Source: Candidatus Eiseniibacteriota bacterium (GTDB lineage Bacteria; Orphanbacterota; Orphanbacteria; Orphanbacterales; Orphanbacteraceae). From it: a stretch of DNA of 41,182 nucleotides. Both the position numbers and the translations under genes were made by a program. Shown in pieces: positions 1-41,182 of the stretch. Positions within the stretch are counted from its first letter, which is position 1; each line of letters begins with the position of its first letter. Location: positions 1 through 41,182 of the forward strand of contig JBDROZ010000099.1 in NCBI GenBank assembly GCA_043809585.1, written 5' to 3'. Below the pieces are notes generated by a model. The model searched no databases, had not been told where the DNA came from, and saw nothing but the letters and a program-made list of their open reading frames with translations.

Positions 1-250
1 GGTGCTCGTGCCCGCGACGATCCTCGGCACGATCTGGACCTTCAACAACCTGAACGTGATCTGGCTCGTGACGAACCAGGGTGAGCCGGCCGACAAGACC
101 CACATCCTCGTCACCTATGTCTACAAGGCGGCCTTCCACTACTACCGCTACGGCTACGCCGCCGCGTTTTCGCTGGTGATCTTCTTCGTCCTGCTCGCTT
201 TCGTGGTCTGGTTCCTCCGGGTGTCGAGGGAGAAGGAGGGGGCGGTATGA
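1..250 (+). CDS. malF: Sugar ABC transporter permease, MalF-type (3' part only; truncated by window start)
   Basis: IWTFNNLNVIWLVTNQGEP...THILVTYVYKAAF...YGYAAAFS is the typical C-terminus of carbohydrate ABC permease 1; stop overlaps the next ATG (ATGA 247-250). Confidence 0.8.
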   Translation, partial: VLVPATILGTIWTFNNLNVIWLVTNQGEPADKTHILVTYVYKAAFHYYRYGYAAAFSLVIFFVLLAFVVWFLRVSREKEGAV

Positions 251-1077
251 GCAGAAAACAGTTCCGTTCCCTCGTCCTCCACCTGGTGCTGATCCTCGTG
301 ACCGTCGCCACGGTCTATCCGATCCTGCAGGTGATCGGGATCTCGCTGCGTCCCGGCAACCGGCTCTATTCGACGTCCCTCGCCCTCATTCCGGAAGGGG
401 CGACGCTCGACGCGTACCGGATCATCCTCTTCGAGAAACCTTTCCTCCTCTGGATGCGGAACTCCCTTCTCGTCACGGTGACGGTCACGATCCTCGGAGT
501 GGTGCTCGCGTCGACGGCGGGGTACGCCTTTTCCCGGTTCCGTTTCCCCGGGCGCGGGGTGGGCATGCTCTCCTTTCTCGTCACCCAGATGTTCCCCGCC
601 ACCATGCTCCTCCTCCCGCTCTACATCCTGCTCGGGAAGGTGGGGCTCGTCGACTCCCTCGCCGGGCTCTCGGTCGCTTACGTGGCGACTGCGCTCCCCT
701 TCTGCGTCTGGACCATGAAGGGGTATTACGATTCGATCCCGGTGGAGCTCGAGGAGGCGGCCATGGTGGACGGCACGACCCGGGCGGGCGCCTTCGTGCG
801 CGTCACCCTCCCCCTCTCGGCGCCGGCCCTCATGATCACGGCCCTTTTCAGTTTCATCTCGGCCTGGTCCGAGTTCATGGTGGCCCGGGTGATCATCCAG
901 TCCCAGAACCTGAGCACGCTCCCTCTCGGCCTCGAGTCCCTGGCCGGCACGTTCCAGACCGAATGGGCGAATTACTCGGCGGGGGCGATCCTGGTCTGCA
1001 TCCCCGTGGTCTCCCTCTTCCTCGCCCTGAACCGGTACCTCGTCGCGGGCCTGACCCTAGGAGGCGTCAAGGGGTAA
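247..1077 (+). CDS. malG: Sugar ABC transporter permease, MalG-type (maltose/maltodextrin family)
   Basis: GYAFSRFRFPGR, QMFP, EAA loop (KGYYDSIPVELEEAAMVDG), C-terminal GLTLGGVKG; hydrophobic helices. Confidence 0.88.
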   Translation: MSRKQFRSLVLHLVLILVTVATVYPILQVIGISLRPGNRLYSTSLALIPEGATLDAYRIILFEKPFLLWMRNSLLVTVTVTILGVVLASTAGYAFSRFRFPGRGVGMLSFLVTQMFPATMLLLPLYILLGKVGLVDSLAGLSVAYVATALPFCVWTMKGYYDSIPVELEEAAMVDGTTRAGAFVRVTLPLSAPALMITALFSFISAWSEFMVARVIIQSQNLSTLPLGLESLAGTFQTEWANYSAGAILVCIPVVSLFLALNRYLVAGLTLGGVKG

Positions 1078-1115
1078 CCCGCGATTCCCGACATGTTCCT
1101 GCACGGAGGAGTGTC

Positions 1116-3094
1116 TTGAAGAGATTCGTCCGAATCGGTTCGGCCGCGGCGCTCGTCGCCCTGGCCGGGTGCGGGGGGGATTCGAACCGGGGGCTCCCGG
1201 TCGACCGGGAAGCCATGGAAGCGCGCTTCACCGAACAGGAGGGGGCGCGCATCGAAAACCTCTTCTCCCTCGACCAGATTCAGGGCGCCGTGAGAGGGGG
1301 GGAGGGGGATCTCCGGGCGGACTTCTCGGAGGTTCGGGTCCTTCTCTCCGGTGAGGAGATCGATCCCGCGAAGATCCACGGCACCGTCCGCGTCGGTCCC
1401 TATCCCTTCGAAGCGGAGGAGGCGGACTTTGCCTACAAACGCTTCCGGGTCCGCCACCGCCTGGAGGGGGGGAAGGCCGATCTCGGCGCGCACTTCCTGA
1501 TGGAAGAAGGGCTGAACAGCGAAGGGTGGACCGACGGGGGGCGCCTCTCCGTCCGATTCGATCTCCGCTACGAGCGGCCCGGCGCGGACCGGGACCTCGG
1601 CCTCTACGACATCTTCGTGGACTTTCGCCGGAGCGGCGAGACCTATGAGGTCCTCCCCTCGATCGTCGAGGGCCCGTTCGTCGCGCTCGCCCGGAGCGAC
1701 GATCCCGGCCGGGTCGTGGTCGCCCTCCGGACGAGCGTTCCGGCGCCCGTGCGGGTGCTCCTCGGCGACGGCCGGACCTACGTTTCCCGGGGGGGCGGCC
1801 TCTCCCACGAGATTCCCGTCACCGGTCTGGACGCGGCGAGGGAGTACTCGTACCGGGTCGAGGTGGGCGGCGCGCGGTCCCGATCCTTCCCCTTCCGGAC
1901 GGCGCCGAAGAAGGGGAAGGGGGAGGTCGTCTTCGCCTACACCGGCGACAGCCGGGAGGGCCGCGGGGGGGGCGACGAGGAGTTCATGGGCGTCAACCAC
2001 CGGACCCTCGTGAACCTCACGGCGGTGGCCTACCGGGAGGGGGCGATGTTCTTCCTCATGGGGGGAGATCTGGTCAACGGGTACACCACGTCTCCCGGAG
2101 ATTTCGCCGCCCAGCTCCGGGCGTGGAAGCAGGCGGTCGCCGGCTTCGGCAACTCCCGGCCCATCTATCCCTGCATGGGGAATCACGAGGCCCTTCTCCG
2201 GATCTTCGATCTCGGCGAGGGGAAGAGCGCTTATCTCGATCGCTGGCCTTACGACACGGAGAGCGCCGAGGCCGTCTTCGCCCGGGAATTCGTGAACCCC
2301 GAGAACGGCCCGAGCCGTCCGACCGCCGCCGGCCCCCCTACCGGGAAAACGTCTACTCCTTCCAGTACGGGCCCGTCCTCTGCATCGCCTTCAACAACAA
2401 CTACTGGTTGAACGACGGCTACCCGGACGCGGGCGGTTCTCCCGAGGGATACTTGCTGGAAGACCAGATGGGCTGGATCGAGAGTGAGCTGGAACGGGCG
2501 GAGAAGGAGAGGTCGATCCGCTTCGTGGTCCTCTACGGCCAGGAGCCGGTCTTCCCGAACGGGGGGCACGTGGATGACGCGATGTGGCACGGCGGCGACA
2601 ACCGGGTCCGGGCGTCGACCGTCGAGCACGGGGTGCGGACGGAGGAGGAGGCGGGGCTGATCGAAGTCAGGAACCGCCTTGTCCGGGCGGCGGCCCGCTG
2701 CTCGAAGACGGCCGCCGTCCTCGGCGCCGACGAGCACGGATATCACCGGACCTTGATCGGGAAGGAGGTCCCCATCGGCGACCCCGGGAAGGACGATCGG
2801 AACGGGGACGGCGTGATCGACTGGCCCGAAGAGCCCTGCTCCCCCCTCGGCGATCTCGAACGGGACGTCTGGTACATCGTCGGCGCGGGGGCGGGCGCTC
2901 CCTACTACTCGGAAGAGCCTTCCCCCTGGAACGCCTACTGGAAGGGGAGGGACGACACGTCCGCCGGATACCGCCTCTCGTCCCAGGAGAGCGTCCTGAT
3001 CTTCCGGACCGAGGGGAAGAGGCTCTCTCTCCGGGTGATCAATCCGTACGGCGAGGTGATCGACGAGGTGGCGGATGTGATGAAGAGAAAGTAG
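1116..3094 (+). pseudogene. Lipoprotein metallophosphoesterase (purple acid phosphatase-like, FN3-like domain + calcineurin-like domain), split by a 1-nt frameshift near 2309-2311 (real or sequencing error)
   Basis: GGAGGAG RBS, TTG start at 1116, lipobox LAGC. Motifs GDSR, GGDLVNG and GNHE lie in the 963..2411 frame; PYRENVYSFQYG and DEHGYHR continue in the 2123..3094 frame. Adding one base at GGCCC^GAG gives a continuous PENGP-EPSDRRRPPY. Confidence 0.8.
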
Positions 3095-3139
3095 GTCCGC
3101 CGCGGGGCGGACGCTCGATTCGAAGCGGCCCGGGATCGC

Positions 3140-3697
3140 CTACTTCCGCTCCTCTTCCTCTTTCGACTCTTCTCCGGTCCCGCCGGTCGCCTCGTCCGGC
3201 AGCAGATCGAGAGAGACCGAGTTGATGCAGTAACGGAGTCCCGTCGGCCGGGGGCCGTCATCGAAGACGTGGCCGAGATGGCCGCCGCACTTGGCGCAAA
3301 GCACCTCGGTCCTCTTCATCCAGAGGCTGCTGTCCTCCTCCGTTCGAATCACGCTGTCGCCGGCGGGCGCGTAGAAGCTCGGCCACCCGCAGCCGGCGTC
3401 GAACTTCGTGTCGGACCGGAAGAGGGGGGCGCCGCACCCGGCGCAGGCGTAGACGCCCGGCGTCGTGGTCTCCCAGAACTTCCCGGTGAACGCCTGCTCC
3501 GTCCCCTTCTCCCGGAGGACGTGGAACTGCTCGGGGGTGAGCGTCTCCCTCCACTCCCGTTCGTTCTTCTTCACTTCATTCATGTTCTTCTCCGGAGCTT
3601 TGTCCTTGCCCGAATCGCCCTCGACCGCGCATGCGGCGGTGACCGCCGCCAGACCGGCCAGGAGAAGGGCCCGTGGGATCCATCGCTTCGATCTCAT
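3140..3697 (-). CDS. msrB: Peptide-methionine (R)-S-oxide reductase MsrB with N-terminal lipoprotein-like signal
   Basis: [57 protein letters not shown]; preferred start ATG 3697 ([23 protein letters not shown]). Confidence 0.93.
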
Positions 3698-3889
3698 CTT
3701 CCCGTCCCCGCTCTCTCGCGGGGGTGAGCCCCCGCAGGCTAAAAATACTTCGTTCGGGCGGCCTCCGCAACTCCCTGGAAAAAGGATAGATAAGGCGCGG
3801 TCGCCCATTCGCCCCTCCGCCCCCTTCCGTCAAGCCGCGCGGGGTCGGGCCGATCCTCGGAGGAAGGACCCCTTTCGGGAAAGGACCCC

Positions 3890-4870
3890 GTGAAGAAATA
3901 CGCCCTCGTCGTCACCCTCGCCGCCGCCTCGGGACTCTTCGCCTCCCCGGCCGCCGGGGAGAGCCCTTTCGGACGATTCGCCGTCTTCAGCCTCGGCGAC
4001 ATCGGTAATACGGAGCAGCCCTACCACAGTGACTTCCAGGGGGTCGGGGCCGCCGCCGGATCGGCGGTCTTCTTCGGCATGTCCCTGAACGACCTCGGCC
4101 TCCCCGCCGGAGAGGTGTCGTTTTTCGCGGGGGGCGATTTCACCTTCACTGGGTCGATCCGTCACGGCGGCGTCGAGGCGGGGGGGGAGGTGACCATGAT
4201 GGGAGTGAGCATCGAGGGGGACCTGAAGGCCGGCGGTGACGTGGCGGGAAACGGCGGGAGCATCGACGGAGACGTCGAGGCCGCCGGATCGATCTCGCTC
4301 ACCTCCCTCACCGTGGGCGGCGAAACGAAGCAGGGGGAGCCCTTCTCGCCGACCGAGGACCTCGGGGCGGCTTCCGAGTTCTTCCTCGAGCGGTCCGATC
4401 ACTACGCCTCGCTGGCGCCGACCGGGACACCCGACATCGGCGGGCAGGTCGTCTTCGACGCGGGGCCGGGCCGGAACGTCTTCGAGATCGCCGCCTCGGA
4501 CATGGACGCCGCCTGGGGCGCAGCGATCCGGGGGCCCGCGGGGGCGACGATCATCGTGAACGTTCTCGGGGTCTCGGGCGCCCTCACGAACATGGACTGG
4601 CAGGTGACGGGGGGGGCCGGGCTGACGGGGGTTCTCGTCCATTTCCCCGAGGCGACCTCCCTCGAGATTCAGGGGGTCGCCCTCTTCGGCAACATCCTCG
4701 CCCCCCGGGCGGCGACGTATTTTCCCGCGGGCCTCGTCGTCGGCGGCCTCTGGGTCGGCGATCTGCAAGGGGGCGGCCAGGTGAACTACGGCACCTTCGT
4801 GGAGCCGGACGAAACCCCCACCTCGACTCATTCCACCTCCTGGGGCGCCATCAAGAAGACCTTCCGGTAA
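3890..4870 (+). CDS. Secreted choice-of-anchor A domain protein with C-terminal SWGAIKKTFR tag
   Basis: Signal peptide MKKYALVVTLAAASGLFASPAAG; SDFQGVGAAAG, ATIIVNVLG, VLVHFPEATSL, GNILAPRA, GQVN resemble the choice-of-anchor A beta-helix domain. Confidence 0.72.
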   Translation: MKKYALVVTLAAASGLFASPAAGESPFGRFAVFSLGDIGNTEQPYHSDFQGVGAAAGSAVFFGMSLNDLGLPAGEVSFFAGGDFTFTGSIRHGGVEAGGEVTMMGVSIEGDLKAGGDVAGNGGSIDGDVEAAGSISLTSLTVGGETKQGEPFSPTEDLGAASEFFLERSDHYASLAPTGTPDIGGQVVFDAGPGRNVFEIAASDMDAAWGAAIRGPAGATIIVNVLGVSGALTNMDWQVTGGAGLTGVLVHFPEATSLEIQGVALFGNILAPRAATYFPAGLVVGGLWVGDLQGGGQVNYGTFVEPDETPTSTHSTSWGAIKKTFR

Positions 4871-4896
4871 TGGCCCGAGGAAAGATCGACCGTCGA

Positions 4897-4932
4897 GCCC
4901 GGGTGGGGAGGTCTCGTCCGGGCCCTCTTTCT
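4897..4932 (+). terminator. Possible intrinsic terminator after the choice-of-anchor gene
   Basis: GCCCGGGTGGGG-AGG-TCTCGTCCGGGC stem (several G-U pairs) followed by CCTCTTTCT. Confidence 0.4.
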
Positions 4933-4942
4933 GTCCGGAGTC

Positions 4943-5215
4943 GAGCGTTTTGCCAGGTATCCCGGCTTCTTCACCGACGCACGAATGGAGGCGAAGGATA
5001 TCCGGCACATCTGCAAATCGGATGCCGAAGGTGCGGCGCTCCTCAAAGCGGCCATCGAGAAGCTTGGCCTCTCGGCGCGCGCCCACGACCGGATCCTCCG
5101 CGTGGCGCGCACAATCGCCGACCTCGCGGAGCGCGACGATCTCGAACCGGTGCATGAGGCCGAAGCGATCCAGTACCGGAGCTTGGATCGGCCGAGGTGG
5201 AGGGAGGGGGGATAA
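4943..5215 (+). pseudogene. comM: comM/yifB (Mg-chelatase-like ATPase) 3' remnant, copy 1
   Basis: ERFARYPGFFTDARMEAKDIRHIC...LGLSARAHDRILRVARTIADLA...EAEAIQYRSLDR is the ComM C-terminal domain; no upstream comM sequence is present. Confidence 0.88.
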
Positions 5216-5460
5216 GGCCCGCTCTTCTACAAACGGCGGCAGTCACCGGTTTCTTTGCGCGTTGCAGCAGGGGGAAAAATGTCCAACCGCCCGAACTGGA
5301 CGGAGGACGAGTTCCACAGAATCGGGACTTGCCAGACGATGTCCCCGGTCCTCGGCTGCACTCCCTATCCTCTGCTGCGCTTCGACTCTTCGTGATCGTC
5401 CACGAGGTAAGGGCCCCGCATGGGCGCACCGAGATTTCCGTCTTCGGACGACGGCGTTTC

Positions 5461-6945
5461 TCAGCATCGACGTCTTCCTTGAGCCTCCACCATTTGGCAA
5501 CCAACACCGGCGAAGAAGCACCAGAGGAGCGGTTCGATGAGGAACTTGAACCGGTAGTTTTCACCGAACTCGGCGCCGCAGGAGACTAGCGTCACGTAGA
5601 CGATCAGAATCGCAAGGAACCACATGAGCGGGTTTCGCCTAACACACCGACCGAACGATTCCAGTGAAGAAAAGCACGGCCGATGCGTGGTCGCGAGGAA
5701 GAGCAGCAGTGAGACCGGAATCAGAAAGAAGTAGAAGGAGCCGATGCAAGGAGCGCCTGTCCGCTCAGAGATCCACTCTGCGAATCGGAGACCCTGGACG
5801 TACTCCGACACGATCCTTTCGTGGAATCCGATGATCTCGGAGTTAACGGCCATTCGCCGGTAGGATGCAGAAGGATGACGGCAGGACGGGCGGCAGAAGA
5901 TGAGATAGCCGCTGCCCATGTTGCGGAGGTGGTGTTCCGGACTGTTCCTGATAATTCGCAAGGCGGTGCTCGAATAGAGTCTTGATATGGCCACGATGTT
6001 CAGGTTGTTGTAGTCGTCCCGTGAAAGCGCTTCGATGTCGGAGGTTCGAGCGAAGCCGAAGCGGCGGAAGACGGAGGGCCTGTGGAAGGAGCGCTTGCGC
6101 TCGGTAATGACCTGGAAGAGGATCGGGTCGATGATCCCCTCCGCGGTCAGCTTCTCGAGCTCCTCTCTGGAGTAATTCGCAGTGGATGCTTTCCACAGGT
6201 TTATCCCGTACCAGCTGCTCCCTCCGAAGAAGCCGAACTTCACATAGTTCTTCGTGTACCAACCGAGAGAAAGCAGACAGAGGAGAACGGACAAGAGGAG
6301 GCATAGACGCAACCGTCGCGAGACGAGGCAGGCTACGGGAACGGCGGCAAGGAGAAGTATGGGATGGTAAACGCTGCGTGTCAGGATGAGGAGGTTAAGG
6401 AAGAGGAGAAAAGCGGCGAGATGGGCCGGTCTCCGGGAGGAGGCTCCGAGAGCCAGAAAGAAGACGGCCGTGACTGCGAGAAAGCAAGAAAGGAAGGTGT
6501 AGTTGACGTACGCCTCGTAGAGGATGAGGGACGGGTTGAGGAGGTCGGGGATCGCGAGGAGGAGGGCGAGTCGTTTCCTTCTCGTAACGGACAGGAGGAT
6601 CACGTAGGTCATCCCCGACAAGAGCGAACCGAGGAGAATATTGGAGTAGTGCATGGCCTGGAGATAATTCGTAGGGAACGTGCGGATGAAAAAGGCGCCG
6701 TAGAGGTTGTATAAAGGCGGCTGAGAGTGAAGATTCCAAATGCTCTCGAGAAGATTCGTACGAAGCAAGTCGGCTGGGAGGTGCTGCCAGAAGAAATCCC
6801 AGGAACGCCCGGAAGCCGTGATGTCCAAGCCGCGGACCGTCTTATAGAAGAGGGCAAGAGACAAATGAAGGAGAGACACGAGGAGAAACCCCTTCTGCCA
6901 ACCCACAAGCTTCTGCTCACTCGGTCGTGGCACGTTCGTGCTCAT
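5461..6945 (-). CDS. Polytopic membrane protein, GT-C/ArnT-like glycosyltransferase-related
   Basis: 494 aa with many TM segments, HSQPPLYN, a large soluble loop and C-terminal ENYRFKFLIEP; more AT-rich than the flanking core genes. Confidence 0.6.
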   Translation of the reverse strand: MSTNVPRPSEQKLVGWQKGFLLVSLLHLSLALFYKTVRGLDITASGRSWDFFWQHLPADLLRTNLLESIWNLHSQPPLYNLYGAFFIRTFPTNYLQAMHYSNILLGSLLSGMTYVILLSVTRRKRLALLLAIPDLLNPSLILYEAYVNYTFLSCFLAVTAVFFLALGASSRRPAHLAAFLLFLNLLILTRSVYHPILLLAAVPVACLVSRRLRLCLLLSVLLCLLSLGWYTKNYVKFGFFGGSSWYGINLWKASTANYSREELEKLTAEGIIDPILFQVITERKRSFHRPSVFRRFGFARTSDIEALSRDDYNNLNIVAISRLYSSTALRIIRNSPEHHLRNMGSGYLIFCRPSCRHPSASYRRMAVNSEIIGFHERIVSEYVQGLRFAEWISERTGAPCIGSFYFFLIPVSLLLFLATTHRPCFSSLESFGRCVRRNPLMWFLAILIVYVTLVSCGAEFGENYRFKFLIEPLLWCFFAGVGCQMVEAQGRRRC

Positions 6946-7776
6946 TGGTTACGGCAGCTCCCCGGGAGGGATCGGGTCAATTGCGGTGGATGGTCGGCCC
7001 AGGGGGGCGCAGAGAAGTCAGAGGCCCCGAGCCGTCCCCGATCAGGCGATCGGGGGGGCGGTGCCGAGGCGGAGAGATCCTCCGAATCCCGGTCGGGATA
7101 CTCTGCGTCTGCGGAGAAATCGACGGGTGCCGCAGCCCTTTGCTTTGAGATTCTCCTTTTCTGCGGCCCTTCTTTCGCTACGAGGATGAGGGCAGGAGTC
7201 GCTTCGGACGGCACTGAGCGATCGAAGGCGACGGTAGGCTCGAGAGAGAGATCCGGGATGGGCGGTGTCCTGGCGGTCAGGGGCGGATAAGAATCGGTGC
7301 TGCGGTGCTCCCTTGCCTTCGGGTCGGTGCGTTCATCTTCGACGGCGCGGTGGTACCACTCGGCCGTGACGCGCAGGCGGCGGTCTCTGCCGTACCTCCC
7401 AGGACGCGCACCCGCCCGAGAGTAAGTAAATACACATGAAGTTCTGAGCACAGACTGGATCTTATCTTGGAACTCCGTACTGGTCAAGTCCGGACTCGCC
7501 TGCTCGGTGTCGCCTGAGCCGTTCCCGGGAGGCCTGTGGCCAAGAGAGACGCAGGTCGGTCTTGGAGTGGAATGCGCGAATGAGAAGGCTCATTTCCGGG
7601 GGGCGCGTGGCGGAGGAAGCGTTCGATCCTCGCGAGGGTTCCTCTCGGGTGAGCAATCATCTGATCGATGGCATTCCGCTCTGGGACGGCCGAAGCGAGC
7701 AGTAGCGCAACACCGCGACGAAGACAGAGGAGAGGATCCGCCGACAAATTCCGCCCGGGACTTCGTTCCGTGCGGA

Positions 7777-8090
7777 TCAACGCCTCAACCGATAGGCGGC
7801 GGAGGGCGAGCGGGTGGGTCGAACAGTGTACGAGGGAAGCGATCGGGGGATCGTGTGCCAGCGAACCCAGAGGTTCAGCGACCAGAGCCCCCATAGAAGG
7901 GCGAGTCCTACCCAGCCCGAAACGTTGCGGCGGAAACCCGCCCAACCGAAATCGCGGTGCCGGATCACAGAGAAGCCGAGGAGGAACATCGCCGGCAAGA
8001 GCGGGAATCGATAGCGGGCGTTGTCGCGGACGAGCGTATGGATCAGGACGTACGCCACTGCGTAGGCAAAGAAAACTTCCTTCCCGCTGC
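7777..8090 (-). pseudogene. 3' fragment of a second GT-C/ArnT-like membrane protein
   Basis: VFFAYAVAYVLIHTLVRDNARYRFPLLPAMFLLG plus a further TM helix; RYRxP is typical of these C-termini; the 5' part is missing and replaced by HTH sequence. Confidence 0.55.
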
Positions 8091-8372
8091 CCTTCTTGCT
8101 GCCTTCGGCTGAGGCTGAAGACTGTCCCCAGGTGAGGACGGTCGATACCCCAGGAACCGGAGTATCCCTGACCACTGCCGGGGCAACGGATGGGCCCTGT
8201 TGCACTCCCAGAACCGGTAAGTGTCCTTCGACACCCCGATCCGCTCCGCGACCTCCCTCTGAATGAGCCCGAGGTCCATCCGCCGCTTCCGGAGAGGGTC
8301 TCCTAAGGTCTTGGGATTCAACGGATAGCCGCAGGCAGGGGGCCGGGGACCTTTGAGGCGTAAGTGACAGGT
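8091..8372 (-). pseudogene. XRE-family helix-turn-helix regulator remnant
   Basis: [10 protein letters not shown]...YPLNPKTLGDPLRKRRMDLGLIQREVAERIGVSKDTYRFWECNRAHP...ILRFLGYRP within ORF 8043..8768; similarity stops about where a second HTH would begin; no clear start codon. Confidence 0.75.
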
Positions 8373-8390
8373 TGGCCATGAACCCCTGTC
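8366..8390. mobile_element. Putative attachment (att) junction of a comM-targeting integrative element
   Basis: Imperfect dyad GACAGG-TTGGCCATGAACC-CCTGTC lies where XRE-HTH sequence (minus) switches to comM sequence (plus, GCC ATG AAC CCC TGT CCC TGC GGC). Confidence 0.5.
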
Positions 8391-8825
8391 CCTGCGGCTA
8401 CCACGGGGAAGACCGCTGCACCCAGGCGCCGTCGCAGGTGGCGCGCTACGTCGGGCGGGTGTCGGGGCCGCTTCTCGATCGCATCGACATCCACGTCGAG
8501 GTCGGGCGCGTTCCTTAACAGAGACTTGTCGGGGATTGCGCTGAGCGAGTCGTCGGAGAAGGTGCGGGGGAGGGTGGAGCGCGCGCGCGACGCAGCGGGG
8601 ACGTTTCGCTTCGATTCTCGGCCTCTTCACGAAACCGCGCATGGAATCGCGCGACATCCGGGGTTTCGCGGTTCCCGACGAGGCGGGCCGCGCGCCCACG
8701 ACCGGATTTTCCGCGCGGTGCGCACGATCGCCGAGCTCGACGAGAGCGATAGACTCCTCGCGACGCACCTCGCCGAAGCGATCAAGTGCCGATCATTAGA
8801 CAAGCCGCGGTGGAGGGAGGGGTAG
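8375..8825 (+). pseudogene. comM: comM/yifB 3' remnant, copy 2 (frameshifted, internally degraded)
   Basis: [11 protein letters not shown]...[25 protein letters not shown] at 8516-8518 from a likely +1 insertion (VP-YRDLSG), then SESSEKVRGRVERAR...RAHDRIFRAVRTIAEL...HLAEAIKCRSLDKPRWREG. Confidence 0.9.
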
Positions 8826-8886
8826 GGTCTCGATTCAGTCTATCAGTTATATTGTCAATGTGTTGCGAGATGACCGATCGGGGTTG

Positions 8887-8915
8887 TTGACGCAAATGCA
8901 CAATATATGCATGAT
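8887..8915 (+). promoter_or_regulatory. Sigma70-like promoter for the HTH gene, with an imperfect palindrome in the spacer
   Basis: TTGACG (8887-8892), 17 nt, CATGAT (8910-8915); TGCA-CAATATA-TGCA overlaps the spacer; GGAGG RBS before ATG 8946. Confidence 0.45.
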
Positions 8916-8945
8916 CGTGCCGAATACTGGCATGGAGGCGCGATC

Positions 8946-9209
8946 ATGGTCGATTGGCTTTTCCCCAAGACCCGATGGCTGATCCTGAGAGAGTTCTTCT
9001 CCCGTCCGGGGCGGGAGCTCCATGTCAGCGAGTTGATCCGGACGGCGGGAGGGGGTAGTGCCTCGGTGCAACGGGAGCTTCGTCATTTCGCGGAGTCGGG
9101 GCTCTTGATCCGAACGCGGGTCGGGAATCAAGTTCGATACCGGGTAAACTCGAGCCACGCCCTACTGCACGCCTGGCTTTACGAAAACCACCCGGATCTC
9201 GTCTCCTAA
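8946..9209 (+). pseudogene. Winged-HTH (ArsR-like) protein resembling the N-terminus of HTH-nucleotidyltransferase antitoxins; nucleotidyltransferase domain absent
   Basis: LFPKTRWLILREFFSRPGRELHVSELIRTAGGGSASVQRELRHFAESGLLIRTRVGNQVRYRVN, then an abrupt short tail HAWLYENHPDLVS. Confidence 0.6.
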
Positions 9210-9233
9210 CCCGAATCCACGCCACAGAGAACA

Positions 9234-9242
9234 TGGTATACT
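9234..9242 (+). promoter_or_regulatory. Extended -10 promoter element upstream of the DUF1566 gene
   Basis: TG-G-TATACT in a GC-rich context, about 50 nt before a GGAGG RBS and ATG 9294. Confidence 0.5.
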
Positions 9243-9293
9243 TATGAGGCATCACAGAATCGACGATGCGAGTCGGTAGATCCGGAGGCTCCG

Positions 9294-10418
9294 ATGCGTT
9301 TCATGCTCATCATTCCCATGCTCTTCGTCGCCTCCCCCTATTCCGGATTGTACGCCCAGTGCACGCTCCCGGCGACCGGCGCTACCCAGTGCTCGGACGA
9401 GAACGGATGGGCCCCCTGCCCGGTACTCGGCTTTCCGGGGCAGGATGCGGAGACGGCGTACAACCAGTTGTCATACACGCTCGTCTCGGCCGTCCCCGGT
9501 CAAGAGACGGTGATCGACAACAACACGGGATTGGAATGGACTCAAATCTCGTTCCCGGACATGAGCTGGCAGGAAGCCCTCCAGTTCTGTGATACCTTGA
9601 ACTGGGGAGGAAAAGACGATTGGCGACTCCCCAACGTCAAAGAGCTTCAGTCGATTGTTGACTATGGGCGTTTCAACCCCCCAATAGACCCAATATTCAT
9701 TTGTCCTGCGGATCTGTTTTGGACGAGCACAACCGCGTCGTTGTGGGTACTCGACGGGCGAACGGCGTACGCGGCAGATGCTGTCGGGTTTGGGGCCGGA
9801 CACCTCGGCCAGCGGAGCAAGTGGGAGGAGAATTGCGTCCGGCCCGTTCGCGGCTGTCCCGGAGGGTTTGGTTGTTCGCTGCCTGCCACGGGCCAGCACG
9901 ACTGTTTCGATAACGATTCGTCCGAACCATGCCCGGTAGAGGGCTTCCCGAATCAGGACGCAGAGAACATCTACAACGACATGACGTACTCGCTCGACTC
10001 CTCCGTCCCCGGCGAGGAGACGATCCTCGATGGAATCACAGGTCTCGAGTGGTCGCAGCACGTCTGGGAGGAGGTCACCTGGCAGGAGGCCCTCCGGCTC
10101 TGCGACACTCTGCACTGGGGCGGGCATGACGACTGGCGGATGCCGAACCTGAAAGAACTGCAGAGCATCGCGCTCTATCAGGGTTGGGAGATCCCCGACA
10201 TCTTCGGCGATGCTTGGTGGTGGGAGTTCTGGTCGAGCACCACTTATGCCCCCGTTCCGGACTATGCTTGGGTACATGGCTACACGGAGTGGGGTCAATA
10301 CGAAGGCGGGAGCAAGACCAATGGAAACCACGACGTCCGCCCCGTCCGCTGGTGTGGCGAATCCCCGACGTCAACAGAGCGTTCAAGCTGGGGGTCGCTG
10401 AAGAAGATGTTCCGGTGA
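9294..10418 (+). CDS. Secreted tandem DUF1566 (Lcl C-terminal-like) protein with C-terminal SWGSLKKMFR tag
   Basis: Signal peptide; two repeats of LPATG...C...QDAE...TxxDxxTGLEW...WQEALxxCDTLxWGGxDDWRxPNxKELQSI...FWxSTT...VRPVR. Confidence 0.9.
   Translation: MRFMLIIPMLFVASPYSGLYAQCTLPATGATQCSDENGWAPCPVLGFPGQDAETAYNQLSYTLVSAVPGQETVIDNNTGLEWTQISFPDMSWQEALQFCDTLNWGGKDDWRLPNVKELQSIVDYGRFNPPIDPIFICPADLFWTSTTASLWVLDGRTAYAADAVGFGAGHLGQRSKWEENCVRPVRGCPGGFGCSLPATGQHDCFDNDSSEPCPVEGFPNQDAENIYNDMTYSLDSSVPGEETILDGITGLEWSQHVWEEVTWQEALRLCDTLHWGGHDDWRMPNLKELQSIALYQGWEIPDIFGDAWWWEFWSSTTYAPVPDYAWVHGYTEWGQYEGGSKTNGNHDVRPVRWCGESPTSTERSSWGSLKKMFR
9366..10350 (+). repeat. Intragenic tandem duplication (two DUF1566 modules, starts 513 nt apart)
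   Basis: Module 1 starts CTC CCG GCG ACC GGC (9366), module 2 starts CTG CCT GCC ACG GGC (9879); protein similarity is high with many synonymous changes. Confidence 0.85.
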
Positions 10419-10442
10419 GTGCCTCCCTGAACTCCCACAGGA

Positions 10443-10592
10443 GAGCCGTGTGAGGGAAAACCTCACGCACGGTTCGATGAGGGGACGCTGGAAACGGGAT
10501 CACGGACCTCCCTACACGGGCACGAAGGGGGAAACCCCGGATACGGACAAGGGAGGCGCCTGACGGATCACCGCGCCTGTATCCTACTCTAC
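10443..10592 (+). ncRNA. Group II intron 3' fragment (domains V and VI only)
   Basis: DV 10443-10475: GAGCCGUG-UGAGG-GAAAA-CCUCA-CG-CACGGUUC with AGC triad and 2-nt bulge. DVI has stems CCUCCCU/AGGGAGG and GGGG-GAAA-CCCC, a bulged A at 10586 (position -7) and the 3' end CCUACUCUAC. Confidence 0.88.
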
Positions 10593-10693
10593 AGCATTCC
10601 TCCTCTCCCCCCCGGTCGAAAGGCGTTCTTCCCCCTTTCATCCTCCCTGTGTGATCATGGTCCCGAAATCCGCACCCGGAAGGAGGATGACCC

Positions 10694-11197
10694 GTGTTCC
10701 GGAGAATGGATGATTTTCTGAACGCCTACGATTCCCTCCGCGAGGGGACGGGCAAGATGATGGACATCATGACCGACGAGATGCTCGTCCGGCGGGTCGC
10801 CGAAGGGCACCGGACCTTGGGCGGCATGGCGTGGCACATCACGACCACGATCCCCGAGATGATGAAGCAGGTCGGGCTCGGCCTCTCGTCGGTGGATGCC
10901 GAGGCGCCGCCGCCGGGATCGGCGAAGGAGATCGCGGACGCCTACCGGAAGGTGTCGGCCGAACTCGCCGCGGCCCTCCGGGAGAAATGGTCGGACGACA
11001 CCCTCGAGATCGAGGACGACCTGTACGGCCAGAAGTTCGCCCGGGGGAAGACCCTCGCCGCCGTTCTCAGCCACGAAACCCACCACCGGGGCCAGATGAC
11101 CGTGCTCCTCCGCCAGGCGGGGGCCGTCGTGCCCGGCCTCTTCGGACCGGCGAAGGAGGAGTGGGAAGGGTACGGCAAGGAGCCGCCCCCTTATTGA
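10694..11197 (+). CDS. DinB family protein
   Basis: RTLGGMAWHI and HETHHRGQMTVLLRQAG..VPG His motif; AGGAGG RBS. Confidence 0.88.
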   Translation: MFRRMDDFLNAYDSLREGTGKMMDIMTDEMLVRRVAEGHRTLGGMAWHITTTIPEMMKQVGLGLSSVDAEAPPPGSAKEIADAYRKVSAELAAALREKWSDDTLEIEDDLYGQKFARGKTLAAVLSHETHHRGQMTVLLRQAGAVVPGLFGPAKEEWEGYGKEPPPY

Positions 11198-11296
11198 GAC
11201 GACGGGGGACGATTTCTCTTCTTCTTCCCTCTTCCTCCTCTTCCGTGCCATCATGGGCGGCGTGTTTGAATCGCGATTCCACTCGGGGGAGCGGAG

Positions 11297-12097
11297 ATGA
11301 ACCGATGGAAACGGGCGCCGTTCGCCCCATGGATCCCCCTTCTGCTTCTCGCCGGCTGCGGGGGCGGGGGGAAGTCCGATGCCCCTCCCGCCGTGACATG
11401 GGAGATGGTGTCGAACTCGTGGGAAGACGAAACGTGTGCCGAGGGAGGGCCGTGCACCCGGGTTTCCCTCTCCTATCCGGTCTTCGCGCCGGGCGACGTA
11501 GGGGTCGCCGAGGAGATCAACGGCTATGTCCGGGGGGAGCTGCTTCGCTCGGTTTCTCGGCACGGCAGCGCACCGAGCCCCGCCGACCTCGCCGCCGCGT
11601 TCATCGCGGACTACAGGGAGTTCAAAGCCCGGTTTCCGGAGTCGGCCCAGGTGTGGACCATGAGCCGCTCCGTCGAACTTCTCCCCGCGCCGGAAGGGGT
11701 GATCAGCCTACGGTCGGTGACGGAGGTGTACAGCGGAGGGGCTCACGGAAACGAGACGGCGAACCTCGCCTCCTTCGACGGGAAGGAGGGCCGGCGTCTC
11801 TCGCTCGCCGACCTCTTGGAACAGGGAAAGTCCGAAGAACTCGACGCTCTCGCGGAAAGGCGTTTCCGCGAAGCCCGCGGCATCGGGCGGGGGGAAGATC
11901 TCTCCGCCGCCGGGTTCGCGTTCGAGGGGGGAAGGTTCCGGCCGGGAACGAACTTCGCCGCCGTAGAAGAGGGGCTCCTCTTCCATTTCGATCCGTACGA
12001 GGTGGGTTCCTACGCCGCCGGGCCGACCGATTTTCTCCTCTCCTGGGACGATCTCGGGAAGATCTTGAAGAGGGAGTGGGCCCCGCGGGTTCGGTGA
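11297..12097 (+). CDS. DUF4163/DUF3298 (RsiV/PdaC-like) lipoprotein
   Basis: Lipobox LAGC; YSGGAHG; NF...GLLFHFDPYEVGSYAAG. Confidence 0.85.
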   Translation: MNRWKRAPFAPWIPLLLLAGCGGGGKSDAPPAVTWEMVSNSWEDETCAEGGPCTRVSLSYPVFAPGDVGVAEEINGYVRGELLRSVSRHGSAPSPADLAAAFIADYREFKARFPESAQVWTMSRSVELLPAPEGVISLRSVTEVYSGGAHGNETANLASFDGKEGRRLSLADLLEQGKSEELDALAERRFREARGIGRGEDLSAAGFAFEGGRFRPGTNFAAVEEGLLFHFDPYEVGSYAAGPTDFLLSWDDLGKILKREWAPRVR

Positions 12098-12206
12098 CTC
12101 GCGGGCGCAAAGGCCCCGCGCCCTCTTGCGGCGGGCCCCGGGGAAAGGCTAAGGTGCCTCCTCACGAGTGATCTTCGAAACCCGCGGCGATGCCGAAGGT
12201 GAATTC

Positions 12207-12857
12207 ATGGAAGAAACGCTAAGCGAACAGGAAATCCGGGTGCTCGGCTCCCTGATCGAGAAGGAAAGGACCACGCCCGAGTACTACCCGCTCACGTTGA
12301 ACGCCCTCGTGAACGCCTGCAACCAGAAGTCGAACCGGAGCCCGGTAGTGCTCTACGACCACGCCGCGGTCGCCAAGACCGTGGACGGACTCCGCTGGAA
12401 GGGGTGGGTCGTCGTCGTGGACGAGGCGGGAAGCAGGACGGAGAAGTACCGTCACGCCTTTCTCGAGAAGTCGGGCCTCGCCGAGGGGGAGATGGCGGTG
12501 CTCGCGGAGTTGATGCTCCGGGGGCCCCAGACGGCGGGCGAAGTCCGGGGGCGGGCGAACCGCATGCACCGGATCGAGAGTCTCGACGAGGCGGCGGGTA
12601 TTCTCCGGTCTTTGGCCGAACGGAACCCGGCGTGGTCGGTCCGCTTTCCCCGCCGGCCGGGGCGGAAGGAGCACCGCTACGCCCACCTCCTCGGGGGGCC
12701 GGTGGAGATGAAAGAGGAAGTGCCCGTCCGGGCCCGTTCCTCGGCCCCCCCCGCGGCGGACCGGGTAGGGGAACTGGAAGAGGCGCTGACCGCCCTCCGG
12801 GAGAGGGTCGAGGATCTGGAGAGAAAGCTCGGCGAGTTCCGGGCCCAGTTCGAATGA
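12207..12857 (+). CDS. YceH/DUF480 (UPF0502) family protein
   Basis: EIRVLGSLIEKERTTPEYYPLTLNALVNACNQKSNRSPV; LMLRGPQTAGE; C-terminal coiled coil. Confidence 0.92.
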   Translation: MEETLSEQEIRVLGSLIEKERTTPEYYPLTLNALVNACNQKSNRSPVVLYDHAAVAKTVDGLRWKGWVVVVDEAGSRTEKYRHAFLEKSGLAEGEMAVLAELMLRGPQTAGEVRGRANRMHRIESLDEAAGILRSLAERNPAWSVRFPRRPGRKEHRYAHLLGGPVEMKEEVPVRARSSAPPAADRVGELEEALTALRERVEDLERKLGEFRAQFE

Positions 12858-12894
12858 GCGGTCCCCGAGCGGGGGAACGGGAAAGGAGCCGATC

Positions 12895-13605
12895 ATGAAC
12901 CGCCGACTCTTCACGGGAATCGTCGCCGCCCTCTTCCTTGTCGCCGGGTGCACGGGGAGCGATCTCAACATCGGCGACATGCTCGGGGGATCGGGGGGAC
13001 CGCTGGACGAGCCGACCGTCGCCGCCGGACTCAAGGAAGCCCTTCGGGTCGGCACGGAGAGGACCGTCTCCTCCACGTCCGTGGTCGACGGATACCTCGG
13101 GAATGCGCTGATCCGGATCGCCCTGCCCGAGCAGTTCGAGACGGCGGCCGGGGCGCTCCGCACCATCGGCCTCGGGGGAAAGGTGGACGAACTGGAGATC
13201 GCCATGAACCGGGCCGCCGAGAAGGCGGCGGGGGAGGCGAAGGGGGTCTTCTGGGACGCCATCGTCCAGATGACCCTGACCGACGCCTTCGGCATCTTGA
13301 ACGGCGGGGATGCGGCGGCAACCGAGTACTTCCGGGGGCGCACATCGGAAGAGCTCCGCGCCCGTTTCCGACCGATCGTCGAAACCAAGATGAACGAGGT
13401 CGGTCTCTACCGCGCCTACGAGAGCGCCCTTTCCGCCTACACGGCCATCCCCTTCACGTCGAAGCCGGAAGTCGACCTCGAGGAGCACGTGACGAACAAG
13501 GCCCTGGACGGTCTCTTTCACGTCTTGGCCGACGAAGAGAAGCGGATCCGGCAGGACCCGGCGGCCCGCACCACCGACCTCCTCCGGAAGGTCTTCGGAA
13601 AATGA
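12895..13605 (+). CDS. DUF4197 domain lipoprotein
   Basis: Lipobox VAGC; AGLKEAL, MNRAAEKA, DAAATEYF, ALDGLF...EEKRIRQDPAARTTDLLRKVFG. Confidence 0.92.
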   Translation: MNRRLFTGIVAALFLVAGCTGSDLNIGDMLGGSGGPLDEPTVAAGLKEALRVGTERTVSSTSVVDGYLGNALIRIALPEQFETAAGALRTIGLGGKVDELEIAMNRAAEKAAGEAKGVFWDAIVQMTLTDAFGILNGGDAAATEYFRGRTSEELRARFRPIVETKMNEVGLYRAYESALSAYTAIPFTSKPEVDLEEHVTNKALDGLFHVLADEEKRIRQDPAARTTDLLRKVFGK

Positions 13606-13649
13606 ACCCGGCCGTCCGCGGGAACCGGCGCGTCCCATGGCGGGCCCTG

Positions 13650-13658
13650 TGATATAAT
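13650..13658 (+). promoter_or_regulatory. Extended -10 promoter element
   Basis: TG-A-TATAAT upstream of the 13722 gene. Confidence 0.55.
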
Positions 13659-13721
13659 GAAAGCCGTAACACCATCTCCTCCCCCGGGCCGCACACCAGT
13701 CTTCCGCGAGGAGCCGGCATC

Positions 13722-15485
13722 ATGGGCCACGGCCAAAGTCACGGCCTGTTTCCGCACGTTCTTTCGCTGTTGGTCGCGGCGGCTTTTCTCCCTTCGTCCG
13801 CGCCGGCCCTCCTTTCGATCGGGGACACGCTCACGGTCATCCAGCGACCTCTCCTGAATATCCCCGCGATCATGACGCCGGGGGACACGCTTCCCATTTC
13901 GTGCGAGGCCGATCCGGGCACGACCGGTTGGGCCGCCGAGCTGGTCTACGGATCCCTCACCGTCCCCCTGGCGGTGGTCTCTTCGAGCTACGACGCCTCG
14001 ACGCTCTGGTGGACGGTGAAAGCCGTGGTCCCGCCGGTCGATCTCTACGAGCTGTACGACCTCCGGGTGACCGCGGCGGTGGGGATCGACGACGTCTCGT
14101 GGAACGCGGTGAACGTGATCCCGGCGTTCGAGGACGACTGGTACTTCATTCACCTGACCGACACCCACATGCCGACCCACCTCTATTACTACGAGAACGG
14201 AGCGGAGACGGACACGTCGGAGCTTGTCGACTTCCGGGAGGTCATGAATGACGCGGCGATCATCCATCCCGAGTTCGTGCTGATCACGGGTGATTTCATC
14301 AACGAGGGCGAACTCGAGGAGTACCTCTCGAAGCGCTACTACACGCGGACCCAGAAGGCCCTCGCCGAGTCGGAGGTGCCTACCTACCTGACCTCGGGGA
14401 ACCACGATCTCGGAGGTTGGGACGAGACGCCCCCGCCGGACGGGACGGCCCGCCGCGACTGGTGGCGGTTCTTCGGCTGGAAGCGGCTCGACAGCCCGCC
14501 CGCCGGGGCGCCCTGGTACACTCAGAACTACAGCTTCGATTACGGCCCGGTGCACTTCGTCGGGCTCGAGGCGTACATCAACTACGACGACTGGCGCCCG
14601 GGCATCTACGGCGCCGACAGTTTCACGCCGGGCCAGATGCAGTGGCTCGCGGACGACCTCGCCGCCGCGCCGGGAGGCTCCGCGAAGGTCCTCTTCTACC
14701 ACCGGGATTTCTCGGGCCAGATCGACTTGAACTCCCTCGGCGCCATCCTCGCCCTCTCGGGGCACACGCACAGTGACAACGGGAGCGTCGGCGGAAGCGG
14801 GCCGTGGGATCTCACGACGGACAATGTCTGCGACGGCGCCCGGTCGTACCGCCTGATCCGCGTGTCGGGCGGAGCGATCCAGCCCACGGCGACGATGAGC
14901 GCGGGGGGGAGCGGTCAGAATCTCCGGGTCGCCTACAGCCCGTCCAACGACGGCACCGCGGAGAGCGTGACCGCGCTGATCACGAACAATCAAAGCCAGC
15001 GATTCCAAAACGGACGGATCCGCTTTTTCATGCCCGCCGGCGCGGCTTCCTATGATGTGACCGGGGGGACCCTCGCCCAGGTGGACGATTCGGAGGGGAT
15101 CGCCGTCTGTTACGTGGATGTCGACATCGACCCGTCGTCGAGCCAATCGGTCACGGTGACGGCGGACATGACGTCCGCGAACGTCGCGTCCGGGGCGCCC
15201 GTGGCCGGAAAGATCGCGCTCTCGGCGGCCCGTCCCAACCCGTTCAATCCTTCCACGATCCTCGGCTTCGAGCTCGCCGAGATGTCGGACGTTCGTCTCT
15301 CGGTCTACGACGTGAGGGGGCGGGAGATCGCCCTTCTCGCCGCGGGAATATTCGAGGCGGGCGGACACTCCGCGCGGTGGGGCGGGACGGACGCCTCCGG
15401 CGATTCGATGCCGTCCGGCGTCTACTTCGTGCGGCTCCGCGCGGGCGGCGAGTCGCTCGCGCGAAAGGTGCTGCTCGCGCGTTGA
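13722..15485 (+). CDS. Secreted metallophosphoesterase with C-terminal FlgD-Ig/T9SS type A-like sorting domain
   Basis: DTH, TGDFIN, GNHD, GHTH motifs; C-terminal PNPFNPST...VYDVRGR...SGVYFVRL...KVLLAR. Confidence 0.85.
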   Translation: MGHGQSHGLFPHVLSLLVAAAFLPSSAPALLSIGDTLTVIQRPLLNIPAIMTPGDTLPISCEADPGTTGWAAELVYGSLTVPLAVVSSSYDASTLWWTVKAVVPPVDLYELYDLRVTAAVGIDDVSWNAVNVIPAFEDDWYFIHLTDTHMPTHLYYYENGAETDTSELVDFREVMNDAAIIHPEFVLITGDFINEGELEEYLSKRYYTRTQKALAESEVPTYLTSGNHDLGGWDETPPPDGTARRDWWRFFGWKRLDSPPAGAPWYTQNYSFDYGPVHFVGLEAYINYDDWRPGIYGADSFTPGQMQWLADDLAAAPGGSAKVLFYHRDFSGQIDLNSLGAILALSGHTHSDNGSVGGSGPWDLTTDNVCDGARSYRLIRVSGGAIQPTATMSAGGSGQNLRVAYSPSNDGTAESVTALITNNQSQRFQNGRIRFFMPAGAASYDVTGGTLAQVDDSEGIAVCYVDVDIDPSSSQSVTVTADMTSANVASGAPVAGKIALSAARPNPFNPSTILGFELAEMSDVRLSVYDVRGREIALLAAGIFEAGGHSARWGGTDASGDSMPSGVYFVRLRAGGESLARKVLLAR

Positions 15486-15490
15486 TCTTC

Positions 15491-15520
15491 TTGTTTTACC
15501 CCACATATGTGTAGTATGAT
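15491..15520 (+). promoter_or_regulatory. Promoter with palindromic operator upstream of the nuclease pair
   Basis: TTGTTT (15491-15496), 18 nt, TATGAT (15515-15520); perfect palindrome CACATATGTG (15502-15511) in the spacer. Confidence 0.5.
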
Positions 15521-15544
15521 TGTCGCCCCGAGAGGAGCGATCGA

Positions 15545-17155
15545 TTGTCGACGGATCTGAGACATCTGCGGGTCCTGCTCATCGACTGCCAGACCACCGG
15601 GTCGAATCCGGATCGCCATCATCTGCTCGAGGTGGGGTGGAGGATGTACCGGGCCGTCGAGGAGCCGCCCGCGCCGGCGGAAGTGGAATCCTGTCTCGTC
15701 CGGCTCCCGGAGGGGGAGGAGATCCCCCGGGCGATCGTCCGGCTCACGGGGATTCGGGGGGACGAAATGGCGGGGGCTATGCCCCGACGGGAGCTCGCGG
15801 CGCGCATTAGCTCTTCGGCGGAGTGGGAGGGCGGGACGGGGGAAGCGCTCGGGACGGCGATACCCGCCGTCGCCCACTACGCGCGGTTCGAGCAGGTCTT
15901 TCTCGCTCCCCTCTGGGGAGAGCGCCCCCCCCACCCCTTCTACTGCACCCACGAAATCGCGCGGCGTCTCTTCCCGGATCTCCCCCGCCGGGGCCTTCGG
16001 GCGCTGGCCGGCTTCTTCGGCGATCCCCTTCCGGAGATGAAGCGGTCCGCCGTTCATGTCGCCGCCACCGCCCGGGTGTGGAGCGGACTGGTCGAGCGGC
16101 TGCGGACGGAGGCCGGGGTACGGACCGCCGGCGACCTCGACGATTTCCTCCGCTCCCGGCCGCTCCCCCGGGGGGATCGGTTTGCCTATCCCCTCGATCG
16201 GGCGAAGCGGCTCGCCCTTCCCGATCTTCCCGGTGTCTACCGGTTTCTCGGCGGAAACGGCGGAGTGCTCTACGTGGGGAAGGCGGCGTCGCTGAAGTCG
16301 CGGGTGAACAGCTACTATCGGAAACGGCGCGCCGGAGAGCGTCATCTCGAGATGGTCACCCAGGCACGGGACGTGGAAGTCACCGTTACCGCTTCCCCCC
16401 TCGAGGCCGCCCTCCTCGAAGCGGAGGAGATCGGGCGGCGCCGCCCTCCCTACAACCGGGCCATGAAGAACGAGGGCGTGGAGGTCTGGTTCTTCTCGGG
16501 CCCCCTCGATTCGGCGCGGCCCGGCCCGGACCCCGGACACGCGACCGGTCCTTTTCCGGATAGGGCGACCCCTCTGGCCTGCGGAACCCTTCGCCGTCTC
16601 TTGAGTGAGAAGCCGCTGATCCGGGACGAGGCGGCCGCGGCGGCGGATCTCGGCATTCGTGCGATTCGGATCGCGCCGGGCGCGATCCGGACGGGGCTCC
16701 GGCTCTTCGGAGAGGAGACTCTCACCGGTCCCTCGCCTGGGACACTCCTCGCGGCGGGGACGAAGCTCTGGCGGGAGAAGATGGGGGAGACAGTCGAGGA
16801 GGAGCCCGGCCGTGAGGAGGAGGAGCGGTCTCGAATCCTGGAAGGGGAAGACGTGGCGGCCCTTCTCGGTGGTCTCGTCGTCCGGACCGCCCACCTCGTC
16901 CGGCGGGCCCGGTGGTTCGCCCTCCTCGGGGGAGCGGTGGTTCGTTGGGAGCCGGACCTGCCCGGCCCGGCGGAGCGTCGGGAGCTCGCACTCTCCCCCG
17001 ACCCCGTCTCGAACCGGGGTGCCTACGACCGGCTTCGGGTCCTGACCACCGAGATCCGCCGCCTCGTCGGGAAGAACCGGCCCGTGGAAGTCACTCTCTC
17101 CTCGGGCGTCCGGCTCGGTCCCGAGCGGCTTCGCCGGCTTCTCCGGATGGTCTGA
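15545..17155 (+). CDS. DEDD/DnaQ-like domain (degenerate) fused to UvrC-like GIY-YIG nuclease
   Basis: LLIDCQTTG, LTGI, HYARFE, CTHEIARRLFPDLP; then LPDLPGVYRF...VLYVGKAASLKSRVNSYY...AALLEAEEI...PPYN. Confidence 0.82.
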   Translation: MSTDLRHLRVLLIDCQTTGSNPDRHHLLEVGWRMYRAVEEPPAPAEVESCLVRLPEGEEIPRAIVRLTGIRGDEMAGAMPRRELAARISSSAEWEGGTGEALGTAIPAVAHYARFEQVFLAPLWGERPPHPFYCTHEIARRLFPDLPRRGLRALAGFFGDPLPEMKRSAVHVAATARVWSGLVERLRTEAGVRTAGDLDDFLRSRPLPRGDRFAYPLDRAKRLALPDLPGVYRFLGGNGGVLYVGKAASLKSRVNSYYRKRRAGERHLEMVTQARDVEVTVTASPLEAALLEAEEIGRRRPPYNRAMKNEGVEVWFFSGPLDSARPGPDPGHATGPFPDRATPLACGTLRRLLSEKPLIRDEAAAAADLGIRAIRIAPGAIRTGLRLFGEETLTGPSPGTLLAAGTKLWREKMGETVEEEPGREEEERSRILEGEDVAALLGGLVVRTAHLVRRARWFALLGGAVVRWEPDLPGPAERRELALSPDPVSNRGAYDRLRVLTTEIRRLVGKNRPVEVTLSSGVRLGPERLRRLLRMV

Positions 17156-18288
17156 TGGGAGGGGGAGAGGTGGTGGGGGAGGTGCGCGTTCTCTTCTTGT
17201 CCGACACCCATCTCGGTTTCGATCTTCCCCGGGCCGCCGCTCTCCCGGCCACCCGACGGGGGGAAGACTTCTTCGGAGCTTTCGAACAGGCCGTCGCCCC
17301 CGCGCTCCGGGGGGAAGCGGATCTCCTCCTTCACGGGGGGGACGTCTTTTTCCGCTCCCGGGTGAGGGAGGGAGTCGTTCTGCGGGCTCTGGAGATCTTC
17401 CGGGCCGTCACGGCCGCCGGTGTGCCCGTCGTGATCCTCCCCGGCAATCATGAACGGTCCGCCCTCCCCTTCCCCCTCTACTGGAGTTTTCCCGATCTTC
17501 ACGTCATCGATCGACCCCGCACGGTCCGGTTCGATGTGCGGGGAACGAAGATCGCCGTCTCGGGCTTCCCCTTCGAAAGGGTGGATCTCCGCCGGAAGTT
17601 CCCCGGGCTCCTCTCCGCGACATCGTGGGACCGGCGGCCCGCGGACGTCCGACTGCTCCTGATGCATCAGACCGTGGAGGGGGCGACCGTGGGGCCGGCC
17701 GATTTCACGTTCCGGGGGGGGGCGGACGTGCTGCCCGGTCGGCTCGTGCCGGACCGGTTCGCGGCGGTCCTCTCCGGACACATCCACCGCGCTCAGGTGC
17801 TCCGGCGGGATCTCGCGGGGCGGGCTCTCGGGACTCGAGTCCTCTACGCCGGCTCGACGGAGAGGACGTCCTTCGCCGAAAGGAACGAGCCGAAGGGGGT
17901 CCTTCGGCTCCGAGTCCGGTCGACCGGGGACGGCCGGGGGCGAATCGCCGACGCCCTCTTCGAGGAACTCCCCGCCCGGCCGATGGCGGCCCACGATCTC
18001 GATTTCCGGGGCGTGGCGCGGCCGGAGGCGGAGGCCGAGCTCCGGCGTGCCATCGCCCGGTGTGACAGAACCGCGGACGTCCGTCTTCGCGTCCGGGGGC
18101 CGGTGGGGGAGGAGACCGCGCCCCTCCTCCGGCCTGCGTCGCTCCGCCGGCTCGCCCCACCGACGATGCGCATCGAGGTCCGCTTTCCCTACTCCACCGC
18201 CCGGACCCGCCACGCCTTCCGGCAGGCGGAGCCGAAGACGCCGATCCCGCCCTCGACGCCGCCGTTCAGTTCGGGATGGTCACGGTAG
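17155..18288 (+). CDS. SbcD/Mre11-like DNA repair exonuclease (metallophosphoesterase)
   Basis: SDTHLG, HGGDVF, PGNHE, SGHIH, YAGSTERTSFAERNEPKG; start overlaps the upstream stop (TGATG). Confidence 0.82.
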   Translation: MGGGEVVGEVRVLFLSDTHLGFDLPRAAALPATRRGEDFFGAFEQAVAPALRGEADLLLHGGDVFFRSRVREGVVLRALEIFRAVTAAGVPVVILPGNHERSALPFPLYWSFPDLHVIDRPRTVRFDVRGTKIAVSGFPFERVDLRRKFPGLLSATSWDRRPADVRLLLMHQTVEGATVGPADFTFRGGADVLPGRLVPDRFAAVLSGHIHRAQVLRRDLAGRALGTRVLYAGSTERTSFAERNEPKGVLRLRVRSTGDGRGRIADALFEELPARPMAAHDLDFRGVARPEAEAELRRAIARCDRTADVRLRVRGPVGEETAPLLRPASLRRLAPPTMRIEVRFPYSTARTRHAFRQAEPKTPIPPSTPPFSSGWSR

Positions 18289-19085
18289 AGGTAGTTGTAG
18301 TAGTTCTCGTCGACCGACAGCACCTGGATGTCGTAGTCGCCGTAGAAGACGAAGAGGTCTCCGTACCAGCCGAGCCGGTAATGGCCGTTCTCCCGCTCCA
18401 GACCCTTGACGCGGAAGTAGGGGGCGATATGCCGGGGCTGCCCGTTGTCGCCGCCGTACTCGTCGTAGTCCACGGGCCCTTCCTCGGGCCCGATCGCCTC
18501 GACGTACTTCGCGTCCTCCCAATCCTCGAGGCAGTACGCGTCGACGAGGAAGACCTGGTCGTCGAATTCGCAGTCGAGGTAGATCGGGAAGGAATCGGCG
18601 ATGGCGGAGTGGGCCATCGAGTCGGGGAGGACCCGGGGCTCGGAGAAGACCTCGAAGGGCCACGGAGTGGTCGTGGTGGCGTTGATCGGGTCCTCGCCGC
18701 CCGCCTCGACCCTCAGGTGATAGGTCGTCACCGGCTCGATCGCGACGGCCGGGTTCGCGTAGTAGCCGGGGCGGACCATCGCGAGGGTGTCGGGGGACTC
18801 GGCCCCCTCCTTCCACAGAGTGACGAGGGCGTCCGTGACGACCGCGTCGTCCAGGGAGTAGTACTCGTCCACGGGCATGGTGCGGGAGAGGAAGATCGCG
18901 AGATCGTCGCTTACCGTTTCGTTCACGTAGAGATAGCCGAAGACGACGATCTCCCTTTCCAATCCCGGTCCCGTCGTGTCGCCGCTGCCGCAGCCGGCAA
19001 GGAACGGCAGGAGGAGGGCCGCGAGGAGGGCCGCGGGCCAGAGCCCGCCGCCGATGCTCTCCATGATCGCTGATTTCCCGTTCAT
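18189..19085 (-). CDS. DUF4249-like lipoprotein (TonB receptor partner)
   Basis: Lipobox LAGC; IVVFGYL...LSRT...DAVVTDALVTL; SVDENYYNY...VEGGIGVFGS; directly downstream of a TonB-dependent receptor. Confidence 0.78.
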   Translation of the reverse strand: MNGKSAIMESIGGGLWPAALLAALLLPFLAGCGSGDTTGPGLEREIVVFGYLYVNETVSDDLAIFLSRTMPVDEYYSLDDAVVTDALVTLWKEGAESPDTLAMVRPGYYANPAVAIEPVTTYHLRVEAGGEDPINATTTTPWPFEVFSEPRVLPDSMAHSAIADSFPIYLDCEFDDQVFLVDAYCLEDWEDAKYVEAIGPEEGPVDYDEYGGDNGQPRHIAPYFRVKGLERENGHYRLGWYGDLFVFYGDYDIQVLSVDENYYNYLYRDHPELNGGVEGGIGVFGSACRKAWRVRAVE

Positions 19086-19098
19086 GACCGTCGTCTCC

Positions 19099-21321
19099 TT
19101 AGAATGAAACCCGGACGCCGAGCGTCGGGAGCAAGGGGAGCATGGTGACGTCTTCGAACTCGACCGGGTTCTTCGTGGTGTCGTAGGCCCGGAGATAGAC
19201 GTTCTCGTGATTGTAGAGGTTGATGATCTGCAGGTTCGGCTCGATGATCATCCCCTTCCACTGGCCGAGATAGGAGATTCCGACGTCGAGCCGTTGGTAG
19301 TCGGGGAGCCGGTAGGCGTTCATCTCGCCGTCGAGGGTCGTGTCGTACGAGCGCCCGGTGATGTCGTACACCGTGTACCGCCCCGTGGCGAGGGTCGTGG
19401 GCTGGCCCGAGCCGTACTTGAAGGCGACGTTCATCCTCCACCGTCTCCCGAATGTGCGCTCCTGCATCATGACGATCTGGTGGCGCCGGTCGTACTGGGG
19501 ATAATACTCGTCGCCGAAGTTGAAGCCGTCGATCTCCCTCTTGGTCCAGCCGAGGGAGTAGCCGAGCCACCCTTCCCATCCCGCCCAGTGGTTCCGGAGG
19601 TAGAGGTCGGCGCCGTACGCCTTCCCCTCTCCCGAGTTGAATAGCTCGCCGAGCTCGGCGTCCGATGCGACGAGGGAGCGGGTGAACTCCTCGCTGAACT
19701 CGACCACGTTCCGGTAAGGCTTGTAGTACCCCTCGAGGGTCACGTCGAACGACTCGTACGGACCGAACTCGAGACCGAGGATGTAGTGGTCCGCCGTTCC
19801 GGGGGAGATGGTCTCGTCGACGGGGAACCACAGGTCGGCGTTGCTCGCTCCCTCTTGGTGGACCAGGTTCAGGTACTGATGGTAGCGTCCGTAGGTGGCG
19901 TGGGCGGCGAGGGTCTCCCCGAGCCGGCGCCGGACCGAGAGCCTCGGTCCGAGGTCGAGATAATCTCCTTCCGAGTAGTACTCGAGCCGGAGCCCCGCCT
20001 GCACCTCGGCGAGGGTGCCGAGACGCCACGTCTCCTGGGCGTACGCGGCGCCGTAGTTGCCGCTGTAGGTGAAGTCGATGTCGTCCTCGTCCTCGTAACC
20101 TTGATTGAAATGGAAGTCGAGGGACTTCGACTCGACACCGAAGTCGAGGGTGTGGTCGGCGCTCGGCGTCCAGGTGGTGTTGACTTTCCCCCCGACGTCG
20201 TCGATTTCGTTCCGCGCCTCGAACTCGAGGTCCTGGAATGCTAAGGAGGCCCTCGAGTCGAAACGGCTGTAGGTGAGGGCGAAGTCGGTGAAGAGCTTCG
20301 TGCCGAAGAGGTGGGTCCACCGGAGGGACGAGGTCCGGTTCCCCCAGTCGAGCAGGAAGTCGAGGCCTGTCCGGTCCCAGTCGAGACGGTCAAGGCCCTC
20401 GTAGTAGCTGATCGACGCCCGGTCGTTCGGCCCGACGTCCCAGTTCAGCTTGCCGTGGACGTCGTAGAACTTGTAAGGAAGGTCGATGTCCATGGCCGCG
20501 GCGAGAGGCTCGATGTACGTGTGCCGGCCGGAGACCATCCAGGACCCCCGCTGCCACGGGCCCTCGAGGGTCGCGCTCGAGGCGATGATGCTCGCCCGGA
20601 CGGTCCCCTCGAACTCCTTCCGGTTGCCGTCCCGGTTGTGCACGTCCAGGAGGGACGAGAGACGGCCGCCGTACTTGGCGGGGTAGCCCGACTTTTGGAG
20701 GTCCACCGTCTTCACCGCGTCGGTGTTGAAGGTGCTGAAGAAGCCGAACAGGTGGTTCGGGTTGTAGACGTCGGCGTCGTCGAGGAGGATCAGGTTCTGG
20801 TCGGCGCTCCCCCCCCGGACGTAGAGCCCGCTCGAGAAGTCGGAGATACTGCTGACGCCGGGGAGCATTTGCACGCTCCTCATGAGATCGGACTCGACGA
20901 TCGCGGGCACCCGGTTCATCTCCCTCGTGTTCAGGGAGAGCCCCTTCCGGCGGAGCCCGATCCCGTCCCGGTCCGCGTCCACCTCGATCGCCTCGGCCCG
21001 GGCCGAGGCCGGGGTGATTTCCACGTTCAGCCGGATCTCTTGGTCCGGGCCGACCTCGATCGGCCGCTCCTCCAGACGATAGCCGACGTGGCTGAAGACG
21101 ATCGTGTACGGACCGGGGGCCAGCCCGGTGATGACGTAATAGCCTTTCTCGTTGGCGATCTTCCCGAGGCCCGAACCCCGGAGGAAGACGTCGGCGTACG
21201 AGATCCCCTCACCGTCGTCGGCGCCCCGGACGAAACCGCTCACGGTGCCGGTGGCGGACGCGAGGGAGGGGAGGAGAGCGATGAGGAGGACTCCGGCGAG
21301 GAGCCCCTGGCGAGAGAACAT
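19099..21321 (-). CDS. TonB-dependent receptor with N-terminal carboxypeptidase-regulatory-like domain
   Basis: GTVSGFVR...NEKGYY; plug LPGVSS...GLYVRGGSADQNLILLD...YNPNHLFGFFS...GYPAKYGGRLSS; RLPDYQRLD; terminal Phe. Confidence 0.92.
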   Translation of the reverse strand: MFSRQGLLAGVLLIALLPSLASATGTVSGFVRGADDGEGISYADVFLRGSGLGKIANEKGYYVITGLAPGPYTIVFSHVGYRLEERPIEVGPDQEIRLNVEITPASARAEAIEVDADRDGIGLRRKGLSLNTREMNRVPAIVESDLMRSVQMLPGVSSISDFSSGLYVRGGSADQNLILLDDADVYNPNHLFGFFSTFNTDAVKTVDLQKSGYPAKYGGRLSSLLDVHNRDGNRKEFEGTVRASIIASSATLEGPWQRGSWMVSGRHTYIEPLAAAMDIDLPYKFYDVHGKLNWDVGPNDRASISYYEGLDRLDWDRTGLDFLLDWGNRTSSLRWTHLFGTKLFTDFALTYSRFDSRASLAFQDLEFEARNEIDDVGGKVNTTWTPSADHTLDFGVESKSLDFHFNQGYEDEDDIDFTYSGNYGAAYAQETWRLGTLAEVQAGLRLEYYSEGDYLDLGPRLSVRRRLGETLAAHATYGRYHQYLNLVHQEGASNADLWFPVDETISPGTADHYILGLEFGPYESFDVTLEGYYKPYRNVVEFSEEFTRSLVASDAELGELFNSGEGKAYGADLYLRNHWAGWEGWLGYSLGWTKREIDGFNFGDEYYPQYDRRHQIVMMQERTFGRRWRMNVAFKYGSGQPTTLATGRYTVYDITGRSYDTTLDGEMNAYRLPDYQRLDVGISYLGQWKGMIIEPNLQIINLYNHENVYLRAYDTTKNPVEFEDVTMLPLLPTLGVRVSF

Positions 21322-21717
21322 GGCAAGACCTCCTGGTTCTGTCCCCGCCGGTGTGAGGCGGCGAGGGGGCGTTGAACGTTCGATGCTCGTTTTCGATGGG
21401 CGGCATCTTATCCCGGCTGCGCGGGTGAGGCAAGGACCGGGGCCGCCCCCCTGACCTCTCGCCTACCCTGGTCCGGCGATTCTCACCGGCCCAAAGCAGG
21501 GATCGTGCCATAGGCCCGATCGGCGAATACGGCCTTCTCGGCCCTCCGCCGCCCCTTTCCCTCGGGCGCCGGAGCGGAGTGTGAGAACCGGCGACACCGG
21601 CGGGTGTGCCGAGTCGCCACGGGTCCGGGGGGACGGGGGTGGTTGCGGGATGGTCCGGGCCGGTGTACGGTAGGCGTCACGGAACGGCACCGACGATCGT
21701 CTTCGGAGGATCATCTC

Positions 21718-22869
21718 ATGCGCGGAAATCTCCTCGACCCGGCCGCCCGGATCGTCCCCCTTCTTCTCTTCTCTCTCTTCGCCGCCTGCGGCGAGGACGA
21801 TCCCGCGGGGATCGGCGACAAGGACGTCACGCCCCCCGCCGTCGTCGGCGACCTCCGGGTCACGGGGCGGGCCGCCGCCTCCCTCGATCTCGCGTGGACC
21901 GCGCCGGGGGACGACGGGAACTCGGGGACCCCGTTCCAGTACGGCATCCGGTATTCCTTCTCCGACAACGTGACCGACGCCAACTGGGCGGCCCTCGCCC
22001 AGGCGGTGGACGAGCCGATCCCCTCCGCCGCCGGCAGCGCGGAGACCTACACGCTCACCGGCCTGATTCCCGGGGTCGTCTACTTCATCGGTCTGAAGAG
22101 CCGGGACGAGGTGGAGACCAACTGGTCCCCCATTTCGAACGTGGTCGTCGACTCGACGCTCGCCGAGGGCGACTCGATCCCCCCGGCGGCGATCACGGAC
22201 CTCTCCCTTCTCAGGGCGACGTCCTCGTCGATCACCCTCGCCTGGACCGCGACGGGGGATGACGCCGACTCGGGGAACGCCGCCTCCTACGATCTCCGGT
22301 TCGCCCCGGACAGCGCGGCCGTCGCCTCGTGGGACCCGGCGAGCCGCGTCATCGGCGAGCCGAACCCCGGGGGCGCGGGAGAGACCGATTCGATGGAGGT
22401 CGCGGGGTTGCTCGCGGGGAGGACCTACTTCTTCGGCCTTCGGGCCTTCGACTGGGCCGGCAACGGTTCGGCGACTTCGAACATCCTCCGGGCCGCCACG
22501 GCCCCGGCCGGCGACGTCACCCCCCCGGGCTACGTGGCCGATCTCGTGGTGGCCGCCCTCACCTGCTCCTCGGTGACGCTTTCGTGGACGGCCCCGGGAG
22601 ACGACGGGGACCAAGGGACGGCGACGTCCTATGACGTCCGATACGCTCTCTTCGAGCCGAACGTGTCGAACTGGAAGGATGCCGAAGCGGCGGAAGGCGA
22701 ACCGGTTCCGTCCCACGCCGGGTCGGACGAGTCGTTCACCGTCGTCGGGCTCGGCGAGGGGGCACGTTACTATTTCGCCCTCAAGGCGTTCGACGAGGGG
22801 GCGAATGAGTCCCCCCTCTCGGCCGTGGCCGACACGACCACGCCCCCCTGTCCGGACCCCGCCCCCTGA
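21718..22869 (+). CDS. Lipoprotein with three fibronectin type III-like repeats
   Basis: Lipobox FAAC; three copies of DxxPPxxxxDL...LxWTAxGDD...YxxR(Y/F)...GLxxGxxY(Y/F)...; GGAGG RBS before ATG 21718. Confidence 0.82.
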   Translation: MRGNLLDPAARIVPLLLFSLFAACGEDDPAGIGDKDVTPPAVVGDLRVTGRAAASLDLAWTAPGDDGNSGTPFQYGIRYSFSDNVTDANWAALAQAVDEPIPSAAGSAETYTLTGLIPGVVYFIGLKSRDEVETNWSPISNVVVDSTLAEGDSIPPAAITDLSLLRATSSSITLAWTATGDDADSGNAASYDLRFAPDSAAVASWDPASRVIGEPNPGGAGETDSMEVAGLLAGRTYFFGLRAFDWAGNGSATSNILRAATAPAGDVTPPGYVADLVVAALTCSSVTLSWTAPGDDGDQGTATSYDVRYALFEPNVSNWKDAEAAEGEPVPSHAGSDESFTVVGLGEGARYYFALKAFDEGANESPLSAVADTTTPPCPDPAP

Positions 22870-22984
22870 TCTTCTCCCCCGGCTTCGGGCAGGGGATAGG
22901 GAAGGCGTGCGGGCGGTGAGAGGGATCCGTTGACGGACGGAGTCGAAGGCCCGGCCCGCGCACGGACACCGGTCCTTTAGGGGC

Positions 22985-23012
22985 TTGACAAGCGGGGGGG
23001 ACGTGCTACTTT
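22985..23012 (+). promoter_or_regulatory. Sigma70-like promoter for the RRM gene
   Basis: TTGACA (22985-22990), 16 nt, TG-C-TACTTT (-10 at 23007-23012). Confidence 0.55.
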
Positions 23013-23221
23013 CCTACACGCACAGATCGGTTCGTTCCTGCCGGCTCCACTCGCCGATGAGCCCCCATTGGATCGAGCATGGCCCAGGATCGAGTTCCCT
23101 CGTGCCGAAGGGCCGCCGCCGGCGGTCCCGGACAGGTCGAGATCCGGCGCCGCCGCGGAGCCTCCGGGCGGACCGGAAGACTCGAAAAGATTTCCCGGGG
23201 GCGACGGAGCGCGAGATCGGC

Positions 23222-23509
23222 ATGAAGATCTATGTCGGCAACCTTCCCTTCAGTGCGACGGAGTCCGAACTCCGCGAGTTGTTCGAGGCCCACGGGACGG
23301 TCAACGAGGTGAGCGTCATCACCGACCGGGACACGGGCCGGCCCCGCGGCTTCGCCTTCGTCGAGATGCCGGACGACCAGGGGAACGCCGCGATCCAGGC
23401 CATCGACGGTTTCGAAATGGGCGGCCGCAACCTCAAGGTGGCCGAGGCCAAGCCCAAGGAGGACCGGGGCGGCCGCGGCGGCGGCGGAGGCCGGCGCGAC
23501 CGCTGGTAA
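23222..23509 (+). CDS. RNA-binding protein (single RRM, Gly/Arg tail)
   Basis: RNP2 IYVGNL, RNP1 RGFAFVEM, C-terminal RGGRGGGGGRRDRW. Confidence 0.95.
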   Translation: MKIYVGNLPFSATESELRELFEAHGTVNEVSVITDRDTGRPRGFAFVEMPDDQGNAAIQAIDGFEMGGRNLKVAEAKPKEDRGGRGGGGGRRDRW

Positions 23510-23537
23510 CCGTCCGACAATTCTCCTTCGATCCAAC

Positions 23538-23576
23538 GGCGGCTTCGGGGCTCGGGCTCCGAAGCCGCTCTTCTTT
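23538..23576 (+). terminator. Intrinsic terminator after the RRM gene
   Basis: GGCGGCTTCGGGGC-TCGG-GCTCCGAAGCCGCT stem followed by CTTCTTT. Confidence 0.7.
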
Positions 23577-23694
23577 CGCCGCATGGTCGTATTCACCCGG
23601 AAGACGAGGATCGAACTCGGATCCGGAGACGGATCGACCGGAGCATGCGGGGAACGGGGGAATCGGAAACATCGACGTTTTCCGAGCCGCCCGG

Positions 23695-24036
23695 TCACTG
23701 CTTCGCTCGGTATCGGTCCCTCTCATTGAAGACGATCATCGCCTTGTACCCGGCGTGCACCGTGGCCCCGTGGGGTTTCCCGGCGGGGATGAAGAAGTTG
23801 TCCCCCGGCCCGTAGACCCGGGTTTCGCCGTCGATCCTCAGTTCCACCTTGCCGGCGAGGGCGAACTCCCACTGTTCCGCGTGGGCGTGCTCCGGCACAT
23901 CCAGCCTCTCGCCGAATTCGACGAAGACGACCTGCTGCTTGTCTCCCCGCACCATCCATCCGGCGGTGCCGCCGAAGGGAAGGTCCATCTCGGTCCATTG
24001 GCGGACAAAGTCGGGAATGTTCTCGTATCGGGGCAT
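23695..24036 (-). CDS. Cupin domain protein
   Basis: VPEHAHAEQW...GKVELRIDGE...GDNFFIPAGKPH. Confidence 0.88.
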   Translation of the reverse strand: MPRYENIPDFVRQWTEMDLPFGGTAGWMVRGDKQQVVFVEFGERLDVPEHAHAEQWEFALAGKVELRIDGETRVYGPGDNFFIPAGKPHGATVHAGYKAMIVFNERDRYRAKQ

Positions 24037-24133
24037 GGGAACTCCTCCTCGGTTTCGACGGTGGGGCCGGCGCCATCGTACATCATGAGACGGAAGGCCG
24101 CCCGTACGATTCCGGAGGGACGCCGGGGACCGG

Positions 24134-25348
24134 CTACCGGAAGAGCACGTAGACGATCGGGATGACGTGAAGGAGGGCGTAAATGACGAAGACGTACACG
24201 AGGTTCCTCCGGGATCGTGCGGCGATCGCCCCCAGGCCGGTCGAGAGACGGATCGGCAGGATCCGGAGGGGATAGAAGACGGCCGTGCCGAACATGTTGA
24301 ACACCAGGTGGGAGAGGGCGACGGTCACCGCCGCGGGGTTCGCCGTGGCGAGGGAGGCGAGAAGAGCGGTGATCGTCGTTCCCAGATTCGCGCCGAGCGT
24401 ATAGGGGTAGATCTCCCTCACCGAGAGCGCCCCCGTTCCTGCGAGGGGCACCACGAGGGACGTGGTCACCGAGCTGCTCTGCACGAGGGACGTGAGGATC
24501 CAGCCGACCAGATAGGCGATGGCGTCGTTCCGGAAGAGACCGCGGCTGAAGAACCCCTCCGCCCGTCCCATCACGTGACGCCTCATGAGCCGCACCATCC
24601 GGGAGAGCGAGAGGAAGAGGACGAGGAAGGCCAGGACGAGGAGCGGGACAGGATGGGGAAGAAGGTCTTTCAGATGGTGGACGGGAGGGCCGAGGATCAG
24701 TTTGAGGGGGCTGACCATGGCGACGCCCCCGGCCCCTTCGAAGGCCCGCTCGAGCGCCGTCGCCGTCTTCTCGATCAGATGGAACCGGAGCTCCATCGGA
24801 AAGAGCACGAGTACGGACATGATGTTGAAGAAGTCGTGGACCGTGGCGGCGGCGAATGCCCTTTCCATCTCCTTCGGGTTTCTGACGTGCCCGAGCGACA
24901 CGATCGTATTGGTCACCGTGGTTCCGATGTTCGCCCCCATGATCACGGGAATGGCGAGGCGGAGGTCGAGGCTCCCCGCCGCGACGAGACCGACCACGAT
25001 GGACGTCGTCGTGGAGGAGCTCTGGATGATGCTGGTCACGACGATGCCGATGATGAGCCCCGCGACCGGGTCGGAGGTCATCGTGAGCAGATGCTCCGCG
25101 AAACCCTTGCCGGCGAGCTTGAAGGCGGCGCTCATCAGTTCGATGCTGAAGAGAAACAGATAGAGAAAGACGAGGAACAGGAACAGATCAAGGAGGGGGT
25201 GACGCCCCCCTGACGGAAGGGGGACCCCCGGCGGGGGAAAGTGCTTGGAGGTGGCGGCGGATCGGCCGGGCAAGAAGAGATCCTCCCGAACCGGCGCCCG
25301 CGTCTCCGGGAGCCGGATTAGGAAGGAGAGTACCCTCTCCCGGGGCAA
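24134..25348 (-). CDS. Na+/phosphate cotransporter (NptA/SLC34-like); true start probably downstream of 25348
   Basis: Two QSSS repeats (IIQSSSTTTS, LVQSSSVTTS), GANIGTT and GANLGTT, ATVHDFFN. Confidence 0.88.
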   Translation of the reverse strand: MPRERVLSFLIRLPETRAPVREDLFLPGRSAATSKHFPPPGVPLPSGGRHPLLDLFLFLVFLYLFLFSIELMSAAFKLAGKGFAEHLLTMTSDPVAGLIIGIVVTSIIQSSSTTTSIVVGLVAAGSLDLRLAIPVIMGANIGTTVTNTIVSLGHVRNPKEMERAFAAATVHDFFNIMSVLVLFPMELRFHLIEKTATALERAFEGAGGVAMVSPLKLILGPPVHHLKDLLPHPVPLLVLAFLVLFLSLSRMVRLMRRHVMGRAEGFFSRGLFRNDAIAYLVGWILTSLVQSSSVTTSLVVPLAGTGALSVREIYPYTLGANLGTTITALLASLATANPAAVTVALSHLVFNMFGTAVFYPLRILPIRLSTGLGAIAARSRRNLVYVFVIYALLHVIPIVYVLFR

Positions 25349-25384
25349 GGCGCAATGGAAGTGAGGGGGGGCGCCGAGAATCGG

Positions 25385-25416
25385 TCCAGGCCCCGGGCTT
25401 GCGCCCGGGGCCTGGA
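25385..25416 (-). terminator. Perfect 14-bp hairpin downstream of the GH57 gene
   Basis: TCCAGGCCCCGGGC-TTGC-GCCCGGGGCCTGGA; the loop reads GCAA (GNRA) on the minus strand; U-tract weak. Confidence 0.55.
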
Positions 25417-25442
25417 TAGAGGGCTTGACAGGACGTTCCCTA

Positions 25443-28400
25443 TCACCGGATCAGGGTGATCTTTCTCGTCGCCGTCTCTCCTCCCGCGCGGAGCCGGACG
25501 AAGTAGATTCCCGAGGCGACCGCGGCCCCCCGGGCGTCGGTGCCGTTCCAGAAGGCGGTCCGGTATCCGGCCGGCACCGGTTCGTCGACGAGGGTCTTCA
25601 CGCGGCGGCCCGTGAGGTCGAAAACGTCGACCGCGGCGTGCGCCGCCGTTCCCGCCCGGCCCGGCACGGTGAATCGGATCGTCGTGGCGGCGTTGAACGG
25701 GTTCGGCGCGTTGCCGAGAAGGGCGAGGGGCGCGGCCATAGGGCCGCCGTCGCCGCGGGCCACGCCCACCGGCTCGTTCGTTGCATCCGGCAGGCCGTCG
25801 CCGTTCCCGTCCACCGTCAAGGTCACGTAGTTGTCGAGATCCGGCGCCGTCGCCGAGATGTTGTCGGGCGCCTGATCGCCGCCGAGTTCGCCGTCCGGCT
25901 CCGGGTCCCAGGTGATCGACGCGACGAGGCTGATCGAGGCGCCGGGGGGCACGTTGCCCGCACCGAGGCCGTAGATGACGTCCCAGGGGATCGCCATCTC
26001 GCTTCCCCCCTCCGTCCCGTAGAAATGCGGGGAGTCGAATGCGGAAACGATGGACCCGCTGAAGTCCTGGGTGGTCGTGTCGCTCGTGATCTTCCAGAAG
26101 CTGTCCGAATCGAACGGGCCCTGGTGCTGGTAGCAGCCGTACTGGAAGTCGGCGGGGAAGGGGAGGTGGGCGCCCCGCTCCCAATGGTCGATCGAGTCGA
26201 GGTCCGACTCGCCGGCCGATCCGCCGGGGTTCGTGTCCAGGTAGAGAAGCCACGAGTTGCCGTGGACCATCCCCTCGATGCCGAGGTAGAGGAAGGTGCC
26301 GTCCCAGGTCATCCAGAGACCGTTGATGTCGTTCGTGTCCCCCGGGGCGGGGGTCGTCCACTGGCTGTCCCAGTCGTCGTTCACGACCCGCATGGCGGAG
26401 GTCCACTCGCCCGGATCGAAGTAGCCGTCGATGGTGATCATCGTCGCCGGCGCCACGGTGATCTGGATGTCGTCCGTGTGATCCTGGGCGTCGTTGCCGT
26501 TCCCCGCCTCGTCCCGCACCGTGTTCGCGGCCAGCATCAGCTCGAGGGTGTTCGGGCTGAGCGCGTCGATCGCCGCCGCCGTCGAGGCGTCGAGGTCGAT
26601 GTCGATCCGGACGCTGTTGTTCACGGTCCTGACCGAGCAGCCCGCCGAGAAGGTCACGTCCGCCGCGCCGTCGTCGTCGTCGTCCACCGAGAAGCCGGTC
26701 ACCGTCACCTGATCGTATTTCACGACTTCGTTGAACCGGATCGAGATCCGGTCGGGAGTCGGGAAGTAGGTCGCGGAGATCGCACCCGGCGCGAGCGTGT
26801 CGGTGAGGGCGGTCGCGAGGGCTTGGAGCTCGGCGACGTTGCCGTTCCCGTCGGGCGGCGCCGTCTCGCCGGCGAAGAGGTACACCTCGAACTGCCCGCT
26901 TCCGAAGATCTCGTCCACGCCGAGCAGGGTCGAGTTGTACTGCAGGTTGAAGCGGGCCCCGCCCCCCCCCACGACCATCGCCGCCGTGGCCCCTGAGTTC
27001 GGGTTCCGCTGGCCGAAGTAGGCCCCCGCGGCGGGCGTCGCCGCCCAGATCCGGTCGCTTTCGGCGTTCCAGATCAGGTCGAGGAGGTCGGGGGAGAAGC
27101 CGCTCTTCATGTAGACATCCTGGCCCCCGGCGTCGTAGATCACGCCGATATGCTTGGCGCCGGACGTCAGGTTCAGCCGCTTCTTCACGTTCGGGTGGAC
27201 CAGGTCGAGGGTGACCGTGCCCCCCGAGCCGGCAACGACGTCGATCGAGTACGTGTCGTGCTCCCGGTCGAGGCCGGCCACGGAGACGTCCGAGAGACCG
27301 CCCGTGTGGTTCCCCTCGTTGTAGTCCCCTTCCGTGTCCGCCCAGTAGACGTTGCAGTTCCCGATCACCGAGTACTCGTCCCCCGCCTCTTGCGCGAAGA
27401 GATAGACGATCCGCCCGCCGATCGGCTCGATCACGGCGAAGAGGTTCTCATTGTAAATGACGCCTTCGTCCTCGCCGTCCTCGTCGATGTCGGAAAGGTA
27501 GGCGCCCGTGGCCGCGGGGTAGTCGCCGTTCGCCCACCGCGACGCCTCCGCGTAGACGTTCGCGTTCTTGATGTGGTTCGAGTAGCGGTAGATCCACCCG
27601 CTGATCTCTCCGTTGTCGTGCCAGCCGGTCTCGTGGAGGTTCGTCATCATCACGTACCACGCCGTTTCGGAGAGGTCGTTCGCGGGGGAGCCCATGATCT
27701 TGTTGTACGTGTTGTTCCAGATCGTCCCGTAGTCCCAGGTCGGCACGTGGAAGTCCCAGACGTGCTGGGGATCGTCGTAGGCCGCCCAGTCGATGTACCA
27801 CGAGTTGTTCCCCCCGCCGTAACCCCACTTGCCGCCCAGAAGCCCGTAGGTCCCGTTCTGGATCGTCGGGTTGTTGGAGCGGAGGAACGCCCCGTGATGG
27901 ATCGCGTCGGAGAGCTTCCAGACCGCCACGGTGCCGCTGTTGATCGAACACTGCTGCAAGACGTTGATCCAGTTGTTGAGGGCCCACGCGTTCGAAGCTC
28001 CTTGGCTCACTTCGGAGGGGATCTCCCAGTCGTTTCCGTAGACCAGGATCTCGTCTGACGAGAGGCCGATGATCATGTTCCACGCCGAGCCCCAGTCGTT
28101 GTCCATGTTCCCCACGAAGTCGCCGTCCATGGGGATGAATTTGAGGCCGCTCGAGTGGATGTAGATATGACGGTCGTCGAAGACGTTGTTGTAGTAGTCG
28201 AGGTGAATGTAGTCGTCGAGCATCACCGCCCGGACGCCGTGGGGAAGCCAGTCGTCGAGCAGGGTGTTGTCGACGACGCCCCCGTCGGCGGCGATCCCGT
28301 TCCCGTCGTTGTCCGGGTTCTCGAGCCAGACCCGCTCCGGCACCCACGCCACCGTCGCCGTGTCGCCGTAACGCCAGTCGGACATCACTTTCTCGATGTT

Positions 28401-29450
28401 CACCGCCCAGTCGTTCATGTCGTCTTGGACGAAGGGCATCATGTGCTGGGCGTAGGCGGACGTGATGATGTCCCCCCATCCGTTCGAGACGGCGGCGGCC
28501 ATGGAATCGTTGAACTCGGGGTTGTGCCACTCCGCCGCGGTCTGGAGCTGCCCGGCGAGGTGCATGTTCAGCGGGATCTGGTAGTACCGGTGGGCGTCCA
28601 GAATCTCGTCGAAGCCGTCGTCGGGGTTGGCGGGGTCACCCGGCCCGGCGGCGTTCTCGCCCCGCTCGCCGTAGAAGACCGTGGTCCACGTGAGCCCCTG
28701 GTTGCCGTGCACCATGAACGCCACGTTGTGATCGCCCGCGAGGGCCCCGTTGTCCGTGACGATGTCGTCGATCATCTCTTCGCCCCGGGCCGTGAAGACG
28801 TAGAAACGGACCGGTGTCGCGTCCCGTGCGGCCAGGGAGGGCGCGATCGTCTCGTAGGAGACGCCCGACTTCCCCGCCGCGGCGAGGGCGGCCTCCTCGA
28901 AGCCGCCGGGGAGCCAGATCTCCCCCTCCACCATATGGTGCCGGGAGGTGACGAGGGCGCTCTTGATCCGCTCCGTCTCGGACGGGTTCATCGAATCGTC
29001 GAGAAGGGCCGCCCGGAGATCACCGCCTTCGTAGCCCAGCCGGAGGACCCGGTCCCAGGCAATCGGCGATTCGCCGGCGATCCCGTCGGGGAGCGCGGTG
29101 GTCCCTCCTTCGAGATAGTCGAGGGCGACGTACAGCCGGACGCCGGAGTCCCGCATCCGGTTCGTTTTGCCGTCGTACGATCCGAGGTCCTTCACCTGGG
29201 CCCGGAAGACGAGACGGTCCGTGTTCTGGTCGTAGTAAAACGCCATCAGATCGCCGCCCCCGGCGTCCGAGCGGACGTCGTAGACCGGATCGAGCGCCCT
29301 CCCATGCTCCGCTCCGTAGAGGGACGGATCCCCGAGCGCCTCGATTCCGGGGGCGGGGACGGCCGGAGGCGACCAGGCGGGGGCGGCGGTCGGAACGAGA
29401 ATCGAAAGGGCGGCGAGGGTTCCGCGAAGGCGGGCGCGGGTCGTCGACAT
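25443..29450 (-). CDS. Secreted multidomain GH57-family glycoside hydrolase with CBM9/DOMON-like domain and FlgD-Ig/T9SS-like CTD (about 1335 aa)
   Basis: Start ATG 29450 with signal peptide; GH57-like regions MVHGNQ, WVPERVW (nucleophile Glu) and YGNDWE (acid/base Asp); C-terminal PNPFNAATTIRF...VFDLTGRRVKTL...SGIYFVRL...KITLIR. Confidence 0.78.
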   Translation of the reverse strand: MSTTRARLRGTLAALSILVPTAAPAWSPPAVPAPGIEALGDPSLYGAEHGRALDPVYDVRSDAGGGDLMAFYYDQNTDRLVFRAQVKDLGSYDGKTNRMRDSGVRLYVALDYLEGGTTALPDGIAGESPIAWDRVLRLGYEGGDLRAALLDDSMNPSETERIKSALVTSRHHMVEGEIWLPGGFEEAALAAAGKSGVSYETIAPSLAARDATPVRFYVFTARGEEMIDDIVTDNGALAGDHNVAFMVHGNQGLTWTTVFYGERGENAAGPGDPANPDDGFDEILDAHRYYQIPLNMHLAGQLQTAAEWHNPEFNDSMAAAVSNGWGDIITSAYAQHMMPFVQDDMNDWAVNIEKVMSDWRYGDTATVAWVPERVWLENPDNDGNGIAADGGVVDNTLLDDWLPHGVRAVMLDDYIHLDYYNNVFDDRHIYIHSSGLKFIPMDGDFVGNMDNDWGSAWNMIIGLSSDEILVYGNDWEIPSEVSQGASNAWALNNWINVLQQCSINSGTVAVWKLSDAIHHGAFLRSNNPTIQNGTYGLLGGKWGYGGGNNSWYIDWAAYDDPQHVWDFHVPTWDYGTIWNNTYNKIMGSPANDLSETAWYVMMTNLHETGWHDNGEISGWIYRYSNHIKNANVYAEASRWANGDYPAATGAYLSDIDEDGEDEGVIYNENLFAVIEPIGGRIVYLFAQEAGDEYSVIGNCNVYWADTEGDYNEGNHTGGLSDVSVAGLDREHDTYSIDVVAGSGGTVTLDLVHPNVKKRLNLTSGAKHIGVIYDAGGQDVYMKSGFSPDLLDLIWNAESDRIWAATPAAGAYFGQRNPNSGATAAMVVGGGGARFNLQYNSTLLGVDEIFGSGQFEVYLFAGETAPPDGNGNVAELQALATALTDTLAPGAISATYFPTPDRISIRFNEVVKYDQVTVTGFSVDDDDDGAADVTFSAGCSVRTVNNSVRIDIDLDASTAAAIDALSPNTLELMLAANTVRDEAGNGNDAQDHTDDIQITVAPATMITIDGYFDPGEWTSAMRVVNDDWDSQWTTPAPGDTNDINGLWMTWDGTFLYLGIEGMVHGNSWLLYLDTNPGGSAGESDLDSIDHWERGAHLPFPADFQYGCYQHQGPFDSDSFWKITSDTTTQDFSGSIVSAFDSPHFYGTEGGSEMAIPWDVIYGLGAGNVPPGASISLVASITWDPEPDGELGGDQAPDNISATAPDLDNYVTLTVDGNGDGLPDATNEPVGVARGDGGPMAAPLALLGNAPNPFNAATTIRFTVPGRAGTAAHAAVDVFDLTGRRVKTLVDEPVPAGYRTAFWNGTDARGAAVASGIYFVRLRAGGETATRKITLIR

Positions 29451-29592
29451 GGAAATACTCCTCACGATGGCGGACAGGGGAGCGGGGTGTAGGGCACACA
29501 CGAGAAACGGTCCGCCGGCCCCCGCCCGGAGCGTGGGAGGGGGCTCCGACGGTCGGCGCGGACCGCGCCCGCATCTTCTAAATAGCGAATTA

Positions 29593-29621
29593 ATTATACC
29601 ATCGCCTCGCCGCCCGATCAA
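29593..29621 (-). promoter_or_regulatory. Sigma70 promoter for the GH57 gene
   Basis: Minus strand TTGATC (29621-29616), 17 nt, TG-G-TATAAT (-10 at 29598-29593); the -35 overlaps the GH13 stop codon. Confidence 0.7.
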
Positions 29622-32257
29622 TCGCTTCCGGCCGACTCGGGGAATGCGAGGACCGCCCCCGCGAAGGGCTCGAGCCGGATCGTGAGCGCGTCCTCTTCGA
29701 AGGCGAGGTCCTGTCCGGCGAAGAGATCCCGGGCCCTCTCCGCGGGGAAGGGGAGGGCCGCCGCCTCGAGGACGATCTCCGCCGGGGCGTTGCCGGCGTT
29801 CAGGATCACCGCGAGCCGGTCGCCTCCCTTCCAGCGGGCGAAGGCGAAGAGATTCCGGTCGGCGAGGAGGGTCCGGAAATCGCCCCGCCGGAGCGCCGGG
29901 TGCTCCCGCCGCATCCCGAGATAATGCCGGATCCGCTCCCGGATCGCCCGGGCCGAGGGCTCCTCGAGTCGCTTCCACCCGAAGGGCCGGCGGCAGTCCG
30001 GGTCGGGCCCGCCCGCCATGCCGATCTCGTCCCCGTAGTAGATGTGGGGCGCGCCGATGTAGGTGACCGAGAAGAGGGTGGCGAGAAGGAGGCGGCGCGT
30101 GTCACCGCCGGCGGACGTGAGGAACCGCTCCGTGTCGTGGGAGCCGAGGAGGTTCATCGCGCCGAGGACCGACGGGAGGGGGTACGAGTACCGCCCGCCC
30201 GCGATTTGGAGGTCGAATGTCCTCGCGTCGATCCGGCTCTGGGCGAAAAAGGCGAGGGCCGGCTCCCGGAAGTACCTGTAGTTCATGGTCGCGTCGAACT
30301 GGAGCGGCGAGAGCTCGCTCGCGGCGTCCCCCCAAAGCTCGGCGATCACGTAGCCGTCGGGCTTCACCTTCCGCACTTCCTCGCGGAAGAGCTTCCAGAA
30401 CCAGGCCGGGACCTCGTTCGCCACGTCGAGCCGGAAGCCGTCCGCCCCCAGGTCGCCGAGCCAGAATCGGACCGTCTCCCGGATCTCTTCGATGACGGGC
30501 CAGTTCGGTTTCGCGTCGGAGACGCGCCGCGCCTCCTGCTCCACCGGGCCGAGGCGGGCGAGGTCGAAGTTCAGGTTCGGAAGGTCGCCGAAGCCCCACC
30601 AGCAGTCGTAGTAGTCGATCGCCTTCTCCGAGGGGCCCCACGATTCGGGGATGGGCCACTTCTTCCACTCGTACCACGTCCAATAGGGGGACTCCTTCCC
30701 CTTCTCCACGCACTCCCGGAAGGCGTAGTGACAATTCCCCGTGTGGTTGAAAACGCCGTCCACGACGATCCTCATGCCCGCCTCGTGGACCGTCTCCGCG
30801 AGTGCCCGGAACGCCTCGTTGCCGCCGAAATGCGGGTCCACCTCCCGGTAATCGCAGGCGTCGTACTTGTGATTCGACTTGGCCGTGTGGAGGGGATTGA
30901 AGTAGAGAATCGTGACCCCGAGGTCCTTCAGGTAGGGGATCATCTCCTGCACGCCTTCGAGATCGCCGCCGTAGAAGGAGAAGTAGTCGGGCCGGCCATC
31001 GGTCCGGTAGGGGCTCTTCTTCAAGCCCTCCACGTCGTACCAATCGTGCACGAGATGGTAGTATTCCCCGTTCGTCGTTCCCGACTCGGGAAGCTCCGTC
31101 TTCCCCGCGTACCAGGGCTCGGAGAAATCGGGGTCGTTCTTCTTGCTTCCGTTCCGGAACCGCTCCGGGAAGATCTGGTAGAAGACTCCGTCCACCACCC
31201 AGTCGGGCATGGAAAAGAGGGGGTTCTGCATCGGCCCGACCGGAATCAGATCCGCGTCCGACGCTTTCTCGGTGAGGCCCGTCCGGGTCATGATCCGCTC
31301 CGCGGAGCCGTCCCGGAAAAGAACCCCGAGCCGCCCTTCCGTTTCGACCGGCATCTCCAGCTCCCCCCGGAAGTAAGTGTAGCGGCCGTCTTCGCCGATC
31401 CCGCGCATGGGAAGACGGGTCTCCTCTCCCCGGCGCCGGAAGAGGAGGGAGGCGCCGGTCACGTCCCCCTGGAAGGCCCGGGCGGTGACCACGAGGCGCT
31501 CCGGTTCGGTCCGCACGATATGGGCGTCGGTCTCCAGATTCAGGGTTCCCTCCCGGATGCTCCCGTCTCCCGCCACGATCGCGACCTTGGGGAAGCGGTC
31601 GTCGACGAGGAGGACCGAATTCAACCCCCCGAACCCGTCGTCGACGGTCCGGTCGTTCTCCGCATCGTGGCGCCAGACGCCGTCGGCGACGAATTTGTAG
31701 AGGACCTCTCCCGGACCGAGGAGAAGGGTGGTGGCGAAGGCCCCCTCCGAGTCGGGGCCGGACATGGGGAGGGCGTCCGGTTTCCACTCGTTGAAAGTCC
31801 CCGCCAGGAAAACCCGGCTCGGGACCGGGTCGCCCCGGAAGAAGAACTTCACTTCCCGCATTTCGGTCCCCGCCGACTTCTTGATCGGGCCGATTCGGTA
31901 GGTCTCCGGCTTCGGTCGCGCGCCGCCGGCGTAGATCACCGAGTTGGCCGATCCGTACGGGTTCGGCGCCGACTCGGAAGCTCCCGGGTCTTCCACCCAA
32001 TCGCCGTCGACGACGAACTTGTACTCGTGACGGCCGGGGGCGAGGTCGAGGGTCGCTTCGAAAATGCCGTTGCCGTCCTCGTCGGTCAGGGCGTCGGCGG
32101 CCGGGTCCCACTGGTTCCAGTCGCCCGCCACGAAGATCTGCTCCGCGTCTTTCCCGGGGGCGTAGCGGAAGGTGACCGGATCCGCAGCGGCGGGCCCGGA
32201 GGCGGCGGCGAGGAGCAGGACGGGAAACAGGGAAAAGAAGAAGGGGCGGACGCGCAT
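29618..32257 (-). CDS. GH13 neopullulanase/cyclomaltodextrinase-like alpha-amylase family enzyme with signal peptide and two N-terminal CBM48-like domains
   Basis: FYQIFPERF, GGDLEGV, SNHKYD, DGVFNH, DGFRLDVANE (nucleophile), AELW (acid/base), GSHD, YYGDEIGM; two GxWN/FNxW...YKFVxDGxW..D modules. Confidence 0.92.
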   Translation of the reverse strand: MRVRPFFFSLFPVLLLAAASGPAAADPVTFRYAPGKDAEQIFVAGDWNQWDPAADALTDEDGNGIFEATLDLAPGRHEYKFVVDGDWVEDPGASESAPNPYGSANSVIYAGGARPKPETYRIGPIKKSAGTEMREVKFFFRGDPVPSRVFLAGTFNEWKPDALPMSGPDSEGAFATTLLLGPGEVLYKFVADGVWRHDAENDRTVDDGFGGLNSVLLVDDRFPKVAIVAGDGSIREGTLNLETDAHIVRTEPERLVVTARAFQGDVTGASLLFRRRGEETRLPMRGIGEDGRYTYFRGELEMPVETEGRLGVLFRDGSAERIMTRTGLTEKASDADLIPVGPMQNPLFSMPDWVVDGVFYQIFPERFRNGSKKNDPDFSEPWYAGKTELPESGTTNGEYYHLVHDWYDVEGLKKSPYRTDGRPDYFSFYGGDLEGVQEMIPYLKDLGVTILYFNPLHTAKSNHKYDACDYREVDPHFGGNEAFRALAETVHEAGMRIVVDGVFNHTGNCHYAFRECVEKGKESPYWTWYEWKKWPIPESWGPSEKAIDYYDCWWGFGDLPNLNFDLARLGPVEQEARRVSDAKPNWPVIEEIRETVRFWLGDLGADGFRLDVANEVPAWFWKLFREEVRKVKPDGYVIAELWGDAASELSPLQFDATMNYRYFREPALAFFAQSRIDARTFDLQIAGGRYSYPLPSVLGAMNLLGSHDTERFLTSAGGDTRRLLLATLFSVTYIGAPHIYYGDEIGMAGGPDPDCRRPFGWKRLEEPSARAIRERIRHYLGMRREHPALRRGDFRTLLADRNLFAFARWKGGDRLAVILNAGNAPAEIVLEAAALPFPAERARDLFAGQDLAFEEDALTIRLEPFAGAVLAFPESAGSD

Positions 32258-32311
32258 GGCTCACTCCTTAGTATGGGGTCGGTCACGGGACCGGGCCGAT
32301 CGTGCGCCCGT

Positions 32312-32340
32312 ATCGTACCCCCCCCGGACGCCCCGCTCAA
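32312..32340 (-). promoter_or_regulatory. Divergent promoter (leftward, GH13)
   Basis: Minus strand TTGAGC (32340-32335), 17 nt, TACGAT (32317-32312). Confidence 0.5.
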
Positions 32341-32354
32341 GAGGGCGGTAGCCC

Positions 32355-32384
32355 TTGACGGACCGAAGGGGGCGCTGATATCCT
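32355..32384 (+). promoter_or_regulatory. Divergent promoter (rightward, outer-membrane operon)
   Basis: TTGACG (32355-32360), 18 nt, TG-A-TATCCT (-10 at 32379-32384). Confidence 0.5.
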
Positions 32385-32425
32385 CTCGCACCGAAAGACG
32401 GAATCGACCCACCGGTGGAGATTCG

Positions 32426-33742
32426 ATGACTGCGAAGACCCTCTGCCTTGTCCCGGCGGTCCCCGCGTTCTCCCTGCTCGCGGCCCTCTTGTGGCCCGCT
32501 TTGACGGCCGCCGAAACCGCCCCGGATCTCTCGGACCGCATCGTGATCGACGGATACTCCTCGGATTTCGCCGAGGACGAGGCGGTGTTCGTGGACACCC
32601 TGATCGACGTGAACGGCGACGGGGTGCCCGAAGCGGTCTCCCAGGAGAGGGACAACGACTCGAAGTGGGGGTTCAACAACGACATCAACCAGATCAAGAT
32701 CACCTGGGACGCGGAGAACCTGTACGTCGCCGTCGACGGGATCTCGTGGGACAACAACATCATCCTCCTGTTCGACTATCTCCCCGGCGGCCTCGACCGG
32801 ATGACGGAGCTGAACTCGTGGCGGCGGAACTTCGTCTTCGCCGGCAACTTCTTTCCCGATCTCTTCCTCGCCACATGGGACGGCAACACGACCCCCCAGA
32901 TCTGGCGCTACGCGAACGAGAATCAGGTGACCCAGGTCGACATCTCCCTCTTCGAGACGGTGGCCACCTTCGCCCAGGGGAACCCGGGGCGGTCCATGGA
33001 GGCCCGGATTCCGTGGACCGTGTTCTACGGCCGGAAGCTCGACCGGCGTTACAGCGCGGAGATCCGCGACTCGGTCTACGTGCTGCCCGCCGGCCTCGAT
33101 CCATCCCGCTCGATCCGCGTCTGTGCGATTCTGACGGCGGGGGGGGACGGCACGGGGGGGCCCGATTCCGCGCCCGACAATCTGGGGGGGCACAACATCG
33201 AATCCTCGTTCCAGGTGGTGATCGACAACTTCGCGATCGTGCCCCTCGACACCACCTACTACATGACCTCCACCGGGCGGCGCGTCTATGACTGGGAAGA
33301 GGGGGTCGCGGATACGGTTTCCGCCGACGGTTCGCCCGATCTCGGGGTGGGCATCTCCGAGAGGCGTGCGTTCTTCATCGTCCCGCCGGTGATCCCGAAG
33401 AACTTCACCTTCAGTGATCTCCGTTTCGAGCGACCCGTCATCTCCCCCGAGCGGGGGGAGTTCCTTCGATTCGACTTCCGGTTTTCCCCCGAGCCGGATA
33501 CGCTCGACTTCTTCCGGTTCGTCCGGGTGAGCGCCGAGATCTATGATCTCCGCGGGGAGCGGGTCCGGGTGCTCTACCGGGACGACGCGAGGAGCGCCAT
33601 CTCTCCCGTCGATCCGGGACGGGACTTCTGGGACGGCCGGGACGAGAGCGGACGGTTCGTGCCCGGGGGGATCTACCTGCTTCGCTTCGTGGTGGAGCCC
33701 GGGGTCTTCCGCACGACGAAAGGGTTCTCGGTGGTCCGATGA
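32426..33742 (+). CDS. Exported protein: CBM9/DOMON-like domain plus atypical FlgD-Ig/T9SS-like C-terminal domain
   Basis: GGAG RBS, ATG 32426, signal peptide; IVIDG...DINQIKITWDAENLYVAVDG...MEARIPW; C-terminal AEIYDLRGERVRVL...WDGRDESGRFVPGGIYL...FSVVR. Confidence 0.68.
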   Translation: MTAKTLCLVPAVPAFSLLAALLWPALTAAETAPDLSDRIVIDGYSSDFAEDEAVFVDTLIDVNGDGVPEAVSQERDNDSKWGFNNDINQIKITWDAENLYVAVDGISWDNNIILLFDYLPGGLDRMTELNSWRRNFVFAGNFFPDLFLATWDGNTTPQIWRYANENQVTQVDISLFETVATFAQGNPGRSMEARIPWTVFYGRKLDRRYSAEIRDSVYVLPAGLDPSRSIRVCAILTAGGDGTGGPDSAPDNLGGHNIESSFQVVIDNFAIVPLDTTYYMTSTGRRVYDWEEGVADTVSADGSPDLGVGISERRAFFIVPPVIPKNFTFSDLRFERPVISPERGEFLRFDFRFSPEPDTLDFFRFVRVSAEIYDLRGERVRVLYRDDARSAISPVDPGRDFWDGRDESGRFVPGGIYLLRFVVEPGVFRTTKGFSVVR

Positions 33743-34623
33743 AGAGAACCGTCTGCGTAGCGATTCTCGCCCTGGCCTTCGCAGGTCCGGCGTGGTCCTA
33801 CTTCGACCGGCTCGAAGTGGGGAGCCGCGCCCTCGCCATGGGCAAGGCGTTCCACGCCATCGCCGACGATCCGTCGGCGGTCTACTGGAACCCGGCCGGT
33901 TTCGGCTGGCAGCGGCGGAACCAGGCCCTCTTCGCCCACTACCGCCCCTATGTGGTGGAGGACCTTTCCGTCAACTTCGCGGCCCTCACCCTCCCGGTGC
34001 CGAAGAGGATCGGCACACTGGGGCTCGGCTGGCACCACACGGGCCTCGCGGACGTGGTCTCCGAGGACCTCTTCTTCTTCTCCCTCGGGCGCCGGTCCTC
34101 CCTCCCCGCCGTGGGGGACGTCGGCGTCGGCGTCACGGGAAAGATTTTCCGCGTCGGCTACCAGAACTTCACCGACCTCGAGACCCTGGAAGAAGTCGAC
34201 TACGGATCTCAGACGAAGTTCGCCGTCGACGTCGGCGCCATCGTCCAGCCGACCGACCTCATCCGGGTCGGCCTGATCGTCCGAAATATCGGCGAGCCGG
34301 AGTTCGACTTCGTGAGCGGGAACGGAGGCACCCGCATGGAGGCGGAGGCGGAAGGGTCCGTGAGCTACCGCTGGAACGAGGCGTCCCTCGTCTCCGCCGG
34401 GTTCGCCCGGGACCGGCGGGGGGACTACCGGCCGATGGCGGGGGGGGAGGTGACGTTCTTCGACGTCTTCGCCCTCCGGAGCGGCGTTTTCGATTACGAG
34501 TTCTGGGGGGGATTCGGCATCCTCACGGGTTCCTGGTTCTTCGACGCCGGATTCAACACGCACAAGGACCTCGGCGTCTCCTACATGGCGTCCGTCACGG
34601 TCCCCTTCGGGAGGGAGCGATGA
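33739..34623 (+). CDS. PorV/PorQ-family (FadL-like) outer-membrane beta-barrel protein
   Basis: GSRALAMGKAFHAIADDPSAVYWNPAG signature; amphipathic beta-strands; ATGA overlaps at both ends. Confidence 0.8.
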   Translation: MKRTVCVAILALAFAGPAWSYFDRLEVGSRALAMGKAFHAIADDPSAVYWNPAGFGWQRRNQALFAHYRPYVVEDLSVNFAALTLPVPKRIGTLGLGWHHTGLADVVSEDLFFFSLGRRSSLPAVGDVGVGVTGKIFRVGYQNFTDLETLEEVDYGSQTKFAVDVGAIVQPTDLIRVGLIVRNIGEPEFDFVSGNGGTRMEAEAEGSVSYRWNEASLVSAGFARDRRGDYRPMAGGEVTFFDVFALRSGVFDYEFWGGFGILTGSWFFDAGFNTHKDLGVSYMASVTVPFGRER

Positions 34624-36146
34624 GACGGTTCGCGGCCCCCGTCGTCCTCCTGACCTTGCTCGTTCCCTGTCTCGCCGGGGCGGTCACCCGGATCGAGGGG
34701 GAGTACCAGCTCCAGCTCGACATCCGGAAACAGGATCGCAATTTCCCGTGGGACTTCGAGTCGAACAACAACGATACTTACGCGGCGAGCCAGTTCCGCA
34801 TCTTCACCGCCCCCCGGTCGGGGGTGGAGGCGTTCGTCAAGGTCGAAGCGGACTGGTACACCGGGGGGAACGAGAACGACCGGCCCCAGTACCATTACCG
34901 GGAATCGCACATGCGCTTCTTCAAAGAGTTCGGCGCCGGAAAGCCGATCGCCGAGGCGTACCTCTTCTCCCGGCAGGACCGTTTTTGGGTCGAGAACCAC
35001 CTGATCGGCGTGGTTCAGACCGATCCGGCGAAGGACGGGGACAACGCCCAGGGTGTGCGGTTCAATCTGAAGAACGGCCGGTGGGAGGATGTCCTCTCCT
35101 ACATCTACAGCGATTTTTCGAGCCAGTCCCGGGTCGGCGGGGAAACGCCGCCCCCCCGCTCGGACGACGCCCACATCTTCCGTTTCCGCCCGGTTCTCAC
35201 CGAGAGGACGCGTCTCGGGACCACCTACAACCGGAAGGTGGAAGCCCAGGACGGAGAGATGGGCTACAACGAAGTGTACGCCTTCGACGGGCGCTACACG
35301 TTCGGAAACAACATCGACTTCTACCTCGAGTACGCGAGCAGCAAGCGGCGGGGCCCGGCGGCCCAAGACGAGGACGGCTTCCACCTGGGCGACTGGGAGG
35401 TCGACCGGTTCGCGGCCGCCCTCCCGCGAAACGCCGCATTGAAGGCCGAACTTCGATCGATCAGTGTCGGCACGCCGACCCTCGGCTACTACAACATCGC
35501 GCCTCTCTACTACTACTTCGGTCCCGACTTCTCCGACTACCTCGGGGAGAGCACCAATGACCTGGTCGGCTGGAAGCTGAACACCTGGTACCTGCTGCCG
35601 AAGCGGGCGATCACCGTCTCCCTCGACTACGAGGAGTGGGAGAGATACGTGTTCGAGCAGAAGACCTTCACCAAGTGGCGCGCCGAGATCTACACGGAGT
35701 ACGTGAACGGGTTCACGAGCAAGATCTGGTACGACCGGAACCGCACCGTGGACACGAGCAACCCGTTCTTCGACGAGATCACGAAGAACTACGACCTCTT
35801 CGCCGAGGTCCAGGTGGAGAGCCGTCTCGCCTGGATGCGGGTGCAGGGGAAGCTGAAGGATCTCGAAACGGACCTCAAGAAGGAGCTCGTCTCCCTCGAG
35901 ACGGCGGTGAACATCACCGACAGGCTCAAGATCTACAGCCGGTACGCCTTCGGCAACGACCCGGCGAGGCTCAGGAAGGGGCTCTTCTCGGAGCTCCAGT
36001 ACCGGCCCCAGCAGAACATGGAACTTTTCCTTTCCTACGGCCCGTTCTGGATCGGCGACGACGCCGTCCCGGTGAACGACGGCGACCTCGCCGGCGGGGC
36101 CGACAACAAGGACATGATCCGGTTGATCGTGAAAGGCAATTTCTAG
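34620..36146 (+). CDS. Putative outer-membrane beta-barrel protein of unknown family
   Basis: Signal peptide MRRFAAPVVLLTLLVPCLAGA; aromatic-rich alternating strands; C-terminal beta-signal DMIRLIVKGNF. Confidence 0.72.
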   Translation: MRRFAAPVVLLTLLVPCLAGAVTRIEGEYQLQLDIRKQDRNFPWDFESNNNDTYAASQFRIFTAPRSGVEAFVKVEADWYTGGNENDRPQYHYRESHMRFFKEFGAGKPIAEAYLFSRQDRFWVENHLIGVVQTDPAKDGDNAQGVRFNLKNGRWEDVLSYIYSDFSSQSRVGGETPPPRSDDAHIFRFRPVLTERTRLGTTYNRKVEAQDGEMGYNEVYAFDGRYTFGNNIDFYLEYASSKRRGPAAQDEDGFHLGDWEVDRFAAALPRNAALKAELRSISVGTPTLGYYNIAPLYYYFGPDFSDYLGESTNDLVGWKLNTWYLLPKRAITVSLDYEEWERYVFEQKTFTKWRAEIYTEYVNGFTSKIWYDRNRTVDTSNPFFDEITKNYDLFAEVQVESRLAWMRVQGKLKDLETDLKKELVSLETAVNITDRLKIYSRYAFGNDPARLRKGLFSELQYRPQQNMELFLSYGPFWIGDDAVPVNDGDLAGGADNKDMIRLIVKGNF

Positions 36147-36157
36147 GAGTGGATCCC

Positions 36158-38362
36158 ATGAGATCGACGTTGGCACGAACGGCAGTGACGCTCCTCGCCC
36201 TCATCACGGCGATCTCCGCGGCCGAAGCCGGTGTGGAGGCCGTGGAGGGGGGGATCCGCTTCACGTACGAGGACGCCTATGCGACCCGGGTCTCCCTCGC
36301 GGGGGTCTTCAACAACTGGAGCGCCACCGCGAACCCCATGACGAAAGAGGACGGGGTCTGGACGATCACGGTCGCACTCGGTCCGGGGAAGCACGAGTAC
36401 AAGTTCGTGGTGGACAACCAGTGGATCGCCGACCCCGACAACCCGGTCACGGCCGGCGAGTACGGCAACTCGGTGGTGAACGTCGGCCCGGACGGCGACA
36501 TCGTCGCCATGGCCGCCACGTCGAACACGGCGTATTCGGCGAAGATCCTCCTCGGCGGGAGGATGATCAGCCGCTTCATCAGCCGTCAGAACTCAGGCCG
36601 GGGGGACCGGTACGAGCTCGAGCGCCCGACGATGGACCTCGATCTCGACTGGAAGATCCGGGCGAACGACTACCTCGACCTCCACATGATCACGACGATC
36701 AACAACGAGAACGAGGAGGCGGTGACCGACTTCTGGAAGACGAGCCTCCACTTCGACCGCGGATCGGTCCTCTTCCACAAGAACGAGTTCCGTCTTCTCA
36801 TGTTCGACAACGAGTCGGCGGGCGTCTTCGACGACCCCCTCCGTCTCGTCGGCGACATCGGGATCTATCATCACGACTTCGGATTCCGGCAGCAGGGCGC
36901 CCGGGCCGACTACTCCTGGAAGGGCGTCGACATGGCGCTGCTCTACTCCGACGACTTCCAGAACGGAGGGACCTTCGGGAGCACGGTGGATTCCCTGGGT
37001 GTGGTGAGCATTGGAGCCGTGTTCGACAGCGCCAAGTCCACGTACCGGATCTGGAGAAGTGAAGTCGCGAACTACCAAGTGTCCGACACGGACAACGACA
37101 AGGACGTGCTCGCCTTCCGGGCGAAGTTACCGGCGATCAGGGACATCCGGGTCGGCACGTCCTGGCGGTTCGACCGGGGCTACAACCCCGGGTTTCTCTC
37201 GACGATCGAGGCGGACGGAGAAGACTCGACCATGACCCGAGGGGTCTACCGTCTCTTCGGTGAGACATGGGAACGATGGTGGGGGGGAGGCGCGGACCTC
37301 GCCGCCGGCGGCCTCGAGAAGCCGTGGAGCTTGAGGGCCGAGGTCCTCGTGGGGCGGGCCGAGATCGATGCCATGGCCGGCGGCGAGATGGACGTGCTGG
37401 TCGAGACGGCGGTGACGTACGACACGCTGGAGGTCACGGCCCGGGACACCCTCGTGGACACCCTGTACATGCCGGTCCTGACAGGTGTCTCGGACCCGAG
37501 GCAGATCGACGACAGGAGTTTCGATGTCGACCGGTCGGAGCGCTATCTCCTCGGAGGCGACATCCGCCTGGACGGCCTCGGCATGAAGCTCTCCGCCGAT
37601 TGGGAGAGGGAGACCCACGAGCAGGGCTTCTACGCCACGGGCCTCTGGGACACCCTGGAGAACTCGCTGGACATCTACCGGCTCGGCGTGAGCAAGAGAG
37701 TGGAGAGCTTCCTCGGCCGCCCGTGGGGTCTCGCACTGGAGACGGAGGTCTACGACTTCGATTACGACCCCGAGACCCCGTGGCGGAACCAGTTCTGGTT
37801 CGACACCCGAAACTTCTGGCTCGAGCAGAGCGAGCACGAGGTTTCCGTGGATCGCATGGTCCTCTTGGGCGGGCGGAACGCCTCCTTCGTGAAGCCCGTC
37901 CTGACGACCACGCTCTGGGCTGCCCACGACCTCGAGTTCACCTGGCGGGGGAATTTCGCCGGGGTCGACCTGGACAAGGACCCGAAATACACGGAGAATC
38001 TCTTCCAGTTGGAGGCCCGGCCGTGGAAAAAGGTCCGCCTCTACTCGGACACCAGGCTCGTCAAGTACAACGACCCCGTCCTCGCCATCTTCGGATCGTG
38101 GTGGTCCACCTTCGCCGAGGCGGCGTACGAGGTGGCCGAAGGGATCGAGGTCTCTCTCTCCTACGGGGTCGACCCCTTCATCGTCGACGAGACCACCAAC
38201 GAGTTCGACGCCATCGGCCGGGATCTCTTCCTCTTCGAGCGGGGCGCCAACGGAGACGTGGCCCGGCGGAGCTTCTCCGGTCTGGGCACGGCCATTCCGG
38301 AGGCGGAGCAGGCCCTCGAGGACGAGAGGCGGATCCAGATCGAAGGGATCGTAAGGTTCTAG
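36158..38362 (+). CDS. CBM48-like glycogen-binding domain fused to a putative outer-membrane beta-barrel
   Basis: Signal peptide; RVSLAGVFNNWS...M...GVW...LGPGKHEYKFVVDNQWIADPDNP...GEYGNSVV; long aromatic beta-rich region ending RRIQIEGIVRF. Confidence 0.75.
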   Translation: MRSTLARTAVTLLALITAISAAEAGVEAVEGGIRFTYEDAYATRVSLAGVFNNWSATANPMTKEDGVWTITVALGPGKHEYKFVVDNQWIADPDNPVTAGEYGNSVVNVGPDGDIVAMAATSNTAYSAKILLGGRMISRFISRQNSGRGDRYELERPTMDLDLDWKIRANDYLDLHMITTINNENEEAVTDFWKTSLHFDRGSVLFHKNEFRLLMFDNESAGVFDDPLRLVGDIGIYHHDFGFRQQGARADYSWKGVDMALLYSDDFQNGGTFGSTVDSLGVVSIGAVFDSAKSTYRIWRSEVANYQVSDTDNDKDVLAFRAKLPAIRDIRVGTSWRFDRGYNPGFLSTIEADGEDSTMTRGVYRLFGETWERWWGGGADLAAGGLEKPWSLRAEVLVGRAEIDAMAGGEMDVLVETAVTYDTLEVTARDTLVDTLYMPVLTGVSDPRQIDDRSFDVDRSERYLLGGDIRLDGLGMKLSADWERETHEQGFYATGLWDTLENSLDIYRLGVSKRVESFLGRPWGLALETEVYDFDYDPETPWRNQFWFDTRNFWLEQSEHEVSVDRMVLLGGRNASFVKPVLTTTLWAAHDLEFTWRGNFAGVDLDKDPKYTENLFQLEARPWKKVRLYSDTRLVKYNDPVLAIFGSWWSTFAEAAYEVAEGIEVSLSYGVDPFIVDETTNEFDAIGRDLFLFERGANGDVARRSFSGLGTAIPEAEQALEDERRIQIEGIVRF

Positions 38363-38369
38363 GAGGCGA

Positions 38370-38795
38370 GTGGTGAGCTCGGGGATTTTGAGATCGAGAT
38401 GGATCCGCGGCGCGGCGATCGCGTGGGCCGTGATCGGGCTCTCCGGGTGCGGGGGGCTCTCCTTCGTCAAACGGCGCCTTCCTCCCCCCTACGCCGTGGA
38501 GGAGGGGGTCCTCTTCCAGTTCGAGGCCCCCTCGGCCCAGCGGGTGCAGCTCGCCGGCAACTGGCCGGACAACAATTGGCTCCGGGGCCGGGCGGAAACG
38601 GGGAGCTATCTGATCGGCCTGATGGAGGATCCGGACAAGGACGGCATTTGGACCCTCGTGGTCGAGCTCCCGCCGGGCAGGTACCAGTACAAGTTCGTGG
38701 TCGACGAACACACCTGGAAAGAAGATCCGAACAACCCTCAGCGGGTGAATGACGGTTATGGAGGAAACAACTCCCTCCTCGTCGTGGACCGGTAG
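38370..38795 (+). CDS. Small lipoprotein consisting of a CBM48/AMPK-beta-like glycogen-binding domain
   Basis: Lipobox LSGC; VQLAGNW...M..PDKDGIW...LPPGRYQYKFVVD...W..DPNNP...DGYGGNNSLL. Confidence 0.85.
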   Translation: MVSSGILRSRWIRGAAIAWAVIGLSGCGGLSFVKRRLPPPYAVEEGVLFQFEAPSAQRVQLAGNWPDNNWLRGRAETGSYLIGLMEDPDKDGIWTLVVELPPGRYQYKFVVDEHTWKEDPNNPQRVNDGYGGNNSLLVVDR

Positions 38796-38807
38796 GAGAG
38801 TGATCTG

Positions 38808-41111
38808 ATGAGACGAAGAGCCACGGGATGGGCGGTCTTCGGCGTCGTCGCCCTCGTGATCCTGGCGGCGGCCGTTCGATGCGGCGACAACCTGAACTAT
38901 CCTCTCCTCGATCCTTCGACGGGGACGCCGAACGCCATCGTCGCGGAAGGCGTACTGTCGGGGGTCCTCTTCTGGGGCGACGGGGCGCCCGCCCCCCCCT
39001 ATCCGACAACCGTGGTCTACGCCCTCCGGAGCTACGATGACTCCTGCACGGGCGGTCCGACCTCGATCCACGTGACCGGCGTGTACAATGGCTGGGACAC
39101 GAGCACGTGGGAATCGGAGCCGGGCATGACCGAGATCTTCCCCTGCTATTGGGTGGAGGCGATCGACCTGGCCCCCGAAGAGCAGTTCGCGTGGAAGTTC
39201 GTCACTAGCAAGTCGTGGGACGGCAGTTACGCGAGCGGCGGAGGCTCGGTGGACGCGACCGCCCGCCGGGGAACCACGACGCCGGACAACGGCGGAGATC
39301 TTCAGGTGTCCATCCCGTCGGCGGGCGAATACTGGTTCCTGCTCAACGCTTCGGGCAGTCCGGGGCTTTTCCAGATCGCGACCGGAGAGGAGGTCCCCTG
39401 GGACACGACGGGGGGAAGCCGGGATTCGTTCTCCATCGACAACCTCGAATCGGGTCTCTACACGCTGGTCATCCACGTGCCCGACGGGGAGGAGGACTTT
39501 CCCGTCAGCTATCGGAGGATCCGCATCTCCGGCGACCAGGGGGTCGATCTGGGCGTCGTCCGAGTCATCCTGACCGGCGAGATCCGGGGGACGCTCGCCT
39601 TCGCCGACTCTCCGCCCGCGACGCCGCCGGCCGAGATCTACGTCTCCGTCTCCTCCACGGGAGTCCCGGTCGACACCGTCTCGCTCGACGCCGGGGAGAC
39701 GGAGTTCTCCCTCACGTCCCTTCTCGAAGACGAGTACGACCTCTGGATTCACACGGCGAGCTACGTGGACACGGTTCTCACCGATGTCGAGTTCGTTCTG
39801 GGCCGGGAGATCGACCTCGGCACGATCACCCTCGCCCGGGGGGGCGCCGTGAGCGGCACCGTCGCTCTGTCGGACGATCCGGGCAGCCGGCCGGCAATCT
39901 CCGTCTTCTACGAGAACCCGGCCACGGGGGACCGTCTCGCGCGGACCGTCGCCGACGGGTCGGACGGATCGTTCCTCCTGGACGGCGTGCCGCCCGGGCT
40001 CCGGGAGATCGGTTTCGAGGCCCGGAGATACCGGGACACGACTCTCGTCGACGTCGTGATCGCGGCCGCGGAGACCACCGATGTCGGCACGGTCACCCTC
40101 GACCCCGGCTGCGTGAGCGTGGCGACGACGATTCACCTGCTCGGCGAGTTCAACGGCTGGAACGAGGGGCTCTTCAACTCCGATCCGGGGATGATCCAGT
40201 CGGAGAGCTGCCTCTGGCGGGACACGGTGGACCTGTTCCCATCCATCCTCCCCGATCCGGAGTTCAAGTTCGTGACCGACAAGGCGTACGCCAGTCCGCC
40301 GGACTACGGTCTCTGTGACGGCGCGGCGTACGGTTCCCTCACGGGGCCGATCTGCCTCATCGGGCCGGGGCCCCCCCTGAACCTCGTCCTCACGGATGCC
40401 GGCACACCGGGGAGGTACGCCTTCAAGCTCGACGAGGACTCGCTGATCTATCGCGCGACGCTTCTCGAGGAGTTCACCGGGAGCGTCACCGGGACGATCG
40501 CCTATGACACCGGCCTCCTGCCCCCCTTCCCGGCGGCATCGGTCACGGCGAAGCGGGCGAGTGATTCCCTCGTCCTCGCGACCGTCTCGATCGACCCGGG
40601 CACGGGCGCCTTCGCCGTGACCGGGCTTCCCGGCGGAACGTTCATCGTCGAGATCTCGGGGTCGAATTTCCGGGACACGCTGTTCACCGGCATCGTCGTG
40701 CCCGACGGCGGGGCCGTCGACCTCGGCACGATCACGGTGACCGAGGTGGTCTTCCAATCGGAATTCACCGTCATCCGCGTGGTCGGGGACTTCAACAACT
40801 GGGACGTCGGCCGGCCGAGCATGAAACAGATCGAACCGGGCGTTTGGGTCGACACGATCACGGTCGCGGCGAGGCCGCCGGACAACTGCCACTTCATGAA
40901 ATTCCGCACCGCGAACGACTGGGGGGCGAACGACTACCACAACTGCGGAGACCAAGACAACACCTGCTCCGCGCCCCTCACGGGACCGGTCTGCACGAAC
41001 ACCGGCAACAGCGATCCGCCGGCGCTCGGCAAGATGCGCCTCGATCCGGGCACCTACGAGTTCCGACTGGACGAGGTGAACCGCACCTACGCGGTCACTC
41101 TGATCCCGTAG
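38808..41111 (+). CDS. Modular lipoprotein with three SusE/SusF-like starch-binding modules and carboxypeptidase-regulatory-like spacers
   Basis: Signal ending AAVRC; modules IHVTGVYNGWD..M..W..WKFVT, IHLLGEFNGWN..M..W..FKFVT and IRVVGDFNNWD..M..W..MKFRTANDWG; spacers GxxxGTx...GxFxxxGxPxG...YxDT. Confidence 0.68.
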   Translation: MRRRATGWAVFGVVALVILAAAVRCGDNLNYPLLDPSTGTPNAIVAEGVLSGVLFWGDGAPAPPYPTTVVYALRSYDDSCTGGPTSIHVTGVYNGWDTSTWESEPGMTEIFPCYWVEAIDLAPEEQFAWKFVTSKSWDGSYASGGGSVDATARRGTTTPDNGGDLQVSIPSAGEYWFLLNASGSPGLFQIATGEEVPWDTTGGSRDSFSIDNLESGLYTLVIHVPDGEEDFPVSYRRIRISGDQGVDLGVVRVILTGEIRGTLAFADSPPATPPAEIYVSVSSTGVPVDTVSLDAGETEFSLTSLLEDEYDLWIHTASYVDTVLTDVEFVLGREIDLGTITLARGGAVSGTVALSDDPGSRPAISVFYENPATGDRLARTVADGSDGSFLLDGVPPGLREIGFEARRYRDTTLVDVVIAAAETTDVGTVTLDPGCVSVATTIHLLGEFNGWNEGLFNSDPGMIQSESCLWRDTVDLFPSILPDPEFKFVTDKAYASPPDYGLCDGAAYGSLTGPICLIGPGPPLNLVLTDAGTPGRYAFKLDEDSLIYRATLLEEFTGSVTGTIAYDTGLLPPFPAASVTAKRASDSLVLATVSIDPGTGAFAVTGLPGGTFIVEISGSNFRDTLFTGIVVPDGGAVDLGTITVTEVVFQSEFTVIRVVGDFNNWDVGRPSMKQIEPGVWVDTITVAARPPDNCHFMKFRTANDWGANDYHNCGDQDNTCSAPLTGPVCTNTGNSDPPALGKMRLDPGTYEFRLDEVNRTYAVTLIP

Positions 41112-41182
41112 GGGAGGTGGGGTCGTCGAAGGCACCGTCCGGGCGCCGGCCGCTCCGCCCGCGCCCGTCTCTTTCGAGGAGG

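Follow-up and report, generated by a model that had tools for sequence, protein, structure and literature searches.

The C-terminal sorting signals LPXTG, PEP-CTERM and the T9SS CTD each pointed the way to an envelope machine of their own, and surface proteomes are now predicted with their help. The T9SS type-A CTD (TIGR04183/PF18962/PF13860) folds into an Ig-like beta-sandwich some 70-100 residues long. It forms the very end of signal-peptide proteins whose passengers vary widely, and is described as being recognized by the T9SS translocon through its folded shape. PEP-CTERM (TIGR02595, PF07589) is a short C-terminal tag with a Pro-containing motif first, basic residues last and a TM helix in between. 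The beta-signal of outer-membrane proteins is also a short motif at the extreme C-terminus, carried by Sec-exported diderm proteins and read by an envelope machine; it is the last strand of a barrel and ends in an aromatic residue. Here, we describe a tail of about 20 residues on exported proteins of an Eisenbacteria-type genome, which is very probably a so far undescribed protein address label.

Two unrelated exported proteins with a common tail

The tail was recognized in a 41,182-nt stretch of DNA (the window; assembly GCA_043809585.1, contig JBDROZ010000099.1, positions 1 to 41,182, forward strand) from Candidatus Eiseniibacteriota bacterium (GTDB Bacteria; Orphanbacterota; Orphanbacteria; Orphanbacterales; Orphanbacteraceae), whose 4.24-Mb genome (G000) is 97.5% complete. 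The features of the window considered here are:

3890..4870, + strand: P0001 gene, exported choice-of-anchor A protein of 326 aa, with signal peptide, beta-solenoid passenger and tail (TIGR04215, PF20597, AlphaFold)
4811..4870, + strand: P0001 tail, ETPTSTHSTSWGAIKKTFR plus stop, comprising a T/S-rich motif, a spacer and a core (tail HMM, 33.0 bits)
4841..4867, + strand: P0001 core nonapeptide, WGAIKKTFR (tail alignments)
9294..10418, + strand: P0002 gene, exported protein of 374 aa with two Lcl_C (DUF1566) domains (PF07603, 151.6 bits over two stretches)
10359..10418, + strand: P0002 tail, ESPTSTERSSWGSLKKMFR plus stop (tail HMM, 33.8 bits)
10389..10415, + strand: P0002 core nonapeptide, WGSLKKMFR (tail HMM alignment)
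13722..15485, + strand: exported protein with a Metallophos domain and a CTD of the FlgD-Ig type (T9SS-like), comparator (PF00149, PF13860; in the 149-protein CTD cluster)
25443..29978, - strand: 1511-aa protein with a FlgD-Ig type CTD, comparator (PF13860 at residues 1443-1498; member of the CTD cluster)
33739..34623, + strand: weakly matched outer-membrane barrel of the PorV/PorQ family, which may be a T9SS shuttle paralog (NF033709, 59 bits against a cut-off of 90; TraF_2)

P0001 belongs to the choice-of-anchor A family, whose members carry differing C-terminal anchors: its passenger is matched by TIGR04215 at 104.3 bits, over the curated cut-off of 29, and PF20597 also matches in the HMM search. 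The original prediction had drawn attention to the resemblance between the ends of two secreted proteins with unrelated passengers, and its particulars are borne out. The family HMMs place P0001 and P0002 in distinct families (choice-of-anchor A and Lcl_C/DUF1566); both N-termini are signal-peptide-like; and the two tails, each at the extreme C-terminus, are identical at 12 of 19 positions without a gap, with different codons at six of the 12 identical residues. The FlgD-Ig CTDs that it had placed elsewhere in the window are likewise present, at 13722-15485 (+) and 25443-29978 (-), and constitute an alternative C-terminal signal in this genome.

The AlphaFold model of P0001 has pLDDT >90 over residues about 30-300, and leaves the last 25 residues outside the fold; the tail itself is at a pLDDT of about 42, with a helix assigned by DSSP at residues 318-325. 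P0001 and an FN3-like protein share this organization, in which a flexible, low-confidence linker and a short terminal helix (predicted at a low-confidence pLDDT of 42-61) extend from a passenger modeled as a soluble fold, a beta-solenoid in the former and an FN3-like sandwich in the latter. The tail has no hydrophobic stretch, in keeping with the earlier claim that it lacks a TM helix, and its helical hydrophobic moment is not significant (0.61 vs 0.41 +/- 0.19 in shuffles, 15% of which reach the observed value).

Extent and conservation of the tail in the genome

Against the possibility that the motif is limited to these two genes, the consensus [PG]-T-S-T-E-x2-[ST]-W-G-x-[VI]-K-x-[LM]-F-R-stop ends about 60 ORFs of the window's genome, and each of the 10 genomes that represent its phylum has 24-57 profile matches. 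In a six-frame search of the genome, a regular expression for the core gave 55 matches, 47 of them with a stop codon directly after. The core lies within 0-4 residues of the C-terminus in 50 ORFs of at least 60 aa and is internal in three, and a 20-residue tail HMM enlarges the set from 50 to 60 ORFs. These 60 form our tail set, which we compared with the 149-protein FlgD-Ig CTD cluster of the same genome.

Conservation is concentrated in the core, with W, G, K and R present in all 50 aligned tails and F in 47, and the last nine residues hold about 30 bits of information and a mean net charge of +2.3. Most tails (56/60) stop exactly at the last motif position, the other four running on by 1-4 residues, and Arg is the terminal residue in 52 of the 60. 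The upstream element T[SGAP]T[EDQ] is tail-specific, being found in 31/60 tails vs 2/149 CTD junctions and 7/1862 random windows. Residue-shuffled proteomes gave no C-terminal match in any of 20 replicates vs 44 observed in the same gene set; this, together with the roughly 60 real copies, places the likeness of the tails far beyond chance.

The proteins that bear the tail have the profile of exported cargo and not that of cytoplasmic proteins, with signal-peptide-like N-termini in 45/50 tagged ORFs vs 861/2852 background genes (Fisher p 3e-18). Their passengers are diverse, as would suit a portable element: outside the window, 13 of 48 tagged ORFs have a Pfam family at E<=0.001 (four of the 13 under Pfam's own cut-off), spanning VWA, beta-helix/NosD, PPC, MAM, fn3, PD40, LTD and CarboxypepD_reg, and the remaining 35 have none at that threshold. 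Tailed proteins are also much smaller than those with a CTD (median 260 aa vs 761 aa; Mann-Whitney p 7e-22). We found no described sorting family to which the tail could be assigned in Pfam, NCBIfam or the papers searched: no Pfam or NCBIfam model covers it, the terminal 40 residues of 50 tailed proteins gave no match to sorting-signal models at E<=10, and literature searches returned no paper on it.

The tail at the junction used by known sorting signals

A FlgD-Ig CTD paralog is encoded in the same genome for 21 of the 60 tailed proteins, and in 19 of those 21 comparisons the aligned part of the passenger comes within 12 residues of the junction. Comparable exchanges are seen across genomes. 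In the P0001-family alignment of 11 proteins, P0001 included, seven end in the tail, and the P0001 orthologs P0010 and P0011 have PEP-CTERM at the very junction where family members have the tail (PF07589 is precomputed on P0010); in a small FN3-like family, P0040 has PF18962, the canonical type-A CTD, where 14 other aligned members have the tail. Of the portable export or anchoring tag that was originally proposed, the portability is therefore directly visible in these swaps on homologous passengers, and the export or anchoring part draws on the comparison with the T9SS CTD and PEP-CTERM, which suggests that the tail would sort or anchor the proteins that bear it.

The resemblance to the T9SS CTD goes beyond this interchangeability, in that both terminate signal-peptide proteins whose passengers are diverse, in the same genomes with T9SS genes. 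A conserved Lys is described 4-5 residues from the end of the CTD, and the invariant Lys of the tail is at -4; an end of the form hydrophobic-hydrophobic-[RK] is shared by 47/60 tails and 119/149 CTDs, vs 26/2695 other genes. In contrast to the folded CTD, of which the last 85 residues were aligned here, the tail has only about 20 residues and no fold. As the CTD is described as being recognized by its folded shape, a 20-residue peptide cannot mimic it. The CTD family HMMs match neither P0001 nor P0002 at E<=1, nor any of 50 tails at E<=10. We considered whether the tail and the last strand of the CTD are homologous and set this aside (profile-profile comparison with hhalign, P 0.31), and the last residues of the two signals do not covary: in genome G044, CTDs end in K or R in 28/30 cases and 6/10 tails lack this residue.

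With PEP-CTERM the tail shares brevity, a Pro-containing motif at its start, basic residues at its end and the identical junction in orthologs of P0001, but the TM helix between motif and basic cluster has no equivalent in it. Searches of the 97.5%-complete genome for the exosortase PF09721 gave no match at E<=0.01, with a control that matched in 1/14 genomes, and we set aside a dependence of the tail on exosortase; TIGR02595 also had no match in the genome, as was the case in the control genomes. The tail likewise differs from the LPXTG/sortase, GlyGly-CTERM and MYXO-CTERM signals in having no TM segment and no match among the NCBIfam sorting-signal (tag) models searched, and from the beta-signal in ending in Arg (52/60) and in being attached to soluble folds and not to barrels.

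Phyletic distribution and co-occurrence with the T9SS

To survey the co-occurrence of the tail and the T9SS we used a panel of 81 genomes, in which tail status was called by a core-plus-stop DNA pattern in place of the tail profile, which at E<=1e-4 scores single-copy genomes as negative. The pattern occurs in 17 of the 81 genomes, and its reversed control in none. SprA scores over its cut-off in 17/17 motif-positive vs 9/64 motif-negative genomes; excluding the window's phylum, the figures are 7/7 vs 9/64 (hypergeometric p about 9e-6, subject to phylogenetic non-independence). Among nine further distinct tail-bearing genomes SprA is present in eight, and it was not seen in G083 and in three motif-positive genomes of the phylum of G025, all of them incomplete or of unknown completeness. 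The association of the tail with the T9SS is confounded by phylogeny. Four secretin-family genes in the window's genome also leave room for other routes across the outer membrane for tailed proteins.

The W, G and K of the tail are kept in at least eight named lineages, across which 125 of 128 matches read as clean tails, and the upstream motif varies by lineage (TSTE, PVE, PTR). The phylum of G025, represented by 79 genomes, displays a distinct form: here, instead of tagging proteins across the proteome, the tail (WGSIKAMFR-stop) closes a single small FN3-like protein, encoded by a single-copy gene, almost without variation, and does so in 59/79 genomes. Since SprA is near-universal in this phylum (75/79), a within-phylum test of the T9SS link is uninformative; in its family f76, SprA is present in 15/16 genomes and the motif in 3/16. 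The single-copy form, in a protein about 135 aa long, occurs among relatives of Ignavibacteriota, Calditrichota and Fidelibacterota.

Search for a reader

Gene neighborhoods, PorU and PorV paralogs and covariation gave no reader of the tail. Near the 60 tail genes, nothing comes up repeatedly apart from regulators and the 149-member CTD family, and the neighborhoods are not conserved; when neighbors common to the tail loci of G000 and 20 tail loci of G068 were sought, 9/60 (15%) had their best match in the tail-neighbor set vs 16.8% expected. MacB/HlyD-type genes, with 4/8 family members near tail genes, were not taken as significant.

The genome encodes four PorU-like proteins, all complete C25 peptidases, and for three of the four genes the nearest tail gene is about 10 kb away or less; the chance of this is estimated at about 25% per gene (60 genes in 4.24 Mb). 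A second PorU as reader was rejected, with two full-length copies only in G000, G002, G003, G008 and G009 (5/10) and one each in G068 and G044. A partial PorU-like paralog near tail genes in several Eisenbacteria is a weak candidate, absent from G068 and G044 at E<=1e-30. The PorU2/PorV2 'putative type IX sorting system' models do not account for these proteins either: the PorU-like proteins score 96-128 bits and the PorV-like proteins 35-50 bits, below the respective cut-offs of 450 and 325 (NF052324, NF052325).

A co-occurring PorV paralog, which the original prediction had put forward as a lead, did not emerge, as tail-negative T9SS genomes have 7-19 barrels vs 8-14 in tail-positive ones. 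A dedicated PorV/PorP-type shuttle was rejected as well, as the barrels adjoin CTD genes and not tail genes, the only near-tail instances being C50 in G000 and one G065 locus. A single co-folding run with the PorV and tail alignments returned a score of 0.00 (mark 0.32), which speaks neither for nor against a contact. An Omp85 gene adjoining the small protein in G089 was also considered and is not conserved in the other genomes examined.

Proposed mechanism and alternatives

We propose that the roughly 20-residue tail would act as a portable C-terminal address tag on Sec-exported proteins, and place the probability of the explanation as a whole at about 0.6. After export, the flexible T/S-rich linker would display the basic peptide [ST]-W-G-x-[VI]-K-x-[LM]-[FY]-R at the chain end, where a conserved envelope component would read it by sequence and set the destination, either the cell surface or the outer envelope; the tail would thereby offer an alternative to the roughly 90-residue T9SS CTD, mainly on small cargo. 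The retention of W, G and K across lineages and the near-invariant single-copy end imply a sequence-specific reader, and we infer that this reader is a protein and that the T9SS is involved. Since the tail is confined to T9SS-bearing bacteria, the reader would most likely be T9SS-linked (a shuttle, an attachment step or a surface partner) and not an exosortase or sortase. Given this restriction and the lack of a dedicated reader in our searches, the tail may use T9SS-linked parts rather than the separate machinery envisaged in the original prediction. A more specific scenario is possible, though we hold it tentatively. The tail would form a third, minimal T9SS-linked class of signal, a linear stretch of some 10 residues that suffices to pass small Sec-exported cargo on to a T9SS shuttle or to an attachment step, or to dock such cargo on a surface partner that the T9SS delivers. 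Its origin would lie in the conserved C-terminus of the single-copy FN3-like protein that the G025 phylum still has; from there it would have been copied to dozens of cargo proteins in Eisenbacteria, the G068 lineage and others, as an inexpensive stand-in for the 90-residue CTD.

Other interpretations have to be weighed against this proposal. The tail could be a receptor-free anchor, a cationic Trp-led helix that sticks to the membrane interface, anionic LPS or polysaccharide in the manner of amphipathic-helix anchors. The terminal helix modeled in two unrelated proteins, the charge of +2.3 over the last nine residues and the failure of the neighborhood and paralog analysis to yield a reader gene are all consistent with it; yet the helices are of low confidence (pLDDT 42-61), the hydrophobic moment is not significant, the chain-end position is fixed in 56/60 tails, and the near-invariance of W, G and K on unrelated passengers of many lineages, at about 30 bits, exceeds what generic membrane affinity needs, all of which makes an anchor of this kind unlikely. 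We regard as quite unlikely, too, a role as a processing tag, which would be cut at the T/S-rich motif by a PorU-type C25 peptidase or another enzyme, with the passenger then linked to a surface glycolipid or the wall. Such a role would fit the exchange of the tail with PEP-CTERM and T9SS CTDs, both of which are described as being removed by sortase-like enzymes (PMC4560394), the tail-specific T[SGAP]T[EDQ] motif (31/60) and the four complete C25 PorU-like peptidases, three with a tail gene within about 10 kb. Against it, a tail gene would lie that close to any gene by chance in about 25% of cases, some tail-positive genomes lack extra PorU paralogs, a TM helix is missing from the tail, and PF09721 and TIGR02595 were not found in the genome (the TIGR02595 controls being also without a match); moreover, the upstream motif varies between lineages (TSTE, PVE, PTR) and is thus not a conserved cleavage site.

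A function other than sorting, in which the tail serves in docking or quality control, for example as a C-terminal ligand for a chaperone, protease or partner protein of the periplasm, and regulates stability or assembly, appears improbable. An extreme C-terminal position is typical of the ligands of C-terminus-binding modules, and the presence of the tail on a single conserved small protein in one phylum would fit a specific protein-protein contact. But three unrelated families and 21 comparisons within the genome show the tail at the junction of bona fide sorting signals, its adhesin-like and enzyme-like passengers look extracellular, and the 1-4 extra residues on 4/60 tails, along with the frequent loss of the last residue in G044, speak against a reader that strictly requires a free carboxylate. 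Finally, recent duplication or coincidence as the source of the two tails in the window has only the small size of the motif in its favor, and is contradicted by the unrelated passengers, the 0 matches in 20 shuffles, the absence of the reversed pattern from 81 genomes and the 125/128 clean tails, so that we give it practically no weight beside the address-tag proposal.

Implications

A surface-targeting tag of 10-20 residues, if the tail is truly one, would be a practical display tool in Bacteroidota-like hosts. In Eisenbacteria-type genomes, about 2% of predicted proteins carry the tail, which is also present in many uncultured FCB-group lineages; since no annotation library detects it, the proteins that bear it are annotated as if they had no destination. 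Having neither a sortase-type membrane helix nor a folded T9SS domain, it should have a reader that works differently, and its co-occurrence with the T9SS, together with the single-copy form, makes the question testable with one protein and one peptide.

A modular tail shared across the window's genome

As originally noted, two proteins of the window end alike on unrelated passengers, namely a choice-of-anchor A domain (TIGR04215, 104 bits against a cut-off of 29; PF20597) and two Lcl_C/DUF1566 domains (PF07603), their tails being identical at 12 of 19 positions without gaps:

4811-4870 (+): ETPTSTHSTSWGAIKKTFR-stop, the C-terminal end of the 326-aa choice-of-anchor A protein (P0001, gene 3890-4870)
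10359-10418 (+): ESPTSTERSSWGSLKKMFR-stop, the C-terminal end of the 374-aa Lcl_C/DUF1566 protein (P0002, gene 9294-10418)

Neither tail is covered by any Pfam or NCBIfam model at E<=1, and we found no publication describing it in the searchable literature. An AlphaFold model of P0001 from an 11-row alignment (mean pLDDT 86.5) is a confident beta-solenoid up to about residue 300, followed by a low-confidence linker and a helix at 318-325 with pLDDT of about 42.

The tail extends far beyond these two genes. In the window's genome (a 4.24 Mb assembly, 66% GC and 97.5% complete, with the window as contig C99), a six-frame regular-expression search for the core returned 55 matches, 47 of them immediately followed by a stop codon; among ORFs of at least 60 aa, the core lies 0-4 residues from the end in 50 and is internal in three. 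An HMM of the 20-residue tail added 10 near-variants, for example with W-G replaced by W-T or W-S, or the last R by H, Q or E, giving 60 tail ORFs, or about 2% of a crude set of 2904 gene models. The consensus reads [PG]-T-S-T-E-x-x-[ST]-W-G-x-[VI]-K-x-[LM]-F-R, with W, G, K and R invariant in the 50 regular-expression tails and F present in 47 of these. The protein ends exactly at the last motif position in 56 of the 60, with 1-4 extra residues in the remaining four, and 20 shuffled-proteome replicates gave no C-terminal matches against 44 observed. We conclude that the tail is a real, modular and hitherto undescribed C-terminal tag.

Two ORFs have an internal tail or tail-like segment besides the terminal one. 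In a 209-aa protein from a small paralog family (C115:42812-43441, -), a full tail lies 83 residues before the stop and the C-terminus is a second, degenerate tail (...NYRAIRGMFR); this ORF could have arisen from two small tail genes by fusion or tandem duplication. A 549-aa ORF (C88:27728-29377, +) has a tail-like SWGDLKKIFH at residues 272-281 besides a normal terminal tail, and could be either a fused gene or two separate genes called as a single ORF.

The cargo accords with the proposed role in export. A signal-peptide-like N-terminus was detected in 45 of 50 tagged ORFs versus 861 of 2852 other genes (Fisher p 3e-18), using a lenient heuristic that inflates the background rate because it accepts internal starts and TM proteins. 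The passengers are varied: outside the window, 13 of 48 tagged ORFs match a Pfam family at E<=0.001 (four of them under Pfam's own cut-off), spanning VWA, right-handed beta-helix/NosD, PPC, MAM, fn3, PD40, LTD and CarboxypepD_reg, and the other 35 match none at this threshold. The helical amphipathicity of the tail core is not significant.

Exchange with the T9SS C-terminal domain

The same genome encodes 149 proteins with a FlgD-Ig-type C-terminal signal domain (CTD) for type IX secretion (T9SS), ending in T-[RK]-K-[MVIL]-[VT]-L-[LIV]-R-stop, and none of them overlaps with the 60 tail proteins. Tail-bearing cargo is small and CTD-bearing cargo large (median 260 versus 761 aa, p 7e-22). When the tail was stripped from the queries, 21 of the 60 matched a paralog in this genome bearing a FlgD-Ig CTD; in 19 of these pairs the alignment extends to within 12 residues of the junction, beyond which most of the CTD paralogs have about 100-120 more residues, made up of linker and CTD. 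Likewise, in a small FN3-like family, a canonical type-A CTD (PF18962) follows the shared domain of one protein (P0040), in the place taken by the tail in the other 14 aligned members. In the P0001 family, seven of 11 aligned proteins, including the query, bear the tail, and two relatives at 45% and 42% identity (P0010 and P0011) have PEP-CTERM at the identical junction, with PF07589 precomputed on P0010. We found no exosortase (PF09721) in the window's genome, and no PEP-CTERM match either there or in the control genomes of that search.

The complement of T9SS genes in this genome comprises SprA (the translocon), a PorV adjoining a PorU, and a second full-length PorU, in addition to two further complete C25 PorU-like peptidases and about nine PorV-like barrels. 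Two of the four complete PorU-like C25 peptidases exceed the PorU cut-off; model organisms have been described with one PorU. Each of the four has a propeptide, a catalytic domain and a FlgD-Ig CTD:

C39:1342-6015
C39:109673-113914
C66:9931-14091
C25:64670-69349

The tail's invariant lysine at -4 and its hydrophobic-hydrophobic-arginine finish recall the CTD end, and such an end occurs in 47/60 tails and 119/149 CTDs versus 26/2695 other genes. There is no profile similarity between the two, and their last residues do not covary: in one distant genome (G044, loci L282-L291), the tails are relaxed, with W-S for W-G in eight of ten and the final R absent in six of ten, and 28 of 30 FlgD-Ig CTDs keep their K or R end. 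The resemblance is positional and not one of homology. T[SGAP]T[EDQ] occurs in 31/60 tails versus 2/149 CTD junction regions and 7/1862 random windows, and thus belongs to the tail. For the CTD itself, one study holds that the conserved residues dictate the fold and not translocon contacts (PMC10994853), and another describes type-A CTDs as using the PorV shuttle and type-B CTDs as using PorP/SprF-like shuttles, whose genes often adjoin those of their cargo (PMC12618676).

Phyletic spread and the search for a putative reader

Each of 10 genomes of the window's phylum has 24-57 matches to the tail profile. A scan across species with a back-translated pattern, biased to AAG and TTC/TAC codons, recovered at least 128 stretches; among the 128 matches listed, 125 are clean tails and, by eye, about four appear chance-like. 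The lineages named among these include Candidatus Eisenbacteria, Krumholzibacteriota, Latescibacterota, uncultured Fibrobacteraceae, Gemmatimonadetes, Ignavibacteria and Calditrichaceae, all of the FCB group, and across the matches listed the core is constant, with a lineage-specific upstream segment (TSTE, PVE, PTR).

A panel of 81 genomes was made up of 10 from the phylum and one from each of 71 other families; 17 of the 81 contain the core-plus-stop pattern and none its reversed version. SprA exceeds its curated cut-off in 17/17 motif-positive versus 9/64 motif-negative genomes, and in 7/7 versus 9/64 outside the window's phylum, an association confounded by phylogeny; relaxed variants, as in G044, may also persist in genomes scored negative by the strict core. 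Of the further tail-bearing genomes from the pattern scan, 9/10 have SprA (8/9 new, one being a panel duplicate), the exception being an assembly of 1.6 Mb that may be incomplete. Within the phylum of another genome, G025, SprA is present in 75/79 genomes and does not discriminate between motif-positive (56/59) and motif-negative (19/20) ones.

The expectation of separate recognition machinery fared less well. Profiling for a co-occurring protease or barrel yielded no candidate: a second PorU is not universal among tail-bearing genomes, PorV-family barrels are equally numerous in tail-positive and tail-negative genomes and adjoin CTD genes, and none of the PorU-like or PorV-like proteins of the window's genome reaches the cut-off of the NCBIfam PorU2 or PorV2 models. 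No recurrent gene family adjoins the tail genes within this genome or between it and G068. With four secretin-family genes present in the window's genome, export by routes other than the T9SS is possible.

Short ORFs at 4985-5215 (+), directly after the first window tail gene, and at 8526-8825 (+), directly before the second, match Mg_chelatase_C (ComM/YifB-like) in its C-terminal part only, and the same fragment family is found on both sides of another tail gene (C96:22354-22767 and C96:27078-27554). They resemble copies left by repeated duplication of an integration target's 3' end, and the flanked tail genes may therefore occupy integrated islands. Elsewhere in the window, a TonB-dependent-receptor-like protein (CarboxypepD_reg and Plug) followed by a DUF4249 lipoprotein-like gene forms a SusC/SusD-like arrangement (18189-21321, -) adjoining an exported three-FN3 protein (21604-22869).

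A single-copy form on a small FN3-like protein

In the pattern scan, three genomes (G082, G085 and G089) showed a single tail each, on an exported protein 130-139 aa long, whose family is also present in G011, G025 and G080 (130-148 aa across the six):

L278:7634-8038 (+)
L275:9974-10366 (-)
L276:10638-11039 (+)
L277:9757-10176 (-)
L279:8070-8477 (-)
L281:8020-8466 (-)

The tail core forms its last ten residues. The protein has no Pfam or NCBIfam family, is annotated solely as 'hypothetical protein' in the sources with unnamed atlas clusters, has no conserved gene neighbors in the six genomes, and has no detected homolog in the window's genome. Its AlphaFold model (mean pLDDT 85.5) shows an FN3-like sandwich at residues 24-116 and then a helix at 121-132 spanning the tail with pLDDT 54-61. 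The sandwich is a very widespread repeat, matched at E<=0.001 by 118,014 library proteins, many of which contain anywhere from several to dozens of copies. Of the 79 genomes of the G025 phylum, 59 have the motif in the form WG[ST]IK[AS][ML]FR or one close to it, as one copy in 57 and as two in the other two; in one family of this phylum (f76), it is found in 3/16 genomes and SprA in 15/16.

The near-invariance of this decapeptide on a gene that is conserved and single-copy points to a binding partner of the tail that is itself specific and conserved. Such a partner would extend well beyond the tag-rich lineages, which could explain the lack of candidates from profiling against tag-rich genomes. 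Overall, the most likely role of the tail is as a short linear address signal, recognized in T9SS-bearing bacteria by a conserved component of the envelope.

Follow-up and report, generated by a model that had tools for sequence, protein, structure and literature searches.

SusC/SusD pairs or known porins are the usual markers by which glycan-degrading diderms are identified. Bacteroides SusA-G/SusCD utilisomes combine, in one locus, one or more outer-membrane barrels, surface glycan-binding lipoproteins, a surface amylase that is itself a lipoprotein, and a periplasmic neopullulanase-like GH13, while the LamB system works with the MalEFGK importer and a maltodextrin-glucosidase-like GH13. The barrel of LamB has 18 strands and that of CymA has 14. 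In the available text of the respective sources, CymA of Klebsiella oxytoca is a cyclodextrin channel of neither the Sus nor the LamB type (PMC8608610), and MalA of Caulobacter crescentus is a SusD-less TonB receptor that moves alpha-glucans and maltodextrins (PMC11658791). As described, CymA is a small monomeric channel without a CBM48 fusion and MalA a classical plugged TonB receptor with neither an ABC partner nor a CBM48 fusion, and these descriptions set both apart from the locus reported here. An earlier note on this DNA had proposed a third outer-membrane architecture for alpha-glucan uptake; that wording was overstated, as CymA and MalA already move alpha-glucans.

Here we describe six genes, g1 to g6, that probably form a SusCD- and LamB-independent module for the capture and uptake of maltodextrins, the transport step being proposed from predicted folds and gene neighbourhoods. 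With similar confidence, we read the locus as an outer-membrane cassette of five genes, here in its alpha-glucan-linked form, that would do the SusCDEF job with unrelated parts. No description of this cassette was found in the literature searched.

Layout of the locus

The window (the whole stretch analysed, 41,182 nucleotides) is the entire contig C99, and its sequence stops after a final GAGGAGG. The eight genes named in the earlier note are present (Table 1), and g1 to g6 are as tightly packed as it had stated, with successive spacings of -4, -4, 11, 7 and 12 nt. Its back-to-back promoters fared unevenly. The rightward site (TTGACG-18-TATCCT, 32355-32384) scores 9/12, with one such site found against 0.1 expected from shuffling, whereas the leftward site (TTGAGC-17-TACGAT, 32340-32312) scores a weak 8/12 and was not reported by the scanner. 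Hydropathy and regex checks revealed a basic and then hydrophobic N-terminus in all eight products, in agreement with the export signals assigned to them, as well as lipobox-like cysteines in g5 (LSGC) and g6 (AVRC). A Pfam search returned four AMPK1_CBM matches, two in the GH13 protein and one each in g4 and g5, the same number of CBM48-like domains as had been counted by eye.

Table 1. Features of the window.
Feature	Position	Strand	Length or remark
malF 3' end + malG	2..1077	+	MalG NF008231 E 2e-53, below cut-off
GH57-like gene	25443-29450	-	1335 aa
GH13 gene	29618-32257	-	879 aa
Divergent promoter-like region	32312..32384		rightward site fair, leftward weak
g1	32426-33742	+	438 aa
g2	33739-34623	+	294 aa
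g3	34620-36146	+	508 aa
g4	36158-38362	+	734 aa
g5	38370-38795	+	141 aa
g6	38808-41111	+	767 aa

Flanking enzymes

The leftward pair had been described as a doubly CBM48-bearing GH13 followed by a secreted GH57 with a CTD. Both genes, the two CBM48 domains and the CTD stood up, but the GH57 match (PF03065, 16.5 bits) lies below the Pfam cut-off of 21.2. The same protein matches 4-alpha-glucanotransferase 1k1w at E 0.021, and members of its cluster carry a PERVW-type motif (12/12) and G[NDT]DWE (11/12). It exceeds the cut-offs for FlgD_ig (Pfam) and for the CTD profile TIGR04183 (29.7 against 23), and its residues 1026-1335 align to g1 at 24%. As judged from these profiles, it is an exported enzyme with a g1-related DOMON-like domain and a C-terminal type A-like CTD. 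The GH13 protein (PF00128, E 6e-58) contains the catalytic-region motifs RLDVANE, AELW and SHDT, and its best NCBIfam matches, NF008051 and NF041090, both fall below cut-off; it appears to be maltodextrin glucosidase/cyclomaltodextrinase-like. Since it has a signal peptide but no CTD and no lipobox, it is probably periplasmic, and its role would be SusA-like. The co-localisation of GH13 and GH57 in the window is itself a Sus-type trait.

Predicted secreted and lipid-anchored partners

The g1 product is predicted to be exported, with an N-terminal DOMON/CBM9-like domain, a label offered as a lead only, and a FlgD/CTD-like C-terminus. g1 itself had no Pfam or NCBIfam match, and its N-terminal domain had no match in Pfam or the PDB, CBM9 and Glucodextran_C included. 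Its CTD is recognised through orthologues only (FlgD_ig in 33 of 55, Por_Secre_tail in 12 of 55), and CBM9_1 occurs in 30-35% of the members of its atlas neighbours, at scores of 0.89-0.90. In a divergent lineage, a Glucodextran_C+CTD protein takes its place. The adjacent g2 is a putative PorV/PorQ-like outer-membrane barrel that scores 59 bits (E 5e-16) against NF033709, and an orthologue scores 69 bits (E 5e-19), against a cut-off of 90. T9SS cargo-shuttle pairs (type A, CTD/PorV; type B, CTD/PorP-SprF) likewise place a CTD-like gene directly before a PorV/PorQ-like barrel, and the SprA translocon is present above cut-off in the host genome; the g1-g2 pair differs from them in that g2 is below the PorV cut-off and both genes lie within a glycan locus. 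The GldM/PorM profile gave no match, nor did it match in any control genome. The host genome is rich in CTD genes (111 by our own profile count) and in PorV-like genes.

As predicted from its sequence, g5 is a single-CBM48 lipoprotein (AMPK1_CBM, E 1.6e-8) whose cysteine is followed by a conserved basic tether, and W70, K108, W116 and N134 are invariant among 53 sequences. The aromatic and basic CBM48 residues are invariant in both g4 and g5, and the domains of g4, g5 and GH13 all match the family and conserve Trp/Lys/Trp/Asn positions, which we take to be the binding residues known from AMPK. The g6 product is a putative lipoprotein; it has three SusE/F/X25-like modules, with carboxypeptidase-regulatory Ig domains between them. 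The three modules announced earlier are indeed one module of ~115 aa repeated three times, but their SusE/F label drew little support: among 89 module members, X25 was matched by 19, AMPK1_CBM by 10 and SusF_SusE by 1 (below cut-off). The module profile matches BT3088 SGBPdex at E 4.7e-5, and orthologues of g6 carry from 1 to 6 modules.

Conservation and link to starch genes

The core consists of the CTD protein, PorV-like barrel, orphan barrel, CBM48-barrel and CBM48 lipoprotein (g1 to g5). The proposed conservation of gene order was borne out across a set of 74 loci: counting only those with room to test, g1 was in order at 62 of 62, g2 at 66 of 67, g4 at 68 of 68 and g5 at 62 of 62, and the core order is common to at least four phylum-level groups. 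The suggested linkage with alpha-glucan enzymes also held. At 36 loci the flanks extended for 9 kb or more in both directions; of these, 28 had GH13 or GH57, 29 a Mal-type ABC gene, 35 either and 22 both. GH57 was present at only 6 of these loci; GH57 and g6 are accessory and not part of the core.

A MalG orthologue was found in 30 of 32 genomes positive for the cassette (by g3) and in 3 of 40 g3-negative ones, a comparison among genomes of two phyla in which kin are not independent. In the window itself, the malFG genes noted earlier are present but lie 24 kb from the cassette, with unrelated genes between, and we infer their association with it from relatives. They are nearly duplicated (92%) in the malK-malE-malF-malG set of contig C76, and this set, of the MalEFGK importer type, has MalE, MalF and MalG as its best NCBIfam matches, all below cut-off. 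In the divergent lineage, a CBM48-GH57-Glucodextran_C protein stands in for the enzyme, and the cassette lies in a single run with this protein and malEFG (L100, L099, L103). Distant metagenomic homologues keep the core, and sugar ABC genes were reached in 4 of 9 such loci (L110, L113, L115, L117).

A cassette form without recognisable starch enzymes

A full-length g3 homologue (hhalign 99.8%) lies in an intact, divergent Krumholzibacteria-type cassette (type II). In this clade, GH13 domains and MalG orthologues were each found in 0 of 22 genomes and GH57 in 4 of 22; of five genomes, including three assembled as a single contig, none matched PF00128 or GDE_C (0/5 each) and one matched phosphorylase (1/5). 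The only similar sugar ABC transporter in type II genomes adjoins murQ/anmK. Next to the type II cassette lie ppdK, DUF4388 and a giant protein with Big_1/Invasin repeats. In 8 of the 10 loci read, the cassette is followed downstream by a giant Ig-repeat CTD protein that has its own PorV-like neighbour. CBM48-like domains also occur in these genomes on ParA and other starch-unrelated proteins. This homologous form, carried by genomes with no recognisable alpha-glucan catabolism, qualifies the claimed alpha-glucan linkage. That the cassette persists in 22 genomes without GH13 or a MalG orthologue counts against the uptake reading, and the core may do something broader.

The alternative that survives best, although we consider it unlikely, is a scaffold role at the cell surface, in which the cassette would bind or sense alpha-glucan (adhesion to starch/glycogen particles or to the glucan of other cells) and the barrels would anchor g1, g5 and g6. 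Sugars would then enter by other porins or TonB receptors, and catabolic genes would have been recruited in some lineages and an adhesin in others. Type II cassettes suit such a scaffold, as their second lipoprotein keeps the CBM48 residues without alpha-glucan catabolism, upstream of the giant Ig-repeat protein. There are also precedents in the available text of two sources, where FadL-family barrels can anchor surface lipoproteins, as in BamG-BamH (PMC12611786), and PorP/SprF-like shuttles do the same for their cognate CTD cargo (PMC12618676). However, barrels of 24 and 22 strands would be far larger than anchoring needs, and the co-occurrence of importers and the operon fusion with malEFG fit transport. 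Moreover, the g3 sequences of type II sit on long branches and could be a derived form.

The g3 and g4 barrels

g3 is predicted to be an orphan beta-barrel of 24 strands with no plug domain. Its AF2 model (pLDDT 92.8) comprises the barrel only (residues 22-508), and strand counting on the model places conservation in extracellular loops 1, 3 and 12 and a Phe at the C-terminus. Pfam gave no match in g3 or in 79 of 80 distant members, the remaining one being a CsgG fusion. The nearest named atlas matches are DUF6029 clusters (0.96, TM 0.71), and an HMM search found no match to PF19494 in the cassette barrel. The best fold match is the PapC usher, a protein-secreting pore (Z 16.4, rmsd 5.8, 368 aligned, 6% identity).

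The 24-strand ushers PapC and FimD are the top structural matches of g3, the cassette partners are Ig-fold, and type II cassettes adjoin Ig-repeat proteins, all of which would suit g3 (and g4) as usher- or Slam-like pores that export g5/g6-type lipoproteins or Ig-repeat proteins and serve starch enzymes indirectly. We regard such a role as improbable, because the usher matches are at 6-8% identity and rmsd 3.6-5.8, with other barrels within 1-3 Z units. In addition, g3 has no usher Pfam match, plug or periplasmic N- and C-terminal usher domains, and no chaperone or pilin genes appear among the recurring neighbour clusters. For CTD proteins SprA is already available in the genome, and the giant protein has a PorV-like neighbour of its own.

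g4 is predicted to join an N-terminal CBM48 (about residues 25-112; AMPK1_CBM, E 4.5e-16) to an orphan barrel that begins at residue 129 and has 22 strands as counted on the AF2 model (pLDDT 89.3), with a conserved aromatic-rich loop at 536-573. The fusion is kept in 55 of 58 g4 homologues among those listed; one homologue, at L117, has no CBM48. Because the barrel has an even number of strands and the CBM48 lies ahead of the first one, the domain is most likely directed towards the periplasm or lumen and not exposed at the surface. SusC also has 22 strands, according to the available text of PMC12611786. The best fold match is the FyuA barrel (Z 15.3, rmsd 7.0, 398 aligned, 12% identity), with which porins tie in Z, at TM-scores of 0.2-0.4. 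For both barrels, the matches of the models to solved structures are generic only; this, like the closeness of g3 to an usher, counts against the uptake reading.

The strand number of g4, a CBM48 where a TonB transporter would have its plug, a TonB receptor barrel as top fold match and TonB receptors in 36 of 36 genomes tested could together point to a highly diverged TonB-dependent transporter, with g3 and g5 as accessories and energised uptake. This we hold to be slightly more improbable still than an export pore. Neither g3 nor g4 matches Plug (PF07715), PF00593 or a TonB receptor, porins tie with FyuA in Z and TM-scores are 0.2-0.4, the L117 homologue does without the CBM48, and TonB-like genes stand beside the cassette at 1 of 124 loci. 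Another maltodextrin entry route is nevertheless possible, because TonB receptors occur in all 36 genomes, one of them, a non-Sus receptor in G003, just upstream of g1. The many CTD (111) and PorV-like genes of the host genome could favour chance clustering of unrelated exported proteins in a single genome, but this is refuted by the synteny across at least four phylum-level groups and retains almost no probability.

Comparison with Sus and LamB

The absence of recognisable SusC/SusD and LamB claimed in the earlier note was confirmed by profile searches. SusD (PF07980, the sole SusD model) and LamB (PF02264) were each found in 0 of 40 cassette-bearing genomes, with positive controls in B. thetaiotaomicron and E. 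coli, respectively; none of g2 to g4 matched Plug or PF00593, and the barrels matched neither the LamB nor the TonB-receptor family. The locus would share with Sus the general set of parts outlined above, its surface glycan-binding lipoproteins and surface amylase being putative, and the g6 modules resemble SGBP modules (BT3088). In contrast to Sus, it has no SusD, plug or TonB-receptor match and instead has two large barrels plus a PorV-like one, a CBM48 fused to a barrel, a putatively CTD-secreted amylase and an ABC inner-membrane step. With the LamB system it shares a MalEFGK-like importer, the maltodextrin-glucosidase-like GH13 and an outer-membrane step that is probably passive, but it is distinguished by its predicted 24- and 22-strand barrels, dedicated CBM48 partners and T9SS-like parts.

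Discussion

In the uptake module that we favour, CTD amylases (the GH57 and others elsewhere in the genome) would exit via SprA and cut starch or glycogen outside the cell. g1, held at the surface by the adjacent PorV-like g2, would bind the polymer together with g6. g3, g4 or both would then carry maltodextrins across the outer membrane; their plug-less predicted folds suggest channels with a lumen narrowed by the conserved loops, and the cargo may be branched or cyclic and exceed what an 18-strand maltoporin could admit. On the periplasmic side, the CBM48 domains of g4 and g5 may trap the product and so give directionality without TonB. The periplasmic GH13 would trim it before import by MalEFGK, a coupling suggested by co-occurrence.

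A bolder view, which we put forward tentatively, makes g3 and g4 the founders of a new class of outer-membrane glycan channels, large and without a plug. A PorV-like barrel, CBM48 lipoproteins and a CTD lectin on a tether would join them in one complex, in which periplasm-facing CBM48 domains act as a gate or sink and replace energisation by TonB. The cassette would be an ancient SusCD alternative across FCB-related candidate phyla, redeployed in one enzyme-free clade for alpha-glucan sensing or adhesion control.

Because recognition relies on SusC/SusD or porins, lineages carrying the cassette would be counted among those without polysaccharide uptake at the outer membrane. The cassette offers a marker of starch or glycogen use in uncultured genomes labelled Eisenbacteria, Krumholzibacteria, Cloacimonadota and Marinimicrobia. 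Beside the starch-uptake role, the enzyme-free cassettes of type II raise a separate question. The locus also adds two families of large barrels, both new and confidently modelled, and its barrels and lipoproteins are suited to expression and assay in standard laboratory strains, so that TonB-plug-free passage of large glycans across the outer membrane can be tested directly.

Gene content and setting of the cassette

The earlier note had proposed, from eight genes of the window, a route for alpha-glucan uptake free of SusC/SusD and LamB. All eight genes were located as described, with tight spacing from g1 to g6. They comprise a core of g1 (CTD protein), g2 (PorV-like barrel), g3 (orphan barrel), g4 (CBM48-barrel) and g5 (CBM48 lipoprotein), the variable lipoprotein gene g6, and divergently placed GH13 and GH57-like enzyme genes. 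A simple hydropathy check gave a basic-hydrophobic, export-type start for 8/8 products; lipobox-like cysteines are present in g5 and g6. Pfam (AMPK1_CBM/CBM48) returned the four CBM48 domains previously counted, of which the GH13 has two, g4 one and g5 one. The supposed back-to-back promoters held up in part, as promoter-like sites scoring 9/12 rightward and 8/12 leftward. In the metatranscriptome X1, 0.06 of words matched, and four short contigs showed 99-100% identity to the GH13, g4 and the g5-g6 junction, an identity that does not demonstrate transcription.

Genes unrelated to the cassette lie between it and malG, including MsrB, an ice-binding-like adhesive domain, an Lcl repeat protein, DinB, DUF3298, DUF480, DUF4197, a CTD metallophosphoesterase, a GIY-YIG exonuclease-like protein, an fn3 lipoprotein, an RRM protein and a cupin. 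The malK-malE-malF-malG genes of G000, the window's genome, sit on contig C76. The first part of the window closely repeats the malF-malG-phosphoesterase end of this contig, which also carries malK and malE, at 92% and then 82% nucleotide identity; either the region is duplicated or the assembly contains two strains. Five further G000 genes related to alpha-glucans are listed below with their positions.

Positions of cassette genes and other features discussed
Feature	Position	Strand	Remark
GH57-like	window 25443-29450	(-)	
GH13	window 29618-32257	(-)	
g1-g6	window 32426-41111	(+)	intergenic gaps -4, -4, 11, 7, 12 nt
TonB-dependent receptor, then DUF4249 lipoprotein	window 18189-21321	(-)	
Na/Pi cotransporter	window 24134-25348		
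Genes unrelated to cassette	window 3140-24036		
Near-duplicate stretches	window 1-2170; G000:C76:55800-58185		
Exported CBM48-first GH57-looking protein	G000:C61:19194-21803		label partly by eye
Pullulanase-looking protein	G000:C84:28437-31772		label partly by eye
GH13 with CTD	G000:C43:7896-10949		label partly by eye
Recurring CTD protein adjoining malK	G000:C76:50464-52497		label partly by eye
Lone g6-type module	G000:C58:1939-2892		label partly by eye
Second sugar locus (L142)	G000:C50:18000-37999		
TonB receptor and beta-helix lipoprotein (genome G003)	L029 3425-7543		same strand as g1
g4 homologue without CBM48	L117 10476-12140		
Type II cassette between ppdK/DUF4388 and giant protein	L125, L127-L132, L136; L154 2666-19657; L155 1-14367		
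Exported ~900-aa CBM48 protein	L145 8350-11121, L146 7993-10761, L148 5166-8003, L149 5901-8594		
ParA/MinD-type ATPases with C-terminal CBM48 fusion, and small CBM48 proteins	L150 5150-6286, L151 6937-8034, L153 6286-7362; L152 5325-7887		

Conservation and linkage to alpha-glucan genes

For 124 g3 relatives (best 80), 74 loci were retained, and in these the core genes were in place nearly wherever the contig left room: g2 in 66/67, g1 in 62/62, g4 in 68/68 and g5 in 62/62. The anticipated linkage with alpha-glucan enzymes was confirmed, since 28 of the 36 loci flanked by 9 kb or more on each side carry GH13 or GH57 (GH57 in only 6). A Mal-type ABC gene is found in 29 of these loci, either class of gene in 35 and both in 22. 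Homologues carry the source labels Ca. Eisenbacteria, Latescibacterota or Krumholzibacteriia. The distribution of g3 is patchy, and the gene is almost always present in one copy; it occurs in 48/151 genomes of one phylum, 21/151 of another and 8/10 of the group to which the window belongs. Of the genomes taken from these two phylum searches, 30/32 with g3 have a MalG orthologue (E up to 1e-60), against 3/40 without g3; the g3-negative set is the first 20 listed in each search, and related genomes do not count as independent cases.

In a divergent lineage, the enzyme family is swapped while the barrels and importer are kept. The order there runs Glucodextran_C+CTD protein, g2, g3, g4, double-CBM48 g5, CBM48-GH57-Glucodextran_C enzyme, malE, malF, malG; it is full in locus L100, and L099 and L103 agree except at masked or truncated ends. 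The core is also kept, as far as contigs reach, in nine metagenomic loci of a subfamily at ~25% identity, four of which have sugar ABC genes. In a quick-method tree of 43 g3 sequences, read without evolutionary direction and with long-branch joining flagged, the window clusters with Eisenbacteria-labelled, mal-linked copies, and the type II (Krumholzibacteria-type) forms are long branches.

Putative surface and secretion components

The product of g1, previously described as CBM9-like with a CTD, was assigned to no family. Its CTD-like end stands by way of orthologues, 33/55 of which are FlgD/CTD-like at the C-terminus, and the CBM9-like part is a lead only; its N-domain is common to the window GH57. 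The PorV-like label of g2 survives as PorV/PorQ-like, at a score below the family cut-off. For g6, the three copies of a ~115-aa module were recovered (1-6 in orthologues), and the SusE/F-like assignment is tentative, with a SusF_SusE match in only 1/89 members. BT3088, a surface glycan-binding protein of Bacteroides, was matched by the module profile (E 4.7e-5), as were, weakly, X25/CBM48-type domains. The cassette could instead be a binding or adhesion scaffold, which we regard as unlikely. A complex prediction for g4 (25-734) with g5 (27-141), the sole pairing folded, scored 0.00 and returned no verdict on the pairing. G000 encodes the SprA translocon; a search for GldM gave no match and was uninformative, as its control was also silent.

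Predicted structure of the g3 and g4 barrels

AlphaFold2 models built from 114 (g3) and 58 (g4) aligned sequences were confident (pLDDT 92.8 and 89.3), and their secondary-structure lists predict 24 strands for g3 and 22 for g4, the latter following its CBM48. Fold searches returned no specific relative for either barrel and say nothing on fold novelty. PapC/FimD was matched by g3 (Z 16.4, rmsd 5.8, 368 aligned, 6% identity) and FyuA, level with porins, by g4 (Z 15.3, rmsd 7.0, 398 aligned); as modelled, these matches reflect strand number only. That a cassette barrel is a protein-export pore seems to us improbable. In an atlas search the leading hits were a pair of unnamed clusters from the same family, and DUF6029 came next. 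With 182 clusters at 50%, the g3 family is a small one, and Pfam gave no match in 79/80 of its distant members. When 73 distant homologues were aligned, divergence was too great for a locus scan. Paralogy of g3 and g4 was considered and not established, hhalign giving a probability of 13.5% over the C-terminal 61 columns only. One g3 homologue (P0278) has a fused N-terminal CsgG-like domain, and one g4 homologue lacks the CBM48.

In g3, conserved positions gather in modelled extracellular loops 1, 3 and last; in g4 they gather in loop 3, the last loop and an aromatic-rich loop (536-573). Such a pattern would be expected for the lining of a pore or interface. Even-stranded outer-membrane barrels begin at the periplasmic side; the g4 CBM48 should therefore point towards the periplasm or reach into the lumen from that side, and a role for it in capture at the cell surface is unlikely.

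SusD, LamB and TonB receptors

Relatives and genome-wide searches revealed no downstream SusC/SusD pair. The window spans contig C99 in full (41,182 nt) and ends after g6; in L023, the nearest relative whose sequence extends further, a 321-aa gene with no Pfam match and an M36/MAM peptidase come after g6. A 41% homologue of the 321-aa gene, with a 975-aa gene next, starts G000 contig C15, which may continue the window contig. Neither SusD (PF07980) nor LamB (PF02264) was detected in 40 cassette-bearing genomes, including G000 (97% complete), and a control genome was positive for each. The TonB receptor and DUF4249 pair in the window was rejected as a missing SusC/D, having 0 homologues among 1468 genes of 124 loci.

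Neither g3 nor g4 carries a TonB plug, and the nine Plug and eight PF00593 matches of G000 all lie elsewhere. A TonB receptor with a CBM48 acting as plug is very improbable. TonB receptors occur in 36/36 genomes tested, and in genome G003 one lies with a beta-helix lipoprotein directly upstream of g1; this weighs against the simple reading, as maltodextrin may have another way in. A second sugar locus of G000, likely for beta-glucoside use, combines an ABC transporter, GH1, GH94 and LacI; the TonB receptor nearby indicates that G000 also has a TonB route, for a different glycan.

Type II cassettes

A second g3 subfamily shows full-length homology (hhalign 99.8%) and matched 65/151 genomes, 23 strongly, in the phylum of genome G315. 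Two of 12 neighbourhoods are mal-linked; in ten, g2-g3-g4 lie beside DUF4388, nine of these also with ppdK, three without g1 and one without g5. In eight of the ten, the cassette is followed by a giant Big_1/Invasin-repeat protein, which reaches 5,663 aa and has a CTD-like end; behind it lie a PorV-TPR fusion, a neighbour of its own, and anti-sigma-type regulators. The second lipoprotein retains the CBM48 Trp/Lys/Trp, and the g4 CBM48 lacks the second Trp in several. One genome (G382) carries both cassette types.

Of the 23 strong-match genomes, all but G412 were searched: the window GH13 domain and a MalG orthologue were each found in 0/22, and GH57 in 4/22. Five type II genomes, three of them single-contig but partly masked, were searched for four families: PF00128 and GDE_C each gave 0/5, phosphorylase occurred in 1/5, and glycogen synthase as one full and one partial copy. 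An ABC permease at 31-36% was rejected as maltose importer, adjoining murQ-like, anmK, SpoIID and GH3 genes in 4/5 loci. A protein of ~900 aa, exported and ending in a CBM48, is encoded away from the cassette in 5/5 of these genomes and was not found in G000; considered as a possible alpha-glucanase, it gave a weak MGH1-like GH match in 1/4 scanned and no catalytic-domain match against the PDB. CBM48 is also fused to ParA/MinD-type ATPases, and two small CBM48 proteins follow an apparent ECF sigma factor gene, so labelled by eye. So, although the copy in the window fits well with the alpha-glucan loci, the core is not everywhere tied to alpha-glucan catabolism.

Proposed function and relation to known systems

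We think it probable that the cassette captures maltodextrins and takes them up, either passively or driven by a sink. CTD amylases would cleave polymer outside the cell, and polymer would be bound by g1, anchored by g2, and by g6. Oligomers may then pass through g3 and/or g4 and be retained in the periplasm by the g4 and g5 CBM48s, where GH13 would trim them before import by MalEFGK. This draws on genes, domains, predicted folds, synteny, co-occurrence and the absence of SusD and LamB; from these we infer locations, complex formation, channel function and substrate.

The cassette would work like a Bacteroides-type Sus locus coupled to an enterobacterial Mal importer, yet is a member of neither. 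It cannot be called the third alpha-glucan route, since CymA (PMC8608610) and MalA (PMC11658791) already stand besides Sus and LamB. Other papers report cognate CTD-shuttle gene pairs (PMC12618676), suggest T9SS-like genes for other FCB phyla (PMC11285876) and describe FadL-family barrels able to anchor lipoproteins (PMC12611786). The cassette is not described in PMC8542988, which treats a Cloacimonadota GH57, Mal transporter and cellulosome-like complex, or in PMC13264449, and no account of it was found in the literature covered, most subscription journals lying outside. The cassette is real, conserved and apparently undescribed, and is a putative variant of glycan-utilisation locus built on new barrel families.
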